Positions 1-64,000 of a stretch of DNA of 64,000 bases are shown piece after piece. The stretch spans positions 36,303,724 to 36,367,723 of the forward strand of contig JARFYF010000053.1 of assembly GCA_030265395.1 (NCBI GenBank), written 5' to 3'. The notes under the pieces were generated by a model. That model made no database searches and was not told the origin of the DNA. It saw nothing but the letters and a program-made list of their open reading frames with translations. Origin of the DNA: Rhina ancylostomus. Taxonomy: Eukaryota. The translations under genes and the position numbers were made by a program. The stretch's first letter is position 1; every line of letters starts with the position of its first letter.

Positions 1-1032
1 TCTTTTCAAAGCTCCCGCTCTAAATCTCGCTCCAAGTCCCGACGATTGATTCTAAATTAACTTTGCGTCCCAGCTACTCTTAACGACATGGAAGGCTCGC
101 CACTGCGTCTATTCTGCGAAGTGGCTCGGACGTTGAACAGCGATTCCTCCTCAGGCAGTGTGAATGAACTGCACCGATGAGCGTATGACAATTTTTGGTG
201 TCAGAAGACCTTTTCGAATGTTTTGAAATGTATCAGATGATCAGTACCATTTGAAAAGAAAAGAAAAGTGGAAACACGTTTAGCTGATCATAAACAAAAC
301 AAATATTTCATAAAAGGTAAGAATTAAAATTATTTGTATCAGTTTATATAAGATGATTTCAAATTTGTACGCTAACGTGGCTTACTTACATGTTCAATGA
401 ACTTCGATGACTTATCCAGAATAACGTCCAGAAGAACGGGACGGACCTGGTGTGGGAGCCGAGGCTACTGTAAAGCTGAATGATGGGAAGTTGGATTGAC
501 CTAATCAACGGGGCGCTATATTTTCTTTGCGGCCTCCCCACCAAGGCGCAGCGGGCTGTGAGTGACGTCTCCGTGGACAACACTGATGTCGTTCAGGAAG
601 CTTGTGGTGTCAGAAGTGCTTTATAATTGTTTCCACGTCATTGATTTTCAGAGATAATCAAACCATAGGAAATAATTGCAAGAATTATATTGTGTTATAA
701 TCATTAAGACTATCCAGGATTATAATTTAATTTAACACAACACGAAATTTCGGGTAGATATTGAAATAAACTAATCTTAAAAACGTCAACGAAACCTTTA
801 ATTTAAATGAATGTCAGCGACTCATTTTCTTGAAGAACCAAGAGGCAACATTAAAATTTTCCCGGACACTCAGTTCAGTGCGTGACAAAATAAAATTGAG
901 TTTAATAATGAATTCATTGGCAGTGCAGGAAATCAGATATTCATGTAACTGACCGCCATTGTGTCCACGATTTCCAATACAGGTGCGGATTGGTGATGCC
1001 ACGTGCACCTAAACAGTAGTTAGCTTTCAGTA

Positions 1033-1440
1033 GAGACACAAGAAAGACTGCAGGTATTGGAAGTCTGGAGCAATACACAAAAAGCAGTCGGTCAGGCAGC
1101 ATCTATGAAGGGAAATGGACAGTCGACGTTTCGGTTCGAGACGCTTCCTCAGAATTGAAAAGAAAGAAGGGAGAAGCCAATATTAAGGAGTGGGGGTGGA
1201 GTGGGTGGGGCGAGAGTTAGCGGATAATATGTGGATCCAGGTGAGGGGGCAAGATTGGCAGCTGGGGGAGTGGGGAGTCTGAATGACATAAGAATCTGGG
1301 AGGTGACAGGTGGAAATGACGAAGGACTGAAGAAACCGAAATCTGCTAAGAGAGGAGGGTGGCCATGAAATAAAGGTTTGGCGGGGAACCAGAGGGAGGA
1401 ATGTGTGGGTGATGTGCAGATCGAAAGGCCGCGGGAGGGG
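1033..1440 (-). mobile_element. Penelope-like element 3' end with hammerhead-like core
   Basis: Reverse complement resembles the tail at 44010-44480: pyrimidine tract, CTGAGGA...GAAACGTCGACTG, GATGCTGCCTGACC. Boundaries approximate. Confidence 0.65.
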
Positions 1441-1778
1441 AAAATTAGCCTCCAGTTCTCTGCCACATTTCCAGATCGCTGACTGTACCCTGCTAGTTCC
1501 GGTTTTTCCATCATTTCAAAAAGGCAAGGATCTGTTCTGGACAAAGTAAGGAAGTGGCACTCCGGTGAAATGCGCAGGATGTCTCCATCTATCGGTTGCT
1601 TCTCCAGAAAATTTCCCTCTGCTCAACAACGCGATCCAACTCACAATACTTCATCTGACTGACCGAATGCTGATGGGTGCGATCAATTTAGAAGAACAGC
1701 AAACAATGCATTTTAAAAACATGACGGAAAGTACGTATACTTTGAGGATTGAAAATATTGGCATTTCTTTCTCCCGAC

Positions 1779-1814
1779 CTGTTTCTAGCAGCTTTCTTTT
1801 CAATGCTGTGATTT
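1779..1814 (-). CDS. Micro-exon 26 (36 nt): EITALKRKLLET
   Basis: ctctcttctttcgatttcag|AAATCAC...GAAACAG|gtcggg. Confidence 0.88.
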
Positions 1815-4800
1815 CTGAAATCGAAAGAAGAGAGGTCCTTAGGCATGAATTAGAAACAGAACAAGATCATTTGGGCGCTTAGATTTCTTTCATGCCTAAT
1901 TAAACTGTGCCATGTAGTTCCATTCCAATTACCCGTCTTTGTTCTTCATCCAACGAAGTGCTATCAATTTTATTCTGGGGATATCCAATCAAAATCGCGA
2001 TGGAAAATTATTCTAGATGCATTGCTTCTGGATTTTATTGCCTGTCTCCACCTTTTTCTCACTTACACAAGAAGCATCATTAACCCCCCCTGCTGCTTTT
2101 CTTGACTGCTCTACCCCCATCTGAGTGGACAGGATCGTTAGAAAAATCCATTGACTGGTCATCGATCCCATCTTTACTTTGACTATGCCTCCTTCCACAT
2201 TGCTTCCCGCGATGACGTGATTCAACTTTCCCAGTTGCTCCGGTTCCATTGTATTTGCTTCTGAGATTCCTTCCTTTTTTCCCTTAATAGCAGCTCCTCC
2301 TCCATGCGGCCTTTATTTCCAAATCTTCTGGTTTTATCTTTGCTCTTAACCAGAAGAAGGGTATGGGCCTTCTTGTACACAACATCCAATTCAGCAGCCC
2401 CCATTTTCAACCAATCACCCTCCATCATATCCACCAACTTCAACCTGATGCCACCATCAGGCGCGGTGTGCCTGGAGCTGTTTCCATAAGGCCTTTGAAA
2501 ATGTAAGCATGAGTGATAATTGAAACCTTGTACAATGCTGAATATCTGAAACATTTCCCCGTCAAAGCATCTTTGTTGTCCTAATGCTAGGATATCACAA
2601 ACCCTATAACGGCCAGTTCGTGTTCTTCTACCAGGAAATAATATGAAAGTGGCTGAAAATAAAAGGGTAGATTGGATTAACAAGATTGCAATGGGTGTGA
2701 TTACTGGATTATACAATATAAGGCCCAAAGAAGGATCATACAGGAGGAGAGAACGCTAGAGGTCCTTATGGGAGGCAGGGGGTCGGGTGGCATCTGTGGC
2801 ACAGTTGGCTGGGCTGTTGTTTTGGTTCAGTGGTATTTCCTAATAGGGACGGGGGTTAATGACGTAAGANNNNNNNNNNTCCCTGTTTGGATGCTGTCTG
2901 GTATGGTAACTGTTTCAAACGTTTTTCGTTTTCCCTGTCAGATTTCTAACATCTGCAGTTTTTTTGCTTTTCAGTTCTTGTCAACTTTGACGTAACTGAC
3001 ATTAACTTAGTTTCTCCATCGGTGCTGCCTGACTTGCTGACGTTTCCCAGCGCTCTCATTCATTTTAGATTTCCAACAGATGCTTTCTCCTGCACTTCGA
3101 AAATGCAACATTGTTTGTTCTTTTGTCCCTTTCTTCTATTCTCAGTGACCTCTCTTTACTTACATCACCTCCAGATATATGACCCGCCATTACCAAGACT
3201 CCATCAAGCTCCATGAGTCGACACCAATCCTTGTCATCCACTTGCTCCTTTTCGCCACCCTGTCATTGATATTTCCTTTGTTCTCACCACCCCTCTCACG
3301 ACCCCGAAACCCAATCATACCTATTTTCGAAACGTGCCCAGTTCTCCTGAAATGTCATTGACCTGAAAGCTGCAATTTCTCTCTCTCCAAAGTTGTTACA
3401 TGACCTGTTAAGTATTTCCAAGATTTTATATTTTTATTGAAATTTAAGACTCATTCTTCTGAAGGATGACGATAAACGGAAACACTAGTTATTTTAAAAG
3501 GCAGGAGTCACAGATAAGAGTAGAATGATGATACATTTTCTTTTAGCTTTCTTCGTATGACCCTCTTATTGAAGGCCCTTAAAAAGTGAGCGAGGCAATT
3601 TCTGTGCATATTATTTGCACAGATTTCTAGAATAGGCTTCGGAAGAAATAGTCAATATTATTATCGAATTGACAGAATTTGCAATTGGTCACAAACCTTT
3701 GAATGGGACTGCAAATTAACAGGCTCACTAACATGTAATTAACATGTAATTAATATTACCGACTGTTACCAATGAGAAGCAATGAGCGTTGATCGTTGTT
3801 ACTGTGGCCCAATGTTGTCCTATCCGAAATTTATTTTGCATTGCCTTGGATGCAAACTGTGTAGCTTTCTTTCCACAGTATACAATACCTGCATCCTTTT
3901 CACGCACTTCTTCTTCTGCAACGTGAAATCAAGCGGTAATTGAAGAAATACTATTTTTCACTGTTGTCCGAGTCTTAATAACCAGAATGCTTGCCGACAA
4001 TATGAAATACTTTTAAAACGTATGACATATAAAATATATATGTTCTCAAACTACATGAAAGCGGATGTGGTTTGCCATTTTCAGAGTGCTGTGGAAAAGT
4101 ATTTTATAACCAAGATATTTTTGATATCGCTATGATCCCATCTTAGAACGAAGCTTACCAGGAATGGTAGGAACGGGCCTGTTGGGTTTCTGAGCCTACG
4201 CCAGCATTTATTAAGGTTTAGACCAATCGTTTAGCTTCGTAGCATTTCCCAGCACATAGTCGAGAAAAGTATCCGTGCTTTGAACATCCTTAAATGTAAT
4301 GAACTTCAGAGCATACGCAGAAGTGCAGTAGGATAGCCGTAGCCGGGTGTCAGTGAATAACAGACAGGTCCAAGGCCCTTGCCGATAAAACCTGCTTCTA
4401 CTCTGATCATTAGTACTGTACAGACAATACATTACAATATTTATTTTTAACAATTCCATGATTGTTAAGTTAGCTCAAGTATTCAAATGTTTGGCCGTGT
4501 TTATTGAGGATAATATCATGTCCAGATTCTATCGTGACCTCGGCAGCTGTGTGTANNNNNNNNNNNNNNNNNNNNNNNNNNNNNNNNNNNNNNNNNNNNN
4601 NNNNNNNNNNNNNNNNNNNNNNNNNNNNNNNNNNNNNNNNNNNNNNNNNNNNNNNNNNNNNNNNNNNNNNNNNNNNNNNNNNNNNNNNNNNNNNNNNNNN
4701 NNNNNNNNNNNNNNNNNNNNNNNNNNNNNNNGAGAGAATAGGTTGCAGTGAAATAAGTGTGGGAATGTAGACGGATGGGATTGCTCTGAGCGGCGGGATA

Positions 4801-7800
4801 GAATGTATGGACCGAATGGCTTCTATCTATATTGTTGGAGAAAACAAAAGATGGAAAATTGCGCTGCTGGACGAAATCGGCTAACTCTTGGAATATCATT
4901 TGGGTCTGAGGAGATAGAATATGGAAATAATAATTAATTACTCTTCAGTTTTGATCATGTTAAAACACTAAGGGGATAAGAGGCAACATGGGTGCAGCAG
5001 TTCCTCGATCGTCAGGAGAGCATCCTCGCGAAGGTATATTTCATTAACTAAAGACTGGAAAGCTCTATAGAAATATGAAAGGCGGTTTTCTTGACGTTTC
5101 AAAAGTAAAGCAAAAAGAGGTTCGTAATCTATTCGCGGAGATGTACTTACCGTCTACATTGCCCTTCTTATTAATGTCTAAAATCACAAAACAGTTAAAT
5201 GACCAGAGGAATAGTAACAAGGAAACAGATGTATCACGTCCTTGCATTAACGGCGTGTGATTTTCTCGCATGCTTCTGTTTCCCCTCACAGCCTAAAGAC
5301 GTGCATCTGATAGGTTCATTAGTCAGTGAGAATTGTTCCTTGTATCTACGAACGGCGAGATCAGAGAGGAGTCAATAGGCATGTCAGGGAGTCAGTGAAG
5401 GAATAGGACTGATACGAATGTTCTGAGAGCTGTCAAAGACTAGAAGGGCAGAAAGTCCTTTTTTATGTCATAAAATAATGAGAAATACACTAAAATAACA
5501 GGAAATATCATAACGGTGGAGTTACGTTCCTCTTGCCATTCTAATAATTATTTTATTGTTATAATTTCCTGCTTTTCCTGTGGTTATTAAGATAATTTAC
5601 GACGTCCCCATGCCCTATTTTGGGAAAACCAACCACTGTGAACGTGTCGTTTTAATTCTGGAAACGATGTATCTACACCTCAGAATGGAAATTAAAACTG
5701 AGTTTTTTTAAAATCAAGTCTTCTTGTCGATTTAAACTGACAGGGAACAGAACTAGTAAAGCACACTGATTATTCAATCCGGTTCCTCGTGTACTTTTCA
5801 ATGGGGGTACATTACACTTTTAAGGAAAGCGAACAATTGGTCTGGAGGTGATATGAACGAGGCCGATACAAATCGTTAGTTTCTCGCTGGTGCGTGTTTC
5901 TCGTTTTCTTTTGTAACCCTCTCCACACCCCTGTCGAATATCTTACACCTACTGAACTCAGTGAAATCGACATACTTTTCATTATAATCGTATATTAGAA
6001 ATAACTCTTCAACATTTGAGTAATAAAATCTGCCTTTTGCAGAAGCAGAAAACATTTGTTGTAGAATCAAGTGAGGTGAAAAGAGGCGCCGTGGTCAATT
6101 TCTCACCTTCCAGTCAGGGTTTCGATCAGGTAAAATTTTAAATTATTTTGTATGTTATAAGAATTAGGCATGGACGTACTACTTCTGGGGTCGCGCTGTT
6201 ACATGCACGTTTTTCGCTTCGACAGCCTGTGAATCTATTCCACTGAAACAGTAATAGTAGTTTAGCCAAATACAACCCTATTCATCTTATCTTAATTGAC
6301 AGAAGGTGCACAGAAGAAAATAAATGCAAACACTTTGCAGATAAATACGATCTTCTGCCGTGTGTTGTGGGATTCGTAGCAATAGCTTGCCCATAAGTTT
6401 CGACATGCTGATCACAGAATGTCTTTCATTAATGTGTCATGAAGACCGTAACAGCTAAGACGTTTCTCCGTCTCTTCAAATAGTACAAGTGAATCTCTCA
6501 TGTATATATGAGATGTTTGATGTGGTTTTAAGGAGATACCCTACTGGCCTGCCTTCCCTGAATAATTCCCTGGGGAGGCATTCGTTACTGTTAGTAATCA
6601 ATTCTTGGAGTGATTTGCGAACAACTCCTGATTAACTTAACTCTTTCATTCATATTGGGCGTATCAACTGACTCGCGTCTTACCCAATAGAAAGGAATGT
6701 TAGATGAGATATTAGTACGTGCATTGGATGGGATGCGCCTTATTTCTCCATTTCAGTCTATCTTCATTGTTCCTGTCATGCAATAGTGAAGAAAATACCA
6801 ACCTTTCGTGCCTCACCTGCAATCAGCAACGATTTCTTCAGTTTTACAAGTTCTAAGTAAATATAACAGCAGCGATTTTTGTTGTGATTGGAATATCTTT
6901 TCCCACAGCGCTTTTCCCTTAAATTCGCACCAGAGAAGGGTATAGTTGTCCATTTCTCCGCATACTCCATCTCATTGCAGTTAACGATGACAGATGTTCA
7001 CTACACTTGTACATTGGTATTGACTCCAGGGAAAATTCACCCTATACTTTTATCCTCTAGTTCTCGTCTCGCCCAGCGTTATGGGAATAAGCTTGCATGC
7101 ATTCATACTTTCTACACCCCTCATAATTTTGTATACCTCTAAAAGATCTCTTCTCATTCTCACGTGCTTTAGGGAATAACTTCCTAGCCTTTTCAACCTT
7201 TCCCTATAACTCAGGTCCTCAAGTCCCGGCAACATCCTTGTAAATTTTCTCTGTTCTCTTCCAAGCTTATTGATACCTTTTCTGTAGGTAGCTGACCATA
7301 AGAGCACACAGTACTCTAATTTTGGCCCCACCGATGTCTTGTACAACTTCAACATAACATCCCAACTTCTGTACTAGATGCCCTGATTTATGAAGGCCAA
7401 TGTGCCAAAGGCTCTCTCTACGACCCTATCTGCCTGTGATGCCACTTTCAAGGAAACATTGATCTGTATTCCCACGTCCCTTTGTTGTACCGCACACTTC
7501 AGACCATTCATTGTGCAAGTCTTACACATGTTTGTCCTCCTAAAGCTCAACACCTCAATGGCAGATGGAATTTAATTCGATTTGCTATTGTTTAGCTCAT
7601 TAACTTAGCTGGCCAAGATCACGCTGCAAGCTTTGATAGCCTTCCTCGCTGTTCACAACGCCTCCAATCTTGGTGTCGTCTGCAAATTTGCTGATCCAGT
7701 TTACCACATTTTCATCCAAATAATTAATAAAGATGATAAACAACAATGGACTCAGCACCGATTCCTAAGGCACATCACTAGCCATAGGCCTCCAGTCAGA

Positions 7801-10800
7801 GAGGCAACCATCTACTCCTACTCTTTTGGTTCTACCGCTAAGCTAATGTTGAATCCAATTGACTACTTCATCCTGAATGCCAAGCAACTTAACCTTGACC
7901 AGCTCCCCATGTGGGAGGTTACCAAGAAGACAACGTCTTCTACCTTTCCCTCATCGACCTTCTTTGTAATCTCCTCGAAAAAACTCTGTCATATTGGTTG
8001 GACATGACCTACCACTACCATGTTGACTATCCCTAATCAGGCCCTGTCTATCCAAGTACTTATGTATACTCTCCCTTGGAATACCTTCCAATAACTTACC
8101 CACGACTGACATTAGGCTCACCGGCCTATAATTTCCCGGTTTATTCTGTGAAACTTTCTTGAACAATGGAGCGACATCAGTTATACTTCTGTCCTCTGGC
8201 ATCTCATCCGTGGCTGAGTCCGTTATAAATATCCCTGCCGGGGCCCCTGAAATTTCTGCAGTAGCCTTCCGCAAGGTCCGAGGAGACACCTTGTCAGGCC
8301 TCGGGGAGTTATCTCCCGTAATTCGCCTCAAGGCAGCCAGCACGTCCTCCACCAGAATCCCTGAGGCCCATGTTCTCAATACTTTTTTGCCTCCGTTCCA
8401 TAGTCTATATGTCGATTTCCATGTTCTCAATACTTTTTTGCCTCCGTTCCATAGTCTATATGTCGATTTCCAGAGTAAATAAGGATGCAAAACATTCATT
8501 TAAGATCCCTCCCATCTCCCTCAGCTCCATGCATAGATGACCACGCTGATTTCAAAAGGACCAATGTTGCCCCTCGTTATCCTTTTGACCTTAATTTAGT
8601 TTTAGAAACTCTTGGGATTCTCTTTCACCCTGTCTGCCAGAGCAATGTCATGACTTCATTTTGCCCTTCTGATTTCTCTCTTAAGTGTTGTTTTGCATTT
8701 CTTATACTGCTCAAGCGCCCCATTTAATCCCAACTGCCTATACCTGATATGTGCCACTTCCATTTTCTTTACCAGGGTCTCAATCTCCCTCGATAACCAA
8801 GGTTCCCGAAAGCTGCTAGCCTTGCCGTTTATTACAACAGGAACAAGGAACAAATGCTGATATATTTCTCTGTCAGAATGGTATGTGGCGGGAAATTAGG
8901 GTTTGTGGCAGGCTGTAGTGGTGACAAATAACTATGATGCATTTTCTAAATGGTACATACTGAATCCACGGTGAGCCAATGTGGCAGGTAATGAATCATC
9001 ATGCTTAAGCACATAGTGCCAATTGCGTGGGCTGTTTAACTGTGAATGGTGAACCTTCTCGTGTTACTTTAAGCTGCAGAACATTCAATGTGGACTGCAT
9101 CATGATCGTGACTTGTGCCTTGTAGACACCGAGAAGACTGAGAGGAAGCTGACGATATACAATCTCTTATCGACTCCTGCGGTTAGTACATTTATGTACC
9201 TGTTATGACGGCTGGAATGTGTCGTTTCCAATCGGAACAGTTCGTGTTTTGACACAACAGAGAATGATATTGACTGAGTTACCTTTCTCTTTCCACTCCA
9301 AGTTATTTTCTGCAACAAGAGAGATAGGGTTTTTCGATGTCACCGGTTGCTTATTTATACTTTTTACCTAACTTTCAATGCAAAACCTTTCGCCAAATAT
9401 TACTTCAACCACATGGACACTGAGTTCGATAAACCTGAAAGACCCGAGAAACCCCCAATTATGAATTACGATCAAACGGTCATGTGCATTACTTTGTAGA
9501 TGTGCTACACCTCATTTTAATGAAGCTGATTTTCCTTTGCTGAAACATTTTTCCTTGTTCCAGCTGTTACTTGTAGACATACCCAAAGATAAACATGCTA
9601 GATATTATCTTCATAAGATTATGAGAAATGCATGCTAGGCAAATCCGTGCACTTTATTCATCGTGAACTATGGCATTAACGGAAAACCATGTCATCCAGG
9701 GCCTCGAATCTGGATTGAAATTTTGACTCATATGCGGCCGGCTGCTTCTGATTCCTTTTATTTATAATCACAATTTGCACTTCTATCGCTTCATTCTAAG
9801 CCACTGGTTACATACCAGGTGGAAATTTAAGGCAGAATATCCGTGTTCCACTTTTACCAGAGTCAATATGTGACAAAGGCGATGTTCGCGCGATCCAGTT
9901 ACCCTACACCAGGAACAGATTGAAATGAGCGCAAAGTCGTGGGTTTCCAACGCACACGAAGATCGGAATAGAAGGAGGGCTGTGTCTTCAGGTTTCTTTG
10001 CCTTCCTTTGAGCGTCAGTGGCAAAAAATAACATTTATTTTTAGTTCGTGATTCCTATCTCCAGGCTCAAAGGACTGAAGCCGATTAAATATCATGACAT
10101 CTGTCATTTTGCCGTCAGGTGAGGCAGCCTCAGTACAGATGGAGAAAACGGAACACATCTCATTTGAGAAAGAGGAAATTCTGGAAAATCTGCTCTTGTT
10201 CTCTGCAGAACAGCGACCTAATTTAACAGACATATTTCTCCTCATGACGTGGCTTATGACTGGAGTCCCCGATCATTTCATGGGATTGGCATTTAAAACA
10301 AACTACTTACAGTTCAAAGTTTTAATTGATTTTTCCGTATTGTTGGCTTTTGGATACCCCACCCCCATCTCACGTGACCAAGGTGTGGCGAACCAACGAG
10401 ATGGCACCTCCGCATTCAGCCCAGGTATGTGCAGGCGAGTGGATTCTACAGAAAGGATGATGTTCGGCGAACGCAATTCAGCTTGCCAGGTCCAGGACCG
10501 AGTGTTCGCCGAACAGTGTGTTGGGTGTGAAAGTCATTAACGCTGTGCTCTGCTACGGCAAATTTTTATTCCATAATACAGTATAATAACTGTTGCGGAG
10601 TCTTCAAGTCACAGAGATACAGCTTGGAAACAGGCCCTTCGGCCCCTAGTGTCCGCACCGACGATCAACCACCCATTTTGCACTAACTCGGCATTAATTC
10701 CATCTTCATTTTCCGCACATTCTCTTTACCTCTCCCTAGATCTTACTAATAGTGGATCCAAAAAGTTCTAATGAAGTTCAAATTGCTCGTCTGTCCTGTC

Positions 10801-13800
10801 ACCAGACTTTTCTATCTTCCCCTAAATGTAAATACGACGAATCTCCTGAATTGTTTTGAATCTTGGGTTCTTGAGAGTGCCAGGTATTCATCTCTTTGTA
10901 TTGAAGAAGTGTCTCGGATCTGAAACGTTCACCCTGTTTCTCTCTACTCAGACGCTGCCTGACCGGCTCAGTGTTTTCAGCATGTTATATGTTTGTTTTA
11001 TCCTTTCTTCGTTGGCAGTCATGTTGAAAAACTTACTGATTTGAATAACAGCTATTATTTCCATCAATCTGCAATTTTCTCTTCCCCGACCTAAGGCTAT
11101 GACCAACCTCTTCATCACCAGCCTCATTATTGTCTGATTCGGTTCTTTGTCAACTGTTGTTTCAGTATGTTCTCTCCGTCGCCGTAAAAGCAAACTGCGT
11201 CCGTTTTATTGACTTCTGTTCCACTGACCTGCTTCTTGAAGTCTTTTTCTCAAAGCTGTTATTTCTAAAAGTATATGAAAGTGTGTCTTTAGCTGACGAT
11301 AGATAAAGATTCATTAAGTCCCTGCAGAGATTACTTGCTTCTGTAGCACTATAAAGCATGACGTCACATCATAGGCACAGAAGTGCACGATTGGTTGAAC
11401 TTTGATGAAGCAATCAAACTGGCGGTTTTGTTTCCCATTTACACAGAATCTAATGCTTATGTGTTTTCAAGCGTATACTCTTTCCTTCTCTTAGAAATTT
11501 GAAATTGAATCTGCTTCCGCCACAATTTGCGGTAGTGACCTTTTGATCGGAACTTGTAGCACCAGTATTATTCGCAAAGACCCCTGTAATTATCTTATCG
11601 ATTACTATCTGCCCTCTATTTATCACATGCACCTAATCTTATCTGTTCCACAAATTACATCAGCAATCTTCGACTGGCGATCATGGATTATGAAAGCAAA
11701 TTTTAAAGCGCATATGTTTTACGGTTGGGGTTAAGATTAATTGTGGACTTATTGAACTTGGCAAGAATATAAGAAAAATAAATTGTTATTGGCCCAGTGG
11801 GAATTCACTGTGTGCCATCACGCGCACTCCCTCATGTCTACGTAGTAGAAGTTATCTAAGCTAGAATAAATCTTCGAGTGGCAACAAGTTCTTGCAATTT
11901 GCTTGAAATTGATCGATGAGGCTTTCTGCAAGGAAAGGTCGTAATAGCACAGAAATATTTTGGCATTCATCGTTCTCAGGTTGAACTTACTGTTAAAGAT
12001 GTTAAACAGCTTGAAAATTTGTGAATGGAATATACTAGAAATATTCAAAAGCTCCCAACAATTATATATCTTAAATTGAAAATGCAGAATGCATAAAAGG
12101 CAAGAAACATTTAAAATGTATTAGTTGCCGGGAATTGCAGGAAGACGACATTCCAGCTCTTGAATCCATGACTGCAGTGGACGGGAAGTGGCTGTGAAAA
12201 AGTATGGGATCTGGGCGTTTCTGCAGCTGCCTTGCACTTCACAGCTACAGAGGTAAGTCCCAGCAGTTAGTCATGAAATGGTTGTTGTTTTCTTTTGCAG
12301 AGCGACCGAACTATTTTGCCGAATAAATTACATTTCCTAATGTTATGTACCGCATAGGCATGCCCTGAATTTACGTCACTAAAAACACATGTGTCACCAT
12401 ACCTCAAGTATCAACAATCTCATCAAATACTTGTGATATTATCATAAGAACAGGAATGTATTATTTTATACGTGTATCGATCGAACGAAGAAAAATTTAT
12501 GATCTTTCTTACATCAGTTTCTCTGCTGTCGTCAAAGAATGAAATGAATTTACATCAGCATATTCGGACTATTATCATGATGATCTATATTTACATCTGC
12601 AACAATGAATACTCTTACAGATTCCTCCTGTGCCGCACGTCGTCTGATGCCTGTGTTACCTTTGTAGCTGATATGCCTATCACCTTCTCGTCTTGACTCT
12701 CATCCTCTACCCTCACAGGCATTGTTTGTCACAATGTTGATCCAGAGCAAACTCACAGAGAACCCAAATGCGGCACACTGATACAAGACTGGAGTCAGGA
12801 NNNNNNNNNNNNNNNNNNNNNNNNNNNNNNNNNNNNNNNNNNNNNNNNNNNNNNNNNNNNNNNNNNNNNNNNNNNNNNNNNNNNNNNNNNNNNNNNNNNN
12901 NNNNNNNNNNNNNNNNNNNNNNNNNNNNNNNNNNNNNNNNNNNNNNNNNNNNNNNNNNNNNNNNNNNNNNNNNNNNNNNNNNNNNNNNNNNNNNNNNNNN
13001 NNNNNNNNNNNGACCGTTAAATCGTCTTATAACAGTGGGATAGAGGCTGTCCTTGAGCCTGGTGGTACGTGCTTTCAGGAATTTGTATCTTCTATCCGAT
13101 AGGAGGGGGAAGAAGAGGGAAAGGCCGACGTGGGTGAGGACTTTGATTATGTTGGCTGCTTTACCTGGGTAGCGACAAGTGTAGACAGAGTCCATGGAGC
13201 AGCTGCTCTGCTAAGCTGCAATGCGTGCGGACAGGATATTTTCCATGGTACATCGATAAAAATTGGTGAAGATTAAAAGGGGACATGCCAAATTTCTTTA
13301 GGCTCATGAGGAAGTAGAGGCACTGGTAAGCTTTCTTTGCCATGGCGTCTACGTGGTTGGACCAGGGTAGGCTGTTGGTGATGTTCACTCCTAGAAACGG
13401 GTAGCTCTCAACCCTCTCGACCTCAGCGCCGTTGATGTAAACAGGAACAGGTGCACCGCCCCTCTTTTTGAAGTCTGCCACCAGCTCTTTTGCTGAGATT
13501 GAGTGAAAAGTTGTTGTCATGACACAATGTCTCTACCTCCATCCTGCACTCTCATCGTTACTTGAGATACGGCCCACTACGGCGCTATCATCTGAAAACT
13601 TGCAGATGGAATTAGAGAAGAATCTGTCCACGCAGTCGTGTGTGTATAGTGAATAGAGTAGGGAGCTGAGGGCCCAGCCTTGTGGGACTCCAGTGTTGAG
13701 GATAATCTTGGCGAAGCAGTTGCTGCCTATTTGTTCTATTCTCGCAGAATAGAAAGATACCAGAGTGTTTTGGCCAGGAGCTCCGCATCGGTTAGATCAT

Positions 13801-16800
13801 ATGTAGTTAATATTTGGAGTTCTCTATCCTACAGAGCTGTGACGTCTCAACGGAGGAGTATATTCCAGACCGAGATCGACAGATTTTTAGATAGTAAGGG
13901 AAGAGCAGCATATAAGTTTAGTGCATGGAAGTGATACTTAGGTAAAAGGTCAGCCACAATCATGTTGGAGGTCAGAGTAGGACAGGTCCAATGGCCGAAC
14001 TGCTTCTGTTTCTTNNNNNNNNNNNNNNNNNNNNNNNNNNNNNNNNNNNNNNNNNNNNNNNNNNNNNNNNNNNNNNNNNNNNNNNNNNNNNNNNNNNNNN
14101 NNNNNNNNNNNNNNGCTTCTGTTTCTTATTTCTTATTTTCATACCTGAATTTCAACCGACATATCAAATGCCACAGCGGCAGACCACTAACATACTGAGT
14201 TCTCGATATTGCGCCAGGTTCTGGATGGAGAAAATTTCATAAATTTTAAAGAGCTAGCAACTCCACATTAAATGGTAAGTGCAATGCGTTGGTGTGACTT
14301 ATTTTTCTGTATTTTACTTTACTACTTTTTAAGGAATTTGTATGAAACAAGATGCACTTAACTTCCTTAACCCCCTTTTAAAAGAATTGGTACGACAAAT
14401 GTATTTACACACAACTGAACAATCATTAAAGGGGTTTGGATATCAGGGCATTTAAGGGCATCTGTTAAAAGGACTTCAGGATAGTCCAGGGCCAGGGACT
14501 GAAGACCTGCCGCCTGACACGTAATCTCCAGTCACAGCCTTCTCCACTCCGAGTGACGACCGCCGATTATGGAGGTCAGGGCACTTGTATCTTTATCAGG
14601 TTAATTTAGTAGGTGGACATCTGCAATTGACGCAATTAGACGTCAGGCATGAAACAGTCTGTTGTCTAGCATTTACTTTCACAGAAAGGGCTAACACAGA
14701 ACAACTCAGGAACGGAGACAATAGCCCATTAGAGTGCAGTGGATCTCCGTCTCTTGTGCCGGCACAAGATCTTGTTAGTAGTGATCCCATTTCTTTACAT
14801 TGGAACCAAATAAAAGAGGGTTTCAAGACGAATCTGATTGAATGAGTGGGTAAAATATCGTAACGAGGATCAACATAAACAGAAAATGCTGTAAAGCTGT
14901 AATGGCAGACAGCATCTGCAGAGAGAGGAAAGATTTTATTGATATGAAACATTAGTTGGGTTCCCATTTGGGTCCCCTCCGCTGAGAGTTCCCAGTAATT
15001 TTGCTTCCGATTTCTGGCATTTGCTGGAAAATTAATGATTTTCATCATGTGGATTAATGTGATCTAATGCACGTTAATTGTGAAAAAAAGAGAGATGGCA
15101 CGTTATTAAAACTGGGCTGATGTAAAATGTGTTCTTATACACTACTTGTTGAAGGTTAACATACACATGAACAAGCACTTGAAAAGGCATGTGATTTTGA
15201 GCAAATCTGTGTGCACGCTTGTGTGTCTGAGGTTTGTCTAGGTATGTGTGTACTTGTGCGGCTCTGATTTTTTTTGTACGTGTAACTATGTGTATCTATA
15301 TGTATGTATCCAGGTCTTGTGCATCTGCATGTGATTGTGTAGAAATCTTTGCATACATGCGTTTACGTGTATGTAATTTTTTTGTGTCTTTTTGTATGTG
15401 CATGCATATCCATGTCTTTGTATACATCTACGTCTGTGCGTGTGCATGAATTTGTCCTCCAGGGCATTGTTATCCGGAAGTGTGGGATCCTCCGACCCCC
15501 TCATCTCTCCGCCCCACTGCCGAAGTCTTGTTACAAACAATGCAGAGCTTTGTTGTGAGTTACTCCACACCGACGGCTGCCACATTGGATTAGATGTTGG
15601 TCAGTTCCTTTACTTCCAGAAGTCACAATTATTCAGAGAAAGATGAGGGGAACGGCCACTGAAATGCGCAATTAGTTCCTCAAGGCCAATCCCATTCTCA
15701 CGTCAGTTCAATTGAGAAGTTAAATCCGAACATAATTGTGGTTTTATAAAAGCGAGAATTCTGGATTTTTGGATGTGAAAAAGTCCAGCGGGTTGGGCGG
15801 CATCTGTAGAGAGAGAAGCGGAGTTCGTGTTTCATGTCAATTACTTCTCATTGGAACTGGGAAATGTAGAAGCAAACAGTTGTCCGCTACTGCTATTTGG
15901 AGAAAATGGTTATGTTCTCCCATTATTTCTTTACTCGTTTCATTCTCAGTTTTTCTCAAGAAGGCCAATCACCTCTTCACCATTTAATATTTCCCGGTCT
16001 CCACTCCACGACAGCGCTCAACCTCTTCGCACTTCCCCAGGCTCCAGACATGAATCAATAAATTCCTTTCTGTTTTGATGGGGACGGGGGTGGAACTGGA
16101 GCGTTGGCTCTGTTTCTTTCTCTGCAGATGCTGCCCGACCTGCTGCATGTTTCCAGAAACTGTAGTAATTCGCTTTCTGTTTTAATTTTCGAACCACATC
16201 TCAGGTCATCCATGGTAGATTACAGTGCTGAGGGATTTTACGGGACGAATTGTGACCACTAAACTTAACATATTGCGTCCCGGTGTCAGTGGAGGGGAAG
16301 GGTGGTCTTGCAATACCTGTCACTTATCTGATATGTCTGGATGCGCAGTGTGAGAAGACATGGTCTGGTTTATGTTTCGAAGTAATTAACTAGGATTCTA
16401 TAACCTGTTCAGAAAATCAGTCAAGCATGAAATTCAGTGGAATCTCATGATAACTAACTTTATTCTGGGGAGGTTATTACATTGTTGTTACCACTCTAGT
16501 CACCAACCGAATATTGTGGGTTCAAATCTCACATTAGAGCAAAAGAACTCTCAAACCATATTGCAGGACAGTTTCAAAGGAGCGGCTCACTGTGGAAGAT
16601 GTGGTGATGAGTGAGTGTTGCACTTTCAGATGAGAGGAAAAGCTATCTGTACTTTCAGATGGTCACAAAAACATCTGAATGTATTTCAAGATGTTCTGTT
16701 CGATATTTATCCCTGAACCAATTTCGGCAAAACCCAGATTTTTCTTTTAGCTATTCCTTGTTCATGATCTGACCGTTGCTGGAATCTTATTTCTAATTTC

Positions 16801-19800
16801 CCCTGAAAGTGGTTCTTGAGGTGCTGTCACAATGCTGTTGGGGAAGGGAGTTCCAGGATTCAGATGAAGGGACAATGATTTATTTCTTTGTCTAGATGGT
16901 GTGCAACTTGAAGGGTAACCCACAGATGATGGTGTTCCATGCACCTTCTATCCTTGTCCTCCTTGGTGTAGAGGACTTGGGCTTAGAGGGGTAGCCTTGG
17001 TAAGTTAAAACATTACACATTGTTGTTAGTCGGAGTTTTCTCTGTATCAGATGACTTTTGTTGTCCCCATATTTTACTGGTAGTTTATGATGCCAGGGGA
17101 TAGGAAAATCATTAAGAATTGAAAGTCTATCCTTCACTTAACAATGCATTGTAAGGAAATCGATCTGTTTCTTAACAATACAACCGCATAGGATTTTGGA
17201 CGCTGGACAATTGTGGAATCTAGGAATTGGATAGGAGAGAGAATGAGGTCAAGAATCAGTTGTCGTCTTAGTGAGTGACAGTGCAAGCTCAAGGGGCCGA
17301 TTGACCAACTCCTGGTCATTTTCCTTACACTCTTGTATCGCACAACAGACCTTAATGTCTCTTCCACAGGAATGAGTGGAGGAGAAATGTAGGAACAGCT
17401 GTCTTCGGTGTGAAGGGTCATATCCTGAGATATACTACCTGAAGGGTCACCGGAAGCAGATTCATCGGGAACTTCTAAAGGAAGCTGGGTAAAGAGCTGC
17501 AGGACAAAAGGACCACAGAGTTGTGGGGTGTGAGCTTAATTGGTGATCTATTTCAAAGTGTTCGGTCAGGCTCCATGGATGAATATGTGCAATAAGCTAC
17601 AGGTCGTACAGAAAAGTTTCACAACGATGTTTCTGGGGCAGAAGAGCTTGAGTTATAAAGAGTGACAGGATAGGCTAGGACTGTTTTTCTTGGATTTAAC
17701 GACTCTGAATGGTGACCTTATGGAGGTTCATAAAATTATGAGGGACATAGATAAGATGGATTGCCACTGTCCTTTTCGCTGTGTAGGCGAGTCTAAAACT
17801 CGATATCATGGATTTACAGTGAGAGTGGAAAGAACTGCAGGGGACGTGGGGGAAAGGTTTTCACACAGAGAGTGGTGGGTTTATGAAACAAGCTGCCAGA
17901 GGAGATAATAGACGCAGGCACAATTAGAAGGTTTAGCATATATTTGGACAGGTATATGGAAAAGAAAGGTCGAGAGGGATATGGGCCAAACACAGGGATT
18001 GGAACGAACTCATTTGGGCTCCTTAGTTGGCATGGACATTGGGCCAAAGGGCTTGTCTCTGTGATGTGTAACTCTACGAATCTAAACAAGAGGATCTGAG
18101 TCCATGAGCAAGCATGATTGGCGCAGAGCCGTGGCGGGACGACCCCTGGAGTATTTTGCAGAGTTTCGTTCTCCTTAGCTTGGAAGGAATATTCTTGCTA
18201 TAGATATGGCCGAGTTCACCACACTAATTTCCTGAGATGGCGGGACCGTCCTTTGAGTAGAGACGAGGTCGACTATGCTTGTATTCATTGCAGTAAAGAA
18301 GAATACGAGCGGGTGTAATAGAAGCGTACAGCATTCCCACTTGGGTGGACAGACAGAACATGGGGAATATACTTCCCTGGCTATGAAGTGAAGAACGAGG
18401 GGTCATAATTTTACGTTACAGACTGAAATTAGAGCTTTTTGTTTTTCAGCAGAAGCCAATGAAACTATAGAATTTGCTATTGAGAAGGTTGCAAATGCGA
18501 AATTGCTGTTTTTACTTAAGTAAACGAAATGCACATTTCTGGCAGTAACAGGTTTCAAGGAATTTGGGAACAACGCAGGAGTTGGATATTGAGATCGATG
18601 ATCTGCCATGATCGCACTGATAGCCCGTGCAGGCACGAAGATTCATCTTGTCCACTTCTGCGCTTAGCTCCTATTTTTCCCTTACCCTATTCAAATCAAC
18701 CCGACACAGTAAACGTGCCAGCTATCTCTGGCATAAACGCGAGGCTTCAGAGAATATATTTGTCCAATGCTTTTGCTCAGTAGTTTACGGAACTTTTCTG
18801 GGCACAATGTAGATAAACAACCCAAGCAATAGAAGCAAGAGATCATTTGCACTCGTATCTGAACACCTGCACTCCCTCTCCACTGCTGAAATACGTTGCG
18901 GTGTGCAAGGGTAAACCCAGGAACTGCTTATTCACCCGAGGTTCCCCACAGAGCTGCCAGATTACCACCTGCACGTTATGGCTCAGAATCCTCCTCTCCT
19001 CTTGTTATGGACGAATCGATGAATACGCCCCATCAGGCTGACCCGAGATGCAACATAAACATAAAGAAAATCAGCGCTGCTGTCCTCTGGATCCCATATA
19101 TGTTTCTGCTCTTGATTTTCAAGGAATATTTTCCGATTTACAGTTCACGTTTTGCGCGAGTACACAGCACCACATGTGGAAATTAAAGCAGCTAATTTCT
19201 ATGTGTTATCTATTGGTACGTCAATGACGCCACGCATATTGATGCATTCAATATTTGTCCAATTCCCTTTCAAGCTGATGAATACTAGCAGCTTGCTGTG
19301 CATTAACCAGACCTGGAAGGAAATGCAAGCGCATTCCGCAAATTATAGTCGTCAGTTAATACTTCCATCTGACGGGAAAGGTGATTGTGTCAAGGAAAAT
19401 AATACATATATAGCAGCACCAGAATGCAAAGATTCCAACCATGGGAAATTTGAAAACGCTGGCGAAACCTTTCTCTTGAATTATTTGGAAGAGTGGTTTT
19501 TAGCATTTTATAATCTGTTAGGTAGGGGAATTTCAGCTCGGCGCCGGAAGTAAAGAAAGGACCACAATCAGCAGTGAGGAAGTTGGACTCAACACTGAGA
19601 GACACAATCTGCAGTCGGTGCAGATCTCGTTACTGAAAGTACTGGTTTAATTCATAATTCTAGAGTTTTAAAATTGTAACCGTAACATCACCTCCATCTT
19701 TTTCACGTAATTCTTCATCTGCAACATCGCAAAAAATCAATGCAAACTTCAAACAGAGGCAGTGGAGAACAAAGTTCGATAAATTAATTCTTCAACATTT

Positions 19801-22800
19801 TACTGCAGTAATTGTTTGCAAATAGACACTGGATAGCTTATTATCTGGAGGATAAATTTCATTTCAGATTTTTATCCTGGGATTCTAATAACTTACCCAT
19901 TAGGAATGTATTACATTGCTAACGTTCCATGACAACATAATATGTTTTGAAAAAGAAACTTGAAGGGGAACGTATGGTAGAGATATCAGTGACCACGACG
20001 CAATCATCCTACCGTTCCCCGTTCTTTTGAAACACCGTCCTGTTTTCCTTGTCGCTCATTGAAAATTCTCACCTTTGCGTGGACTGGTGACGTTCGCGGT
20101 ATTAAGCATGGGTTGCTGAAGCACAGTGTCATCGTGTCACACAGCACAGAAACAAATCCTCGGTTGAGGATGCCCATGCTGACCATCTAGTATCAATCCT
20201 CTCGAATCCTATTAACCTGCACTTTGTTGCCTTGTCGTTTGTCAAATGTTTGCCTAGATATTTAAAATATGAGAATCTCTGCCCCCGCCACCCTCCCAGA
20301 CAGTGCGTTTCAGCTTCGGATCACGCTCTGGCGAAAGGCGTCTTTTTCAGCCCCTGTCTAAACTCTATCTTTACCTCTTGCACTAAACCGATGCCCTGCA
20401 GTTTTATATACCTCTGCTGTGGGGAAAAGTTTCCTTCCAGCTACCCTATCTACGTCCCTCATACTTTTGTATAGGGGCCGGGTTTGCATGTCTTTCTATG
20501 CGTTAGAAGTAGGCTGTGAGAGCCCAAAGTGATGAGCCATTTCTTCTCTGTCTCTTGGCTCATTACGTCCGCAATTGAACTTACACATTTTGAACAGGTC
20601 TTTCAATATTAACACTAGAGAAGTATACGAAATCCAACTTACGTTGTAAATATATTTCTCGAGGACTGCACATAAGATCTTTATTACTTTCGCCAAAAAC
20701 AGAACACCGTGGGGCACGTATGGCGCACAACCAAAGTGATGCCAATATCTACTCTCAGCTACATGAACTGACTTACTTTTAGTTTATTATTTTCCAAAAG
20801 GACAGCATTTAAGAGAAGAACCTTGGATAGTAACTGGAAGATACAAATGCTGAAAAATTGGTCGACATGTGAGAAAAGTTTTTCATAATTTCCAAATCTA
20901 TGTTCTTCTTAATTTCAAGCAGAAATGTATTCCTTGAAGTTTTATATACGTCTGCTGTGGCCAAAAGTTTCCTCAAATGTATGTAAATATATGGTCTCCT
21001 CAATTTCAATTCGGAAGGAAACATTTGCATTGGAAGTTCTTCACAGCAGGTTCCAACGAATGAAAGCGATAGTTTGAAAGATCAATTTGAGAGAAAATAA
21101 CTTATGCAGGGAATTATCAAAGCAATCTGATCGAGGTATTAAAAGATGCAGAAAAACTTCACTGATAAGAAACTATTTGTCCTGAATTTAAGGGAAACAG
21201 GTCCCTGCCTTTACATTATTCTTAGTTACAAATGTGAAATTATGATTGTCCAGATGGTGAAATCTAAATCCGCTATTGCCATATAGATTTCGAGTATGGT
21301 CGTATAGAGGTCAGTTTGTTCATTTGCCATTTGCAGACCACGTTAACAACTCCACATTTATTGCCTGCAGCTAATAAGAATGGTAAAGTTAGACTATCAG
21401 CAGAACAGGTACGGCACTAAAGTTTCCGTGATTACATTAATTTGTAACGTAAATCCATTATCAGCAAATGGTACTTTGAACCCAAGGAAATTTCCCCCAA
21501 AAAATAAAGCCGCCTGCTTTAATAACAGCCTACTCACCGTCAATTCTGCACTTGGAAAAGTCTAAACCAGATTAGAAGTAGTAATAATAACAGAGCTGAA
21601 GCAAAATCATGTCAAATCATTGATTTATAGAAAAAATACTAATAATTGCAAGGATAGCCAGAGCGCAATTGTATTAATGCCTAAAATATTTAATTAACTC
21701 AACCCTTAATAAAAATTATAATACAAGCAGTATGTAAAAGAGAATGTAGCCACAAAGTGCAGTACCAGAAATAAGTATTATGTGAAAACAATTGTAAAAA
21801 CAGATATTGAGCATCGGTTTTATTACGTTTCAAATGTTCAAATCTTCCAGCTAAATTCAATATCCATTTTTAACATTCATCGTTCATCTCATACGTTCTC
21901 TTTGCATTCTTTTAAGGGATGTGGGCTTCTCAGGCGGGGCCAGTATTTAATTGCTCAGTCCTTGATAAGGTGGTAGTGAGCTGCCTTTTTGAAGTGTGTG
22001 TACATACACATCGCTGTGAGGGAGGGAGATCCATATTATTAACCCAGTGACGATGAAGGAATGGCCATTTATTTACAAGTTAAAATGGTGTGTGGCTTGG
22101 AGGGCAACTTACAGGTGGTGGCGTTCCCGTGCTTTTGCGCTCCTTGTCCTTCTAGGTGGTAGAGGTCGTGAGTTTGGAGGGTGCTGTCTATGGAGTCTTG
22201 GTGAGTTGCTGCAGTTTCACCCTGTAGATGTTAGAAACTGCTGCTATTATTCGTCGGTGGTGGTGAGTGAGTAGTTTGGGATGGCAGGCCTGTCAGCGGG
22301 ATGCTATGTGTTCTATAGTGTCGAGCTCAGCCAGCGTTGTTGAAGCTGCACCTATCCAGGCAAGTGGAGAATATTCCATCACATCCCTGACTGGAGCCTT
22401 GGTGGTGGTGGACAGACTTTGTGCGGGGAGCGGGGTGGGGGGGGGGGGTGAGTTAGGATCCGTATTACTTGCCACAGGATTCCAAACCACCGACTTGCTT
22501 TTGTAGCGCGTTATGTTTCCGTTTCTGGTCAATGTTAACCCATCACAATATTGATAATGGGAGTTTCATCGATGGGAACACAATTGAATGTCAAGTTGAT
22601 TTTCTCTTGTTGCATATCATATCAGCTTGGCACTTGTGTGTTGCGAATTCTACTTGCTGACCCTCAACCCAAGCCTGCATATTATCCAGTTCTTGCTTAA
22701 TTTGGATGCGATCTGCACCATTATCTCAGGAGTCATGCAACAGTCCTAGCGAGCATTCCTGCTTCTGACATCATCATTGAAATAAGGTAATTGAAGAAGC

Positions 22801-25800
22801 ATCTGATAATGGTTGGTTCTAGGACACTATCCCGAGGAGCTCTTGCAGCGATATCCCATGGTTGAGGTGATTAAACTCCATCCACCTTCAGGCATATTTC
22901 TTTGTGACAGGATCAATAAGCCTTCAGATAATATTGGTTTTGATGTGACTGGACAACATTGCAATTTCCCAGATGTTTTGCCCTATGTTACCCGAAAGTT
23001 ACACAGATTCATGAATATTGTCTTGAAGTTAGCCGAGCGAAAATTTTTGGATAGGCATGTATCATGAATTAGATACAGTCTCGCTAGATATACAGCAGCA
23101 GATGCTGTTAAATTGAACCTCTTACCCATAATCAGATTGTGTTGTGCTTCGCCTCATGGTATTGCAACAATGTTTTGCTTTATTTAGCACAAGATCTTTC
23201 TGTTTTAATTTTTTTTCTTCGGACATCAGCGTACACTTCCTTTTGTGGGATTGCATTCTTCGACACAAAACTGACCCGTAATATCCGATACCATTTACCA
23301 CGGTTCCTTTTGATGTCGGCCAAGGACCAGATCAGAGAATTATCGAATAGGCACAACACAGAAGGAGTTCGTTTGTTCATTGCGTCCGCACACGCTCTCC
23401 ATCAAAATAGGTCTCTCGTTTCACACCTCAGCTCTTCGATGTAGCCTTGTACATTTTCTCTACCTCGCCCCCCCCCGTATTAATAGAATTTTCCCTTGAA
23501 GTCAAAGGTGGCAGCGATGGAAAAGTTGAGCTGGATTACTTTAATTTATTAATTTTCTTCCTGCCGACTATTAATCCTGTCACGGATCAATGCTTCCATA
23601 GGCTCTCCTACCAATGAGGTTAAATTGACTGAACTGCAGATGCCAGGCTCATCACTACTCCTTTTTTTAAACAAGGGATTCAAATGTGCTTGCCCTCTAT
23701 ACTAGTCAAGTTCAGATAATTTTCTTCTTTATTTCTGCACTGGAGATGTTTTTATAGAGATGTCATTTTGTTCCGAACAGGTATCTTCTTTTGCTCTATA
23801 AGCATTTGAAAAAAAATAATTTTTGTTTGCATTCATAGTAATTTCGAGTTCGTTACCTTTCTCTTTCGAATGTAAAGTTTCCTCTGTGGGAAGCACATAA
23901 AATAATCAGGAAAACTGTCGATTAAAAAAAAACGGACTTCCAGCGTTGTGTTCACATTGTGAATTACATCACAGCAACCAAGGGAATAGACACAAATTTC
24001 TGCCTAATTGTAAGTGACAACATGCGCACGCAGTATGTGAATTAGGAAAGGAGTGTGATTAATAAAGGGGCAGAAATCCCCTCTCTCCCTGTTTGCACTC
24101 GACTGAAACATTCTGAAGTAATATTTCACGTAAACTCAGATTCAAATATTTATTGAAGTAGAATTAACATTAAAAAGTCTTAAAGAAAATGCTTTCTGAC
24201 TGCATCGCCATGCATTAGCTATCGTGATGTTCAACTGAATCAATGGACGAAAGAAAGAAGCTAAGAACGAAAGACAAGGGAAGAAAGGAAAAGAAAGGAA
24301 AAAGGAAGGAAAGAAAGGAAGTAAGCAATGAAAGAAAGGAAGGAATGAACAAGAAAGAATCACAAACTAAATTAAACAAGACCTTTTCACATATTCTTGC
24401 TCCCAAATACACACATACGTCTATCCCAGAAGTGATATCTTTTCTCATGAATTCGTGTTTTCCTCTGCCTTTCCAGTCATCTCGCCATGTTCTGCTCTGT
24501 TACTTTATCTACATTCTGAACTGGTTGTATCTCAGATTCTTCTTTTATTTAGCCAGTATTTCCTTCGCAATTTCATTTTCCGTACCAGATTTTATTGTTT
24601 GCCCCATTAAACATAAAATATTTTTTTTTCCACGGATCCTAATGATTTGTCAAATTGTCATCTTGGCTTCCGCCTTTCAGTGTTATTCTGTACCTTCGAT
24701 AATCACCCAGATAAATAAAGAAACGTATCATTTTCTCACCCAACTCTTTCAAATTTTTTGAAAGATCTTCCTTTTCTGAAATTCAATCAAACGTTATTGA
24801 GAAGAGAAAAGATCTGTCATCAGTTGCTAACATCATTTAATGCACATATGGTGGTATAGAAAAAATATACATTGCAGTGTTGTAGCTAAAAAGAAGCTAA
24901 GAACATGGAAATCGCATGATAACTTTCCATATTTAGCGCGGAACCTGGTAATATCACCAACCAGTGCATCTGGGCATTTATGCCCTATTGTGCATATCCT
25001 TTCATCACCTCAGTCTATCAGCATAACCCTGTATTCTCTCTTCACTCGCATGTGATTTGCAGTCGGCTGTGGTTGTTTTCCCGTGCCAGGGATTCCTATT
25101 TAATTCTCGCTCTTTGGGTTAATATGTTTCCTTGAATGCTCTAGTAGATTTGCTAATTCTATTTGATTTTTTCCACAAAGTGGAGAAGTCGTCTCTAATT
25201 CTACGCTCAAAACCTTCAGTCATTCAAAATAAACTTTAGTTTTCCCTCATCTTTCTTTCCTAAAGAGAAAAAAAAGACACACTGTACCCGTTCTCGATTT
25301 TTATACTTGCAAATTTCTGGTGTTCACTTTCTAAAGAATGTAGTTCAACTGCCATACTAGCAGGGCAATCATGCAACTGTGAGGACAATAATAACTATAA
25401 AGAACCATTCTTATTTTCCATGCAGAACAGCAACCCGAAGGAAAGATTAGTAGGGGTCGTTAAAGCGTTGGTGATGTACAAGAAGCAAAACATGTTCCTA
25501 ACAGCGGAAAATCATCATACGATCCAGAAAGGTGTCTCCACTAATCCAGAAGTATATTGAGGAAGATTATTTATCCTGAAGGTATTTGAAATTGCTTCTA
25601 CATGAGACAGTTGAACAGAAGAGTATAGACAGCTTGAAAGCCTAACTTGAAAACTAGTGGCAGTTGCAGATAGTTGAGATTGAATGGTGGATTGCATTCG
25701 AGAACTCGCAGCCATAAATTGGATCAACTAGCATATTTTAGTTTCCTGCATTTAATATAATTATATATAAACAGCACAACCAGAAAATGGAAAACACTCG

Positions 25801-27433
25801 ATCTATCATCCAACATGAATGTGACCCCGGCTTTACATTTTCATGGGATGAACTGAACAGAATACCGGAAGAACAGCGCCTCTTCTTAAAACACCAGAGT
25901 TCTCCGAGAGCACCAATCATGGAATACTGCCATTGATGACTTTATTTTCATCTTGAAACTTAATTTGTTCTATTTAATTTTAATGTTCATTCTCTTAAAC
26001 TTGTAATTGTCAGTTATAGTGATATGAGTGGCAAATAAATCTCCTACGTTATTAACCAGCTGTAACGATTGTTTGATGTCACCCAAAGCAAATATGCTTA
26101 GGACGCACAGCCTGCTGACAATAGAGCGTTTCTTGAGTGTAGAATTCGCAGTGAGTGGACTGTTTCCAGGATTGTCATAGTTGGCGTGGTACAAGTAGAG
26201 AATACGTCCATTAGTAAGTGAATAATTAGAATCTGTTGAAACAATAAGACTGATATCTTGCAAATGAAATATTTTGTCCCAGCTACAATGGCCTGTTTTT
26301 TTTTAGCGCATCATCCATTGAGTGACATGACTATGAAACCTGGACCTGGTTGGTCCAGACTTCGCTGTGCTGAGAACAACGCTGACAGGATGAAATATAT
26401 TGCTTGACTTAAATGCTTTAGTAAACTCAAATAAGGGTAGTTGAGAGATTGCCGCTTTGGGTTTGAGTGCTGCATGAAACCGTGGGGATCCGCGGCGACC
26501 AAATCTGCAGTAAATATCCACAGTTTGAGAAACTTAGACTAGAAGTGGATGAGCTGGAATCTAAGATTCGGAAACTGCAAAGAGCCAAGGAAGGGGAATA
26601 GTTACCCGGAAGCTTCGTTCCAGGACGCAGTCAAATATCGCTGTCAATTTCGTCAGACAAAAGGGACAGGATGGTGTGACTTCGAGTGAGGCAGATGTTG
26701 CCCTTCAGACATAGAACTGGAGGAAGTAGACCTTGTAGACACACAATGGGTACACCATTACCGCAATAGATTTCATTACACCCGTGTGTATTTGAAATAA
26801 AATAATCTGACGTTGAACCTAAATCAACCTACGGTCTCCGAGTGAATCGGCTGGTATTCATCTATTGATATCTGATTTTGTAGTACTTACTCACTGATTT
26901 CTCGCCTATGTCCCCGATTGAATGCACAGACTGCTTATTTAGTTCCCAAAGGGGTCGACGTTTTCCCTTGTTACTCTATTGCCCTTAATATACTTGTAAG
27001 ATATTTTGCGTTTTCCTTAAAGTTGCCCGCTAGTGTTATTCCCCGACCAAGTTCATTCTGCTAATCACATTATAAAGTACAATCTTACTCATGATATACT
27101 GCTGTGGGGAATCTCCTCTTTCCAGTTCTTTAAACCTTCCACAAGCTACCTTTTTTAACTAACTCTCGATAATCTCTAGGATAGGGCTCTTTCGACCAGT
27201 TGGCCCTATCTTTCACCATTGAATGCTGATCCTAAGCTGTCACTCCTTCATTGTAGAATAATACCTCGGTCGCTTGTAGCCTTACAAACATTAGCTCTAT
27301 GTCCACATTTTCCAGATGGCGTATTTTTAACTTTCTGAATTCGAATTTCTGATAGACTGCACTTGAATCGGGCTGGCTCCAGAGTGATAATGAGTAAAAT
27401 AAATGGGGGTGTGGAGAACACTTCGAATTGAAT

Positions 27434-27488
<55 letters not shown>

Positions 27489-27588
27489 NNNNNNNNNNNN
27501 NNNNNNNNNNNNNNNNNNNNNNNNNNNNNNNNNNNNNNNNNNNNNNNNNNNNNNNNNNNNNNNNNNNNNNNNNNNNNNNNNNNNNNNN

Positions 27589-27660
<72 letters not shown>

Positions 27661-30600
27661 TGGGGCGCGTAATGGAGAGTGTGGGGATGGGAGGACGGGG
27701 ACGCTGTTTCTGCTGAGGAGAAATCCAGAAAGTTAAAGAGAGAGGACAAAGCGAAAGTGCGGAGTAGCAAAAAGGCACGAATCCTCCAGAAGGGCACCGT
27801 GGACAAGAAGCATAACTCCAACTAGAATCAGAGCAGGAATAAACGGTACATCAACAAAGTTGAAGGCTCAATGTATGAATGCACGCAAAACTCATCACAG
27901 GTAAGTGAATTAACCGTACATACATAGATGAATGCGATGAATAGAATTTAAAGAAATGTTGTTGCCAAGTGGCCGTGATTATGATTTAGTCATTCCAGCA
28001 TAGTATCGTTTTTAGAAGAAGAAAGCAACGTGGAAAAGTTGACAATACCTTAAAATGGAGGAACCTGGGTAAGTTATTCAGCTCTTTGTGCCTGCTCTTC
28101 TGTTCAGTAAGATTATAGATTGTCCAATTTTACGCAATTTCACTTTTTCATCTTCTCCTTCAAACTTCCACAGCATTCTCGATGTAGCCTCATTAGTGCC
28201 CTGCAGCGCTTTTCGTAAGATTTACATGCAATTATCCACAACCCCTTTGATTTGAAGGCCGACACTTCATTAGACTTTCTAATTACGCGTTACAGCTCCA
28301 CGCCAGTTTTCTGAGTTTCATCTGTGAGGACTTCAAAGGCCAAATGTGCTGCAACTTTCTGCACTTTTCAACTTAAATAATCCGTTTTGTCATCCTTACA
28401 GTGATACAATTTCATATTTCCCCCATTGTAATCCATGTGCCAAATTTTTGCTCACGCACATATCTTAGCAACAGTTCTCTTTAAATTCCATGTATTTTCC
28501 TTTCAGTTTACCTTCCCATCTAATTTTTGTATCGCCTGCAGATATAGCTACAGTACACTCACTTCCTTTCGCTAAATCATTTATATATCTAGTAACAATT
28601 TGCGGCCCCATTTGATTCCAAGCACGCCCCGCCAAATGGGGATTTCGAATCATATAAGACCAGCTCCTCCTTACTTACTTCTTGCTCGTTAGCTAATTCT
28701 CTATACAAGCTGAAATATTATATCCCACACCATGAGCTTTTATATTGTGATATCGAGCACTTTCTGATAATATACCGGGTCGCTTTTATTCATCCCGGTT
28801 GGTATTTTTCCAAATAAGTCTAATAAATTTGTGGGAGATAATTTCCCCTTCAAAACCAATATGGCTCTTCATGATCAGATTATTTTATTCCAAATGTTCT
28901 GCCAATAATTCAAAAACAATTGACTTTCCTGTGATAGAAATCAGGCTGTCCAACTAAACTCAATTTTTATCTACCACTCTCTTTGAGTAAGGTTACCACT
29001 TTGGTAGTTTCTATTTCCTTCAACAGTAAGGGAGATTCTAAACGTTTCAAACATTTACAACCACGATCATTCTAACCAGTATCTCCGTGGCCACTCTTTN
29101 NNNAGAATGAAAAAGTCAGTTCCAGAGGGTTTTTCAGCCTTTAGTATAATTAGTTTGCCTGATACGAATTTTTTTTCCACTGAGTCAGAATAGACGTTGT
29201 AGTTCAAATGATCGCCTTATTCCATGTTCTTGACCTACGGTATCTTTAGTTAATTCACAGGAAACATGGAAATAAAAGAAGAAAATTATTTCGTTATCCA
29301 TCACGTAACATTGAATGTCATATTCCGTTGGAATGCTTAGATCAGGATTCGTCTGAACTGCGGCAAATTATATGGCGTTCTGTTGTGCATTCGTGTTCAC
29401 AAACAATATATGTGGTTCAATTAAAATCTCTCTCAGGCGATGCTTCCCAACAGCTCGGAGTATTGAAGTACCTATGTGAATCGACATTACCTGTTTGGGT
29501 CGAAAGTAGTGATTCCTCTGCATAAGATGTGGGAAGCAGGAAATAATTATGCTCAGTTTCAACAACACAATCATAATCAGACCCAAAATAAAAAAAGTGC
29601 AAAAACACCTTTGCCGCATTTCTTTCGTTGTTTCAAGGGTTAACATTGTTAGAAATTGAAGTGCGGTAATGGTAAGAGACTCATCAACTGGGTCAATTTC
29701 CGCACCCATGCTGAGGATTTTCCTTCCTACACGCTGATACTTCTGATAAATTATTAGTGGTAAAGAAGCAGTCAAATTCAGCCTCTGTTACCATTTAAGC
29801 TCACAATAAACTGATCAGAGCAAGATAAGGTAGTGAAATGATTGGTAAATCTCAACTTTTGGCGACGTAGTAGTGCTTTCGTTGTGCAAGCTTTTGAGTG
29901 TTCACCTGCAGTTTTAAGTTTTTCTTCCAATTCTGCAATAAAAGTAATATGAAGAAAAAAGTATCAGTGTTAAGCCCAATTACAAAGGTAAATAAAAGCT
30001 GCAGGGAGAAATACATCGAAAATGGTTCCTCGGAACAGTAATAAATGCATTATTGTGATAGCAATACAAAACAATATTATTAAAGAACACCTAAGGCTCG
30101 TTGTAATAGAAACAACAACGTCAATTACGGGAATAATACCTGACATTAATAAGAATCATACAAATAATAATACCAACAATAGAAATAACACTAAAACCAT
30201 ATGTGAACAGCAAAATTAATGTAGATAAATATATTTTTTTCCTGACCAGCGGAGCATTTCCAGCATTTTACACACTTTATCTTGCATTTCCTTTCACCTT
30301 TGAGACGAGAAAGGTGAGCTGGCAACGAGAACAATTGCAGACCTTGCAGCCCATTGCCTTGATATTCCTTGTGGTAGTGCGACTCAGCTTCGGAGATCTG
30401 CCCTTGCAGCCCAATGAGTAACATACGTGCGTCTTTCAGATATCATACACACATTCATTTTGTACCTTAGGTGAAGGAAATGTATATTCAAGGGAAGGTA
30501 AACGCACACGCTACTTCATCCGGGACGATGCCAAGCTTTTTGGAGCTGCACTGACTTAGGCAAGTGTAGAATACTTCTTCGTGGATCTAACTTCCGTCTT

Positions 30601-32901
30601 ACTGTTTTGTGATCTTGAGCGAATACGCAGAACATCCACCCTTTGCAGCCAGTGTATTCACGTGGCTAGCCCAGTTACATGTCTGCTCAATGTTGATTGC
30701 AAGGATACTGATGCCAAGGAACAAGGCGATGCTCATGCCAAAGTAAATAGCAATATTCTCTTTTATTGAGATAGCCATTTCTTGGAAACTGTTCGGCAGG
30801 CATATTTCTTGTCAATATCACACAGAGCGCTAAAGAAACTCAGCATGTCAGGCAACATCCATCTCGGGAAATAGACAGTCAATGTTTCGGGTCGAGACCC
30901 TTCATCAGTTCAGATGGAATTTCTCAACCCAAAACGTCGACTGCCATTTCCTTAAATACACGTTGCCTGAGCTGATGAGTTCCTCCAGCTTTTTGAGTGC
31001 TCCTCCAGATTTCAACATCCGCAGGCTCTTGTGTCTATATCTCTTGCCATCTTTCATCCCGTGTCTTAACGTTGTCAACATTCAGCGACAGGCAGTGAAC
31101 GTTGTTCAATTATCAGCTGACGTTCCCACTACCGAAATTTAGATGGAAAGAAAATCATTAAATAATATCAGAAAAAGATTAGGCCTTTGGCATTGAACTT
31201 GTAACTCTGATTGTCTCATTATTAAAATAGACTGGAAATTTTCTGTCAGCAAGCAATTATTTGAAGTTTCAGTTCTCTCGGGGTTGTGCATAAAATAATC
31301 CTGCAAAATCTGAAGTCGTTAGGTTTCAATACAGCTCCATTACTTAAGGCCTTATTTTCATCAGCAGCCGACAATGAAACGTTTTTTTTTGTGGTACCAC
31401 CCACCAGCTTTTTATATTCATTGGAACACCAGCGGGCTCACGAAAAAGCGGTTGATCAACCATTTTGACTTTACTGGAGGGAGATAAGGGAGATACCCTT
31501 TAAAAGTTGGGGAGGCGGTGAAATTTACTCGATATGCTGCGTCATAAGGAGATATTCTTAAACCGTTTTCGATTTAATTTGATAGTAAGTTCTGAAAATT
31601 TACCTTTGATTTTCTGAACGCATTGTCCATCTGTTTATGATAATTTCATTAAATGAACATGCAGAATTATGACAACTGAACGCATGCATTAATGATTTCC
31701 ATATTTTACTTTTATTTAGTTTAATGATTCTTTTATATTGGCCAGTTCGTACTCAATAAATCCTACCATCTGTGCACGCCGCTGGCGGTATTCTTGCAGG
31801 GGCACAGTTTGTGCCCTATTCATCAATTGAGCTTAGGGCCTGGCTGTCGCTCTCGTCCAGTGAGATGGAGTGATGGGTGAGCAAACGACAAAGCCTCCTG
31901 CAGCGTATCTTGCACCCTGATTCCAGAACTGCCCTGATCAGCTTTGGAAAACTTGTAGCTGCTGTTCAGAGACACGTAATGTGGTTCGGAAATACTTAAA
32001 TAATGTAGAACTCTTACATGTAATGAACAAAAAGTCGAAAATAACTATCACTGGAATCTAACGCCTCAGCACATTAGTATAGGTAGCTCTAAGAATCGCT
32101 GAGATGAGCGCTGAATGGCTGTGTAAAAGGTCAAAACCTTGACTGCGCAGCACACTTTGTGGCCAGTTCAATCTTCTTTTCCATTGACTTTACTCGGAGA
32201 CATAAATTTCCAACCTTATCTCTCACCTGTCTCGTCCAATCGGATCTTCAATTTGTTAAATTCTGAGGGAAAAAAAGACAGGGATATCACGAATGTTTTT
32301 GTAAAATTAGTTGGGCGTAATTCAACGTGAAAGTTGCAGAGCTTTGGAAGTCTTTTATAACACACCCCGATTTCAGATTTTTAGAGTATATGGAAAAGGA
32401 AATTGCGAAGCAGTTGTTGATCTGATGTGACTAGCGGTAAAAATGAATCACACTCTCTGTATTGTCATACCTCAGAGCATCTCAGCGTGGTTCAAACGAA
32501 TCTGCACAAACTCCGCATGGGTTTTTGAAAGGGAAACTATGGTTAGCAAACCAACTGGTATGTTTCTTTTAGGATTCAACAGGTATAATAGATACAAGAG
32601 AAATCGCGCGTGTCGTGAGTTTGGATCTTACAGAATCGTTTTTGATAAGGTGCCCCGTGGGAGGTTCGTGGCCAAACATAGGTAACATGCGATTGGGGAT
32701 AACATGGTAAGGATTGAGAAGTAGTTGTGTTACGTACCAGCAACAAAAGAAACACACCAAGACATGTATAAGTGTTAAAAACTACTTTATTAATAACTAC
32801 TNNNNNNNNNNNNNNNNNNNNNNNNNNNNNNNNNNNNNNNNNNNNNNNNNNNNNNNNNNNNNNNNNNNNNNNNNNNNNNNNNNNNNNNNNNNNNNNNNNN
32901 N

Positions 32902-32945
<44 letters not shown>

Positions 32946-35900
32946 AGGGACACTCACTAATAGTCCTAGTCCGTAACAGTTGTCAGACAGGAAACAAGGT
33001 AGGTATAGATTGCTTCTTTTCAGGGTGACAGGGAATGACTGGCGTTATGCCAAAGGTTCAAAGCTTGAATCCCAGCCATTCATAATCTGTGTCAGTGACT
33101 TACATGAACTAAAATCAACGTCTACAAGTTTGAAGATGACGTCATGGTTAGGTTGGGAGTGTGAGGTGTGAGGACGATGCAATGGCTCCCCAGTTAGAAA
33201 AGTTGTGTGATTGGGTAAATGCATGGCAATATCGCTTTCATGCGGATAAATACTTTGGGTCGAAATTAAGAAAGACAAGTTAATTTCTTTAAGGTTATAG
33301 ATTGGGTAAAGAAGAGGGTCAACGAGACATGAGTGCCCTTGTACACCAGTCATTGAAAACAAGCATTCAGGTCCACCCAGGAGTTCGGAAGGCAAATGAA
33401 AATACGTAAGGGAACAAGGATGTCCTCCGGTAGCTGGACAAGCTTTCGTGAGACGAAATCTGGAGATTTGTGTACAGTTTTGGCTTGCTTATTCGACAAA
33501 GGAACTTTTTTGTCAAGGATGGAATGTAATGATGGTATACTGGGATGATTCTCGGGATGACAGGACGGACTCACGATTGGATCGGTAATGGCTGTATTTA
33601 TTGGAGCCATTTGTATTTGTATTTATGAGAATGAGAAGGAAACATAGAAACATACAGAATGCTATGACGATTAGACAGACTATATGCAGGAAATCTAGAT
33701 TCATAGACTAGAAACAGGGATCTTAGCATCAAGATACAACATGTGTCTTTTCGAATGGAAGCCAAGAGAAATATGGTTTTGCAGAGCGCGGCGTGCCTAT
33801 GGAATTCTACAACAGAAGGCAACGGAGACTAAATTATTAAATATATTCAAAAAGGAAAGAGATACACTTCTTTATGCCAAAGATATCAGATGACACATAG
33901 AGCACGTAAAAAACACAGGAGTCAAGTGTATGATGAGCCATGATTTTGTTGAATTTAGTTATAATTTATGCATTCTTTACTGACAGAACAATTCCAAAAA
34001 CTGGTCACGGCGCCGTCCACCGTTCAAAGTTCAAAACTTCGGAATCAAGTTGAACTGTGAAATTTATGCTACCAAAGAGCGGGGCCGGAGTGCTAAGTGG
34101 CTTGTTCCTGCTCTTAAGCTTTATGTTCTATGTTTCAGCTCATTATTTCTGACAAATTACAACATACGAGCTGCAGTACCAGCACTGATGAGATAGTAGC
34201 AATATAACTTGTTTCAATAATGTTCATTGAGGGATAACCTTTGGATGGCGCATTTGAGATGAGCTTCTCCTGATACTGTAGCTTGATTTTGTAGACCAGT
34301 GACAGTTGATGACAAATCGATGTTTTTATATTACCTGTATGTGATCTGCAAAAGTGAAGCTGTCCCTAATATTTCCGCTTGGTTTGGCAACTGAAATCTC
34401 ACAGCAATTCTGAACTTCACGAGTGGTACACAGCGCCGTGGTCAATTGTTGGAATAGAGTTCCGTTACTAAGGAATGCACGTTTGCGTAATGCAAGATGG
34501 ACGAACTGTTCAGCAAAATATTACTTTCCCAATCTCTCTCTTTATGAAGTATATTCTGAAAATTTAATTTTGATCAAGCTCTTCTGATATTTCCTTGCAG
34601 GACTGTTTCAATTCTCGTTTACCAGTTTCTATAAGAACTACGTCAGGAAGTTTCATTAGATTATTATTTCTGTATCAGTGTGATAATAAAATAATTGCAA
34701 ACTGGTCCAGTACATATGTTTTCTAAGAAAAATCCAGTTAGACCATTTTGTGGATCTTACCCCGTAATCCTAAATTTTCTCTTAATATGCTGATCCAATT
34801 AGATTCAAAAGCCACTTCATATTTGTTTTCATCCAATCCGTAATTTATTTCATTTTTAAGCCATACTCGGGACAAATTTGTTGTTCTTTCCAAAATTGCC
34901 TGCTTGGTCTTTCGTCCTAAATTAAGCATCAAGTTTTGGTGGACTTTCCTTGCTTCCTTTTATTACAAGCGGTAACAATTGTTTGAATGTTTTGCTTCCA
35001 GCTACGAAAGCATAAAGAAATTGACCCCCAATCCATCCAAAGTAGATGGGGGCGGAGTTGAACCTATACTTGGAGTGGGATTCATATTTGATCATTAGTT
35101 TATTCATAATCGCACACTACCTGGAAAATCATGGAATGAGCAATCTGGTCCATTTCTTTAGCGCCGGTTTTATCATTATGACAAAAGGCATCTATTAATA
35201 CCATTAACAATTAATCCTGAATAGATGTACTGGGTGTCAGGGTATTGTTGAAGCTGCTCAGATACGCATGGATAGTTTGCCATTCCAAAATGATGTCAGA
35301 GAATCTCCACGATTAACAATTGGCAAGAATAGAAAAAGACGGGCAAAGAAGAAGTATCTACGAGGAAGGGTTACGGTTGTAATATGAGAAGTTGGAACTA
35401 TGCATCTCAAAGCAGAAAGCAAGTAGAGATGTAATTGAGAAATCAAAGTTAAGAAGGGAATGGAAAGAAGAAACAAGGAGCAACTACTTTCCATGACAGG
35501 ACGACAGGACAGTCTGATATTAAAGCACACAGATAATACTTTTCAACTAACTGAAGCCCGAAAGATCAATAGTGTGGGATTAAACTGGAATAAAAAATAC
35601 CTTGGAATACTTGAATAAGAAAATAGGAAAAACTCACAGCGGTGTCAGAAAAGTGTAGTGTGATTCATTATATACCTCTTCACTGAGCTTCATTGACCAG
35701 GATTTATCAAAAAAATTTGTCTCGCGGTAGGTTCTGCTGCGATTCAATGAAATAACAATGGGCTAATAGCCGAAAAATATATTTTCTTTAATTAAAATTT
35801 TGATCACTGAGCATTTTGGCGTTCTTTCTTTCCATTAAAAGAATATCCGCAATTATAGATGCATATACCTTTTTCTTTGGTTCTTAGCTTATCATCTGTA

Positions 35901-38900
35901 AGTATAATAGCACACCAGCCGATCATTGCTGGCCAATTATTGCAGAAAACAAACATTGCATTTACATTTACTTTTCACCTGTTGACAGATTTTCGAATCA
36001 AAAATAAATAATTCCACTAAAATCCACGAATTATTTGAGGTGAATGAAATCTGTTCAACTGGCAACTGATGCTTATTAGTACAATCTTTTTCCTATTTCT
36101 AAATGACGGGCCATATTTAATGTAGAGGGTAAAAGACACAACAGAATGTTCCATTAATGTTCACTTCATCGTCCAATTTCTACAGATACTTGACTGACAT
36201 TAGATGTCAATATTAAGCTTCAAAACTGCTCCCTCCTCTCCCTGACCCTGCTCTCCCATTGCATTACGTCGTGGCTGATCTGATTGCAACTTCAACTGCA
36301 CTCCACGTTCCGATCAAACAACGTTAACTTGCAGTCGTTGCTTATCAAGCATGGGCTTTTATTTTCCATAATAAACTTTAATACCAAATGTCTTCTGTGA
36401 ATTGAATTGATCCTTCATTGTTTATAGCACGTTACTTGTTGAAATAAAGATGAATTAACCAATAATGAATTCGCTTACGAAAACCTTGCTAACAGTGCCT
36501 GATTAACTTGCATTTTTTTCTACCTTGTCATACCATCTTCAACAACAGATTGTAATATTTTTCCTGTATCATGCGTTCACCTAACCAGTTTATAGTCTCC
36601 TGCGCTTGTCTCCCTACACAACCCCTGAGATTAAGTGGGCAACATGTGGCATTTCCCAACCGAACTGAATCTTCCTTTGATCTTGACAATTTTAGGAATG
36701 TCAACACAATTTGGAATGGAGACGATCGATCTCACCATCCACGTTTAAAATACTGAATGATGAAGTTCATCTGGACCCAGCGATTTGATTGTGTATCTCT
36801 GCAACAATTAGCTCAATATTCAATATAATAGAAAATCAAGCAAATAGAGTACTGGCTGTTCAGCACAACACCATTGAATAATTTCCAATGATGGTCCTAT
36901 TTAACTCCTTACTATCTCAACCTGGCCTTCTTTCCAACAGCGCCAAAACAAATGGCGTAGTCTTAATGAACAGATTGGATTGCAATCTTATGTAATATAT
37001 AAACAATTTGATTTCTTTATATTTAAGTCGAGTAAAGATCATTTGCGTTTACGAATTAGTTGCAACATATGCTTTATTTCATTCTATATTTACAGACATA
37101 TTGTCCGCACCTATATCTGTGTAATCTTTGTTGAGATTATTTAACTCTGAAAGGAAGAAAAAGATTTTATCAAACCAGAAAAACCCACAAGTACATATTA
37201 AATATGAAAATTAATTATATGGTGTATTATATTCAATTTCTTTCCCCCTCAGATGCTAACTATCTAACTCTCGTCCATCCTTCGAGCAGAACATTGGACA
37301 GTTTCTTGTAAGGGTAGGTTAAATTATAAACTCAGAGTTGTCTCCCCAAATCTAGGTTAGAACCAGGTCTAACTTGTTGATTTTGCAATTAAAGCTCCCA
37401 AGCTCTACATCTCAAAACTGCTTTCTGCCAAGTCTCTCAGAAGCTTCTGATTAAATGCCTTGGTACATCTTTATGGGAGTTATCAATAATTGACTTCGAT
37501 AATTCTGCTTCAACATGCATTAGGCTGGACCTGGTTCACATACGTAGGAATATAACAAAGAGTTTTTAATGTGACCTATCTAACGAGAAACTGCCCAATA
37601 TTCTGTTCCTCAGATCTCACAGCACTAGTCACGTTCTGTCGCGAATATGTAAGGAAAGAAAGTACTGTGTAGAGTATTCAGGACTGGAATTGATTGATTG
37701 TTACCTTCAATGCACTTAGGCACACAGAAAGGAGGAAGAGGAGTTGGCGTTTGGGCCCTTGTTTCTTGCTCAGATATTCACGAAACTGATGGCCGATCCT
37801 CTGTTACAACACAATATTACAATAATAGCCATCAGGGATGACAGACAATACCAGTCCAGAGTCGAGTCCCAGATCAGATGTCAGTTGTGGCAGGGCTTAC
37901 ATGCTACAACAGCTACAAAATTAAGTCGGGCAGCTTCGCCGATAACAGCGCATCCCTGCCCGATGAGCAAAATGTATTCTATGTCCGTTTTGAACAGAAG
38001 GGTTTGGAATGTCACGACCCATCCCGACAGCCCCTAATGCACCTGAATCCACAGTAACTGTAGCAGACGTAAGATCAGTCTTCCGGAGAATGAACCCGCG
38101 GAAAGCATCTGGCCTGGATGGTGTCCCTGGCCGTATCCTTAGAGCCTGTGCAGATCAGCTGGCGGGAGTATTTGCAGACCTTTTAACCGCTCCCTGCTCG
38201 AATATGAGGTTACCACCTGCTTTAAGAAGACCACCATCACCTCAGTACCCAAACAAGGTAAAGTGCCTTAATGACTACCATCATGAAGTGCCTCGAGAAG
38301 CTGGTCATAGCATGGATTAACTCCAGCCTTCTAGGCAACCTCAACTCACTGCAATTCGCTTACTGCTGAAACAGGTCTACAGCGGATGTCATCTCCCCGG
38401 ACCTACACTCATCTCTGGAGCCTCTGGATAGTGAGAAACCTGTGTTGGACTATTGTTTATTGACTACAGCTCCGCCTTTAATACTATAATTCCAACCAAC
38501 CTCATCTCCATACTCTGAGACCTGGGACTTAACACCTTCCCTCGCAACTGGATCCTTAACTTACTGACAAACAGACTGCAATCATGAAGCATAGGTAGCA
38601 ACACCTCCACCAAAATTATTCTCAACATTAGTGCCCCACATGGCCACGCCTTCAGCCCCCTACCCTACTCCCTATACACTCACGACTGCCTGCCAGATTC
38701 TGCTCTAACTCCATCTACAAGTTTACGGATGATATCAGTGTAGTGGGCCGTATCACAAATAACGATGCGTCGGAGTACAGGAAGGAAATAGAAAGCCTTG
38801 TGACATGGTTTTATGATAACAACGTTTCCCTCAATGTCAGAAAAACAGAAGAGCTGATCATTGACTCCAGGAAGGGGGAAATGCAACGTGAAACCGTCCT

Positions 38901-41900
38901 GAGGTCTGGAGGGTCGAGAGCCTCAAGTTACTTATGTGTGAACATCATCAATAACCTGCCCTAGTCCAAACTCGCAGATGCCACGGCCAAGAACGGCAAC
39001 CAGCGCCTCTACTTCCTCAGAAGGCTGAAGAAATTTGGTATGTCTCCTTTGGATCTCATCAATTTTTATCGATGTCTCATAGAACACATCCAAACTGCGT
39101 GAATCACGGCTTGGTATGGCATCTNNNNNNNNNNNNNNNNNNNNNNNNNNNNNNNNNNNNNNNNNNNNNNNNNNNNNNNNNNNNNNNNNNNNNNNNNNNN
39201 NNNNNNNNNNNNNNNNNNNNNNNNNNNNNNNNNNNNNNNNNNNNNNNNNNNNNNNNNNNNNNNNNNNNNNNNNNNNNNNNNNNNNNNNNNNNNNNNNNNN
39301 NNNNNNNNNNNNNNNNNNNNNNNNNNNNTTCTATTGTTGTTTTACCCTGTTCTACATCAATGTACTGTGTAATGATTTGACCTGTATGAACGGTATGCAA
39401 GACAAGCTTTTCACTTTACCTCTACACATATGACAATAATAACTCAATTTACCGTTATTATATTTCTATTCTCGATCCAGTTCAACTCACGCATTTTGTG
39501 TCAGGACATCTGCATTCTTTCTTCTTAACTGTACTCCGCGACTTAGCTTCCATCGCTTTCTGCCATCAACAATTCGACAGGTTCACAACTGAGTAAAGAA
39601 CTTCCTACTTATTTCCGCCCTAAACCTCTTATCCCATATCCTGAGACTTTACCCAACTGAAACATACGTCCCATATCCAGTCTATATAGACTGCATAATT
39701 TTTTACGGCCAACCCCACTCATTCTTGAACGACCGGGATGTATTTTAAAGAAAGATAACGATCAGCGACTGAGCTGATGATTAGTATAAAGATGTAGCAA
39801 TTAAAGAGGTGACAACGAGTTATCTGCTAGGCTAAGCACTGTTACATGAAGTGAAAAGGGGATTAATTTTAGTGACATAAATGGGGCCATTCGACCCATT
39901 GAAATCACTCCGTTCTCAAATAATTCTATCAGTCCCGTAACCCCACTGAATGAACTTATTCCCTTTCACGTGCCCAGAAATTTCACCGAATGGCCTGGCA
40001 ATCGCCGACACGATGAGGCGAATTACCCTTGCAGTATCAAATTAGCAGACCTGCCTCTATCTCGGAAATACGTGCGAAGCACCCAGGGAAACCCACTAGG
40101 TCACAGGGCGAAGGTTAAAGATCCAAATAGTTAGTCCCCGAGCAGAAAAGCAAACTCGTATCTTTGGAATTGTGATGCAGCAGCAATACTATCTGCAGTC
40201 CTTGTCCAGCAAGCCTCGCCCTCCGATTTCACCGAAGTGTCTACAATTCTTAAAACCTGTGTGCTGGAGAGTAAAGACGTCTGGGACGGAGACCAAACTG
40301 ACTGAAGCACTTTATTCAGGAGGGAATTCATGTAGAGCATAGAAAACACCAAAACCTATCGCACATAATTTGAGTACATGGTATAAGGCTGAACATATTG
40401 GTGTGAATTAATATCAGTTGATAAACAGGAAAGGGAATAAGGTTAAATATCTCACTTTTGATTTTGAAGGCTGTAATCATTGGGTTGCTCAGGAATTAGA
40501 ATTTTTACTCCACCTGCTCACAATTTATATGAATATACTGGATAAGGTAGCCGGATGGATTATATCCAATATGCTGATTATAAGAAGCGGAGTGGCATAT
40601 GTGGATTTCAAGCAGCGTAAAGAGAATTCAAGCAGGAATACATAGTTTAAATAAAAGGCCGAGAGCATAGCAGATGAAATATATCATGAGAAAACGAAAA
40701 GACATCCGCTTAGCCAGCGAAAAATGGAAAACAATTCGTTAAAAATAATGAGGCATGAAAACTGATCAAGATTCCCTTGGTACACGAAGTTCTTAACACT
40801 AACATGCGCATAGAAGTAGCACTTAGGAGGATAAATAACGTGTTGGTTGTTATTTAAAGGAAATAATTAAACTGGAAGAGACTGAGTTTATTCTTGAAAC
40901 AAAAGTGCATAGGAAAAATATTTAAAGAACTATGTTGATCATTTATAAACTGAAAGAAGTCGTTCATAAGGTAGGGCATAACGTCTGATATTACAATCGG
41001 AAAATTCAACAGCAGAAACGCTTTAAAATGTCGAATTCGCTTTCAGAAGGAGTAGTGGAAGCAATTAGCAAAACTGCATTTAAGTAGTTGTAAAATGGGC
41101 ACATGATGTCACATTGTTGATCCGGAGCAAACTCACAGAGAACCCAATTGCGGCACACCGATACAAGACTGGAGTCAGGATACTTCCTCAGGACAAACGC
41201 AGGCAGTAACTGGAAGGAATCTTGCNNNNNNNNNNNNNNNNNNNNNNNNNNNNNNNNNNNNNNNNNNNNNNNNNNNNNNNNNNNNNNNNNNNNNNNNNNN
41301 NNNNNNNNNNNNNNNNNNNNNNNNNGCATGGAATCCATGTGCTGGACAACAAGGCATTAATGGAGCCAAATTGAGGGCCAGAACTCAGAACCATGACACA
41401 TGATGGAGAAGGGAATTCAAGTATATGTTGATAGAAATATTTGCGAAAGGATATGAGCAGTTGCTCAAACCAGGAGTGGTTATAGTCAGCCACTCTGCTG
41501 TTATGTTTAGATTGAATTCATGTTCACGCTGTTCAGTCGCCAACAAACATTTGAACGCCCTTCCCTACCTTTAGTCTTTGTTTTCAAACTGCTTTCTGAA
41601 ACAAAATGATCCATTATCGATAAAGTTATTCATATTAAAAGGTAGGAAAACGAGAATACGCACAAAAAGAGAGAAGGGCAGTTGGACACATTACTTCCAG
41701 AAATGACTCGATAGACTGTAGTTTTTCTGCAAACCTATTGCATTTGAGGGGAGAGGGAGGAAACACATTTAAGCAAATGTCAGTTAGCCGAACATCAGTA
41801 CAAATGAAAATGATAGAATCTATTATTAAGGAAGTGGTGGCAGTTCGCATGCGAATTGTCAAACACATGCGTTAGGAAGAGGAACAGAGCACTCTGCCCT

Positions 41901-44900
41901 CAAACTTGCAATAGGACAATATGGAAAATAATAACTGAACATTGTAACTTGCAATCTACATTCCAAACATCTGTCTAATTCTGCCCTAAATTGTAAGGAT
42001 TCTATTTTCATATCCCACTAACTCCCACTTTGAGGAAAATAATGCTAAGGGTACTTACTATATGAGCATTAAGTACGCTGTCCATCTCTCATCAGCGGGG
42101 AAGGGGTTGATTCCAATGACAGAGTGAAAGAAGAGGTCGTTGCGGCAGTAGGTGCGCTAAAATTTGACAGCGTGGACGTGTTTGTCAGCTGAACTTAAAA
42201 TAAGTAAGTCACTAAGACTGGATGGAATGTATCCCAGAAATTTGAATGATGTACGGGAAGAAAAGGGGCGCTACCCATTTTCAAATAAAAAGAATAATAA
42301 AAGGCCCAGAACTACAAGTCAGTCAGTCTGTACTCAGTGGTTAGAAAGATTTTAGAAATATGAATCTGGGATGCGATTTATGGTTATCTGGAGGGAAATG
42401 GGTTAATTAAGGCAGGTCAGCATGAACTTGTTAAGGGAAAATCGTATTCAAAGCACTTGGTCGTATTTGTTGACAAGATAATGGATAAATTTGATAAGGT
42501 TAGTTCAGCTGAAGTGTTTTGATACGGTTCAACAGATAAGGGTCATTAGTATATTTGAAGCACGTGGCATAAATGGACATTGATAGCATAGATATTAAAC
42601 TGGTTAAGTAATAAGTCACAGAGGGTTGTGGTTAATCGTTATTTTGCGGACCAGAGGAAGGAGAATAATGACCTATTCGAGGAAATAATGTATGTGTGAA
42701 CACCACAGTGATAAATTACATCAGGACATAAGTAGTCTGATTGAATAGTCAGACATGTGTCCTATAAAATTTAATGCAGTGATAAGAGGATGTATTTTGA
42801 TGTGAAATATGGGAAGAAACAACAGAGAATAAAGGATAATGTTCTGAAAAGGGTTCAGGAGGAGAAGAACGTGCAGATATAGCTGAACACTCACTGGAAG
42901 TGACGGGGTTTATTGAGAAAATCGTCAATAAACGAGATCGACAATCCGAAATTTATCAAGAGAGGCATGAAGTCTAAAAGCCGGGCAATTACACGAACCT
43001 TTATTGAATACCTGCACTGGAATCACCTTGCCCATAAACAGACCCAATCATCCATAAATCTGAAACTCTCCTGCATATATCGTCCCTTCAGTCACACATT
43101 CATCTGACGTATCCTCCTCCTCCGGTTTGCACCCGCACGTGGCAACAGAAGCGATCCAGAGCTCGAAAGGTCGTTCTCTTTAATCTCCGAGATAGTTCCC
43201 TCAATTCACTTTGCAGGACCTCAAACCCGTTTTACCTATGTCATTATTACCAACGTGGACCACGTAAACCTGCCGTTTTCACCCTTCTACATTTAGGATG
43301 TCCTGCAACCATTTTGAGATGTCCTTGACCCGACAAAGGGGGAGGTAAAATTGTATCCTGGACTCACGTCTGCAGCTGTAGAAGTGCTAGTCTCCTCCCC
43401 TTACTCTCGAGTCTCTCAACACTATTTCCATTAAAATTCGCCTCCTCTTTTGCAGCTGACCTGCTCATAGTGCAATGGCTTGACTCCTCAGAGATACATT
43501 CACCCACTATAATCCAGCACAGAGAAAATAAATTTCGAAGGGATTTGACATTTAAGACTTCCCTAGCGATATGCCTGCGTTCCTTCGTCTGCCTGGTGGT
43601 CACTCATTCCTTCTGTCTCCATTCCCTTAAAACATGATGTGACCGTCTTTAATAAAGAGTTATCTCTGGAAGCTTCAATAACGTGTATGGTTCGTTGTGC
43701 ATCTAGGAGGCGCATAAGCTCCAAAACCTGAATCTCAAAGTGCGAATATCTCTGTTAATGTATTTTGTTTTTTTTAAATGAAGTAGCCAAGGAGGTCAAG
43801 AAGGGAAAGGGAGCTGATTAGTCCGTCCTCCGCCACAGCCAGGACCTCCTGGAGGGCACCACATCCCACTCCCATACTGACATGTCTTTCCATGGCCTCC
43901 TCCATTGCCACGTTCAGGCCGGACGCCGGTTGGAGGAACATCACCTCATATTCTGCTTTCGGATTCTCCAACCTGATGGCCTCAACATCGATTTCTCTAA
44001 CTTACGGTAACCCCACCCCTTCTCTTTCTCCTCCCACGCTTGTCTTCCCTTATTCCCGTGGCTCCCTTTCCCTGCCTTGATTACCTGCCCATCTCCTCTC
44101 CTCCCCTCCTCCATCATTTATTCCATGGTCCACTGCCCTCTTCTTCTTCAGCCCTTTGCCTCTTCTACCTATCCCCTCTCAGCTTATTACATCTTCTCCC
44201 CCTTCCCCACCCTCCTACCATTCCCCTCTCACCTGGACACACCTATCACCAGAACTTCCGTATCACCTGCTTCCGTCTGTTCCCCCCCCTCCCCACACCA
44301 TCTTATTATNNNNNNNNNNATTCTACCTTCTGCCCTCTTACTTTGCAGTCCTGATGAAGGGTCTCGGACCAAAACGTCTACTGTTTCTTTCCCTCCAGGG
44401 ATGCTGCCTGATCTGCTGAGTCCCTCCAGCACTTTTTTTGTGTACTGACCCGGATTCCAGTATCTGCAGATTTTTATGTGTCTCTGATGAGTGGCAACGG
44501 AAGTTTAAAAGCCGTTTGTTAAAACGCCACATACGAGCTCCGTGATCAAGATTGGACCCCGAGGAAGACTCACGTGAAGCATCAATAGGAAATTGCAAGT
44601 CATTAAAGACTAAGTAGCTGTGGTCTTTCCATAGGCTCAGGTGTGAGCTCGTATGTCTCCTTAAAAAATCAACGGGGCTTCGGTGTATAAGGCACTCACT
44701 ATTTCCAAATCTGCAGGCGACATAAAATTTGGAACGGCAGTAAGCTGTTTGGATAATTGTAATTGACTTCAAATGGACACAATTGGAAGAAATAGATGCG
44801 GACGTGGAGGATGAAACAATGCAGAAAAATGCTGCTTAAACAAGATGACATAAGTTTAACAAGCATAAATGAACAGAAAAATATGCATGCATTGTTATTA

Positions 44901-47900
44901 GCCCAATTGTAGTATGAGAAAGTGGTTAAAAGCATAAGGATCCTGGGGAGGGGAGGGGCGCTGGGCTAGTCTTTGGAATATGGCAGAGAAAACATTGATA
45001 AACGAGTAAGGATTTCATGACATTCCATTTTAAGGTAGGGCAAGGAAGGGATTCACGAGCATAATTCTAGGGATAAGTTACCCCAGTCATGGTCATATAC
45101 AGGAGAATCTCGTGTTCTCTTTGGAAAGAGACAGCTATGGGGATCTGTCGGAGCTATTGAAACATGCAACGTATAAACAGAATGCGTAAGGGGAAACTGT
45201 CCCTATTGACAAATGAATTTGTAACGGGAACATACACTATGAAGGCGATTGTTGAAATAACTGACAGTAACACGAGGAAAGTCATTTACTTGGAGCGACT
45301 GGTTACCATCTCACTGCCAGAGATGACAGTGGTTTCCAATATTGAGCCAGAAACTGTTTGAAAATGGAGACAAAGGCGCAGAACGAAGGGGCAAGTGAAA
45401 GAGAAAAAAGAAATAATTAACTCATGGGCCGAATGTCCTCGTTCAGCCTTGAAACCTTCCTTTGCTGGCGCCACGCGAAAGTAGGAACAATGAGGACATG
45501 TGGAGAAAAGGATGAAGGAGATGAAAATGGAGAAAACGAAGAAGATTTCAAGGAGAAGCAAGCCAAATTTATTGAGTCGGCGATGATTTGTGGGTCCATT
45601 AAAAAACTTAAGAAGGATAACAGACAAAAGAGAGGTATTCACGTAAACGAGAAACGAAACATGATGAGAAACGGAAAGTAATGGAAAGAGAAGTAGAAAT
45701 TGATGGAATGCTAAACTGGAAGAGACAGAAAGAAGAGATAAAAGAAACATTTAAATTTGACAGTTTGCAGATCCAAAGCAATTGATTGGAGAGCATGGAT
45801 ATCTGTACAGCAAAGGGAAGTTACGGAGAAAGGGAAGGCCAATCTGCCGTCATGTTTGGATTTAAAACGAAGGCAAATTCAATATCTAAGTTTTGTATAG
45901 CCGACATACACTGCAGATAAGTAGAATTTTTTTTAAATGTTGGATAGTACCAGACTTCCAAGACGCCTTTAATTTTCGGGAAGCAAAGACAAAAATTTGA
46001 TGAGGGCGAAGGCAACAGCCAAGCTTAACTAAGGCTTACTGATTTGTTCGCTGTGCGAAGCAAAGTTCTCTCTAAACTAGACAATATATTTAAGGTGTTC
46101 TGGCCGAGCTCGGGCAATGAAGATGAATTCAGTTTGCTGAATCGTAAAAAAGTAATGGTTCCAGAGATGTTGATATTAATGTTTCATTCAACAAAATTCT
46201 GCTCATTTGACGTTTGATGTTTGGCAAATTTAGGCTGCGAGAGCGGAATGAGAACTGCTGGATAGGCAGTGCCTAGTGTCATTAGTGAAAGCGAAATTTC
46301 GATAAGTGGTTGTGTTAGCAAGGACAGCGAAACTGATTTATTTTTATATTAATTATGTTGTAAGACCATGTTGCGCGAAAAGGTTCTTTTGGAATCTTAA
46401 AGATACAGGACTCTGGATACAGGCTTTGGATTTTATAAGCTGTTTAATCACAAAGGCAAACACGGGGACAGAATGAAGGGGAACAGATGCACACTCACGC
46501 ACACATGCAGGAGACCTCGAACGTGAGTGGGAATCGCAACGAGGATGAGATACACACATACACTCACACACACAAACACACAGCTTCTCAAGGGATGAAC
46601 GCTTCAATGCTTGAATACCCTGACCCAAACACGCATTGTCCCTAACACTCACTGGAATCTGACTAAGACGCTCCCAAAGCACGTGGTGGTGCACACTCTA
46701 ACCACTGGTCAACGCAGCGTTTCCTCACTATTCCTGGGGCAGTTCAAAAGAGAGAGACCGGGGTTGCAACACTCTTTATAGCTCTGGGATACTGGGTGGA
46801 GCCTAGCGGGGTGACTTAGACAGACCAGTGGTTTGGAGATCAAGGGCAAAGGTGCCTGCCGAGGCCAATGGTCAGGCAGGTTCAGGAACAAAGGTGTTTC
46901 TCCAAAGCCAGTCCCTATGCCCACACGATGGGTGGGGTGGAGCCACAACTTGATTGACTGTAGTATCACTCCCGATCCAGGGGCAATGCTGTCCTCCGAC
47001 CAACGGGGTCAGTGCTGTTACTGTCACGTGACAGCAATGTGCTCTCCTACTACAGACCGACGTGTGTGTTTTAAGATGAAGTCCTGAAATATCCAACAAC
47101 GATTTGCATTGTTCCGAAGGCTTTGATGGTGAGTTCTCGGATGCTGACATTAACACGAGATTAATTAGATGAGGGACGGATATGACAACATGTGTCATCA
47201 TGCACGTTCATGTCCAGCATTCTATATCGGTCTATCTGGGATCCCCCAGAATTGTGCCGGATTTCACTTCTTCTATAGTGCGCTGTCAGACCTCGTACAA
47301 GGTCAAATACTCAAATAATCTGAAAATATGATCTCGTCCTGTTTAATAGTGAATACAGATTATTATGTTTTTAGTGATTCTGCCCAGTTTTCCGATGAAA
47401 GGGTTCAAATGAAAGTATTCGATCCGAACCTGTTTCCCCAGCTGTTTCTTTAATTACGGGGATTTCCAGTTTTATTAAAAAAATAAATAGGTTAGCAAAC
47501 AAGAGAAAAATGTTCTCTTGAAAAAGAGGAAGAGGTAAACGGTAAGCCTCTTGGTCAGTTTGCATTGGTCATCCATTTTTTTTGCAGAATTCCTTTTCAG
47601 AATTTAATTATTAAAATGAATTGTAGTGTTTGAAATGCTGCCATTGACAAAGGCAATGACGCTCTCCTAGACTAACTCATTATTTTGACACAAATAGGAC
47701 CTCAACTTGCGTTTTGTTAGAGACTATCAAGGATGATTTGGAGGCAGGGCTCCAATACCTGAGGCCTGAACCTTGCACCAGACACTTGAGTAAGGAGAAT
47801 CAGTGAGATTTTCAATCCAAATATATCGCGTTTACTTCCATCGTTTGGAAGTAGGAGCCCTGATCTAATCGGTCTTCTTGCTGTATGAAAGGAAGGATGA

Positions 47901-50900
47901 TATGGCACACAACAAACGCTGGGTGGAACCAGGAAGAAAATAAACAGGCTCCTTAGCCATTGTTGGAAGTTGAAATCAAATATTGTCCCTGACCTGCTTC
48001 TTGAAGATTGTCTCTAAGTTTTTCCACATCTGAAAAAGAAATCGAACGTAATGAGGTTCAGCAGAAAATGTGTTACTATTCTGATTCCGTTGACAAAGGT
48101 ATTAATTACGGAGATGAGAACAAGGTCGGAGTTCAGATATTGAACACCAACTTTGAGAGAGTGCTGCATTATTTTTGACGGGACGTTATAACGCTGACTT
48201 GGGAATTCAGGTGCAAATGACATAACCCATGCAGAAAACGAAAATCTCGGCTTCCAATCCTGCCCGTTCCACGTACATTCCCCACTTGTCTCCACCACCA
48301 CAACCCATAATTCTGGGTCAAGCGTTTTGTTCACGAAATCGTACGATCCAATCCGATGCCTACTTGTGAAAACTTGCTCTGCACCGATTGCCTACTTTGT
48401 TTCCTGCGTTACTGCACCGACTCTGACTCCAAATTAATTTTTCCTGCTGCATAGACAAAAGCCGGATGACTCGGAATGTTGATATTTCCTCGCATTAACT
48501 TCATTAATATCAAGATACGAACAAACCGCTTTGGTATAAATCGATGGGATGTTTGCTAACCCTGAGTTTTCTATTCCCTTCTACTTACAGAGCACTTCCT
48601 TCAACCTTTGTAGACTAGTCGTTTTGATGGTTCCAAGAAGGACTTAATTTCACAATCTAATACTTTGTAGTTAGACATGTTTATGAGAATTGATTTATTG
48701 ATGATCTTACTTTCAGTATCCCGCATTAGAACATTCCCTCATGCGAGAGGTACGACTCTACTTTATTAATTATAACAAGTTTCACGATTTTATAATGTTC
48801 ACGTAGTTCAAAATACAACATTTACATAGCAAGTAACAGAATCAGTGCATTAAATATCATGTCTAGTGTCTTACGTATTAATTTTTTGGTGATTTATTCA
48901 GTGTTTTCTTTTGAATTCTTTTTACCAAACTGTCTACCGTTCCGGCTGTGATCGAGATAAGGCCTTCTAAAAATGAATTAGGCATGACGTGAAAACACGC
49001 TGGGACAAAATAAATTATAGTTTCCTTCATATATGCCCCGACTTTTATTGAATGACAGGCTGATCTTCAGCAGATGAATAGATTGTCTATTGCATCAAGG
49101 ATCAGGGAATTTTCAGAGCGGCGGGGATGGAACAAAAAACCTTGTTTGGATGAACATTTTTATGAACTGCTGCTGTACAAGTGGACCAAATACAAGAATT
49201 TCCAAACTTCACCTTTTATGATAAATGTAAAGATTGAATAGGCAAGTACCTAATATCGAGAATTGATTCGGCGTCTTCAGAGGAAAGGTTCGACAGTCTA
49301 GGCTCTTATCGGTTGGAATTAGGAAGAATTTATAAGAGTCAGACTGGGACTGATTGAATCATATAACAACCCCCGATGTCTGGGCAGTGTGAATGAAGAT
49401 TCGATATTTCTACTTTGGGAGAATCTAGAACGAAGTGCCACTGCTTGATGGGGGGCCACTTCAAACGGAAACCAGGCAATTTCTTTTTTCCCAACCCCGT
49501 TCCACCTATCGAAATCAACTCACTTCATCAGACGCAGATGGAAGCAGATTCTGTGTATACTTTCAAGGTAAAAGTAGACATATTCTTGTCGAGAAAGAGT
49601 TTGAAATGTTGGTTGGGTACACGGAAATTCAGAGTTAAGATTAGAACCAAATCAGCCATAACCTTATTAAATAGGTGAGCAGATTTGACGAACTAATTTG
49701 TTTATCTTGTTTCTAATTCGAATATTCGTATCAATGTACGATAAAAATGACCCTATTCTATGAGTCCAATGCAGTGAAACTACTTGTAATATGTTCCAAT
49801 CCGTGTTCATTGCCACTAAAAAATATCGTACGCATCGGTACCTTTTTCTTTTTTGCCCAATCTTTGTTCTGAATCAAAATGAAGAAATAATGATTAATTA
49901 TGCAAATAATGACAGAAAAGAGACAGCAAGCATTCTACAGTTTAACTGAAACTGAGGAATCACTACTCTTTGGATTCCTTTTACACCAAATTCAACAGAA
50001 AACGAGATCGCGCTTTTAAAGTTTGGCAGTAAGAATATTCATTTCCCGAGGTGGCAAACATGGCAACTGATCAAGCAGACGAAATATATATCGAAAATCT
50101 AATTTCTGTTATTTTAAGACTGGCATGGATTTCTTTTCTGTGTCATCGCGTAGACATTACAGTTTTGAATAAACTGTTTGTCAGTTTATGACGTACTCCT
50201 AATAAAGGACTACAAAATCTAACTTGATAAACATTCAGCGTCGGTGTAATGGTTATATGGGTTTAGGTATTAATGAGATTCTAATGCGCAGGATATCTCA
50301 TCATTCACAGACCTGGCAAACCATTCAGCACAATCAGCACCCTGTACGCGCCTTGACTTTTTGGATGGATGCACACAAACCCCGGAATTGGCTTTGTCCC
50401 AAACGTTCTTCGATATTTCAAAATATTTCTATTATATCTTACAATTTGCAGGAAGTCTGTTCCCCTGGTTCGTGTATTTTTAAGTAGCACAACTAAACAT
50501 TTGAATTCTGTGTTTCATGTGAACCGCACCGAACTCTATCCACATCACTCTGATTCCTATTTGCATTGGAAACTTAAACTTACCCTTGAAGAAATATACT
50601 GAAATGGCCTCGATCATTATGCTTAAGCAAATTCCACAAAATGAAGAGCTTTTGGATAACAATGTTTGCCACGAATACTTTATCAGACACTTAATGGCCA
50701 TCATATATCTAAGACCACTAGATAAGAGAAACCTTCAAGACAACATCTACTGGGGATCTTGCTATAAAACCACGCATAAATTGTAGAAAAAATCTATTTG
50801 TGTAGATGCCAGTCCGCAGAGTCCAAACAATGAAGTTCAACTTTGAATAATGTTCTCACCTCTCAATTCCATTAATTTAGAAATGAACTCAGTCGGGTGT

Positions 50901-53900
50901 TTGCGCTTCAGCATTAACAGTACCATTTTTCTTAGCCTAAGAACAGGTGTAAATTGTTCAGCATGTCAATATCTCCATTTTGCTTTTTCACTCATTCTTT
51001 GTATGCTTGCCGAAGGAAAGTAAATAAATTTTAGATTATAAAACAATCTTGGCCCCAACATCTCAAAGAAAATGTATCAATCCATAGTAACATAAGAAAC
51101 AGGACGGCAATAGGCTATTCAGCCCTTCGACTTGCTCTACCACTTCTTACAGTGATGGCCAATTATTTATTTCAATACAATTTCTCAGATTTTTCACGAT
51201 AGCCTTCTGTGACTTCAATTTAAAAATTTTCGTTCTTAAATATATTCGGTGACAGGGCCTTTACAATCTTCGCTGGCAGTAAATATGAACGATTTGGCAC
51301 CTCTGAAGAAAGATATTTCATCTGATCTCGGTACGAATCTCTTTCCCTGTAAACAGAAGCTGTAATACGTGGCGACAGAATGACCAGTCATAGAAAATAT
51401 TATATTCCCGAATTAATCTCCCAGATCTGTCAGAATTCTGGATTTGTATGCCCTCTTCTTCTTCTAAATTGCGATTAATACAATGTAAATCAACTTAATC
51501 TCTATGATTGTCATGCAGTCTCTGAAAACTAGAACCATAGAACAATGTAGCACAATACAGGTCCTTCGGCCGACCATGTTGTGTCGCTCACTGCCTTGTA
51601 AACGTTTGTTGAAATTTCTCCGACTTCAATAGACAAGGAGACCAGAAAAGCGCACAATATTCTTGGTGTTGTCTCATGAATGTCCTTTGCTCCTATACTT
51701 AAATTATTGCAATGATTCGCACATAATTCTCCTTAACTATTTCTGCATGTCTGCTTCGAATGGCCTTTGTACAAAGACATGCTAATCGTTTTGAACATCA
51801 ATATTTCCCGATCTATTATAATTTGACTGGAACTCTGCCTTCAGTTTTCCTTAACAAACTGCACATTTATCGACATTATAGAACAGTTGCCATGTTTTAC
51901 CCATTTGGTCAATTTATTTGTTTCCTGAAAGCATCTTCGCATGCACATCACAACTCAGCATCTATCAAACTGATAAATTTGAAAATATTGCATTCTACAT
52001 TTGAACTTCCATGCAGCAATCCCTCCCAGTTACTCAATACCTACCACCCGACGCTCCATTAAGGACCAGTTTACTCCATTGTTTCATACCTGTCAAGCCA
52101 CTTTCAATCCACGCTAACTCATTGCACTCAATAACTTGCATTTTACTTTTACACACTAAGCATTCATGTGTGACTTTGTCATAGATTTTCTGAAAGTCCA
52201 ACTGCTTCAATTCCACTTATTTTCCATTGACTATTCTACCACTTACATCCATAAGTAACATCAGTGGGTTTTTCAAATACAATGTCCCTAACTGAAATCT
52301 GTTTTTCTTTCACCCAATCCAATTGATATTTTCGAAGTGTCCTGTAACCTCATAATTTAGAATGGCTTCCCTGCAATTTCCTCACGGAAAATATTTGTTT
52401 ATTGCACTATTTACCAATCACTGATACGAATTCTACATTTATAACTTCACTAAACTATATTAACTGCATATTTGTAAACGCCTTTACCGTCCAGTTTGGT
52501 GCACACTGTAGCTTCACTTTGATACTGCGTTTTGACTTCTTAATAATTGCAATTGACTACCTTTACTGAGATGAAAACTCTTTCCAATCCTTATTTTGCT
52601 ACGTTGACCGGCAATCTCATCGGCATCCTCTTTAGCTCCGACGACAACCTGAGCTTCTTAAGTTGCCATCGTGGGGAGCGTTACCGTTTGAATTTTCAAA
52701 GCAGGCCAGAATACGTAACGGTTGTTGTTCCTGCATTCCTCCCTCACGTATTATTCGTGGCTCATACAAAGTCGCGCCTTTTGATGAAGCTTCCCAACTT
52801 ATCAAAGCCAACTCAGTCCTTATACCATCACAGTTTCCTTTGTTCAGATTCAGGACGCTAGTTTCGGTTTCAACTATGTAACTTTCTATCACAATGAATA
52901 AATTTTTCACGTTATGATCACTTTCCCCCAGTGAACTTCATCCAGCAAGCTCATTTACCAACTCGTTATTTACGCACTGTGTTCATTACAGATAGATATT
53001 TTCTCGTAAGCTACATGCCTCAAAGACTGTCATCAACATACTTCTGCTGTTCCTGTTCCACAAGATCCTCGCTGAATTGGTCTGTCAGTTAGAGACGAGC
53101 ACTGTAATTTACATTGCAAACTCCATCCTGACATAAATACTGTACGACTTAATAGCTCCGCCATCTGGCCTCGACTCACACACCAACGATACGATTTATT
53201 TTGGTATCTAGTGAACTCTTCCTAATTTACTGTCAAGGAAAGTCAAGCATAGTCACGCGCGTTGACACCTTTAAAAATCTTCATAGAATATCATTTTGGT
53301 GAATCGACAGTTTAGCACCTGCAAGACCAACATGAAGTGCGCGGTGCTTTCTACGTATTATGCCCAATTACGCACCCATTATTATTCCACTCCACGTGAA
53401 ACTATAGGTTCTTCATTCTGAACTCCAATTGCAACAGAATGATGATGAAATAAGTGCGCTTTCTCCAAAGTGTTTATTTCATGAATGTTCTTTTGCAAGC
53501 TTATATTCCACTCGCCCCGATTTACGATCAAATTTTAAAGGGATAGCCGAGGTAGCAAAGTAAATTGAAAAGGGGTAAAACACTGTGTCTTCAGCGAAGA
53601 AAAACTATATTCCCTTCCTTTGCCATCTGCCTGCGAACAAGTTCGGTGTCCAAGCTAGTATGTATTATTTGTTTCCCTACCTCCAGGTTTTGTTAAGCAC
53701 GATATGTCACTGGGAGTAAATGAATATTAACGCTCTTATATATCTATTGTTGGTCATGTTGGTGGCAGCTTCAACATTACGTCATCGTTTTCTTAAACAT
53801 GAATTTTAACCGATTACATTCATGTTTTTATTATCCAGGAAAAGTAACAAATCATGTATCATATATTTTAATAGAAACGTTTTTAGTTTACACTGGCGAA

Positions 53901-56900
53901 ACCGCAGCAATTTGCCCTCCACTTTGGTTGAGATAAATTATAATCAAAACGTTTTCCATTGACCTGTATCGTGCAGATTGTCTTTTAGTTTCCCAACTTC
54001 TAAAGAAAGACAAGTGGAAACATGTGAGAGAAGTTAAATTGTTACACGCTCGTAGAATATGCACATTGTGAAATAGAACGACGTACAGTGCTGCCTCTAA
54101 GACGATAGAAATAAAAGGAAAGGCAAATTTAACGAATCATTGACAAAATTACCAAGGATAGACTAAGGCCGGACGAGAATAAATAATCTATTACATGAAG
54201 GAGAAAGTAAGACAGAAAGAAATACCCAGGTCAAGAAGGAAGGAAGTACTGTAAAGTGAAGATGTGATTACAGAGGAAGGAAGAAGCAATGTGACATCNN
54301 NNNNNNNNNNNNNNNNNNNNNNNNNNNNNNNNNNNNNNNNNNNNNNNNNNNNNNNNNNNNNNNNNNNNNNNNNNNNNNNNNNNNNNNNNNNNNNNNNNNN
54401 NNNNNNNNNNNNNNNNNNNNNNNNNNNNNNTGGACATTAAAGAATCTAGGCACTTCTAACGGCAAGCTAAATGCAACTTTGTGTGGAGTCTATTACGGAC
54501 TCAGCACAATCGTTTTAATCTTGCTGGTGCACATCGAGATTCAGTAACAAAATAGGTAATGCTGATTCGATTAAGTAAAACCTAAACTCACTGCTTACCT
54601 TTTTCTTTCTTGTTGAGTTTTAGTTCTAGATGAAAGACAATATTGATCAACGTATTTATTGGGCTGGAATTTGGTCTCAGTCGAAGTTGCGGAGGCCGCT
54701 CGTTCATGTATTTCCCAATATTCAATCATACTATTTGCTTTCAAAGTGAACATCGCTGCAGGAGTATATCAGATCGCATGACACATAAGAGCAGAATATC
54801 CATTCCATTGTGAATAGAACGGCCTTAAGAAATTTGCATTGAGTTCAAGTCATGATGAATTTATAAGTCATGCAAAAATCATGTATTAGACCCTATCACC
54901 AAATTAAATCGTTGAGCAATATATTCAGGCTATCACCTTACTTAGTATCTCCCATGCAAATATATCAAGAATGGCAATAAAATAAAAATCACCTGCATAT
55001 TATCCCATTCTTATATCAGGATAGGAGATGCTTCATTACGGGCGGACACTTTACACGCTGTATTATCTCTTTAGCCCCAGATTTAAAAATAAAAGCTGTA
55101 GATTTAAGTTAGTTGAAGTCCCATTCTCCCTTCCAGAGAATGTGTACAGACCCGTCAAAAAGTTGATTTTCCGCATACCCGTTAACCAATGCAAGCTAAG
55201 CAAACTGGCTAGAGTCAGTGCTGAATTGACAGGTGAGATCTTTGAAGATTCACACATATTTGATGATGTTGCCTCTGTGTTATTTTGTCATTTCTTGTTA
55301 TTTTCGCGTTTGCAACAAATCCCACAAGTTATCCACGTTCTGATTGGCCTGAATACTCGAGATGCACAGATATCCAGTGCAAGTCTGCAGATATCTTATT
55401 TAGTGTCGCACGTCTGCATTATAATTGTGAAACTGCATGTTAGAAAAAGTATTCTGTGGAATGAAATGCACATCAGAAAAGACCGAAAGCTTTCAGACCG
55501 CGTTGTGACACACTTTCAATATTCAGCGCCGTTTAACTAATCGAAATAAAATGTTGCAACATCAATGCTACATCACACCAACATGATGTCTACTGAATCT
55601 CAGCCAAACATTTTATTGAAAGTGTTTTGTTCAGTTTATCTAACGTTTTTTCATCTTATTCCTTCGTTTCAGGTTTCCCATAAATAAGTGGTGCTTACTG
55701 AGTGTAGCCAGCATTAGTGTTCCACAGTTTGTTTGAAACGATAATTTGTCAAATTTGTGGTTCCTCTCACCGATATCCTGGATGTAGTCTTTCAACTTTC
55801 CTATACCTATAAAGTAGAAAATGTAACGTTCTCATTCCGTTCACTCGACTTCCTTAAAATCCTTCTTGACAAAGGAAGGTACACTGAGCAATAACGAACA
55901 TTTCTATATTTTTAATTGTCATAGAATCATAGAACAGTACAGCACAATACAGACCCTTCTGACCATAATTTTGTGCCGACCTTTCAATCTCGTCTATGAC
56001 GACCTAACCCCTTCCTCCCACATATTCCCCTATTTTAAATTCCTCCATATACTTGTCTAGCAATCTCTTGAATTTGAACAATATACCTGCATCCACCACC
56101 ACCCTAGGCAGCACATTCCATGCCCCAACTGCTCTCTGGGTAAAAAAAAACATACATCAGATATATCCCTTGAACTTCCCACTCATTACTTTAACACCAT
56201 ACCCTCTGTGCCCTGGGAATGAGGCGCTGGCTGTCTACTCCATCTATTCCTCTCAGTATTTTGTATACTTCTATCATGTCTCCACTCATCTTCCTTCTCT
56301 CCAAAGAGTAAAGCCCTAGCTCCCTTAGTCTCTCCTCATAATACATACTCTCTAAACCAGGCAGCATCCAGGTAAATCTCCTCTGCACCATTTCTAACGC
56401 TTGCACATCCTTTCTAAAACGAGGCGACCAGAACTGGACACAGTACTCTAAGTGTGATGAAGGAAGAGCGAAGCCGGTTTCTAAAACAGACAATTTGTTT
56501 GATATTGGGCAAAATCAGTCCATTTCATAAGAGATACCATGCACCTATATATATGTATTCGGCGTCAATCCTCTTGAAATTGTTGGCTAGATCTCATTAT
56601 GAATATACTGCACACAACATCAAGAATAACAGGAGGCAGGAGAAACGAATTGTTTGGGTCGCGGCCAGTAAGGGAGCACTCGGAGGTGGTTTGCATGGTC
56701 AATTTTATGAAACCTCTTGCCAGGTAAGAAGCAAGAGGTCTACCTAAATCACCCATAGCTTAACGTACCTCCGGATTTTTTCCCAAGAATTCCCCAGATG
56801 TTGATGACGAGGCTTTTTCCGGAGTGTCTGCAGCGTTGTCTGAAAAACGGCCAGGTTTCTAACGGAAAGTAAACTCACTTTGTTCATTCATTGATATTCG

Positions 56901-59900
56901 TAGTATAATTAATGGAATTCACTTGGCGATTTCAGAGGATATTAACACGTGGAAGGTTTTCTTTAGGGTCCAGAGGTATATGCAGGGCAGAGTGAACGAG
57001 TTTAACAGAGATATATTTTATAAAAAAACAGAATTAATTCTGAACCTAATTTACAATTATTAATTTATTCTCAATTATTAATAATAAATGTTATTCTGGT
57101 TTTATGTTATTTCCTGTTATTTATATATCCCAGTTTCCCCTGTTGGTAGCTCCATCGTCGTAAAGTCATAGAGCCGTACAGTTATGTAGCACGGAAGCAG
57201 TCCTTTTGCCCCAACTCGTCTATGCTGATCCAGAAGCCTTCGGTGAGTAATCTAGATCTATAGATCATTGCAATTGCAACAAACAATCTGCAGCATGGGA
57301 TCTTTAAAAAAGAGCAACGCGACTGTCCTTATGATCAAAATGTAGGGAAGTGTAGGGAGGAATTTGAAATCATCTTCGGGAGAGAATTTAGGATTGTGGG
57401 GTCTGAATTGTACCCACACAAAGCTCTTTAGTTAGCAGTGTATGAATGAATGCAGCGGATAGTGTGGCAAGTATTCAGTCGTTTAAACGGTGCTAGATAC
57501 CAGAAAAATATATAGGCAAGACATAATGCCTAGTTTGCACATATGCACAAACTTCTGATGTTCTCTAAGTTCCGAAGCTGATGACAGTCATACAAATAGT
57601 TACGAATGGAAATGCACATGTCAATTTGCAGATAGCATCAATGCAATCAATTCAACTCAGCTTTTTCTGATGATGATAATTCAGAAGTATACACCAGGAA
57701 GTCCACTTTAATATCTCCATCGTTTCTCTTGAATGTAATATTATGAGGTGTTTTAACACATGATTCTGATGGCCGGCTGAAACCGTGATACCAGTTCTCT
57801 GCTGGATTGCATGTTCACAGGAACGATTGGGTTAGGAAGTGAATGCATCATAGTAATTACGTTTTTTCTTTAGCAGTTGGAAATAAGGGGCGATCCTTAT
57901 TATAGTGGCTGCTGTTACCCCCTGTCCCGAACAAAAGGGAAAACAATGGCGACGTAAATAGGACATAACGTACAAAGACAGGTCAGTTGGTCCATCCTGC
58001 CCACGGCGGCATTTCTGTTCTTTTTGAACCCTCTGCCACTTTTTATGATTTAAAGATATGAGTATATGCTGTTTTCCTTTCATTCCTCATTTTCATGCAC
58101 AGCCTTCTCTGAAGTATATCCACGCGATTTGATGCAATCTCACCACTTTATATTTGTTATCTGCTCAAATTTATGACAGACTTGGTTTTACTTACTTTTT
58201 TCTGCTCTGTTCAGACTTTGTTCTGCAAAATAATACACGCACATTATTGGAAATACAAAGAACCTACACGGAAAGGGAAAACACTGAAATTATTTCATCG
58301 CAGTAATTCATACGAAATTATCCATCTTACTCCAATGCTCTCGCATTTTACTTATGTTCCCATGACGGAATTCAGATATATTGGTTCAAGATAAGCTTAT
58401 TTTGTCCGGGTTTCGCTGTCATACTGATAGTCCTGTGTACTTGCAACGATAATATTCAGATACAAAATAAACAGAAAAAAGATACAATGGATCACACAGT
58501 AGCTACCCATTGCAAACAAGTTTCTTTGTCATACAACTCCCCAGTACATGCTGGAAGCACTCAGCAGATCAGGTAACATTCTACAGAAAGAGGAAGAAAG
58601 TTACGCATCAGATAAGATATTTTTCGTCAAAACAGGGACAGAGAGATTAGAAATGTGTTTTAGTTGCAGAAAGTGGCCGGAAGGGATGGATCAGATAGAG
58701 TGCATTTCTGATTTCGTGCGGGGACAGATCAGATGGATTAATGGAACAGGTTGAGGGTGGTTACTGATTTTTCTACGTCATGTGTCATTAATTTTAGCTC
58801 TCTGAGCCTTCTAAACAGATCATACTGTAATAATGGATAGCTAAAATGTGGACCAATATCACAGCTGGATGACCTTCAGTGGAAATGTTTAGTTTCACTA
58901 TAGACAGAGAAAGCGAGTTACCCCAACAGCTGGAAAAATGTCTATGTCTCTGTTACTTAGGCTACAGATCAATTTAGATAACGAAGAGCCATTTGCATTG
59001 AATGGAAGGGGAAAGAGACTGAATGGTCTTCGTATTTGTGCAGCCTTCGTATATTGATCATCACCCGTACGTTGCTTTCGTGGCAATAGATACAGGGCGT
59101 ATTATCAAACAATTTAAAAGTTATTTTGTGCTGGAACTAATCTTCAAGATGATTTCATCTCATTCCAATGGATTTCGAGACTGGTTGCTCTTCTTTCTGT
59201 ACAGACATTAGAAGGTTATCTTTTTAAATACTGCAATCAGATTTCTTAAAAATCTTGGTCAGATCAAGAAAACCGGCTCTTTTGTAATCCAAGAGAGAAG
59301 ACCCAATTTTGTAAAGATGCTCTAAAGCTGCCTAATTGATTGAAGAACTGCCGTCTTATTTTCTCCATTCAGCAGAAGTTGTTTCCAAGAAAGATGGTAT
59401 TTTTAAACTACTTTTTAAGATGCAGGACCTGGTGCAACTGGGATTGGAGAAACATTATATCAATATATCGTTTTTCTAAATTATTTCTTGAATGTTTTAC
59501 AATCATCCGCGCTATTAAACGATACCATTCCTCCATGTCACACAATGATGAACTTCCTTTTCCATTTTCGACATTGATTCTACACGTCAATATTCACGGT
59601 TGGTGGAAATGTCATACGGCTTGTCTGGAAATGTCTCAGAAATGTATTACCACCATTAATCATTCTACACTTCAACCGCCTTTTGCAGTAAGTAACCAAT
59701 GGTACTTCAGTTTTTTACCAGTAGTTCTGCAATGAATCAAGTCCATTTAACATCCACACTGCTGAATATTCTAAGCTGCATTCTAGTATATTTCTGCTGC
59801 AGGCTTCCAAAGGTATCCTTTCTGGCACGTTCCACTTAAAAGGAATGCAACATATCAGAAACTGCTTATCCTAAAGGTAATGTAACTAAAATAACCAGTC

Positions 59901-62900
59901 GCTGCCTCATAAGCCAGAAACTCACTGAAATTTAAAATACTGTACTTTGTTTTTTCATTTCTCTGCTAACTTCAAATGATATCATTTCCAGCTTAACATC
60001 TGCGGTTCATATTGTTTTGGCTTCGTACTGACTCAATTATCAGCAACACTTCATCCTGTGAGAAACTCCAATCTTCGTTTGGATGCAAGATCTAAAAACA
60101 CCACTGTGTTGAGCTCCGTTGAATATATACACGAGTTAGACAAACAAGTCAATTTTGTACTCACCCCGATCGTAAATATTATTTTTCAATGTTTCTAGTT
60201 CTGCAAGAGATAAATAAAATTAATATAAATGCTAAGTGTTGAACTTGACTCAATGCAGCACCTTTCAAAATGATAGGAATATTTTCTCGTGTTGGCCACG
60301 ATGTTAACGGGCCATATTAGATCTATCATCTATTTTTCATCTCTCGTGATTTCAGCATTATTTCCATGACTCCAGTGGCTATTGCAAACTTACTCTCCGG
60401 CAAGCTCAATTCAGTAACCTATGCCTTTGTCACCCAAAGAAGTTTCAGTTGGGAAAAAGATCCGATTTTCAGATATTTTACTTGATTTAGCAATACTCGA
60501 ATTCACAGAATTCCGAAACCTGCAGGAACTCATTAGTTCAGTGGACTTGAAAATCCGCCATTAACATATTTGAAAAATGTTATTATGAGCAATATCCAAA
60601 CTCGTATATTACTTCCCTAACTCAGAATACACGTAGATAAGTGAGTTGATTAAAACGGAGAAAGAGGAACTCGGAATTGCAAAGAATAATGTTGAGTTGG
60701 TCTAAGATGACTATAGCTATTAAAATGTCTCGGAGTTATCTTCCGAGCCTTTCCAAGCTAAGACTAATGAGTCATTGTGCCGAGTGTCAGGCAATATAAG
60801 ATTTACTGTTATTTTGAGTGTCGGTGGCATTGTTGAGTCATAACAACTATGGACAAGAATTAATCCACAATTTGAAAAGATAAAGTGGAAGGATGATTTA
60901 TGCTTTTCGCGCTTTTTATGGCGCATTTTCTTCAAATTGCAGAAAATTAAGAACATCGTGCCATCGTCTGGAAATTATGGGTGCTCATTTATGCACAGAA
61001 TTGCCTCATAAGTATCACGATGGCATTTCGAACACTAAATATATGTCTGTCAGCTGTTGCTGTTGATGGAATAATCCTGTCCTTGTAATAGCTAACTGAA
61101 ATGGAACTTCATTTGCCTTATAATATCCATAATTTTCTCACATATCTGTTTTAAATTTGTTCTCAAACACATTGCTCCCGCGAGAACAACAAGGACCGTA
61201 CCTATTCCAATATAATCATACAGCTGAACTTCTACTTCTGTCCAAAAATACCAATGATATCTTCCATACTGCCTTCAGTTTCTTCAGTTCATTTTTAAGG
61301 CGCTGCTTGTAGAATTTGACGCAAATATTGTCTTGAAAGTTTCAACACAGACTTCTTTTGTATTCTGTACGTACATGTATCAGAGTTAACACCTGGTCTT
61401 TCAACATAACTTGCCCGTTTAAATGACAAATATCCATATCTCCTTGAAGGTTCACGATCTTTCAGAATGCAAACTTTGTGTGATCTTTGAGCTTTAATCA
61501 GGTATATGGATGGCTCTGCTGAAAAGATTCTGAAGTTTTTTCTTCCATTATCACCTTTGATTTTGCTGGAAAGCTTTGTTTCTAAAATTAAAAGAAGATA
61601 TTCGAGTTACAATTATATTTACCAATCAGCTAACATGTACAAATAGACGTATGACCTTGTCAATAAATTTCGTAGCACTCCTTCGTCTATTAGTGCGAAA
61701 TATGGTCACGCTCAGTTCAATGTTCCACGAGTCCAAATGTGTCTCCACAGACTCTGTGAAATGCCAGGTGGTTTTTCCACTTGTCCTCTTCTTTTTCCAA
61801 TATCCTACGTTTATTTAATGCTGAAGTCTTGAGTTTTGTATACAAAGTCCAGAACTATCTCTGCTATGTTGTGAAGAAGTTGATACAAAAGGTCGATATT
61901 TGTCCAAGTTAATTTGGTCGCGTATTAGATTTACAAATAGTCTGATCATCGACCAAATTCACTGATTATCTTAATTATTGGTAAACAGTTTCATAGATGA
62001 AATAATGATTCTTGCAGATCAAATTGACAACAATTTGCACAAGTCTAATTAGATTAAGTAAAATAATATTTCATTAAATGCCTCATGGTTCGCGGTNNNN
62101 NNNNNNNNNNNNNNNNNNNNNNNNNNNNNNNNNNNNNNNNNNNNNNNNNNNNNNNNNNNNNNNNNNNNNNNNNNNNNNNNNNNNNNNNNNNNNNNNNNNN
62201 NNNNNNNNNNNNNNNNNNNNNNNNNNNNNNNNNNAGGGGAAGGAGCGTGTAAATTTTAACGTGTTGGGATTCATTGCCTTTGAAGACACTATATGTTTGA
62301 TGGCGGAGTTTGTGGACTTCACAGAAGTATCCGAATGAAACGTTGCTGGTTGAAGCTGAACACCAGCGAGGTAGGTGAACACTGCGTTCACTGTCGCCAA
62401 TTGCAGAGCGAATGACCGTAATGGCGAAGATTGTCTAAGAAATAATGGTACCCCTCTGGTATGTATATTAAAGCACTCTTTGGATTTTTTTTGTATCTGC
62501 ATCCTGTCACACAAGTCGAAAATAATGCATTGCATATACCTTGTAGACACTGTTTTATATGCCAACCCATGTCATTTATATATGAGATCATATCTAGCTA
62601 GAGGCCAAGGCTAACTGGATGCTCACCATCACACTTCTCCACCAAACGACTGAACATTTCCTGGCAAAATTCAGTTCAATATCTGTGAAAGATGTGAAAC
62701 TGCTCTGGCTGTAATTTTGCAAGGAAAAGAAATGTCTACGGCGTGGCGACTATGGCCCGGAAGGAAGAAAATGATTTAATCGTCATGTTAAGGTAGAGNN
62801 NNNNNNNNNNNNNNNNNNNNNNNNNNNNNNNNNNNNNNNNNNNNNNNNNNNNNNNNNNNNNNNNNNNNNNNNNNNNNNNNNNNNNNNNNNNNNNNNNNTA

Positions 62901-62949
62901 GAGATATACTCACCGTATTCAAGATTATCTTTCTTTACTTTTTCAAGCG
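1779..62949 (-). CDS. Spliced gene model (partial): long coiled-coil protein segment encoded by >=26 phase-1 micro-exons (798 nt, 266 codons); span includes introns; 5' end outside window, 3' end unresolved
   Basis: 26 AG..GT-bounded segments of 24/27/36 nt on one strand. They join without a stop into a heptad-periodic, E/K/L-rich peptide and are mutually similar. Family identity cannot be established from this window. Confidence 0.9.
3889..3915 (-). CDS. Micro-exon 25 (27 nt): EEEVREKDA
   Basis: ttgatttcacgttgcag|AAGAAG...GATGCAG|gtattg. Confidence 0.88.
5151..5177 (-). CDS. Micro-exon 24 (27 nt): DINKKGNVD
   Basis: ctgttttgtgattttag|ACATTAA...GTAGACG|gtaagt. Confidence 0.85.
5240..5470 (+). 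mobile_element. SINE-like remnant (V-SINE-type body)
   Basis: ...cctcacagcctaaagacgtgc...aggttcattagtc... resembles fish/shark SINE bodies from memory; not searched. A related copy lies on the minus strand at about 39870-40200. Confidence 0.45.
6817..6852 (-). CDS. Micro-exon 23 (36 nt): ELVKLKKSLLIA
   Basis: gttatatttacttag|AACTTG...ATTGCAG|gtgagg. Confidence 0.88.
7040..8850 (-). mobile_element. CR1-type LINE ORF2 fragment (decayed)
   Basis: Broken ORFs contain CR1 motifs: PLFKK..NKPGNYRPVSLMSVVGKLLE, GLIRDSQHG, LEYCVLLWS, QRKFTRMLPGLEDLSYRERL. Confidence 0.92.
8368..8472. repeat. Perfect 51-bp tandem duplication inside the CR1 fragment
   Basis: tgttctcaatacttttttgcctccgttccatagtctatatgtcgatttcca occurs at 8371 and again at 8422. 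Confidence 0.95.
9283..9309 (-). CDS. Micro-exon 22 (27 nt): ENNLEWKEK
   Basis: tatctctcttgttgcag|AAAATAAC...GAGAAAG|gtaact. Confidence 0.9.
11229..11264 (-). CDS. Micro-exon 21 (36 nt): EITALRKRLQEA
   Basis: tttcatatacttttag|AAATAAC...GAAGCAG|gtcagt; paralogous to exon 26. Confidence 0.9.
12727..12800. mobile_element. Start of an LTR-like repeat (same family as 41107-41398), running into an assembly gap
   Basis: TGTCAC..TGTTGATCC.GAGCAAACTCACAGAGAACCCAA.TGCGGCACAC.GATACAAGACTGGAGTCAGGA is near-identical to 41107-41180. Confidence 0.8.
13012..13705 (-). mobile_element. Rex1/Babar-type LINE 3' fragment
   Basis: KELVADFKKR..PVYINGAEVERVESYPFLGVNITNSLPWSNHVDAMAKKAYQCLYFL..LKKFGMSP; RTTRLKDSLYPTVIR. 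Confidence 0.88.
15205..15447. repeat. Degenerate (TG/TA)n low-complexity tract
   Basis: Alternating purine/pyrimidine TG-rich run. Confidence 0.75.
17590..18080 (+). mobile_element. CR1 LINE 3' end
   Basis: GDLMEVHKIMRDIDK...ESKTR.HG; typical CR1 tail. Further, older CR1 debris follows to about 18680. Confidence 0.85.
19692..19718 (-). CDS. Micro-exon 20 (27 nt): DEELREKDG
   Basis: ttttttgcgatgttgcag|ATGAAG...GATGGAG|gtgatg; paralogous to exon 25. Confidence 0.88.
21538..21561 (-). CDS. Micro-exon 19 (24 nt): DFSKCRID
   Basis: cttctaatctggtttag|ACTTTT...TTGACG|gtgagt; resembles exon 24 (both start AC and end GACG). Confidence 0.75.
21890..22910 (-). mobile_element. Decayed LINE (CR1/L2 clade) fragment
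   Basis: Minus-strand translation KAPVRDVMEYSPLAWIGAASTTLAELDTIE is a typical LINE ORF2 C-terminus. A related short piece lies at about 16770-17000. Confidence 0.75.
23857..23883 (-). CDS. Micro-exon 18 (27 nt): EETLHSKEK
   Basis: tgtgcttcccacag|AGGAAAC...GAGAAAG|gtaacg. Confidence 0.9.
24248..24360. repeat. (GAAA/GGAA)-rich simple repeat
   Basis: Purine-only tetranucleotide-like run. Confidence 0.8.
24740..24775 (-). CDS. Micro-exon 17 (36 nt): EKEDLSKNLKEL
   Basis: ttgattgaatttcag|AAAAGG...GAGTTGG|gtgaga. Confidence 0.85.
27436..27659. repeat. (GT)n microsatellite spanning a 100-N gap
   Basis: Direct observation. Confidence 0.98.
28090..29160 (-). mobile_element. Old CR1 LINE RT fragment
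   Basis: GPQIVTRYINDLAKGSECTVAISAGDTKI is a decayed form of the ...YINDL...KFADDTK RT motif. Confidence 0.75.
29491..29517 (-). CDS. Micro-exon 16 (27 nt): EESLLSTQT
   Basis: cttcccacatcttatgcag|AGGAATC...CAAACAG|gtaatg. Confidence 0.85.
29906..29932 (-). CDS. Micro-exon 15 (27 nt): ELEEKLKTA
   Basis: ttacttttattgcag|AATTGG...ACTGCAG|gtgaac. Confidence 0.85.
30820..31040. mobile_element. Two inverted Penelope-like terminal sequences forming an imperfect palindrome
   Basis: Left arm (..aactcagc..gtcaggcaacatc..gacagtcaatgtttcgggtcgaga) is mirrored by right arm (tctcaacccaaaacgtcgactg..gttgcctga..gctgatgagtt). Confidence 0.7.
31604..31630 (-). CDS. Micro-exon 14 (27 nt): DGQCVQKIK
   Basis: ttatcataaacag|ATGGAC...ATCAAAG|gtaaat; weaker acceptor, but its 3' end (AAAATCAAAG) is identical to exon 2. 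Confidence 0.75.
32227..32262 (-). CDS. Micro-exon 13 (36 nt): EFNKLKIRLDET
   Basis: tgtctttttttccctcag|AATTTAAC...GAGACAG|gtgaga. Confidence 0.9.
32340..33960 (+). mobile_element. Old CR1 LINE RT/3' fragment, interrupted by a gap and (CA)n
   Basis: FDKVPRGRFV and ESQPFIICVSDL motifs; CR1-like tail near 33700-33950. Confidence 0.7.
32902..32941. repeat. (AC)n microsatellite next to a gap
   Basis: Direct observation. Confidence 0.97.
35869..35895 (-). CDS. Micro-exon 12 (27 nt): DDKLRTKEK
   Basis: ctattatacttacag|ATGATAAG...GAAAAAG|gtatat. Confidence 0.88.
37111..37146 (-). CDS. Micro-exon 11 (36 nt): ELNNLNKDYTDI
   Basis: tctttttcttcctttcag|AGTTAA...GATATAG|gtgcgg. Confidence 0.88.
37828..39440 (+). 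mobile_element. Rex1/Babar-type LINE (RT region plus 3' end), frameshifted
   Basis: [40 protein letters not shown]; tttattgactacagctccgcctttaa (FIDYSSAFN); GRITNNDASEYRKEI..LNVRKTEELIID. Confidence 0.92.
40390..41500 (+). mobile_element. Old CR1 fragment hosting the LTR insertion at 41107-41398
   Basis: LLTIYMNILDK motif; the CR1-like tail resumes after the LTR (gggcacatga|tggagaagggaatt). Confidence 0.6.
41107..41398. mobile_element. Solo-LTR-like insertion with TGTCA...TGACA termini and 5-bp target-site duplication CATGA (internal gap)
   Basis: CATGA at 41102-41106 and 41399-41403; inverted termini; second copy at 12727. Confidence 0.85.
41569..41595 (-). CDS. Micro-exon 10 (27 nt): ESSLKTKTK
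   Basis: tcattttgtttcag|AAAGCAG...ACTAAAG|gtaggg. Confidence 0.88.
42140..43010 (+). mobile_element. Old CR1 RT fragment
   Basis: KSLRLDGMYPRNL; aactacaagtcagtcagtctg; ggtcagcatgaacttgttaagggaaaatcgt (decayed SQHGFVKGKSC). Confidence 0.75.
43861..44480 (+). mobile_element. Penelope-like element 3' part: GIY-YIG endonuclease C-terminus, pyrimidine tract and hammerhead-like tail
   Basis: 43861-44010 reads TSHSHTDMSFHGLLHCHVQAGRRLEEHHLIFCFRILQPDGLNIDFSNLR*, the E..hI..l....P.GLN end of GIY-YIG nucleases; CTGATGA core at 44351. Confidence 0.85.
46356..47098 (-). mobile_element. Probable solo LTR (about 740 bp)
   Basis: TGTTG...CAACA termini; minus-strand TATAAA (46775-46780) upstream of ATTAAA (46443-46448); GC-richer than flanks; no clean TSD seen. 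Confidence 0.7.
47994..48029 (-). CDS. Micro-exon 9 (36 nt): DVEKLRDNLQEA
   Basis: gatttctttttcag|ATGTGG...GAAGCAG|gtcagg. Confidence 0.9.
49260..49730 (+). mobile_element. Old CR1 3' end
   Basis: MGESRTKCH.L motif and CR1-like tail. Confidence 0.65.
49842..49868 (-). CDS. Micro-exon 8 (27 nt): EQRLGKKEK
   Basis: tttcttcattttgattcag|AACAAAG...GAAAAAG|gtaccg. Confidence 0.88.
51085..52370 (-). mobile_element. Old CR1 fragment(s)
   Basis: LDFQKIYDKVTHECLVCK...LAWIESGLTGMKQ is a decayed form of LDFQKAFDKVPH...WIE.WL..RKQ. Confidence 0.75.
53964..53999 (-). CDS. Micro-exon 7 (36 nt): EVGKLKDNLHDT
   Basis: cttgtctttctttag|AAGTTGGG...GATACAG|gtcaat. Confidence 0.88.
54599..54625 (-). CDS. Micro-exon 6 (27 nt): ELKLNKKEK
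   Basis: ttgtctttcatctag|AACTAAAA...GAAAAAG|gtaagc. Confidence 0.9.
55771..55806 (-). CDS. Micro-exon 5 (36 nt): SIGKLKDYIQDI
   Basis: cattttctactttatag|GTATAGG...GATATCG|gtgaga. Confidence 0.85.
55918..56455 (-). mobile_element. Relatively young CR1 3' end
   Basis: HLEYCVQFWSPRFRKDVQALEMVQRRFTWMLPGLESMYYEERLRELGLYSLERRKMSGDMIEVYKILRG. Confidence 0.92.
58196..58222 (-). CDS. Micro-exon 4 (27 nt): EQSLNRAEK
   Basis: tattattttgcag|AACAAAG...GAAAAAA|gtaagt. Confidence 0.9.
60165..60200 (-). CDS. Micro-exon 3 (36 nt): ELETLKNNIYDR
   Basis: ttttatttatctcttgcag|AACTAG...GATCGGG|gtgagt. Confidence 0.9.
61202..61237 (-). CDS. Possible extra or alternative 36-nt micro-exon: EVEVQLYDYIGI
   Basis: tatttttggacag|AAGTAG...GAATAG|gtacgg; right size and phase, but breaks the 27/36 alternation and fits the heptad poorly. 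Confidence 0.3.
61555..61581 (-). CDS. Micro-exon 2 (27 nt): ETKLSSKIK
   Basis: tcttcttttaattttag|AAACAAAG...ATCAAAG|gtgata. Confidence 0.85.
62914..62949 (-). CDS. Micro-exon 1 (36 nt): (A)LEKVKKDNLEY
   Basis: cttgtttatag|CGCTTGAA...GAATACG|gtgagt; first residue depends on the upstream exon, which is not in the window. Confidence 0.85.
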
Positions 62950-63479
62950 CTATAAACAAGTCGGAATTAATTGGTGATAACACTCGATCAGAAAACAACC
63001 CAGCTGGGAAATAACGCACCAGCCTTCTTAACTGTTTGCAGCATCTACATTTTTGCTTCTAGTGGCTGGTGTGCAAAACCACGAAGATACCATTTTATAT
63101 TTTTACATCAACATTTCTTAATTACTCGTCATTTATATCATGCGTTTTATTCCTGACAAAGTTTGCATATACCCACATTGTACTACATCAGTCCTGTACC
63201 TGCCGATACAATCTATATGTCTAAATCACGTTGACGTCTCAGGTCTATCTCTTCACAACTCCCACCCTGTTTAGTGGCAAAAGTAGAAATATTATATTCG
63301 GTTCTCTCATTCTTGTTTTTGATAGAAATTGAGGCAAGCTGGTACACAAGCCCAGTCACCGCAGCCACTACCCGTTGCCTCAAATAAGAACTACCCATTG
63401 ATTATTACCTGACAATTATATTTAATCCTTGCCAGTATATCTCCGCTGATCCAATGTGCTTTAATTTCTAGCTTTATTG

Positions 63480-64000
63480 TCCAATATTAGTGGCAGGGAG
63501 ATTATTGGATAGAATATCGGAAGGATTGTATTAAGATGCACGTGAGGAAGCAGGGATTATCAAACATATCCGGCATAGTTTTGTTAAAGGGAAGATCAGT
63601 CAGGCTAAATTGCTTTTTTTTTAGACGACGTGACTAATTGTGCGACGAAAATAGTGCACTTGATCTACTTCAGTAAGACTTTGACAAGGTCTCACAGGGA
63701 GATATGTCTGAAATTTAAGAGCCTATGGTGGGATTTTCCAGAGCAAATTTGGAAAATTGTTTCCGAGATTGGCTTGCTGAGCGGCAGCACAAGGTGACGG
63801 TCGAAACTGTGAACAGTTGTGCACCGCAGGGACTGCTACTGCGATCCCTGCAGATTTTTATATACATTAACCATTTATATTATTTTTCTTCATATCTATT
63901 ATTAGTCAGATCGCAGCTGAAACGGAAATTGGTGATGCTGAAACTGAGAAGGTCGTCTGAGAATATAGTACTATCTTGATGAGTAATTAAGATAGGCAGA
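63480..64000 (+). mobile_element. Old CR1 RT fragment
   Basis: ttcagtaagactttgacaaggtctcaca (FSK.FDKV.H); WLAERQHKV; APQGLLLRSLQIFIYINHL. Confidence 0.75.

What the first reader, a model, noticed from the sequence alone, without database searches (positions are those of the whole stretch)
1779..62949. Hidden gene made of at least 26 micro-exons (24-36 nt) that encode a long coiled-coil rod
Seen: 26 segments on the minus strand, each bounded by AG (mostly with a good pyrimidine tract) and GT, of only 27, 36 or 24 nt, all phase 1-1. In genomic order they give 266 codons with no stop and a regular hydrophobic repeat. Nearly every exon starts with E or D. Coding sequence is about 1.3% of the span and every exon is far below the ORF-track cutoff, so ab initio annotation could easily miss it. 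Known: phase-1 micro-exon arrays encoding heptads occur in the cytoplasmic tails of butyrophilin, MOG and chicken BG genes (mainly 21-nt exons), and triadin has many tiny K/E-rich exons. Inference: this could be the tail or stalk of a lineage-specific membrane or immune protein, or a structural rod. I do not recognise the peptide, and no Ig, TM or B30.2 domain is visible in the window.
Basis: partly seen in the sequence, partly recalled or inferred. Interest (0 to 1): 0.92.

Follow-up and report, generated by a model that had tools for sequence, protein, structure and literature searches.

The report
Giant micro-exon coiled-coil B30.2 ray gene
The 26 tiny segments are the middle of a roughly 510,000-base run of about 180 micro-exons in a ray-like fish that would spell a very long protein rod and likely ends in a B30.2 recognition domain, which keeps three of the basic pocket residues that human butyrophilin 3A1 uses to sense phosphorylated metabolites.

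Summary
Observation confirmed. A 26-exon, 798-nt set is recovered in the window. On splice score alone, 111 segments of 27 or 36 nt lie on the minus strand of the locus against 7 on the plus strand; only 4 of 111 have a stop in the phase-1 frame. The chain runs about 510 kb, roughly 180 exons and 1,790 codons, keeps heptad register and points at one PRY-SPRY (B30.2) exon 99 kb beyond the window. That exon is 79% identical to an electric-ray database model that joins collinear micro-exons to it. Skate, catshark, basking-shark and chimaera models share the subfamily. No Ig, RING or transmembrane exon was found in 354 kb upstream; the first exon is unknown. The domain keeps basic residues aligned to BTN3A1 K393, R412 and R469 (8 of 10 subfamily rows, 0 of 161 others), but not H351. 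No RNA evidence was obtained. Verdict: real, largely unannotated, a new variant of the butyrophilin/BG heptad-exon design.

The parts
62914..62949 (-). 36-nt phase 1-1 exon, first in the window. The array continues upstream, outside the window, with about 120 more micro-exons to extended coordinate +410,449 (genome place = 36303723 + coordinate on G000:C53)
61555..61581 (-). 27-nt exon
61202..61237 (-). doubtful 36-nt candidate, probably not an exon (breaks heptad register)
60165..60200 (-). 36-nt exon
58196..58222 (-). 27-nt exon
55771..55806 (-). 36-nt exon
54599..54625 (-). 27-nt exon
53964..53999 (-). 36-nt exon
49842..49868 (-). 27-nt exon; 85% nucleotide identity to an exon 220 kb upstream, with unrelated flanks
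47994..48029 (-). 36-nt exon
41569..41595 (-). 27-nt exon
37111..37146 (-). 36-nt exon
35869..35895 (-). 27-nt exon
32227..32262 (-). 36-nt exon
31604..31630 (-). 27-nt exon with weak acceptor; kept because it restores heptad register
29906..29932 (-). 27-nt exon
29491..29517 (-). 27-nt exon
24740..24775 (-). 36-nt exon, weak acceptor
23857..23883 (-). 27-nt exon
21538..21561 (-). 24-nt exon, variant of the cysteine-bearing 27-nt type
19692..19718 (-). 27-nt exon; 81% identical to exon 3889-3915
11229..11264 (-). 36-nt exon; 75% identical to exon 1779-1814
9283..9309 (-). 27-nt exon
6817..6852 (-). 36-nt exon
5151..5177 (-). 27-nt exon
3889..3915 (-). 27-nt exon
1779..1814 (-). 36-nt exon, last in the window. 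The array continues downstream, outside the window, to a 27-nt exon at extended -98,512..-98,538 and the terminal PRY-SPRY (B30.2) exon at -99,352..-99,996 (L020:4-648, minus strand)

Best explanation
The segments are exons from the middle of an array of about 180 phase-1 micro-exons over 510 kb that likely form one gene and would encode a cytoplasmic coiled-coil rod of about 1,800 residues, likely spliced to a C-terminal B30.2 domain that is predicted to bind an anionic, probably phosphorylated, ligand. Shown: exon excess, frame, strand, heptad register, the B30.2 exon, relatives. The rod is built from a 9-residue and a 12-residue module that mostly alternate (9+12 = three heptads), with occasional 9+9 inserts. 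Because every exon is symmetric, modules can be gained, lost or skipped without losing frame. Inferred: the rod self-associates and holds paired B30.2 domains at the end of a spacer of roughly 260 nm (0.15 nm per residue, recalled), working like the intracellular half of a butyrophilin or a BG tail that has been stretched and, as far as can be seen, has lost its Ig and membrane parts. Untested: expression, full-length splicing, start exon, location in the cell, oligomer state, ligand.
For: Splice-only test over 510 kb: 59 segments of 27 nt and 52 of 36 nt on the minus strand, other lengths mean 2.9 (max 8), plus strand 4 and 3; stops in 4 of 111 in the phase-1 frame against 57 and 68 in the other two. 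Hydrophobic period 3.50 over 1,790 residues, no proline, no hydrophobic segment; exon-order shuffles 0 of 200 reach the observed power, 5.43 against max 2.57. Nine disjoint pairs of internally duplicated exons are 75-93% identical while flanks are 16-50%; differences by codon position 9/14/23 of 78 each (pairs were chosen for high identity). Only 1 of 84 B30.2 matches in the genome lies on this contig. Narcine model XP_069797409 joins six blocks whose best matches among 179 exons lie in genomic order, then the B30.2. Catshark XP_038671249 is 945 aa of coil plus SPRY with no other Pfam domain above cut-off. Best solved-structure matches are BTN3A1 B30.2, E 4e-25, ahead of TRIM58, 2e-20. Positions aligned to K393, R412, R469 are basic in 9, 10 and 9 of 10 subfamily rows against 28, 14 and 6 of 161 others (residue list from PMC4303140, passage read).
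Against: No transcript evidence from this species. Database models are automatic and all much shorter (175-945 aa) than the predicted 1,970 aa; the Narcine model lacks most exons that lie between its matched blocks, and it covers none of the window's exons convincingly. No start exon was identified, and eight N runs lie in the 36 kb where it should be. A plus-strand PR-SET/zinc-finger gene sits inside one 14-kb gap of the array, which could mark a gene boundary. The pocket lacks H351, H378 and R418; H351 is described as key for phosphoantigen sensing (PMC7348870, section read). The 10 subfamily rows are kin, not independent, and the 161 controls were not checked for BTN3A. The tree does not place the subfamily with butyrophilins or with TRIMs (quick search, long stem).
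Confidence: 0.58

Rival explanations
1. It is a true membrane butyrophilin/BG-type protein with an extremely long cytoplasmic tail; leader, Ig and transmembrane exons are hidden in assembly gaps, or a short signal-anchor exon was missed.
For: Exon design (phase-1 heptad micro-exons, then one B30.2 exon) is that of BTN and BG tails (PMC8813856, PMC5938342, passages). BTN3A1 is the best solved match. Eight N runs, 958 N, lie upstream of the first micro-exon. A 44-codon frame at extended 416628-416497 looks like a signal peptide, and the skate model begins with a hydrophobic stretch.
Against: An Ig profile that finds 22 of 23 held-out Ig segments has no hit better than E 2 among 25,028 frames in 1,064 kb. 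The 416.5-kb frame ends in phase 0 or 2 and no bridging exon was found. None of 10 subfamily rows has an Ig motif or a transmembrane segment by my regex and hydropathy test.
Confidence: 0.24
2. Same gene, but mainly a structural rod (cytoskeletal spacer, tropomyosin-like or tether), with B30.2 as a constitutive docking end rather than a sensor.
For: About 90% of the predicted protein is coil. A soluble BG tail is reported to act on actin-myosin (PMC8813856, PMC5938342, passages). The gene is single-copy here and lies away from the main B30.2 cluster on contig C68.
Against: Rod sequence and apparent length differ strongly between species while the basic positions of the B30.2 are kept. This rival is not exclusive of the best explanation.
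Confidence: 0.22
3. A RING-less TRIM derivative, as the database names (TRIM39-, TRIM58-, TRIM69-, A33-like) suggest.
For: Coil plus PRY-SPRY is the C-terminal half of many TRIMs; TRIM58, TRIM7 and TRIM21 domains rank just below BTN3A.
Against: No RING/B-box profile hit better than E 0.59 in 1,064 kb (this profile had no held-out control). Fish TRIM coils are encoded by 96- and 234-bp exons, not micro-exons (PMC2657112, passage).
Confidence: 0.1
4. The array is two or more tandem genes, or mostly unused exons, and the window's exons are not joined to the B30.2 exon.
For: Nested opposite-strand gene at extended +181 to +184 kb; relatives' models are short.
Against: Register is kept across the whole array; longest gap between scored exons is 18.9 kb; no second B30.2 exon on the contig; the window is 99 kb from the B30.2 exon with an unbroken chain between.
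Confidence: 0.1
5. Chance pattern or dead pseudogene.
For: The B30.2 exon is out of frame as assembled.
Against: The break is a 100-N gap with a duplicated edge; a contig of run X2 joins L020 365 to 490, which is in frame. All controls reject chance.
Confidence: 0.02

Closest known systems
Butyrophilins (BTN3A1 intracellular region)
   Same: Heptad region followed by B30.2; best sequence match among solved structures, including the helix before PRY; W391 and basic residues at 393, 412 and 469 kept.
   Different: About 1,800 coil residues instead of a short heptad region; no IgV, IgC or transmembrane exon found; H351, H378, R418 not kept.
Chicken BG genes (PMC5938342, PMC8813856; passages read)
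   Same: Long coil written in many tiny split-codon exons whose number varies; the true heptad spans exon boundaries.
   Different: BG uses 21-nt exons (27-38 repeats in the genes described), has leader, IgV and transmembrane exons, is described without B30.2, and is a multigene family. Here 27- and 36-nt exons, about 180 of them, B30.2 present, one copy.
Automatic chondrichthyan models named A33-like, TRIM39-like, TRIM58, TRIM69-like (XP_069797409/411, XP_055510696, XP_038668997, XP_038671249, XP_042191566-8, XP_078422387)
   Same: Same B30.2 subfamily (SH-aLRT 99) with coil segments of the same 9- and 12-residue style; this gene is a member of that unstudied group.
   Different: They are 175-945 aa and look 5'-truncated; their TRIM names are not backed by a RING or B-box.
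TRIM proteins with PRY-SPRY
   Same: Coiled coil plus B30.2.
   Different: No RING or B-box found; exon structure unlike fish TRIMs.

Membership tests
B30.2 (PRY-SPRY) proteins | PRY followed by SPRY | tested here: met
   SPRY E 2e-15, above cut-off; PRY E 0.0013, below cut-off; model of the Narcine orthologue matches B30.2 folds, E about 1e-9
Butyrophilin | IgV and IgC domains | tested here: not met
   No Ig hit in 1,064 kb with a controlled profile; gaps remain, so not final
Butyrophilin | Transmembrane segment before the heptads | tested here: inconclusive
   No convincing phase-1 hydrophobic exon in extended 410-470 kb; start exon unknown; eight N runs
Butyrophilin | Heptad region in small exons, then B30.2 | tested here: met
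   BTN layout from PMC8813856 and PMC7348870 passages
BTN3A-type phosphoantigen sensor | Pocket H351, H378, K393, R412, R418, R469 | tested here: not met
   3 of 6 positions basic; both histidines and R418 differ
BTN3A-type phosphoantigen sensor | Binds prenyl pyrophosphates | not testable with these tools
   needs a binding assay
BG | Leader, IgV, transmembrane exons and 21-nt tail exons | tested here: not met
   1 of 179 exons is 21 nt; no IgV; B30.2 present
TRIM | RING and B-box | tested here: not met
Chondrichthyan coil + B30.2 micro-exon subfamily | B30.2 in the distinct clade, with 9/12-residue coil modules | tested here: met
Expressed gene | Spliced transcripts in this species | not testable with these tools
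   no RNA run was available to lay

The most novel reading that the evidence does not exclude
Cartilaginous fishes have a soluble, butyrophilin-derived sensor: a BTN3A-like basic B30.2 pocket for phosphorylated metabolites or phosphoproteins, carried on a 250-nm coiled-coil arm whose length is set by adding or skipping micro-exon modules. It would show that a phosphate-type pocket existed in B30.2 domains long before mammalian phosphoantigen sensing, or arose twice.
Probability: 0.15. Interest if true: 0.85.

Novelty: new variant of a known kind. Interest (0 to 1): 0.6.

Why it matters
It is a half-megabase vertebrate gene that annotation captures only as short, misnamed fragments, so similar genes are probably missed elsewhere. 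It takes the heptad-exon design of butyrophilin and BG tails to about 180 exons with a different module (27+36 nt). The conserved basic pocket gives a direct, cheap test of what the domain binds and bears on where butyrophilin-type metabolite sensing came from.

Tried and rejected
RNA support: no RNA holder listed. Runs X1 and X2 cover introns, so they behave as DNA; laying X2 on window 44500-63500 gave a cut table that could not compare exon with intron divergence. Full-length orthologue: searches of longer proteins stop at 2,000 aa and gave only the 280-aa Narcine and 945-aa catshark models. Start exon: ATG-to-phase-1 scans and internal-exon scans of extended 410-446 kb gave no convincing candidate; an 82-nt exon-like segment at 435833-435752 has strong splice sites but no support as coding. 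The signal-peptide-like frame at 416.5 kb was set aside for phase mismatch. Oligomer state: no complex prediction was obtained, no verdict. The origin of two unnamed subfamily proteins (P0031, P0044) was not established, so range beyond cartilaginous fishes is open. The careful tree did not finish; only the quick tree is used. CD23-type lectin stalk (recalled idea) rejected once the terminal exon proved to be B30.2. The 'zero stops' in the 1,790-residue peptide is mostly by construction, as candidates with stops were filtered; the valid test is. Literature: searches (0 papers; 3; 2; 17, 15 listed; 4) listed no title or abstract start describing this gene; subscription papers are not covered and no supplements were read (those of PMC12841164 may list shark B30.2 genes).
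Full report
Observation. A generic splice-site score found a sharp excess of 27- and 36-nt AG..GT segments on the window's minus strand. Without any filter for stops or composition there are 17 such segments against 1 on the plus strand and a mean of 0.65 (max 3) in 60 local shuffles.

Extent. The window is G000:C53:36303724-36367723. I fetched 300 kb downstream and 700 kb upstream and extend window numbering to them. The chain runs from +410,449 to -98,538. On splice score alone this stretch has 59 segments of 27 nt and 52 of 36 nt, other lengths averaging 2.9, the plus strand 4 and 3; 4 of these 111 have a stop in the phase-1 frame, against 57 and 68 in the other frames. A leave-one-out profile plus splice score passes 153 of 258 candidates in the array, 0 of 80 on the plus strand and 0 of 93 outside it. 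My working set has 179 exons: 160 scored, 11 of 12 second-round ones (four with GC donors) and 8 added by eye. It is approximate, and 44 kb of N in 132 runs lie inside the array.

The rod. The set gives 1,790 residues rich in E, K and L, with no proline and no hydrophobic segment, and a hydrophobic period of 3.50. The 36-nt exons are hydrophobic at codons 2, 5 and 9 (95, 84, 87%), the 27-nt exons at codon 4 (76%) with lysine at codon 7 in 57 of 89; a 27+36 pair makes three heptads. Of 178 neighbour pairs 114 alternate 27/36 and 42 are 27/27, so alternation is a tendency, not a rule. Genomic order matters: 0 of 200 exon-order shuffles reach the observed heptad power. Nine pairs of internally duplicated exons remain 75-93% identical while their flanks are at 16-50%, with more third-position differences (23 against 9 and 14), as expected under purifying selection, though the pairs were picked for similarity.

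The end. At -99,352 a phase-1 acceptor opens a PRY-SPRY exon, L020:4-648 on the minus strand. It is split by a 100-N gap with a duplicated edge; a contig of a related organism joins the two sides in frame. It is the only one of 84 B30.2 matches on this contig, and the next best in the genome is 42-44% identical. It is 79% identical to Narcine bancroftii models XP_069797409 and XP_069797411, which marks the source as probably a ray. The Narcine model's N-part holds six blocks whose best matches among the 179 exons lie in genomic order, from -15,300 to -98,512; its two isoforms differ by the last 27-nt exon. It lacks most exons lying between those blocks, through skipping, loss or incomplete modelling. 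It does not reach the window's own exons, so their link to the B30.2 exon is inferred from the unbroken chain.

Relatives. Models from electric ray, skate, catshark (two), basking shark and chimaera, and three unnamed proteins, form with this gene a 10-row clade, SH-aLRT 99 (quick tree of the 75 best-scoring domains after dropping five near-duplicates). None has a RING, Ig or transmembrane segment by my tests. The longest, catshark XP_038671249, is 945 aa of coil plus SPRY and lies in a sister branch. The tree does not resolve a BTN or a TRIM origin.

The start. No first exon was identified. An Ig profile that recovers 22 of 23 held-out segments, and a RING profile without such a control, find nothing better than E 2 and E 0.59 in 25,028 frames over 1,064 kb. 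Upstream lie single-exon GPCR-like frames and a NACHT-like frame (named from recalled motifs). Eight N runs in the 36 kb before the first GPCR keep a hidden exon possible.

The pocket. The best solved-structure matches are BTN3A1 B30.2 domains; a model of the Narcine protein (mean pLDDT 62; helix 16-75) matches BTN and TRIM B30.2 folds. The BTN3A1 pocket is lined by R412, R418, R469, H351, H378 and K393 (PMC4303140, passage). In the alignment, W391 and K393 face W and R in an ungapped stretch; R412 and R469 face R and K (BTN3A1 numbers counted by me from H351). All three basic positions are kept in 8 of 10 subfamily rows and 0 of 161 other domains. H351, H378 and R418 are not kept, and H351 is called key for phosphoantigen sensing (PMC7348870, section read). 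I therefore predict an anion-binding pocket, not BTN3A1 function. The rows are kin, and spatial clustering of the residues was not checked.

How it likely works. A long parallel coiled coil would pair two chains and present B30.2 domains at its tip, like the intracellular half of a butyrophilin or a BG tail (PMC8813856, PMC5938342, passages). Symmetric exons let the rod change length without losing frame. Whether cells tune it by splicing is untested. I put a real coding array at about 0.97, one gene ending in this B30.2 at about 0.88, no Ig or membrane part at about 0.7, and the anion-binding reading at about 0.35.

Novelty. It works like a BTN/BG tail but fails the BTN, BG and TRIM membership tests that could be run. 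My paper searches listed nothing describing it. PMC12841164 (passages) treats shark butyrophilins and, in the passages seen, not this gene. The scan's own notes hold 19 findings in at least five genomes for these words, and the eight shown are from other genomes and read the same way; I had reached this reading before seeing them, and they are not independent support. A word search for the pocket found no note. Verdict: new variant of a known kind, interest 0.6.

Noticed in passing
L022:7578-9875 (extended +181.6 to +183.9 kb), plus strand: A PR-SET domain exon and a C2H2 zinc-finger exon (PRDM-type gene) lie on the opposite strand inside a 14-kb gap of the micro-exon array.
   Followed up: partly
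L050-L051 region (extended -194.4 to -196.0 kb), minus strand: Intact single-exon Kv1 channel gene, best match Kv1.2/KCNA2 (L050:3984-5588); a second Kv1-like frame near -282 kb on the plus strand.
   Followed up: partly
extended +446 kb to +745 kb, both strands: At least seven similar single-exon GPCR-like frames, plus a NACHT-like 579-codon frame at +601 kb (names recalled from motifs).
   Followed up: no
G000:C68 (loci L082-L093): Most of the genome's B30.2 matches cluster on this contig, probably the TRIM/BTN cluster; not checked for MHC genes.
   Followed up: no
extended 284063, 148174, 128898, -62169: Four well-scoring array exons use GC donors.
   Followed up: no
window 21538-21561 and extended -15300, -48600, -59577, 107709: A third, 9-residue module type, often with cysteine, recurs at 27/27 steps; 19 cysteines in the rod. 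Role unknown.
   Followed up: no
window 7951-8499, 13161-13532, 38955-39380: Decayed reverse-transcriptase-like repeat fragments in the introns (recognised from recall).
   Followed up: no

Follow-up and report, generated by a model that had tools for sequence, protein, structure and literature searches.

A paired 27- and 36-nt micro-exon module in Rhina ancylostomus putatively encoding a long coiled-coil rod

A minus-strand gene made of phase-1 micro-exons was found by a splice-site scan to run across the whole of the window, which is the 64,000 nt stretch of Rhina ancylostomus contig JARFYF010000053.1 (assembly GCA_030265395.1, 36,303,724-36,367,723) analysed in our study. At least 23 exons are predicted with confidence and they belong to two kinds, one of 27 nt (kind A) and one of 36 nt (kind B); a pair of 27 + 36 nt gives 21 residues, or three heptads. 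The predicted product of the exons is a segment of a long alpha-helical coiled-coil rod, at least 240-266 residues or about 36-40 nm in length, and its building block may be the three-heptad unit contributed by one exon of each kind. Self-association of the chain is most likely parallel and in register, giving a coiled coil that is probably dimeric; its function would resemble that of the heptad tails which chicken BG and butyrophilins build from micro-exons, a spacer and docking rod. A BG/butyrophilin-like heptad rod forming such a coiled coil, in a gene whose ends lie outside the window, is the interpretation we consider moderately probable.

The base composition of the window is vertebrate-like (35-43% GC), with N gaps and retroelement remnants. 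No long coding exon was found in it, no match to the Rfam RNA families was obtained, and a Pfam scan of 22 of its 46 open frames returned a single LINE-type match and no other known domain. The window is thus taken as the interior of one gene with its ends beyond. Upstream of exon 1 the gene runs on past the window edge, and after exon 25 no terminal or domain exon occurs in the window, where the gene presumably also continues past the edge.

The strict 36/27 alternation that had been noticed earlier for exons 1-14 was found in place on the minus strand (Table 1), with exons 1-13 well supported and exon 14 weak. All fourteen are bounded by AG...GT, in phase 1-1 and with an open frame. Among 40 symmetric phase-1 candidates on the minus strand, 13 have 27 nt and 13 have 36 nt, as against one and none, respectively, among the 12 on the plus strand; these counts are partly circular, as the splice-site models were trained on 22 of these exons. 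Leave-one-out class scores of the eight seed 36-nt exons (12.5-33.2) were all above the top plus-strand decoy (5.1), and for the nine seed 27-nt exons (2.7-30.4) eight exceeded theirs (6.0). Exon 14 scores only 6.0, where 25 of 2062 plus-strand decoys reach 8 or more, though at its 3' end it resembles the 27-nt kind (a score reached by 10 of 879 decoys). Exon 1 deviates from the pattern with Val at position 14 and Asn at position 18. Exon 4 ends in A and not in G, so the codon at the next junction is Ser, where Glu or Asp is usual. All exons are predictions from the DNA, and seven N gaps inside 31604-62949 could hide further exons.

Table 1. Predicted micro-exons of the minus-strand gene in transcript order, with positions in the window
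Feature	Position	Strand	Length (nt)	Kind	Remarks
Exon 1	62914..62949	-	36	B	Slightly off-pattern
Exon 2	61555..61581	-	27	A	Strong sites, marginal class score
Exon 3	60165..60200	-	36	B	
Exon 4	58196..58222	-	27	A	Codon 7 Ala, not Lys; last base A
Exon 5	55771..55806	-	36	B	
Exon 6	54599..54625	-	27	A	
Exon 7	53964..53999	-	36	B	
Exon 8	49842..49868	-	27	A	74% nt identity to exon 6
Exon 9	47994..48029	-	36	B	72% nt identity to exon 7
Exon 10	41569..41595	-	27	A	
Exon 11	37111..37146	-	36	B	
Exon 12	35869..35895	-	27	A	
Exon 13	32227..32262	-	36	B	
Exon 14 (uncertain)	31604..31630	-	27	Probable A	Weak acceptor; Cys at heptad a
Exon 15	29906..29932	-	27	B by sequence	Three codons short; stutter-sized loss
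Exon 16	29491..29517	-	27	A	Codon 7 Thr
Exon 17	24740..24775	-	36	B	
Exon 18	23857..23883	-	27	A	
Candidate exon (uncertain)	21538..21561	-	24	Probable B	Minus four codons, stammer-sized; Cys at local d
Exon 19	19692..19718	-	27	A	81% nt identity to exon 24
Exon 20	11229..11264	-	36	B	75% nt identity to exon 25
Exon 21	9283..9309	-	27	A	
Exon 22	6817..6852	-	36	B	
Candidate exon	5151..5177	-	27	Neither	Score 18.4, good splice sites, Gly/Asn-rich
Exon 24	3889..3915	-	27	A	
Exon 25	1779..1814	-	36	B	

Single decoys reach scores of 16-20. Some candidates were rejected as no better than decoys: 61202-61237 (36 nt, score 14.2), which would break the alternation and fits neither kind, as well as 12570-12596 and 26206-26232. 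A further one, 13457-13492 (36 nt), lies within a LINE remnant, and its score of 16.3 makes clear that decoys of this strength do occur. Two other exon-like candidates share the intron between exons 16 and 17, namely 28675-28698 and 26346-26381 (24-nt form 26346-26369); the latter has a B-like 3' end (one of 879 decoys as high) and a very poor 5' part, and was excluded from the model.

The two length classes are also two sequence classes. Failure of the 27- and 36-nt exons to cluster by sequence had been named beforehand as an outcome that would overturn the paired module; instead, a length-independent comparison separated them (permutation p 0.0002), and a classifier using the first 20 bases and the donor placed 21 of 21 typical exons rightly in leave-one-out, exon 2 narrowly. 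A nearest-neighbour class test with best offsets assigned just 18 of 25 exons correctly. Nucleotide identity is 0.47 within the 36-nt class and 0.42 within the 27-nt class, against codon-shuffled means of 0.32 and 0.35, and neither value was reached in 2000 shuffles. The donors differ at +3, which is G or C in all eleven 36-nt exons and A in 11 of fourteen 27-nt exons, while acceptor flanks gave no class separation (p 0.64). The donor signature of the 36-nt exons is class-wide and has been kept despite intron turnover; A at +3 occurs in none of them, and four of these donor sites start with the less common GTC.

The pair, and not the single exon, was found to carry the heptad register. The 27-nt exon reads e-f-g-a-b-c-d-e-f and the 36-nt exon g-a-b-c-d-e-f-g-a-b-c-d, which places unit positions 4, 11 and 18 at a and 7, 14 and 21 at d. 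The core described in the earlier note, with hydrophobic residues at 4, 11 and 18 and Leu or Val at 14, holds in the ten full units: position 4 is Leu in nine and Val in one, 11 is hydrophobic in nine, 14 is Leu in all ten and 18 is hydrophobic in all ten. The claim that only the pair keeps register also stands, since the period is 3.50, identity autocorrelation recurs at 21, 42 and 63, and shuffling the exon order kills the signal (p 0.003). Of the two peaks expected, at 3.5 and 21, the first was obtained in the hydrophobic spectrum of spliced exons 1-14 (3.50, p 0.002) and the second in residue identity (autocorrelation 0.38 at 21), but hydrophobicity itself has no peak at 21 (p 0.2-0.3). 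The spliced model has no Pro, and 49% of its residues are charged. In exons 2-13, Leu occupies 11 of 18 a positions and 6 of 18 d positions. The core Leu codons are of both CTN and TTR types, and four-fold third positions agree in just 13 of 41 comparisons; Leu has thus been kept while synonymous sites are near saturation, which indicates that the copies are old and have been selected as protein-coding. It is proposed that selection has preserved the pair as a whole, since one exon without the other puts the heptads out of register.

The regular module reaches beyond exons 1-14 and is larger and more regular than first reported. By length alone, the 3' half shows 27-27 neighbours. Exon 15, however short, has a right-anchored B score above all 879 decoys and shares 19 of 27 nt with exons 9 and 20, and candidate 21538-21561 (score 5.7) has a B score matched by 10 of 879 decoys. 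With these two and exon 14 counted, the kinds alternate across the window with the exception of 5151-5177. Of the 11 intervals between one A exon and the next, nine measure 21 residues, one 18 and one 17; the losses of three and four codons in the two B-kind exons add up to one heptad, by which the register is restored. In coiled coils, a stutter is a loss of 3 residues and a stammer a loss of 4; both are tolerated, and the length changes that survive here apparently have these sizes only. Candidate 5151-5177 would break the register and may be a hinge, an alternative exon or a decoy. Of six whole-window models, the one with 25 exons had the highest signal at 3.5 (5.63 versus 1.89-3.97), but it was chosen post hoc from the six and leans on two weak exons and on the omission of 5151-5177; the period was 3.49-3.51 in five of the six. 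A 51-residue five-exon repeat considered for the 3' half was discarded, as it rests on 5151-5177, and on omitting that candidate the similarity (0.62) is that of a 42-residue two-unit repeat. The only two Cys residues of the model lie in its weak exons, exon 14 (a) and 21538-21561 (local d), both in the core.

Tandem duplication, either of the pair or of blocks of several pairs, would have built up the array long ago. Growth by duplication of an exon pair, as suggested earlier, is supported so far as linked duplication goes: over ten units in the 27-then-36 pairing, similarity of the 27-nt exons correlates with that of the following 36-nt exons (Mantel r 0.56, p 0.0004), also without the youngest pair (0.49, p 0.017) and in the first six units (0.68, p 0.026). 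The unit boundary is less settled. The opposite pairing gave a nonsignificant r of 0.17-0.27 for the exons alone, but with 10-nt splice flanks it correlates (r 0.37-0.61, p 0.012-0.026), and the 27-then-36 pairing is weaker there. These comparisons support growth by duplicated pairs or blocks of exons. In exons 6-7 and 8-9, an exon pair seems to have been duplicated next to itself. In the proposed trees of each exon class with splice flanks, exons 19-20 group with 24-25 with a support of 99/100, but most other branches were poorly separated; these youngest clear copies stand two units apart, so blocks larger than one pair have probably been duplicated too. Self-BLAST revealed no intron homology between units, and of 16 flank comparisons the only one that exceeded its shuffles lies beside an N gap. 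An ancestor of 3 x 21 nt would be expected to leave some homology between the heptads of a unit, but no such trace could be told apart from the effect of core spacing (38-39% nt identity between heptads within a unit, versus 48-55% for the same heptad between units).

The Lys reported as nearly constant at position 7 is indeed present in eight of ten full units and in 9 of 11 typical 27-nt exons, the other two having Ala or Thr, and all eight examples quoted for it (ETKLSSK, ELKLNKK, EQRLGKK, ESSLKTK, DDKLRTK, EETLHSK, DEELREK and ENNLEWK) are real. It falls at heptad d, and one weak Lys layer at d per unit may act together with the 21-residue pattern and the e/g charges in penalising slips of one or two heptads. 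In parallel in-register alignment of exons 2-13, seven g-e' pairs are attractive and one is repulsive (p about 0.02), against attractive:repulsive ratios of 4:13 and 5:10 for slips of 7 or 14; such slips also create 6-8 charged-versus-hydrophobic core contacts, and in register there are none. Counted roughly, an antiparallel arrangement scores +0.2 to +0.3 per pair, not far below the +0.35 of the parallel one. The suggestion that the core Lys may set oligomeric state or register fits to the extent that in-register pairing is favoured over these slips, but a special role of Lys would be harder to argue, a surface Lys being nearly as constant. The slip counts fit a register code to which the e/g charges would contribute as much as Lys. 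In host-guest peptides, ionisable d residues favour two strands. According to the accessible part of the COCONUT preprint, parallel dimers tolerate Lys usually at a, and d is dominated by Leu, which makes Lys at d the less usual case.

The same Lys could have been kept for RNA reasons, as part of a purine-rich splicing enhancer in the micro-exon, or through shared ancestry, with no structural switch; we hold this to be possible though somewhat doubtful. A makes up 49% of the exon bases, AAGAA is about tenfold denser in the 27-nt exons than in the window (0.027 versus 0.0025 per base), and a second Lys at codon 9 (f, at the surface beside the donor), two codons past codon 7 and inside the purine-rich stretch, is present in 8 of 11 copies as compared with 9 of 11. 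On the other hand, both Lys codons are used at codon 7 (AAA seven, AAG two) at the gene-wide ratio (Fisher p 1.0), and in seven of the nine copies with Lys the residue after it, at e, is acidic, which is what a compensating salt bridge calls for. Pair identity is 0.65 at codon 7 and 0.51 at codon 9, whereas the non-core codons 2, 3, 5 and 6 have only 0.07-0.13.

Comparison with the known heptad micro-exon genes gave both likenesses and differences. Some butyrophilin exons are of 27 nt. Chicken BG tails, in the accessible portions of PMC5938342 and PMC4046983, are made mostly of 21-nt one-heptad exons with a few of 18 or 24 nt, hold 13-38 heptads and are presumed to be dimeric coiled coils. In the accessible text of PMC5938342, the split codon 1 of these exons is e, codon 3 is g, 4 is a and 7 is d, and conserved cysteines are reported in the tails. 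As far as these sources go, the present array resembles BG in being a long heptad rod (tens of heptads, at 240-266 residues) made from many tiny split-codon exons with occasional odd lengths. [quoted passage not shown] Since Glu results from a phase-1 G|AA junction and is apt at e or g anyway, the shared phasing is weak evidence and may be convergent. Unlike BG, none of the 26 modelled exons is of 21 nt, two kinds must pair, Lys occupies one d in three and the array spans more than 60 kb; no IgV or transmembrane exon was seen within the window, and any such exon would lie outside it. Mammalian butyrophilins (BTN3A and kin) are described, in the accessible portions of PMC6790196, PMC7348870 and PMC8813856, with several very short heptad exons between the membrane and B30.2, modelled as a coiled-coil dimer in the first two, and the family is reported in cartilaginous fishes, with heptad number varying across vertebrates, in that of PMC12841164. 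The array shares with them a heptad rod from very short exons; as so described they have few heptads, whereas here there are at least 23 confident exons, and Ig, transmembrane and B30.2 exons were not seen within the window.

Homologue searches bear little on this comparison. A profile of 11 36-nt exon peptides matched none of 1612 candidates at E up to 10, none of the solved structures and none of 1.84 billion representatives at E up to 0.001. In simulation it detected 5 of 6 relatives at 90% identity, 1 of 6 at 80% and 0 of 12 below, and mixed 27+36 profiles failed outright; being nearly blind below about 85-90% identity, the empty searches mean little. No description of a 27+36-nt module was found in the literature searched, most subscription papers and all supplements lying outside it.

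That the exons match splice patterns by chance, or are remnants no longer in use, is very improbable. They are predicted from DNA alone and lone decoys score as high as noted above, but the bias in strand and length, the class-specific donors, the open state of all frames, the 3.50 period and the conservation of Leu at saturated synonymous sites all argue for a coding array. A different coding product is easier to imagine. CD23 (FCER2) has an extracellular stalk of 21-residue three-heptad repeats, three or four in number, that arose by exon duplication and are encoded by one 63-nt exon each, followed by a C-type lectin domain. The rod could similarly be the extracellular stalk of a type II membrane protein (a CD23/CD72/CLEC4-like lectin, a scavenger receptor or a TNF-family ligand), probably trimeric or disulphide-linked. 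The repeat length shared with CD23, the core Cys of both weak exons and the dominance of Leu at a and d, which is compatible with a trimer, would suit such a stalk. We regard it as unlikely in view of the high charge, of the absence of lectin or TNF exons from the window and, weakly, of the absence of any N-glycosylation sequon among 16 Asn in 266 residues (about 1.6 expected). Moreover, the 21-residue period is here split 27+36, unlike the single 63-nt exons of CD23; among minus-strand candidates scoring 7.5 or more there is no 63-nt phase-1 exon, bar the low-scoring 22662-22724.

The array may also be part of a coiled-coil protein, soluble or cytoskeletal, that is lineage-specific and has no relation to BG and butyrophilins, its likeness to them being convergent through a phase-1 junction that favours Glu at e and g; this deserves a tentative place, more so than the stalk. 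The want of 21-nt exons, within-unit heptads no more alike than core spacing explains, and the empty, insensitive homologue searches are in line with it. Against it, BG genes are the nearest documented parallel for a design of dozens of heptad micro-exons in the accessible portions of the literature searched. The BG/butyrophilin-like rod is retained as our preferred reading.

Coiled-coil rods from heptad micro-exons are already known from BG and butyrophilins. Distinctive here are the two-exon module, in which neither exon is a whole number of heptads, the alternation kept over about 12 units, and losses of stutter or stammer size only. As every exon preserves the frame, nonsense-mediated decay cannot police single skipping and protein register alone can; the module offers a clear example from nature in which the geometry of a protein, and not the reading frame, restricts how exons evolve. 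It raises the question of whether frame-neutral micro-exons are skipped in register-preserving pairs. A much bolder proposal, and an improbable one in its full form, is that of a BG/butyrophilin-like elasmobranch receptor with a tail of at least 36 heptads, expanded independently of chicken BG, with paired splicing, stepwise rod length and a Lys/charge register code. Splicing in coupled pairs would then tune rod length by 21 residues (about 3 nm) per step, the two class-specific donors would help to enforce the pairing, and the Lys-at-d layer with the e/g charges would form the code. If the gene is BG-like, very long heptad tails would have evolved repeatedly in the butyrophilin family, and a cartilaginous-fish comparison would become available for the function of BG tails; for an ordinary coiled-coil protein, it would be a curiosity of gene structure.

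The introns also hold several repeats. A decayed LINE at 7100-8700, with reverse transcriptase and endonuclease relatives, carries an exact 51-nt tandem duplication (8368-8472); its reverse-transcriptase frame (7951-8499) has 59 relatives, and all seven of the vertebrate-named ones are from sharks or rays, which points indirectly to an elasmobranch. Comparison of an intron LINE with phages gave no match and was uninformative. The 3' part of a second LINE is present in two copies in opposite orientations (13234-13730 and 38591-39091, 73% identical), and in one of them PF09004 is weakly matched and a 36-nt exon falsely predicted. A short interspersed repeat has copies at 1032-1176, 30834-30984 and 44327-44485, the second copy being an imperfect palindrome. 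A 74-nt stretch is 95% identical between two introns (12727-12800 and 41107-41180), each copy near an N gap, and is either a young repeat or an assembly echo.
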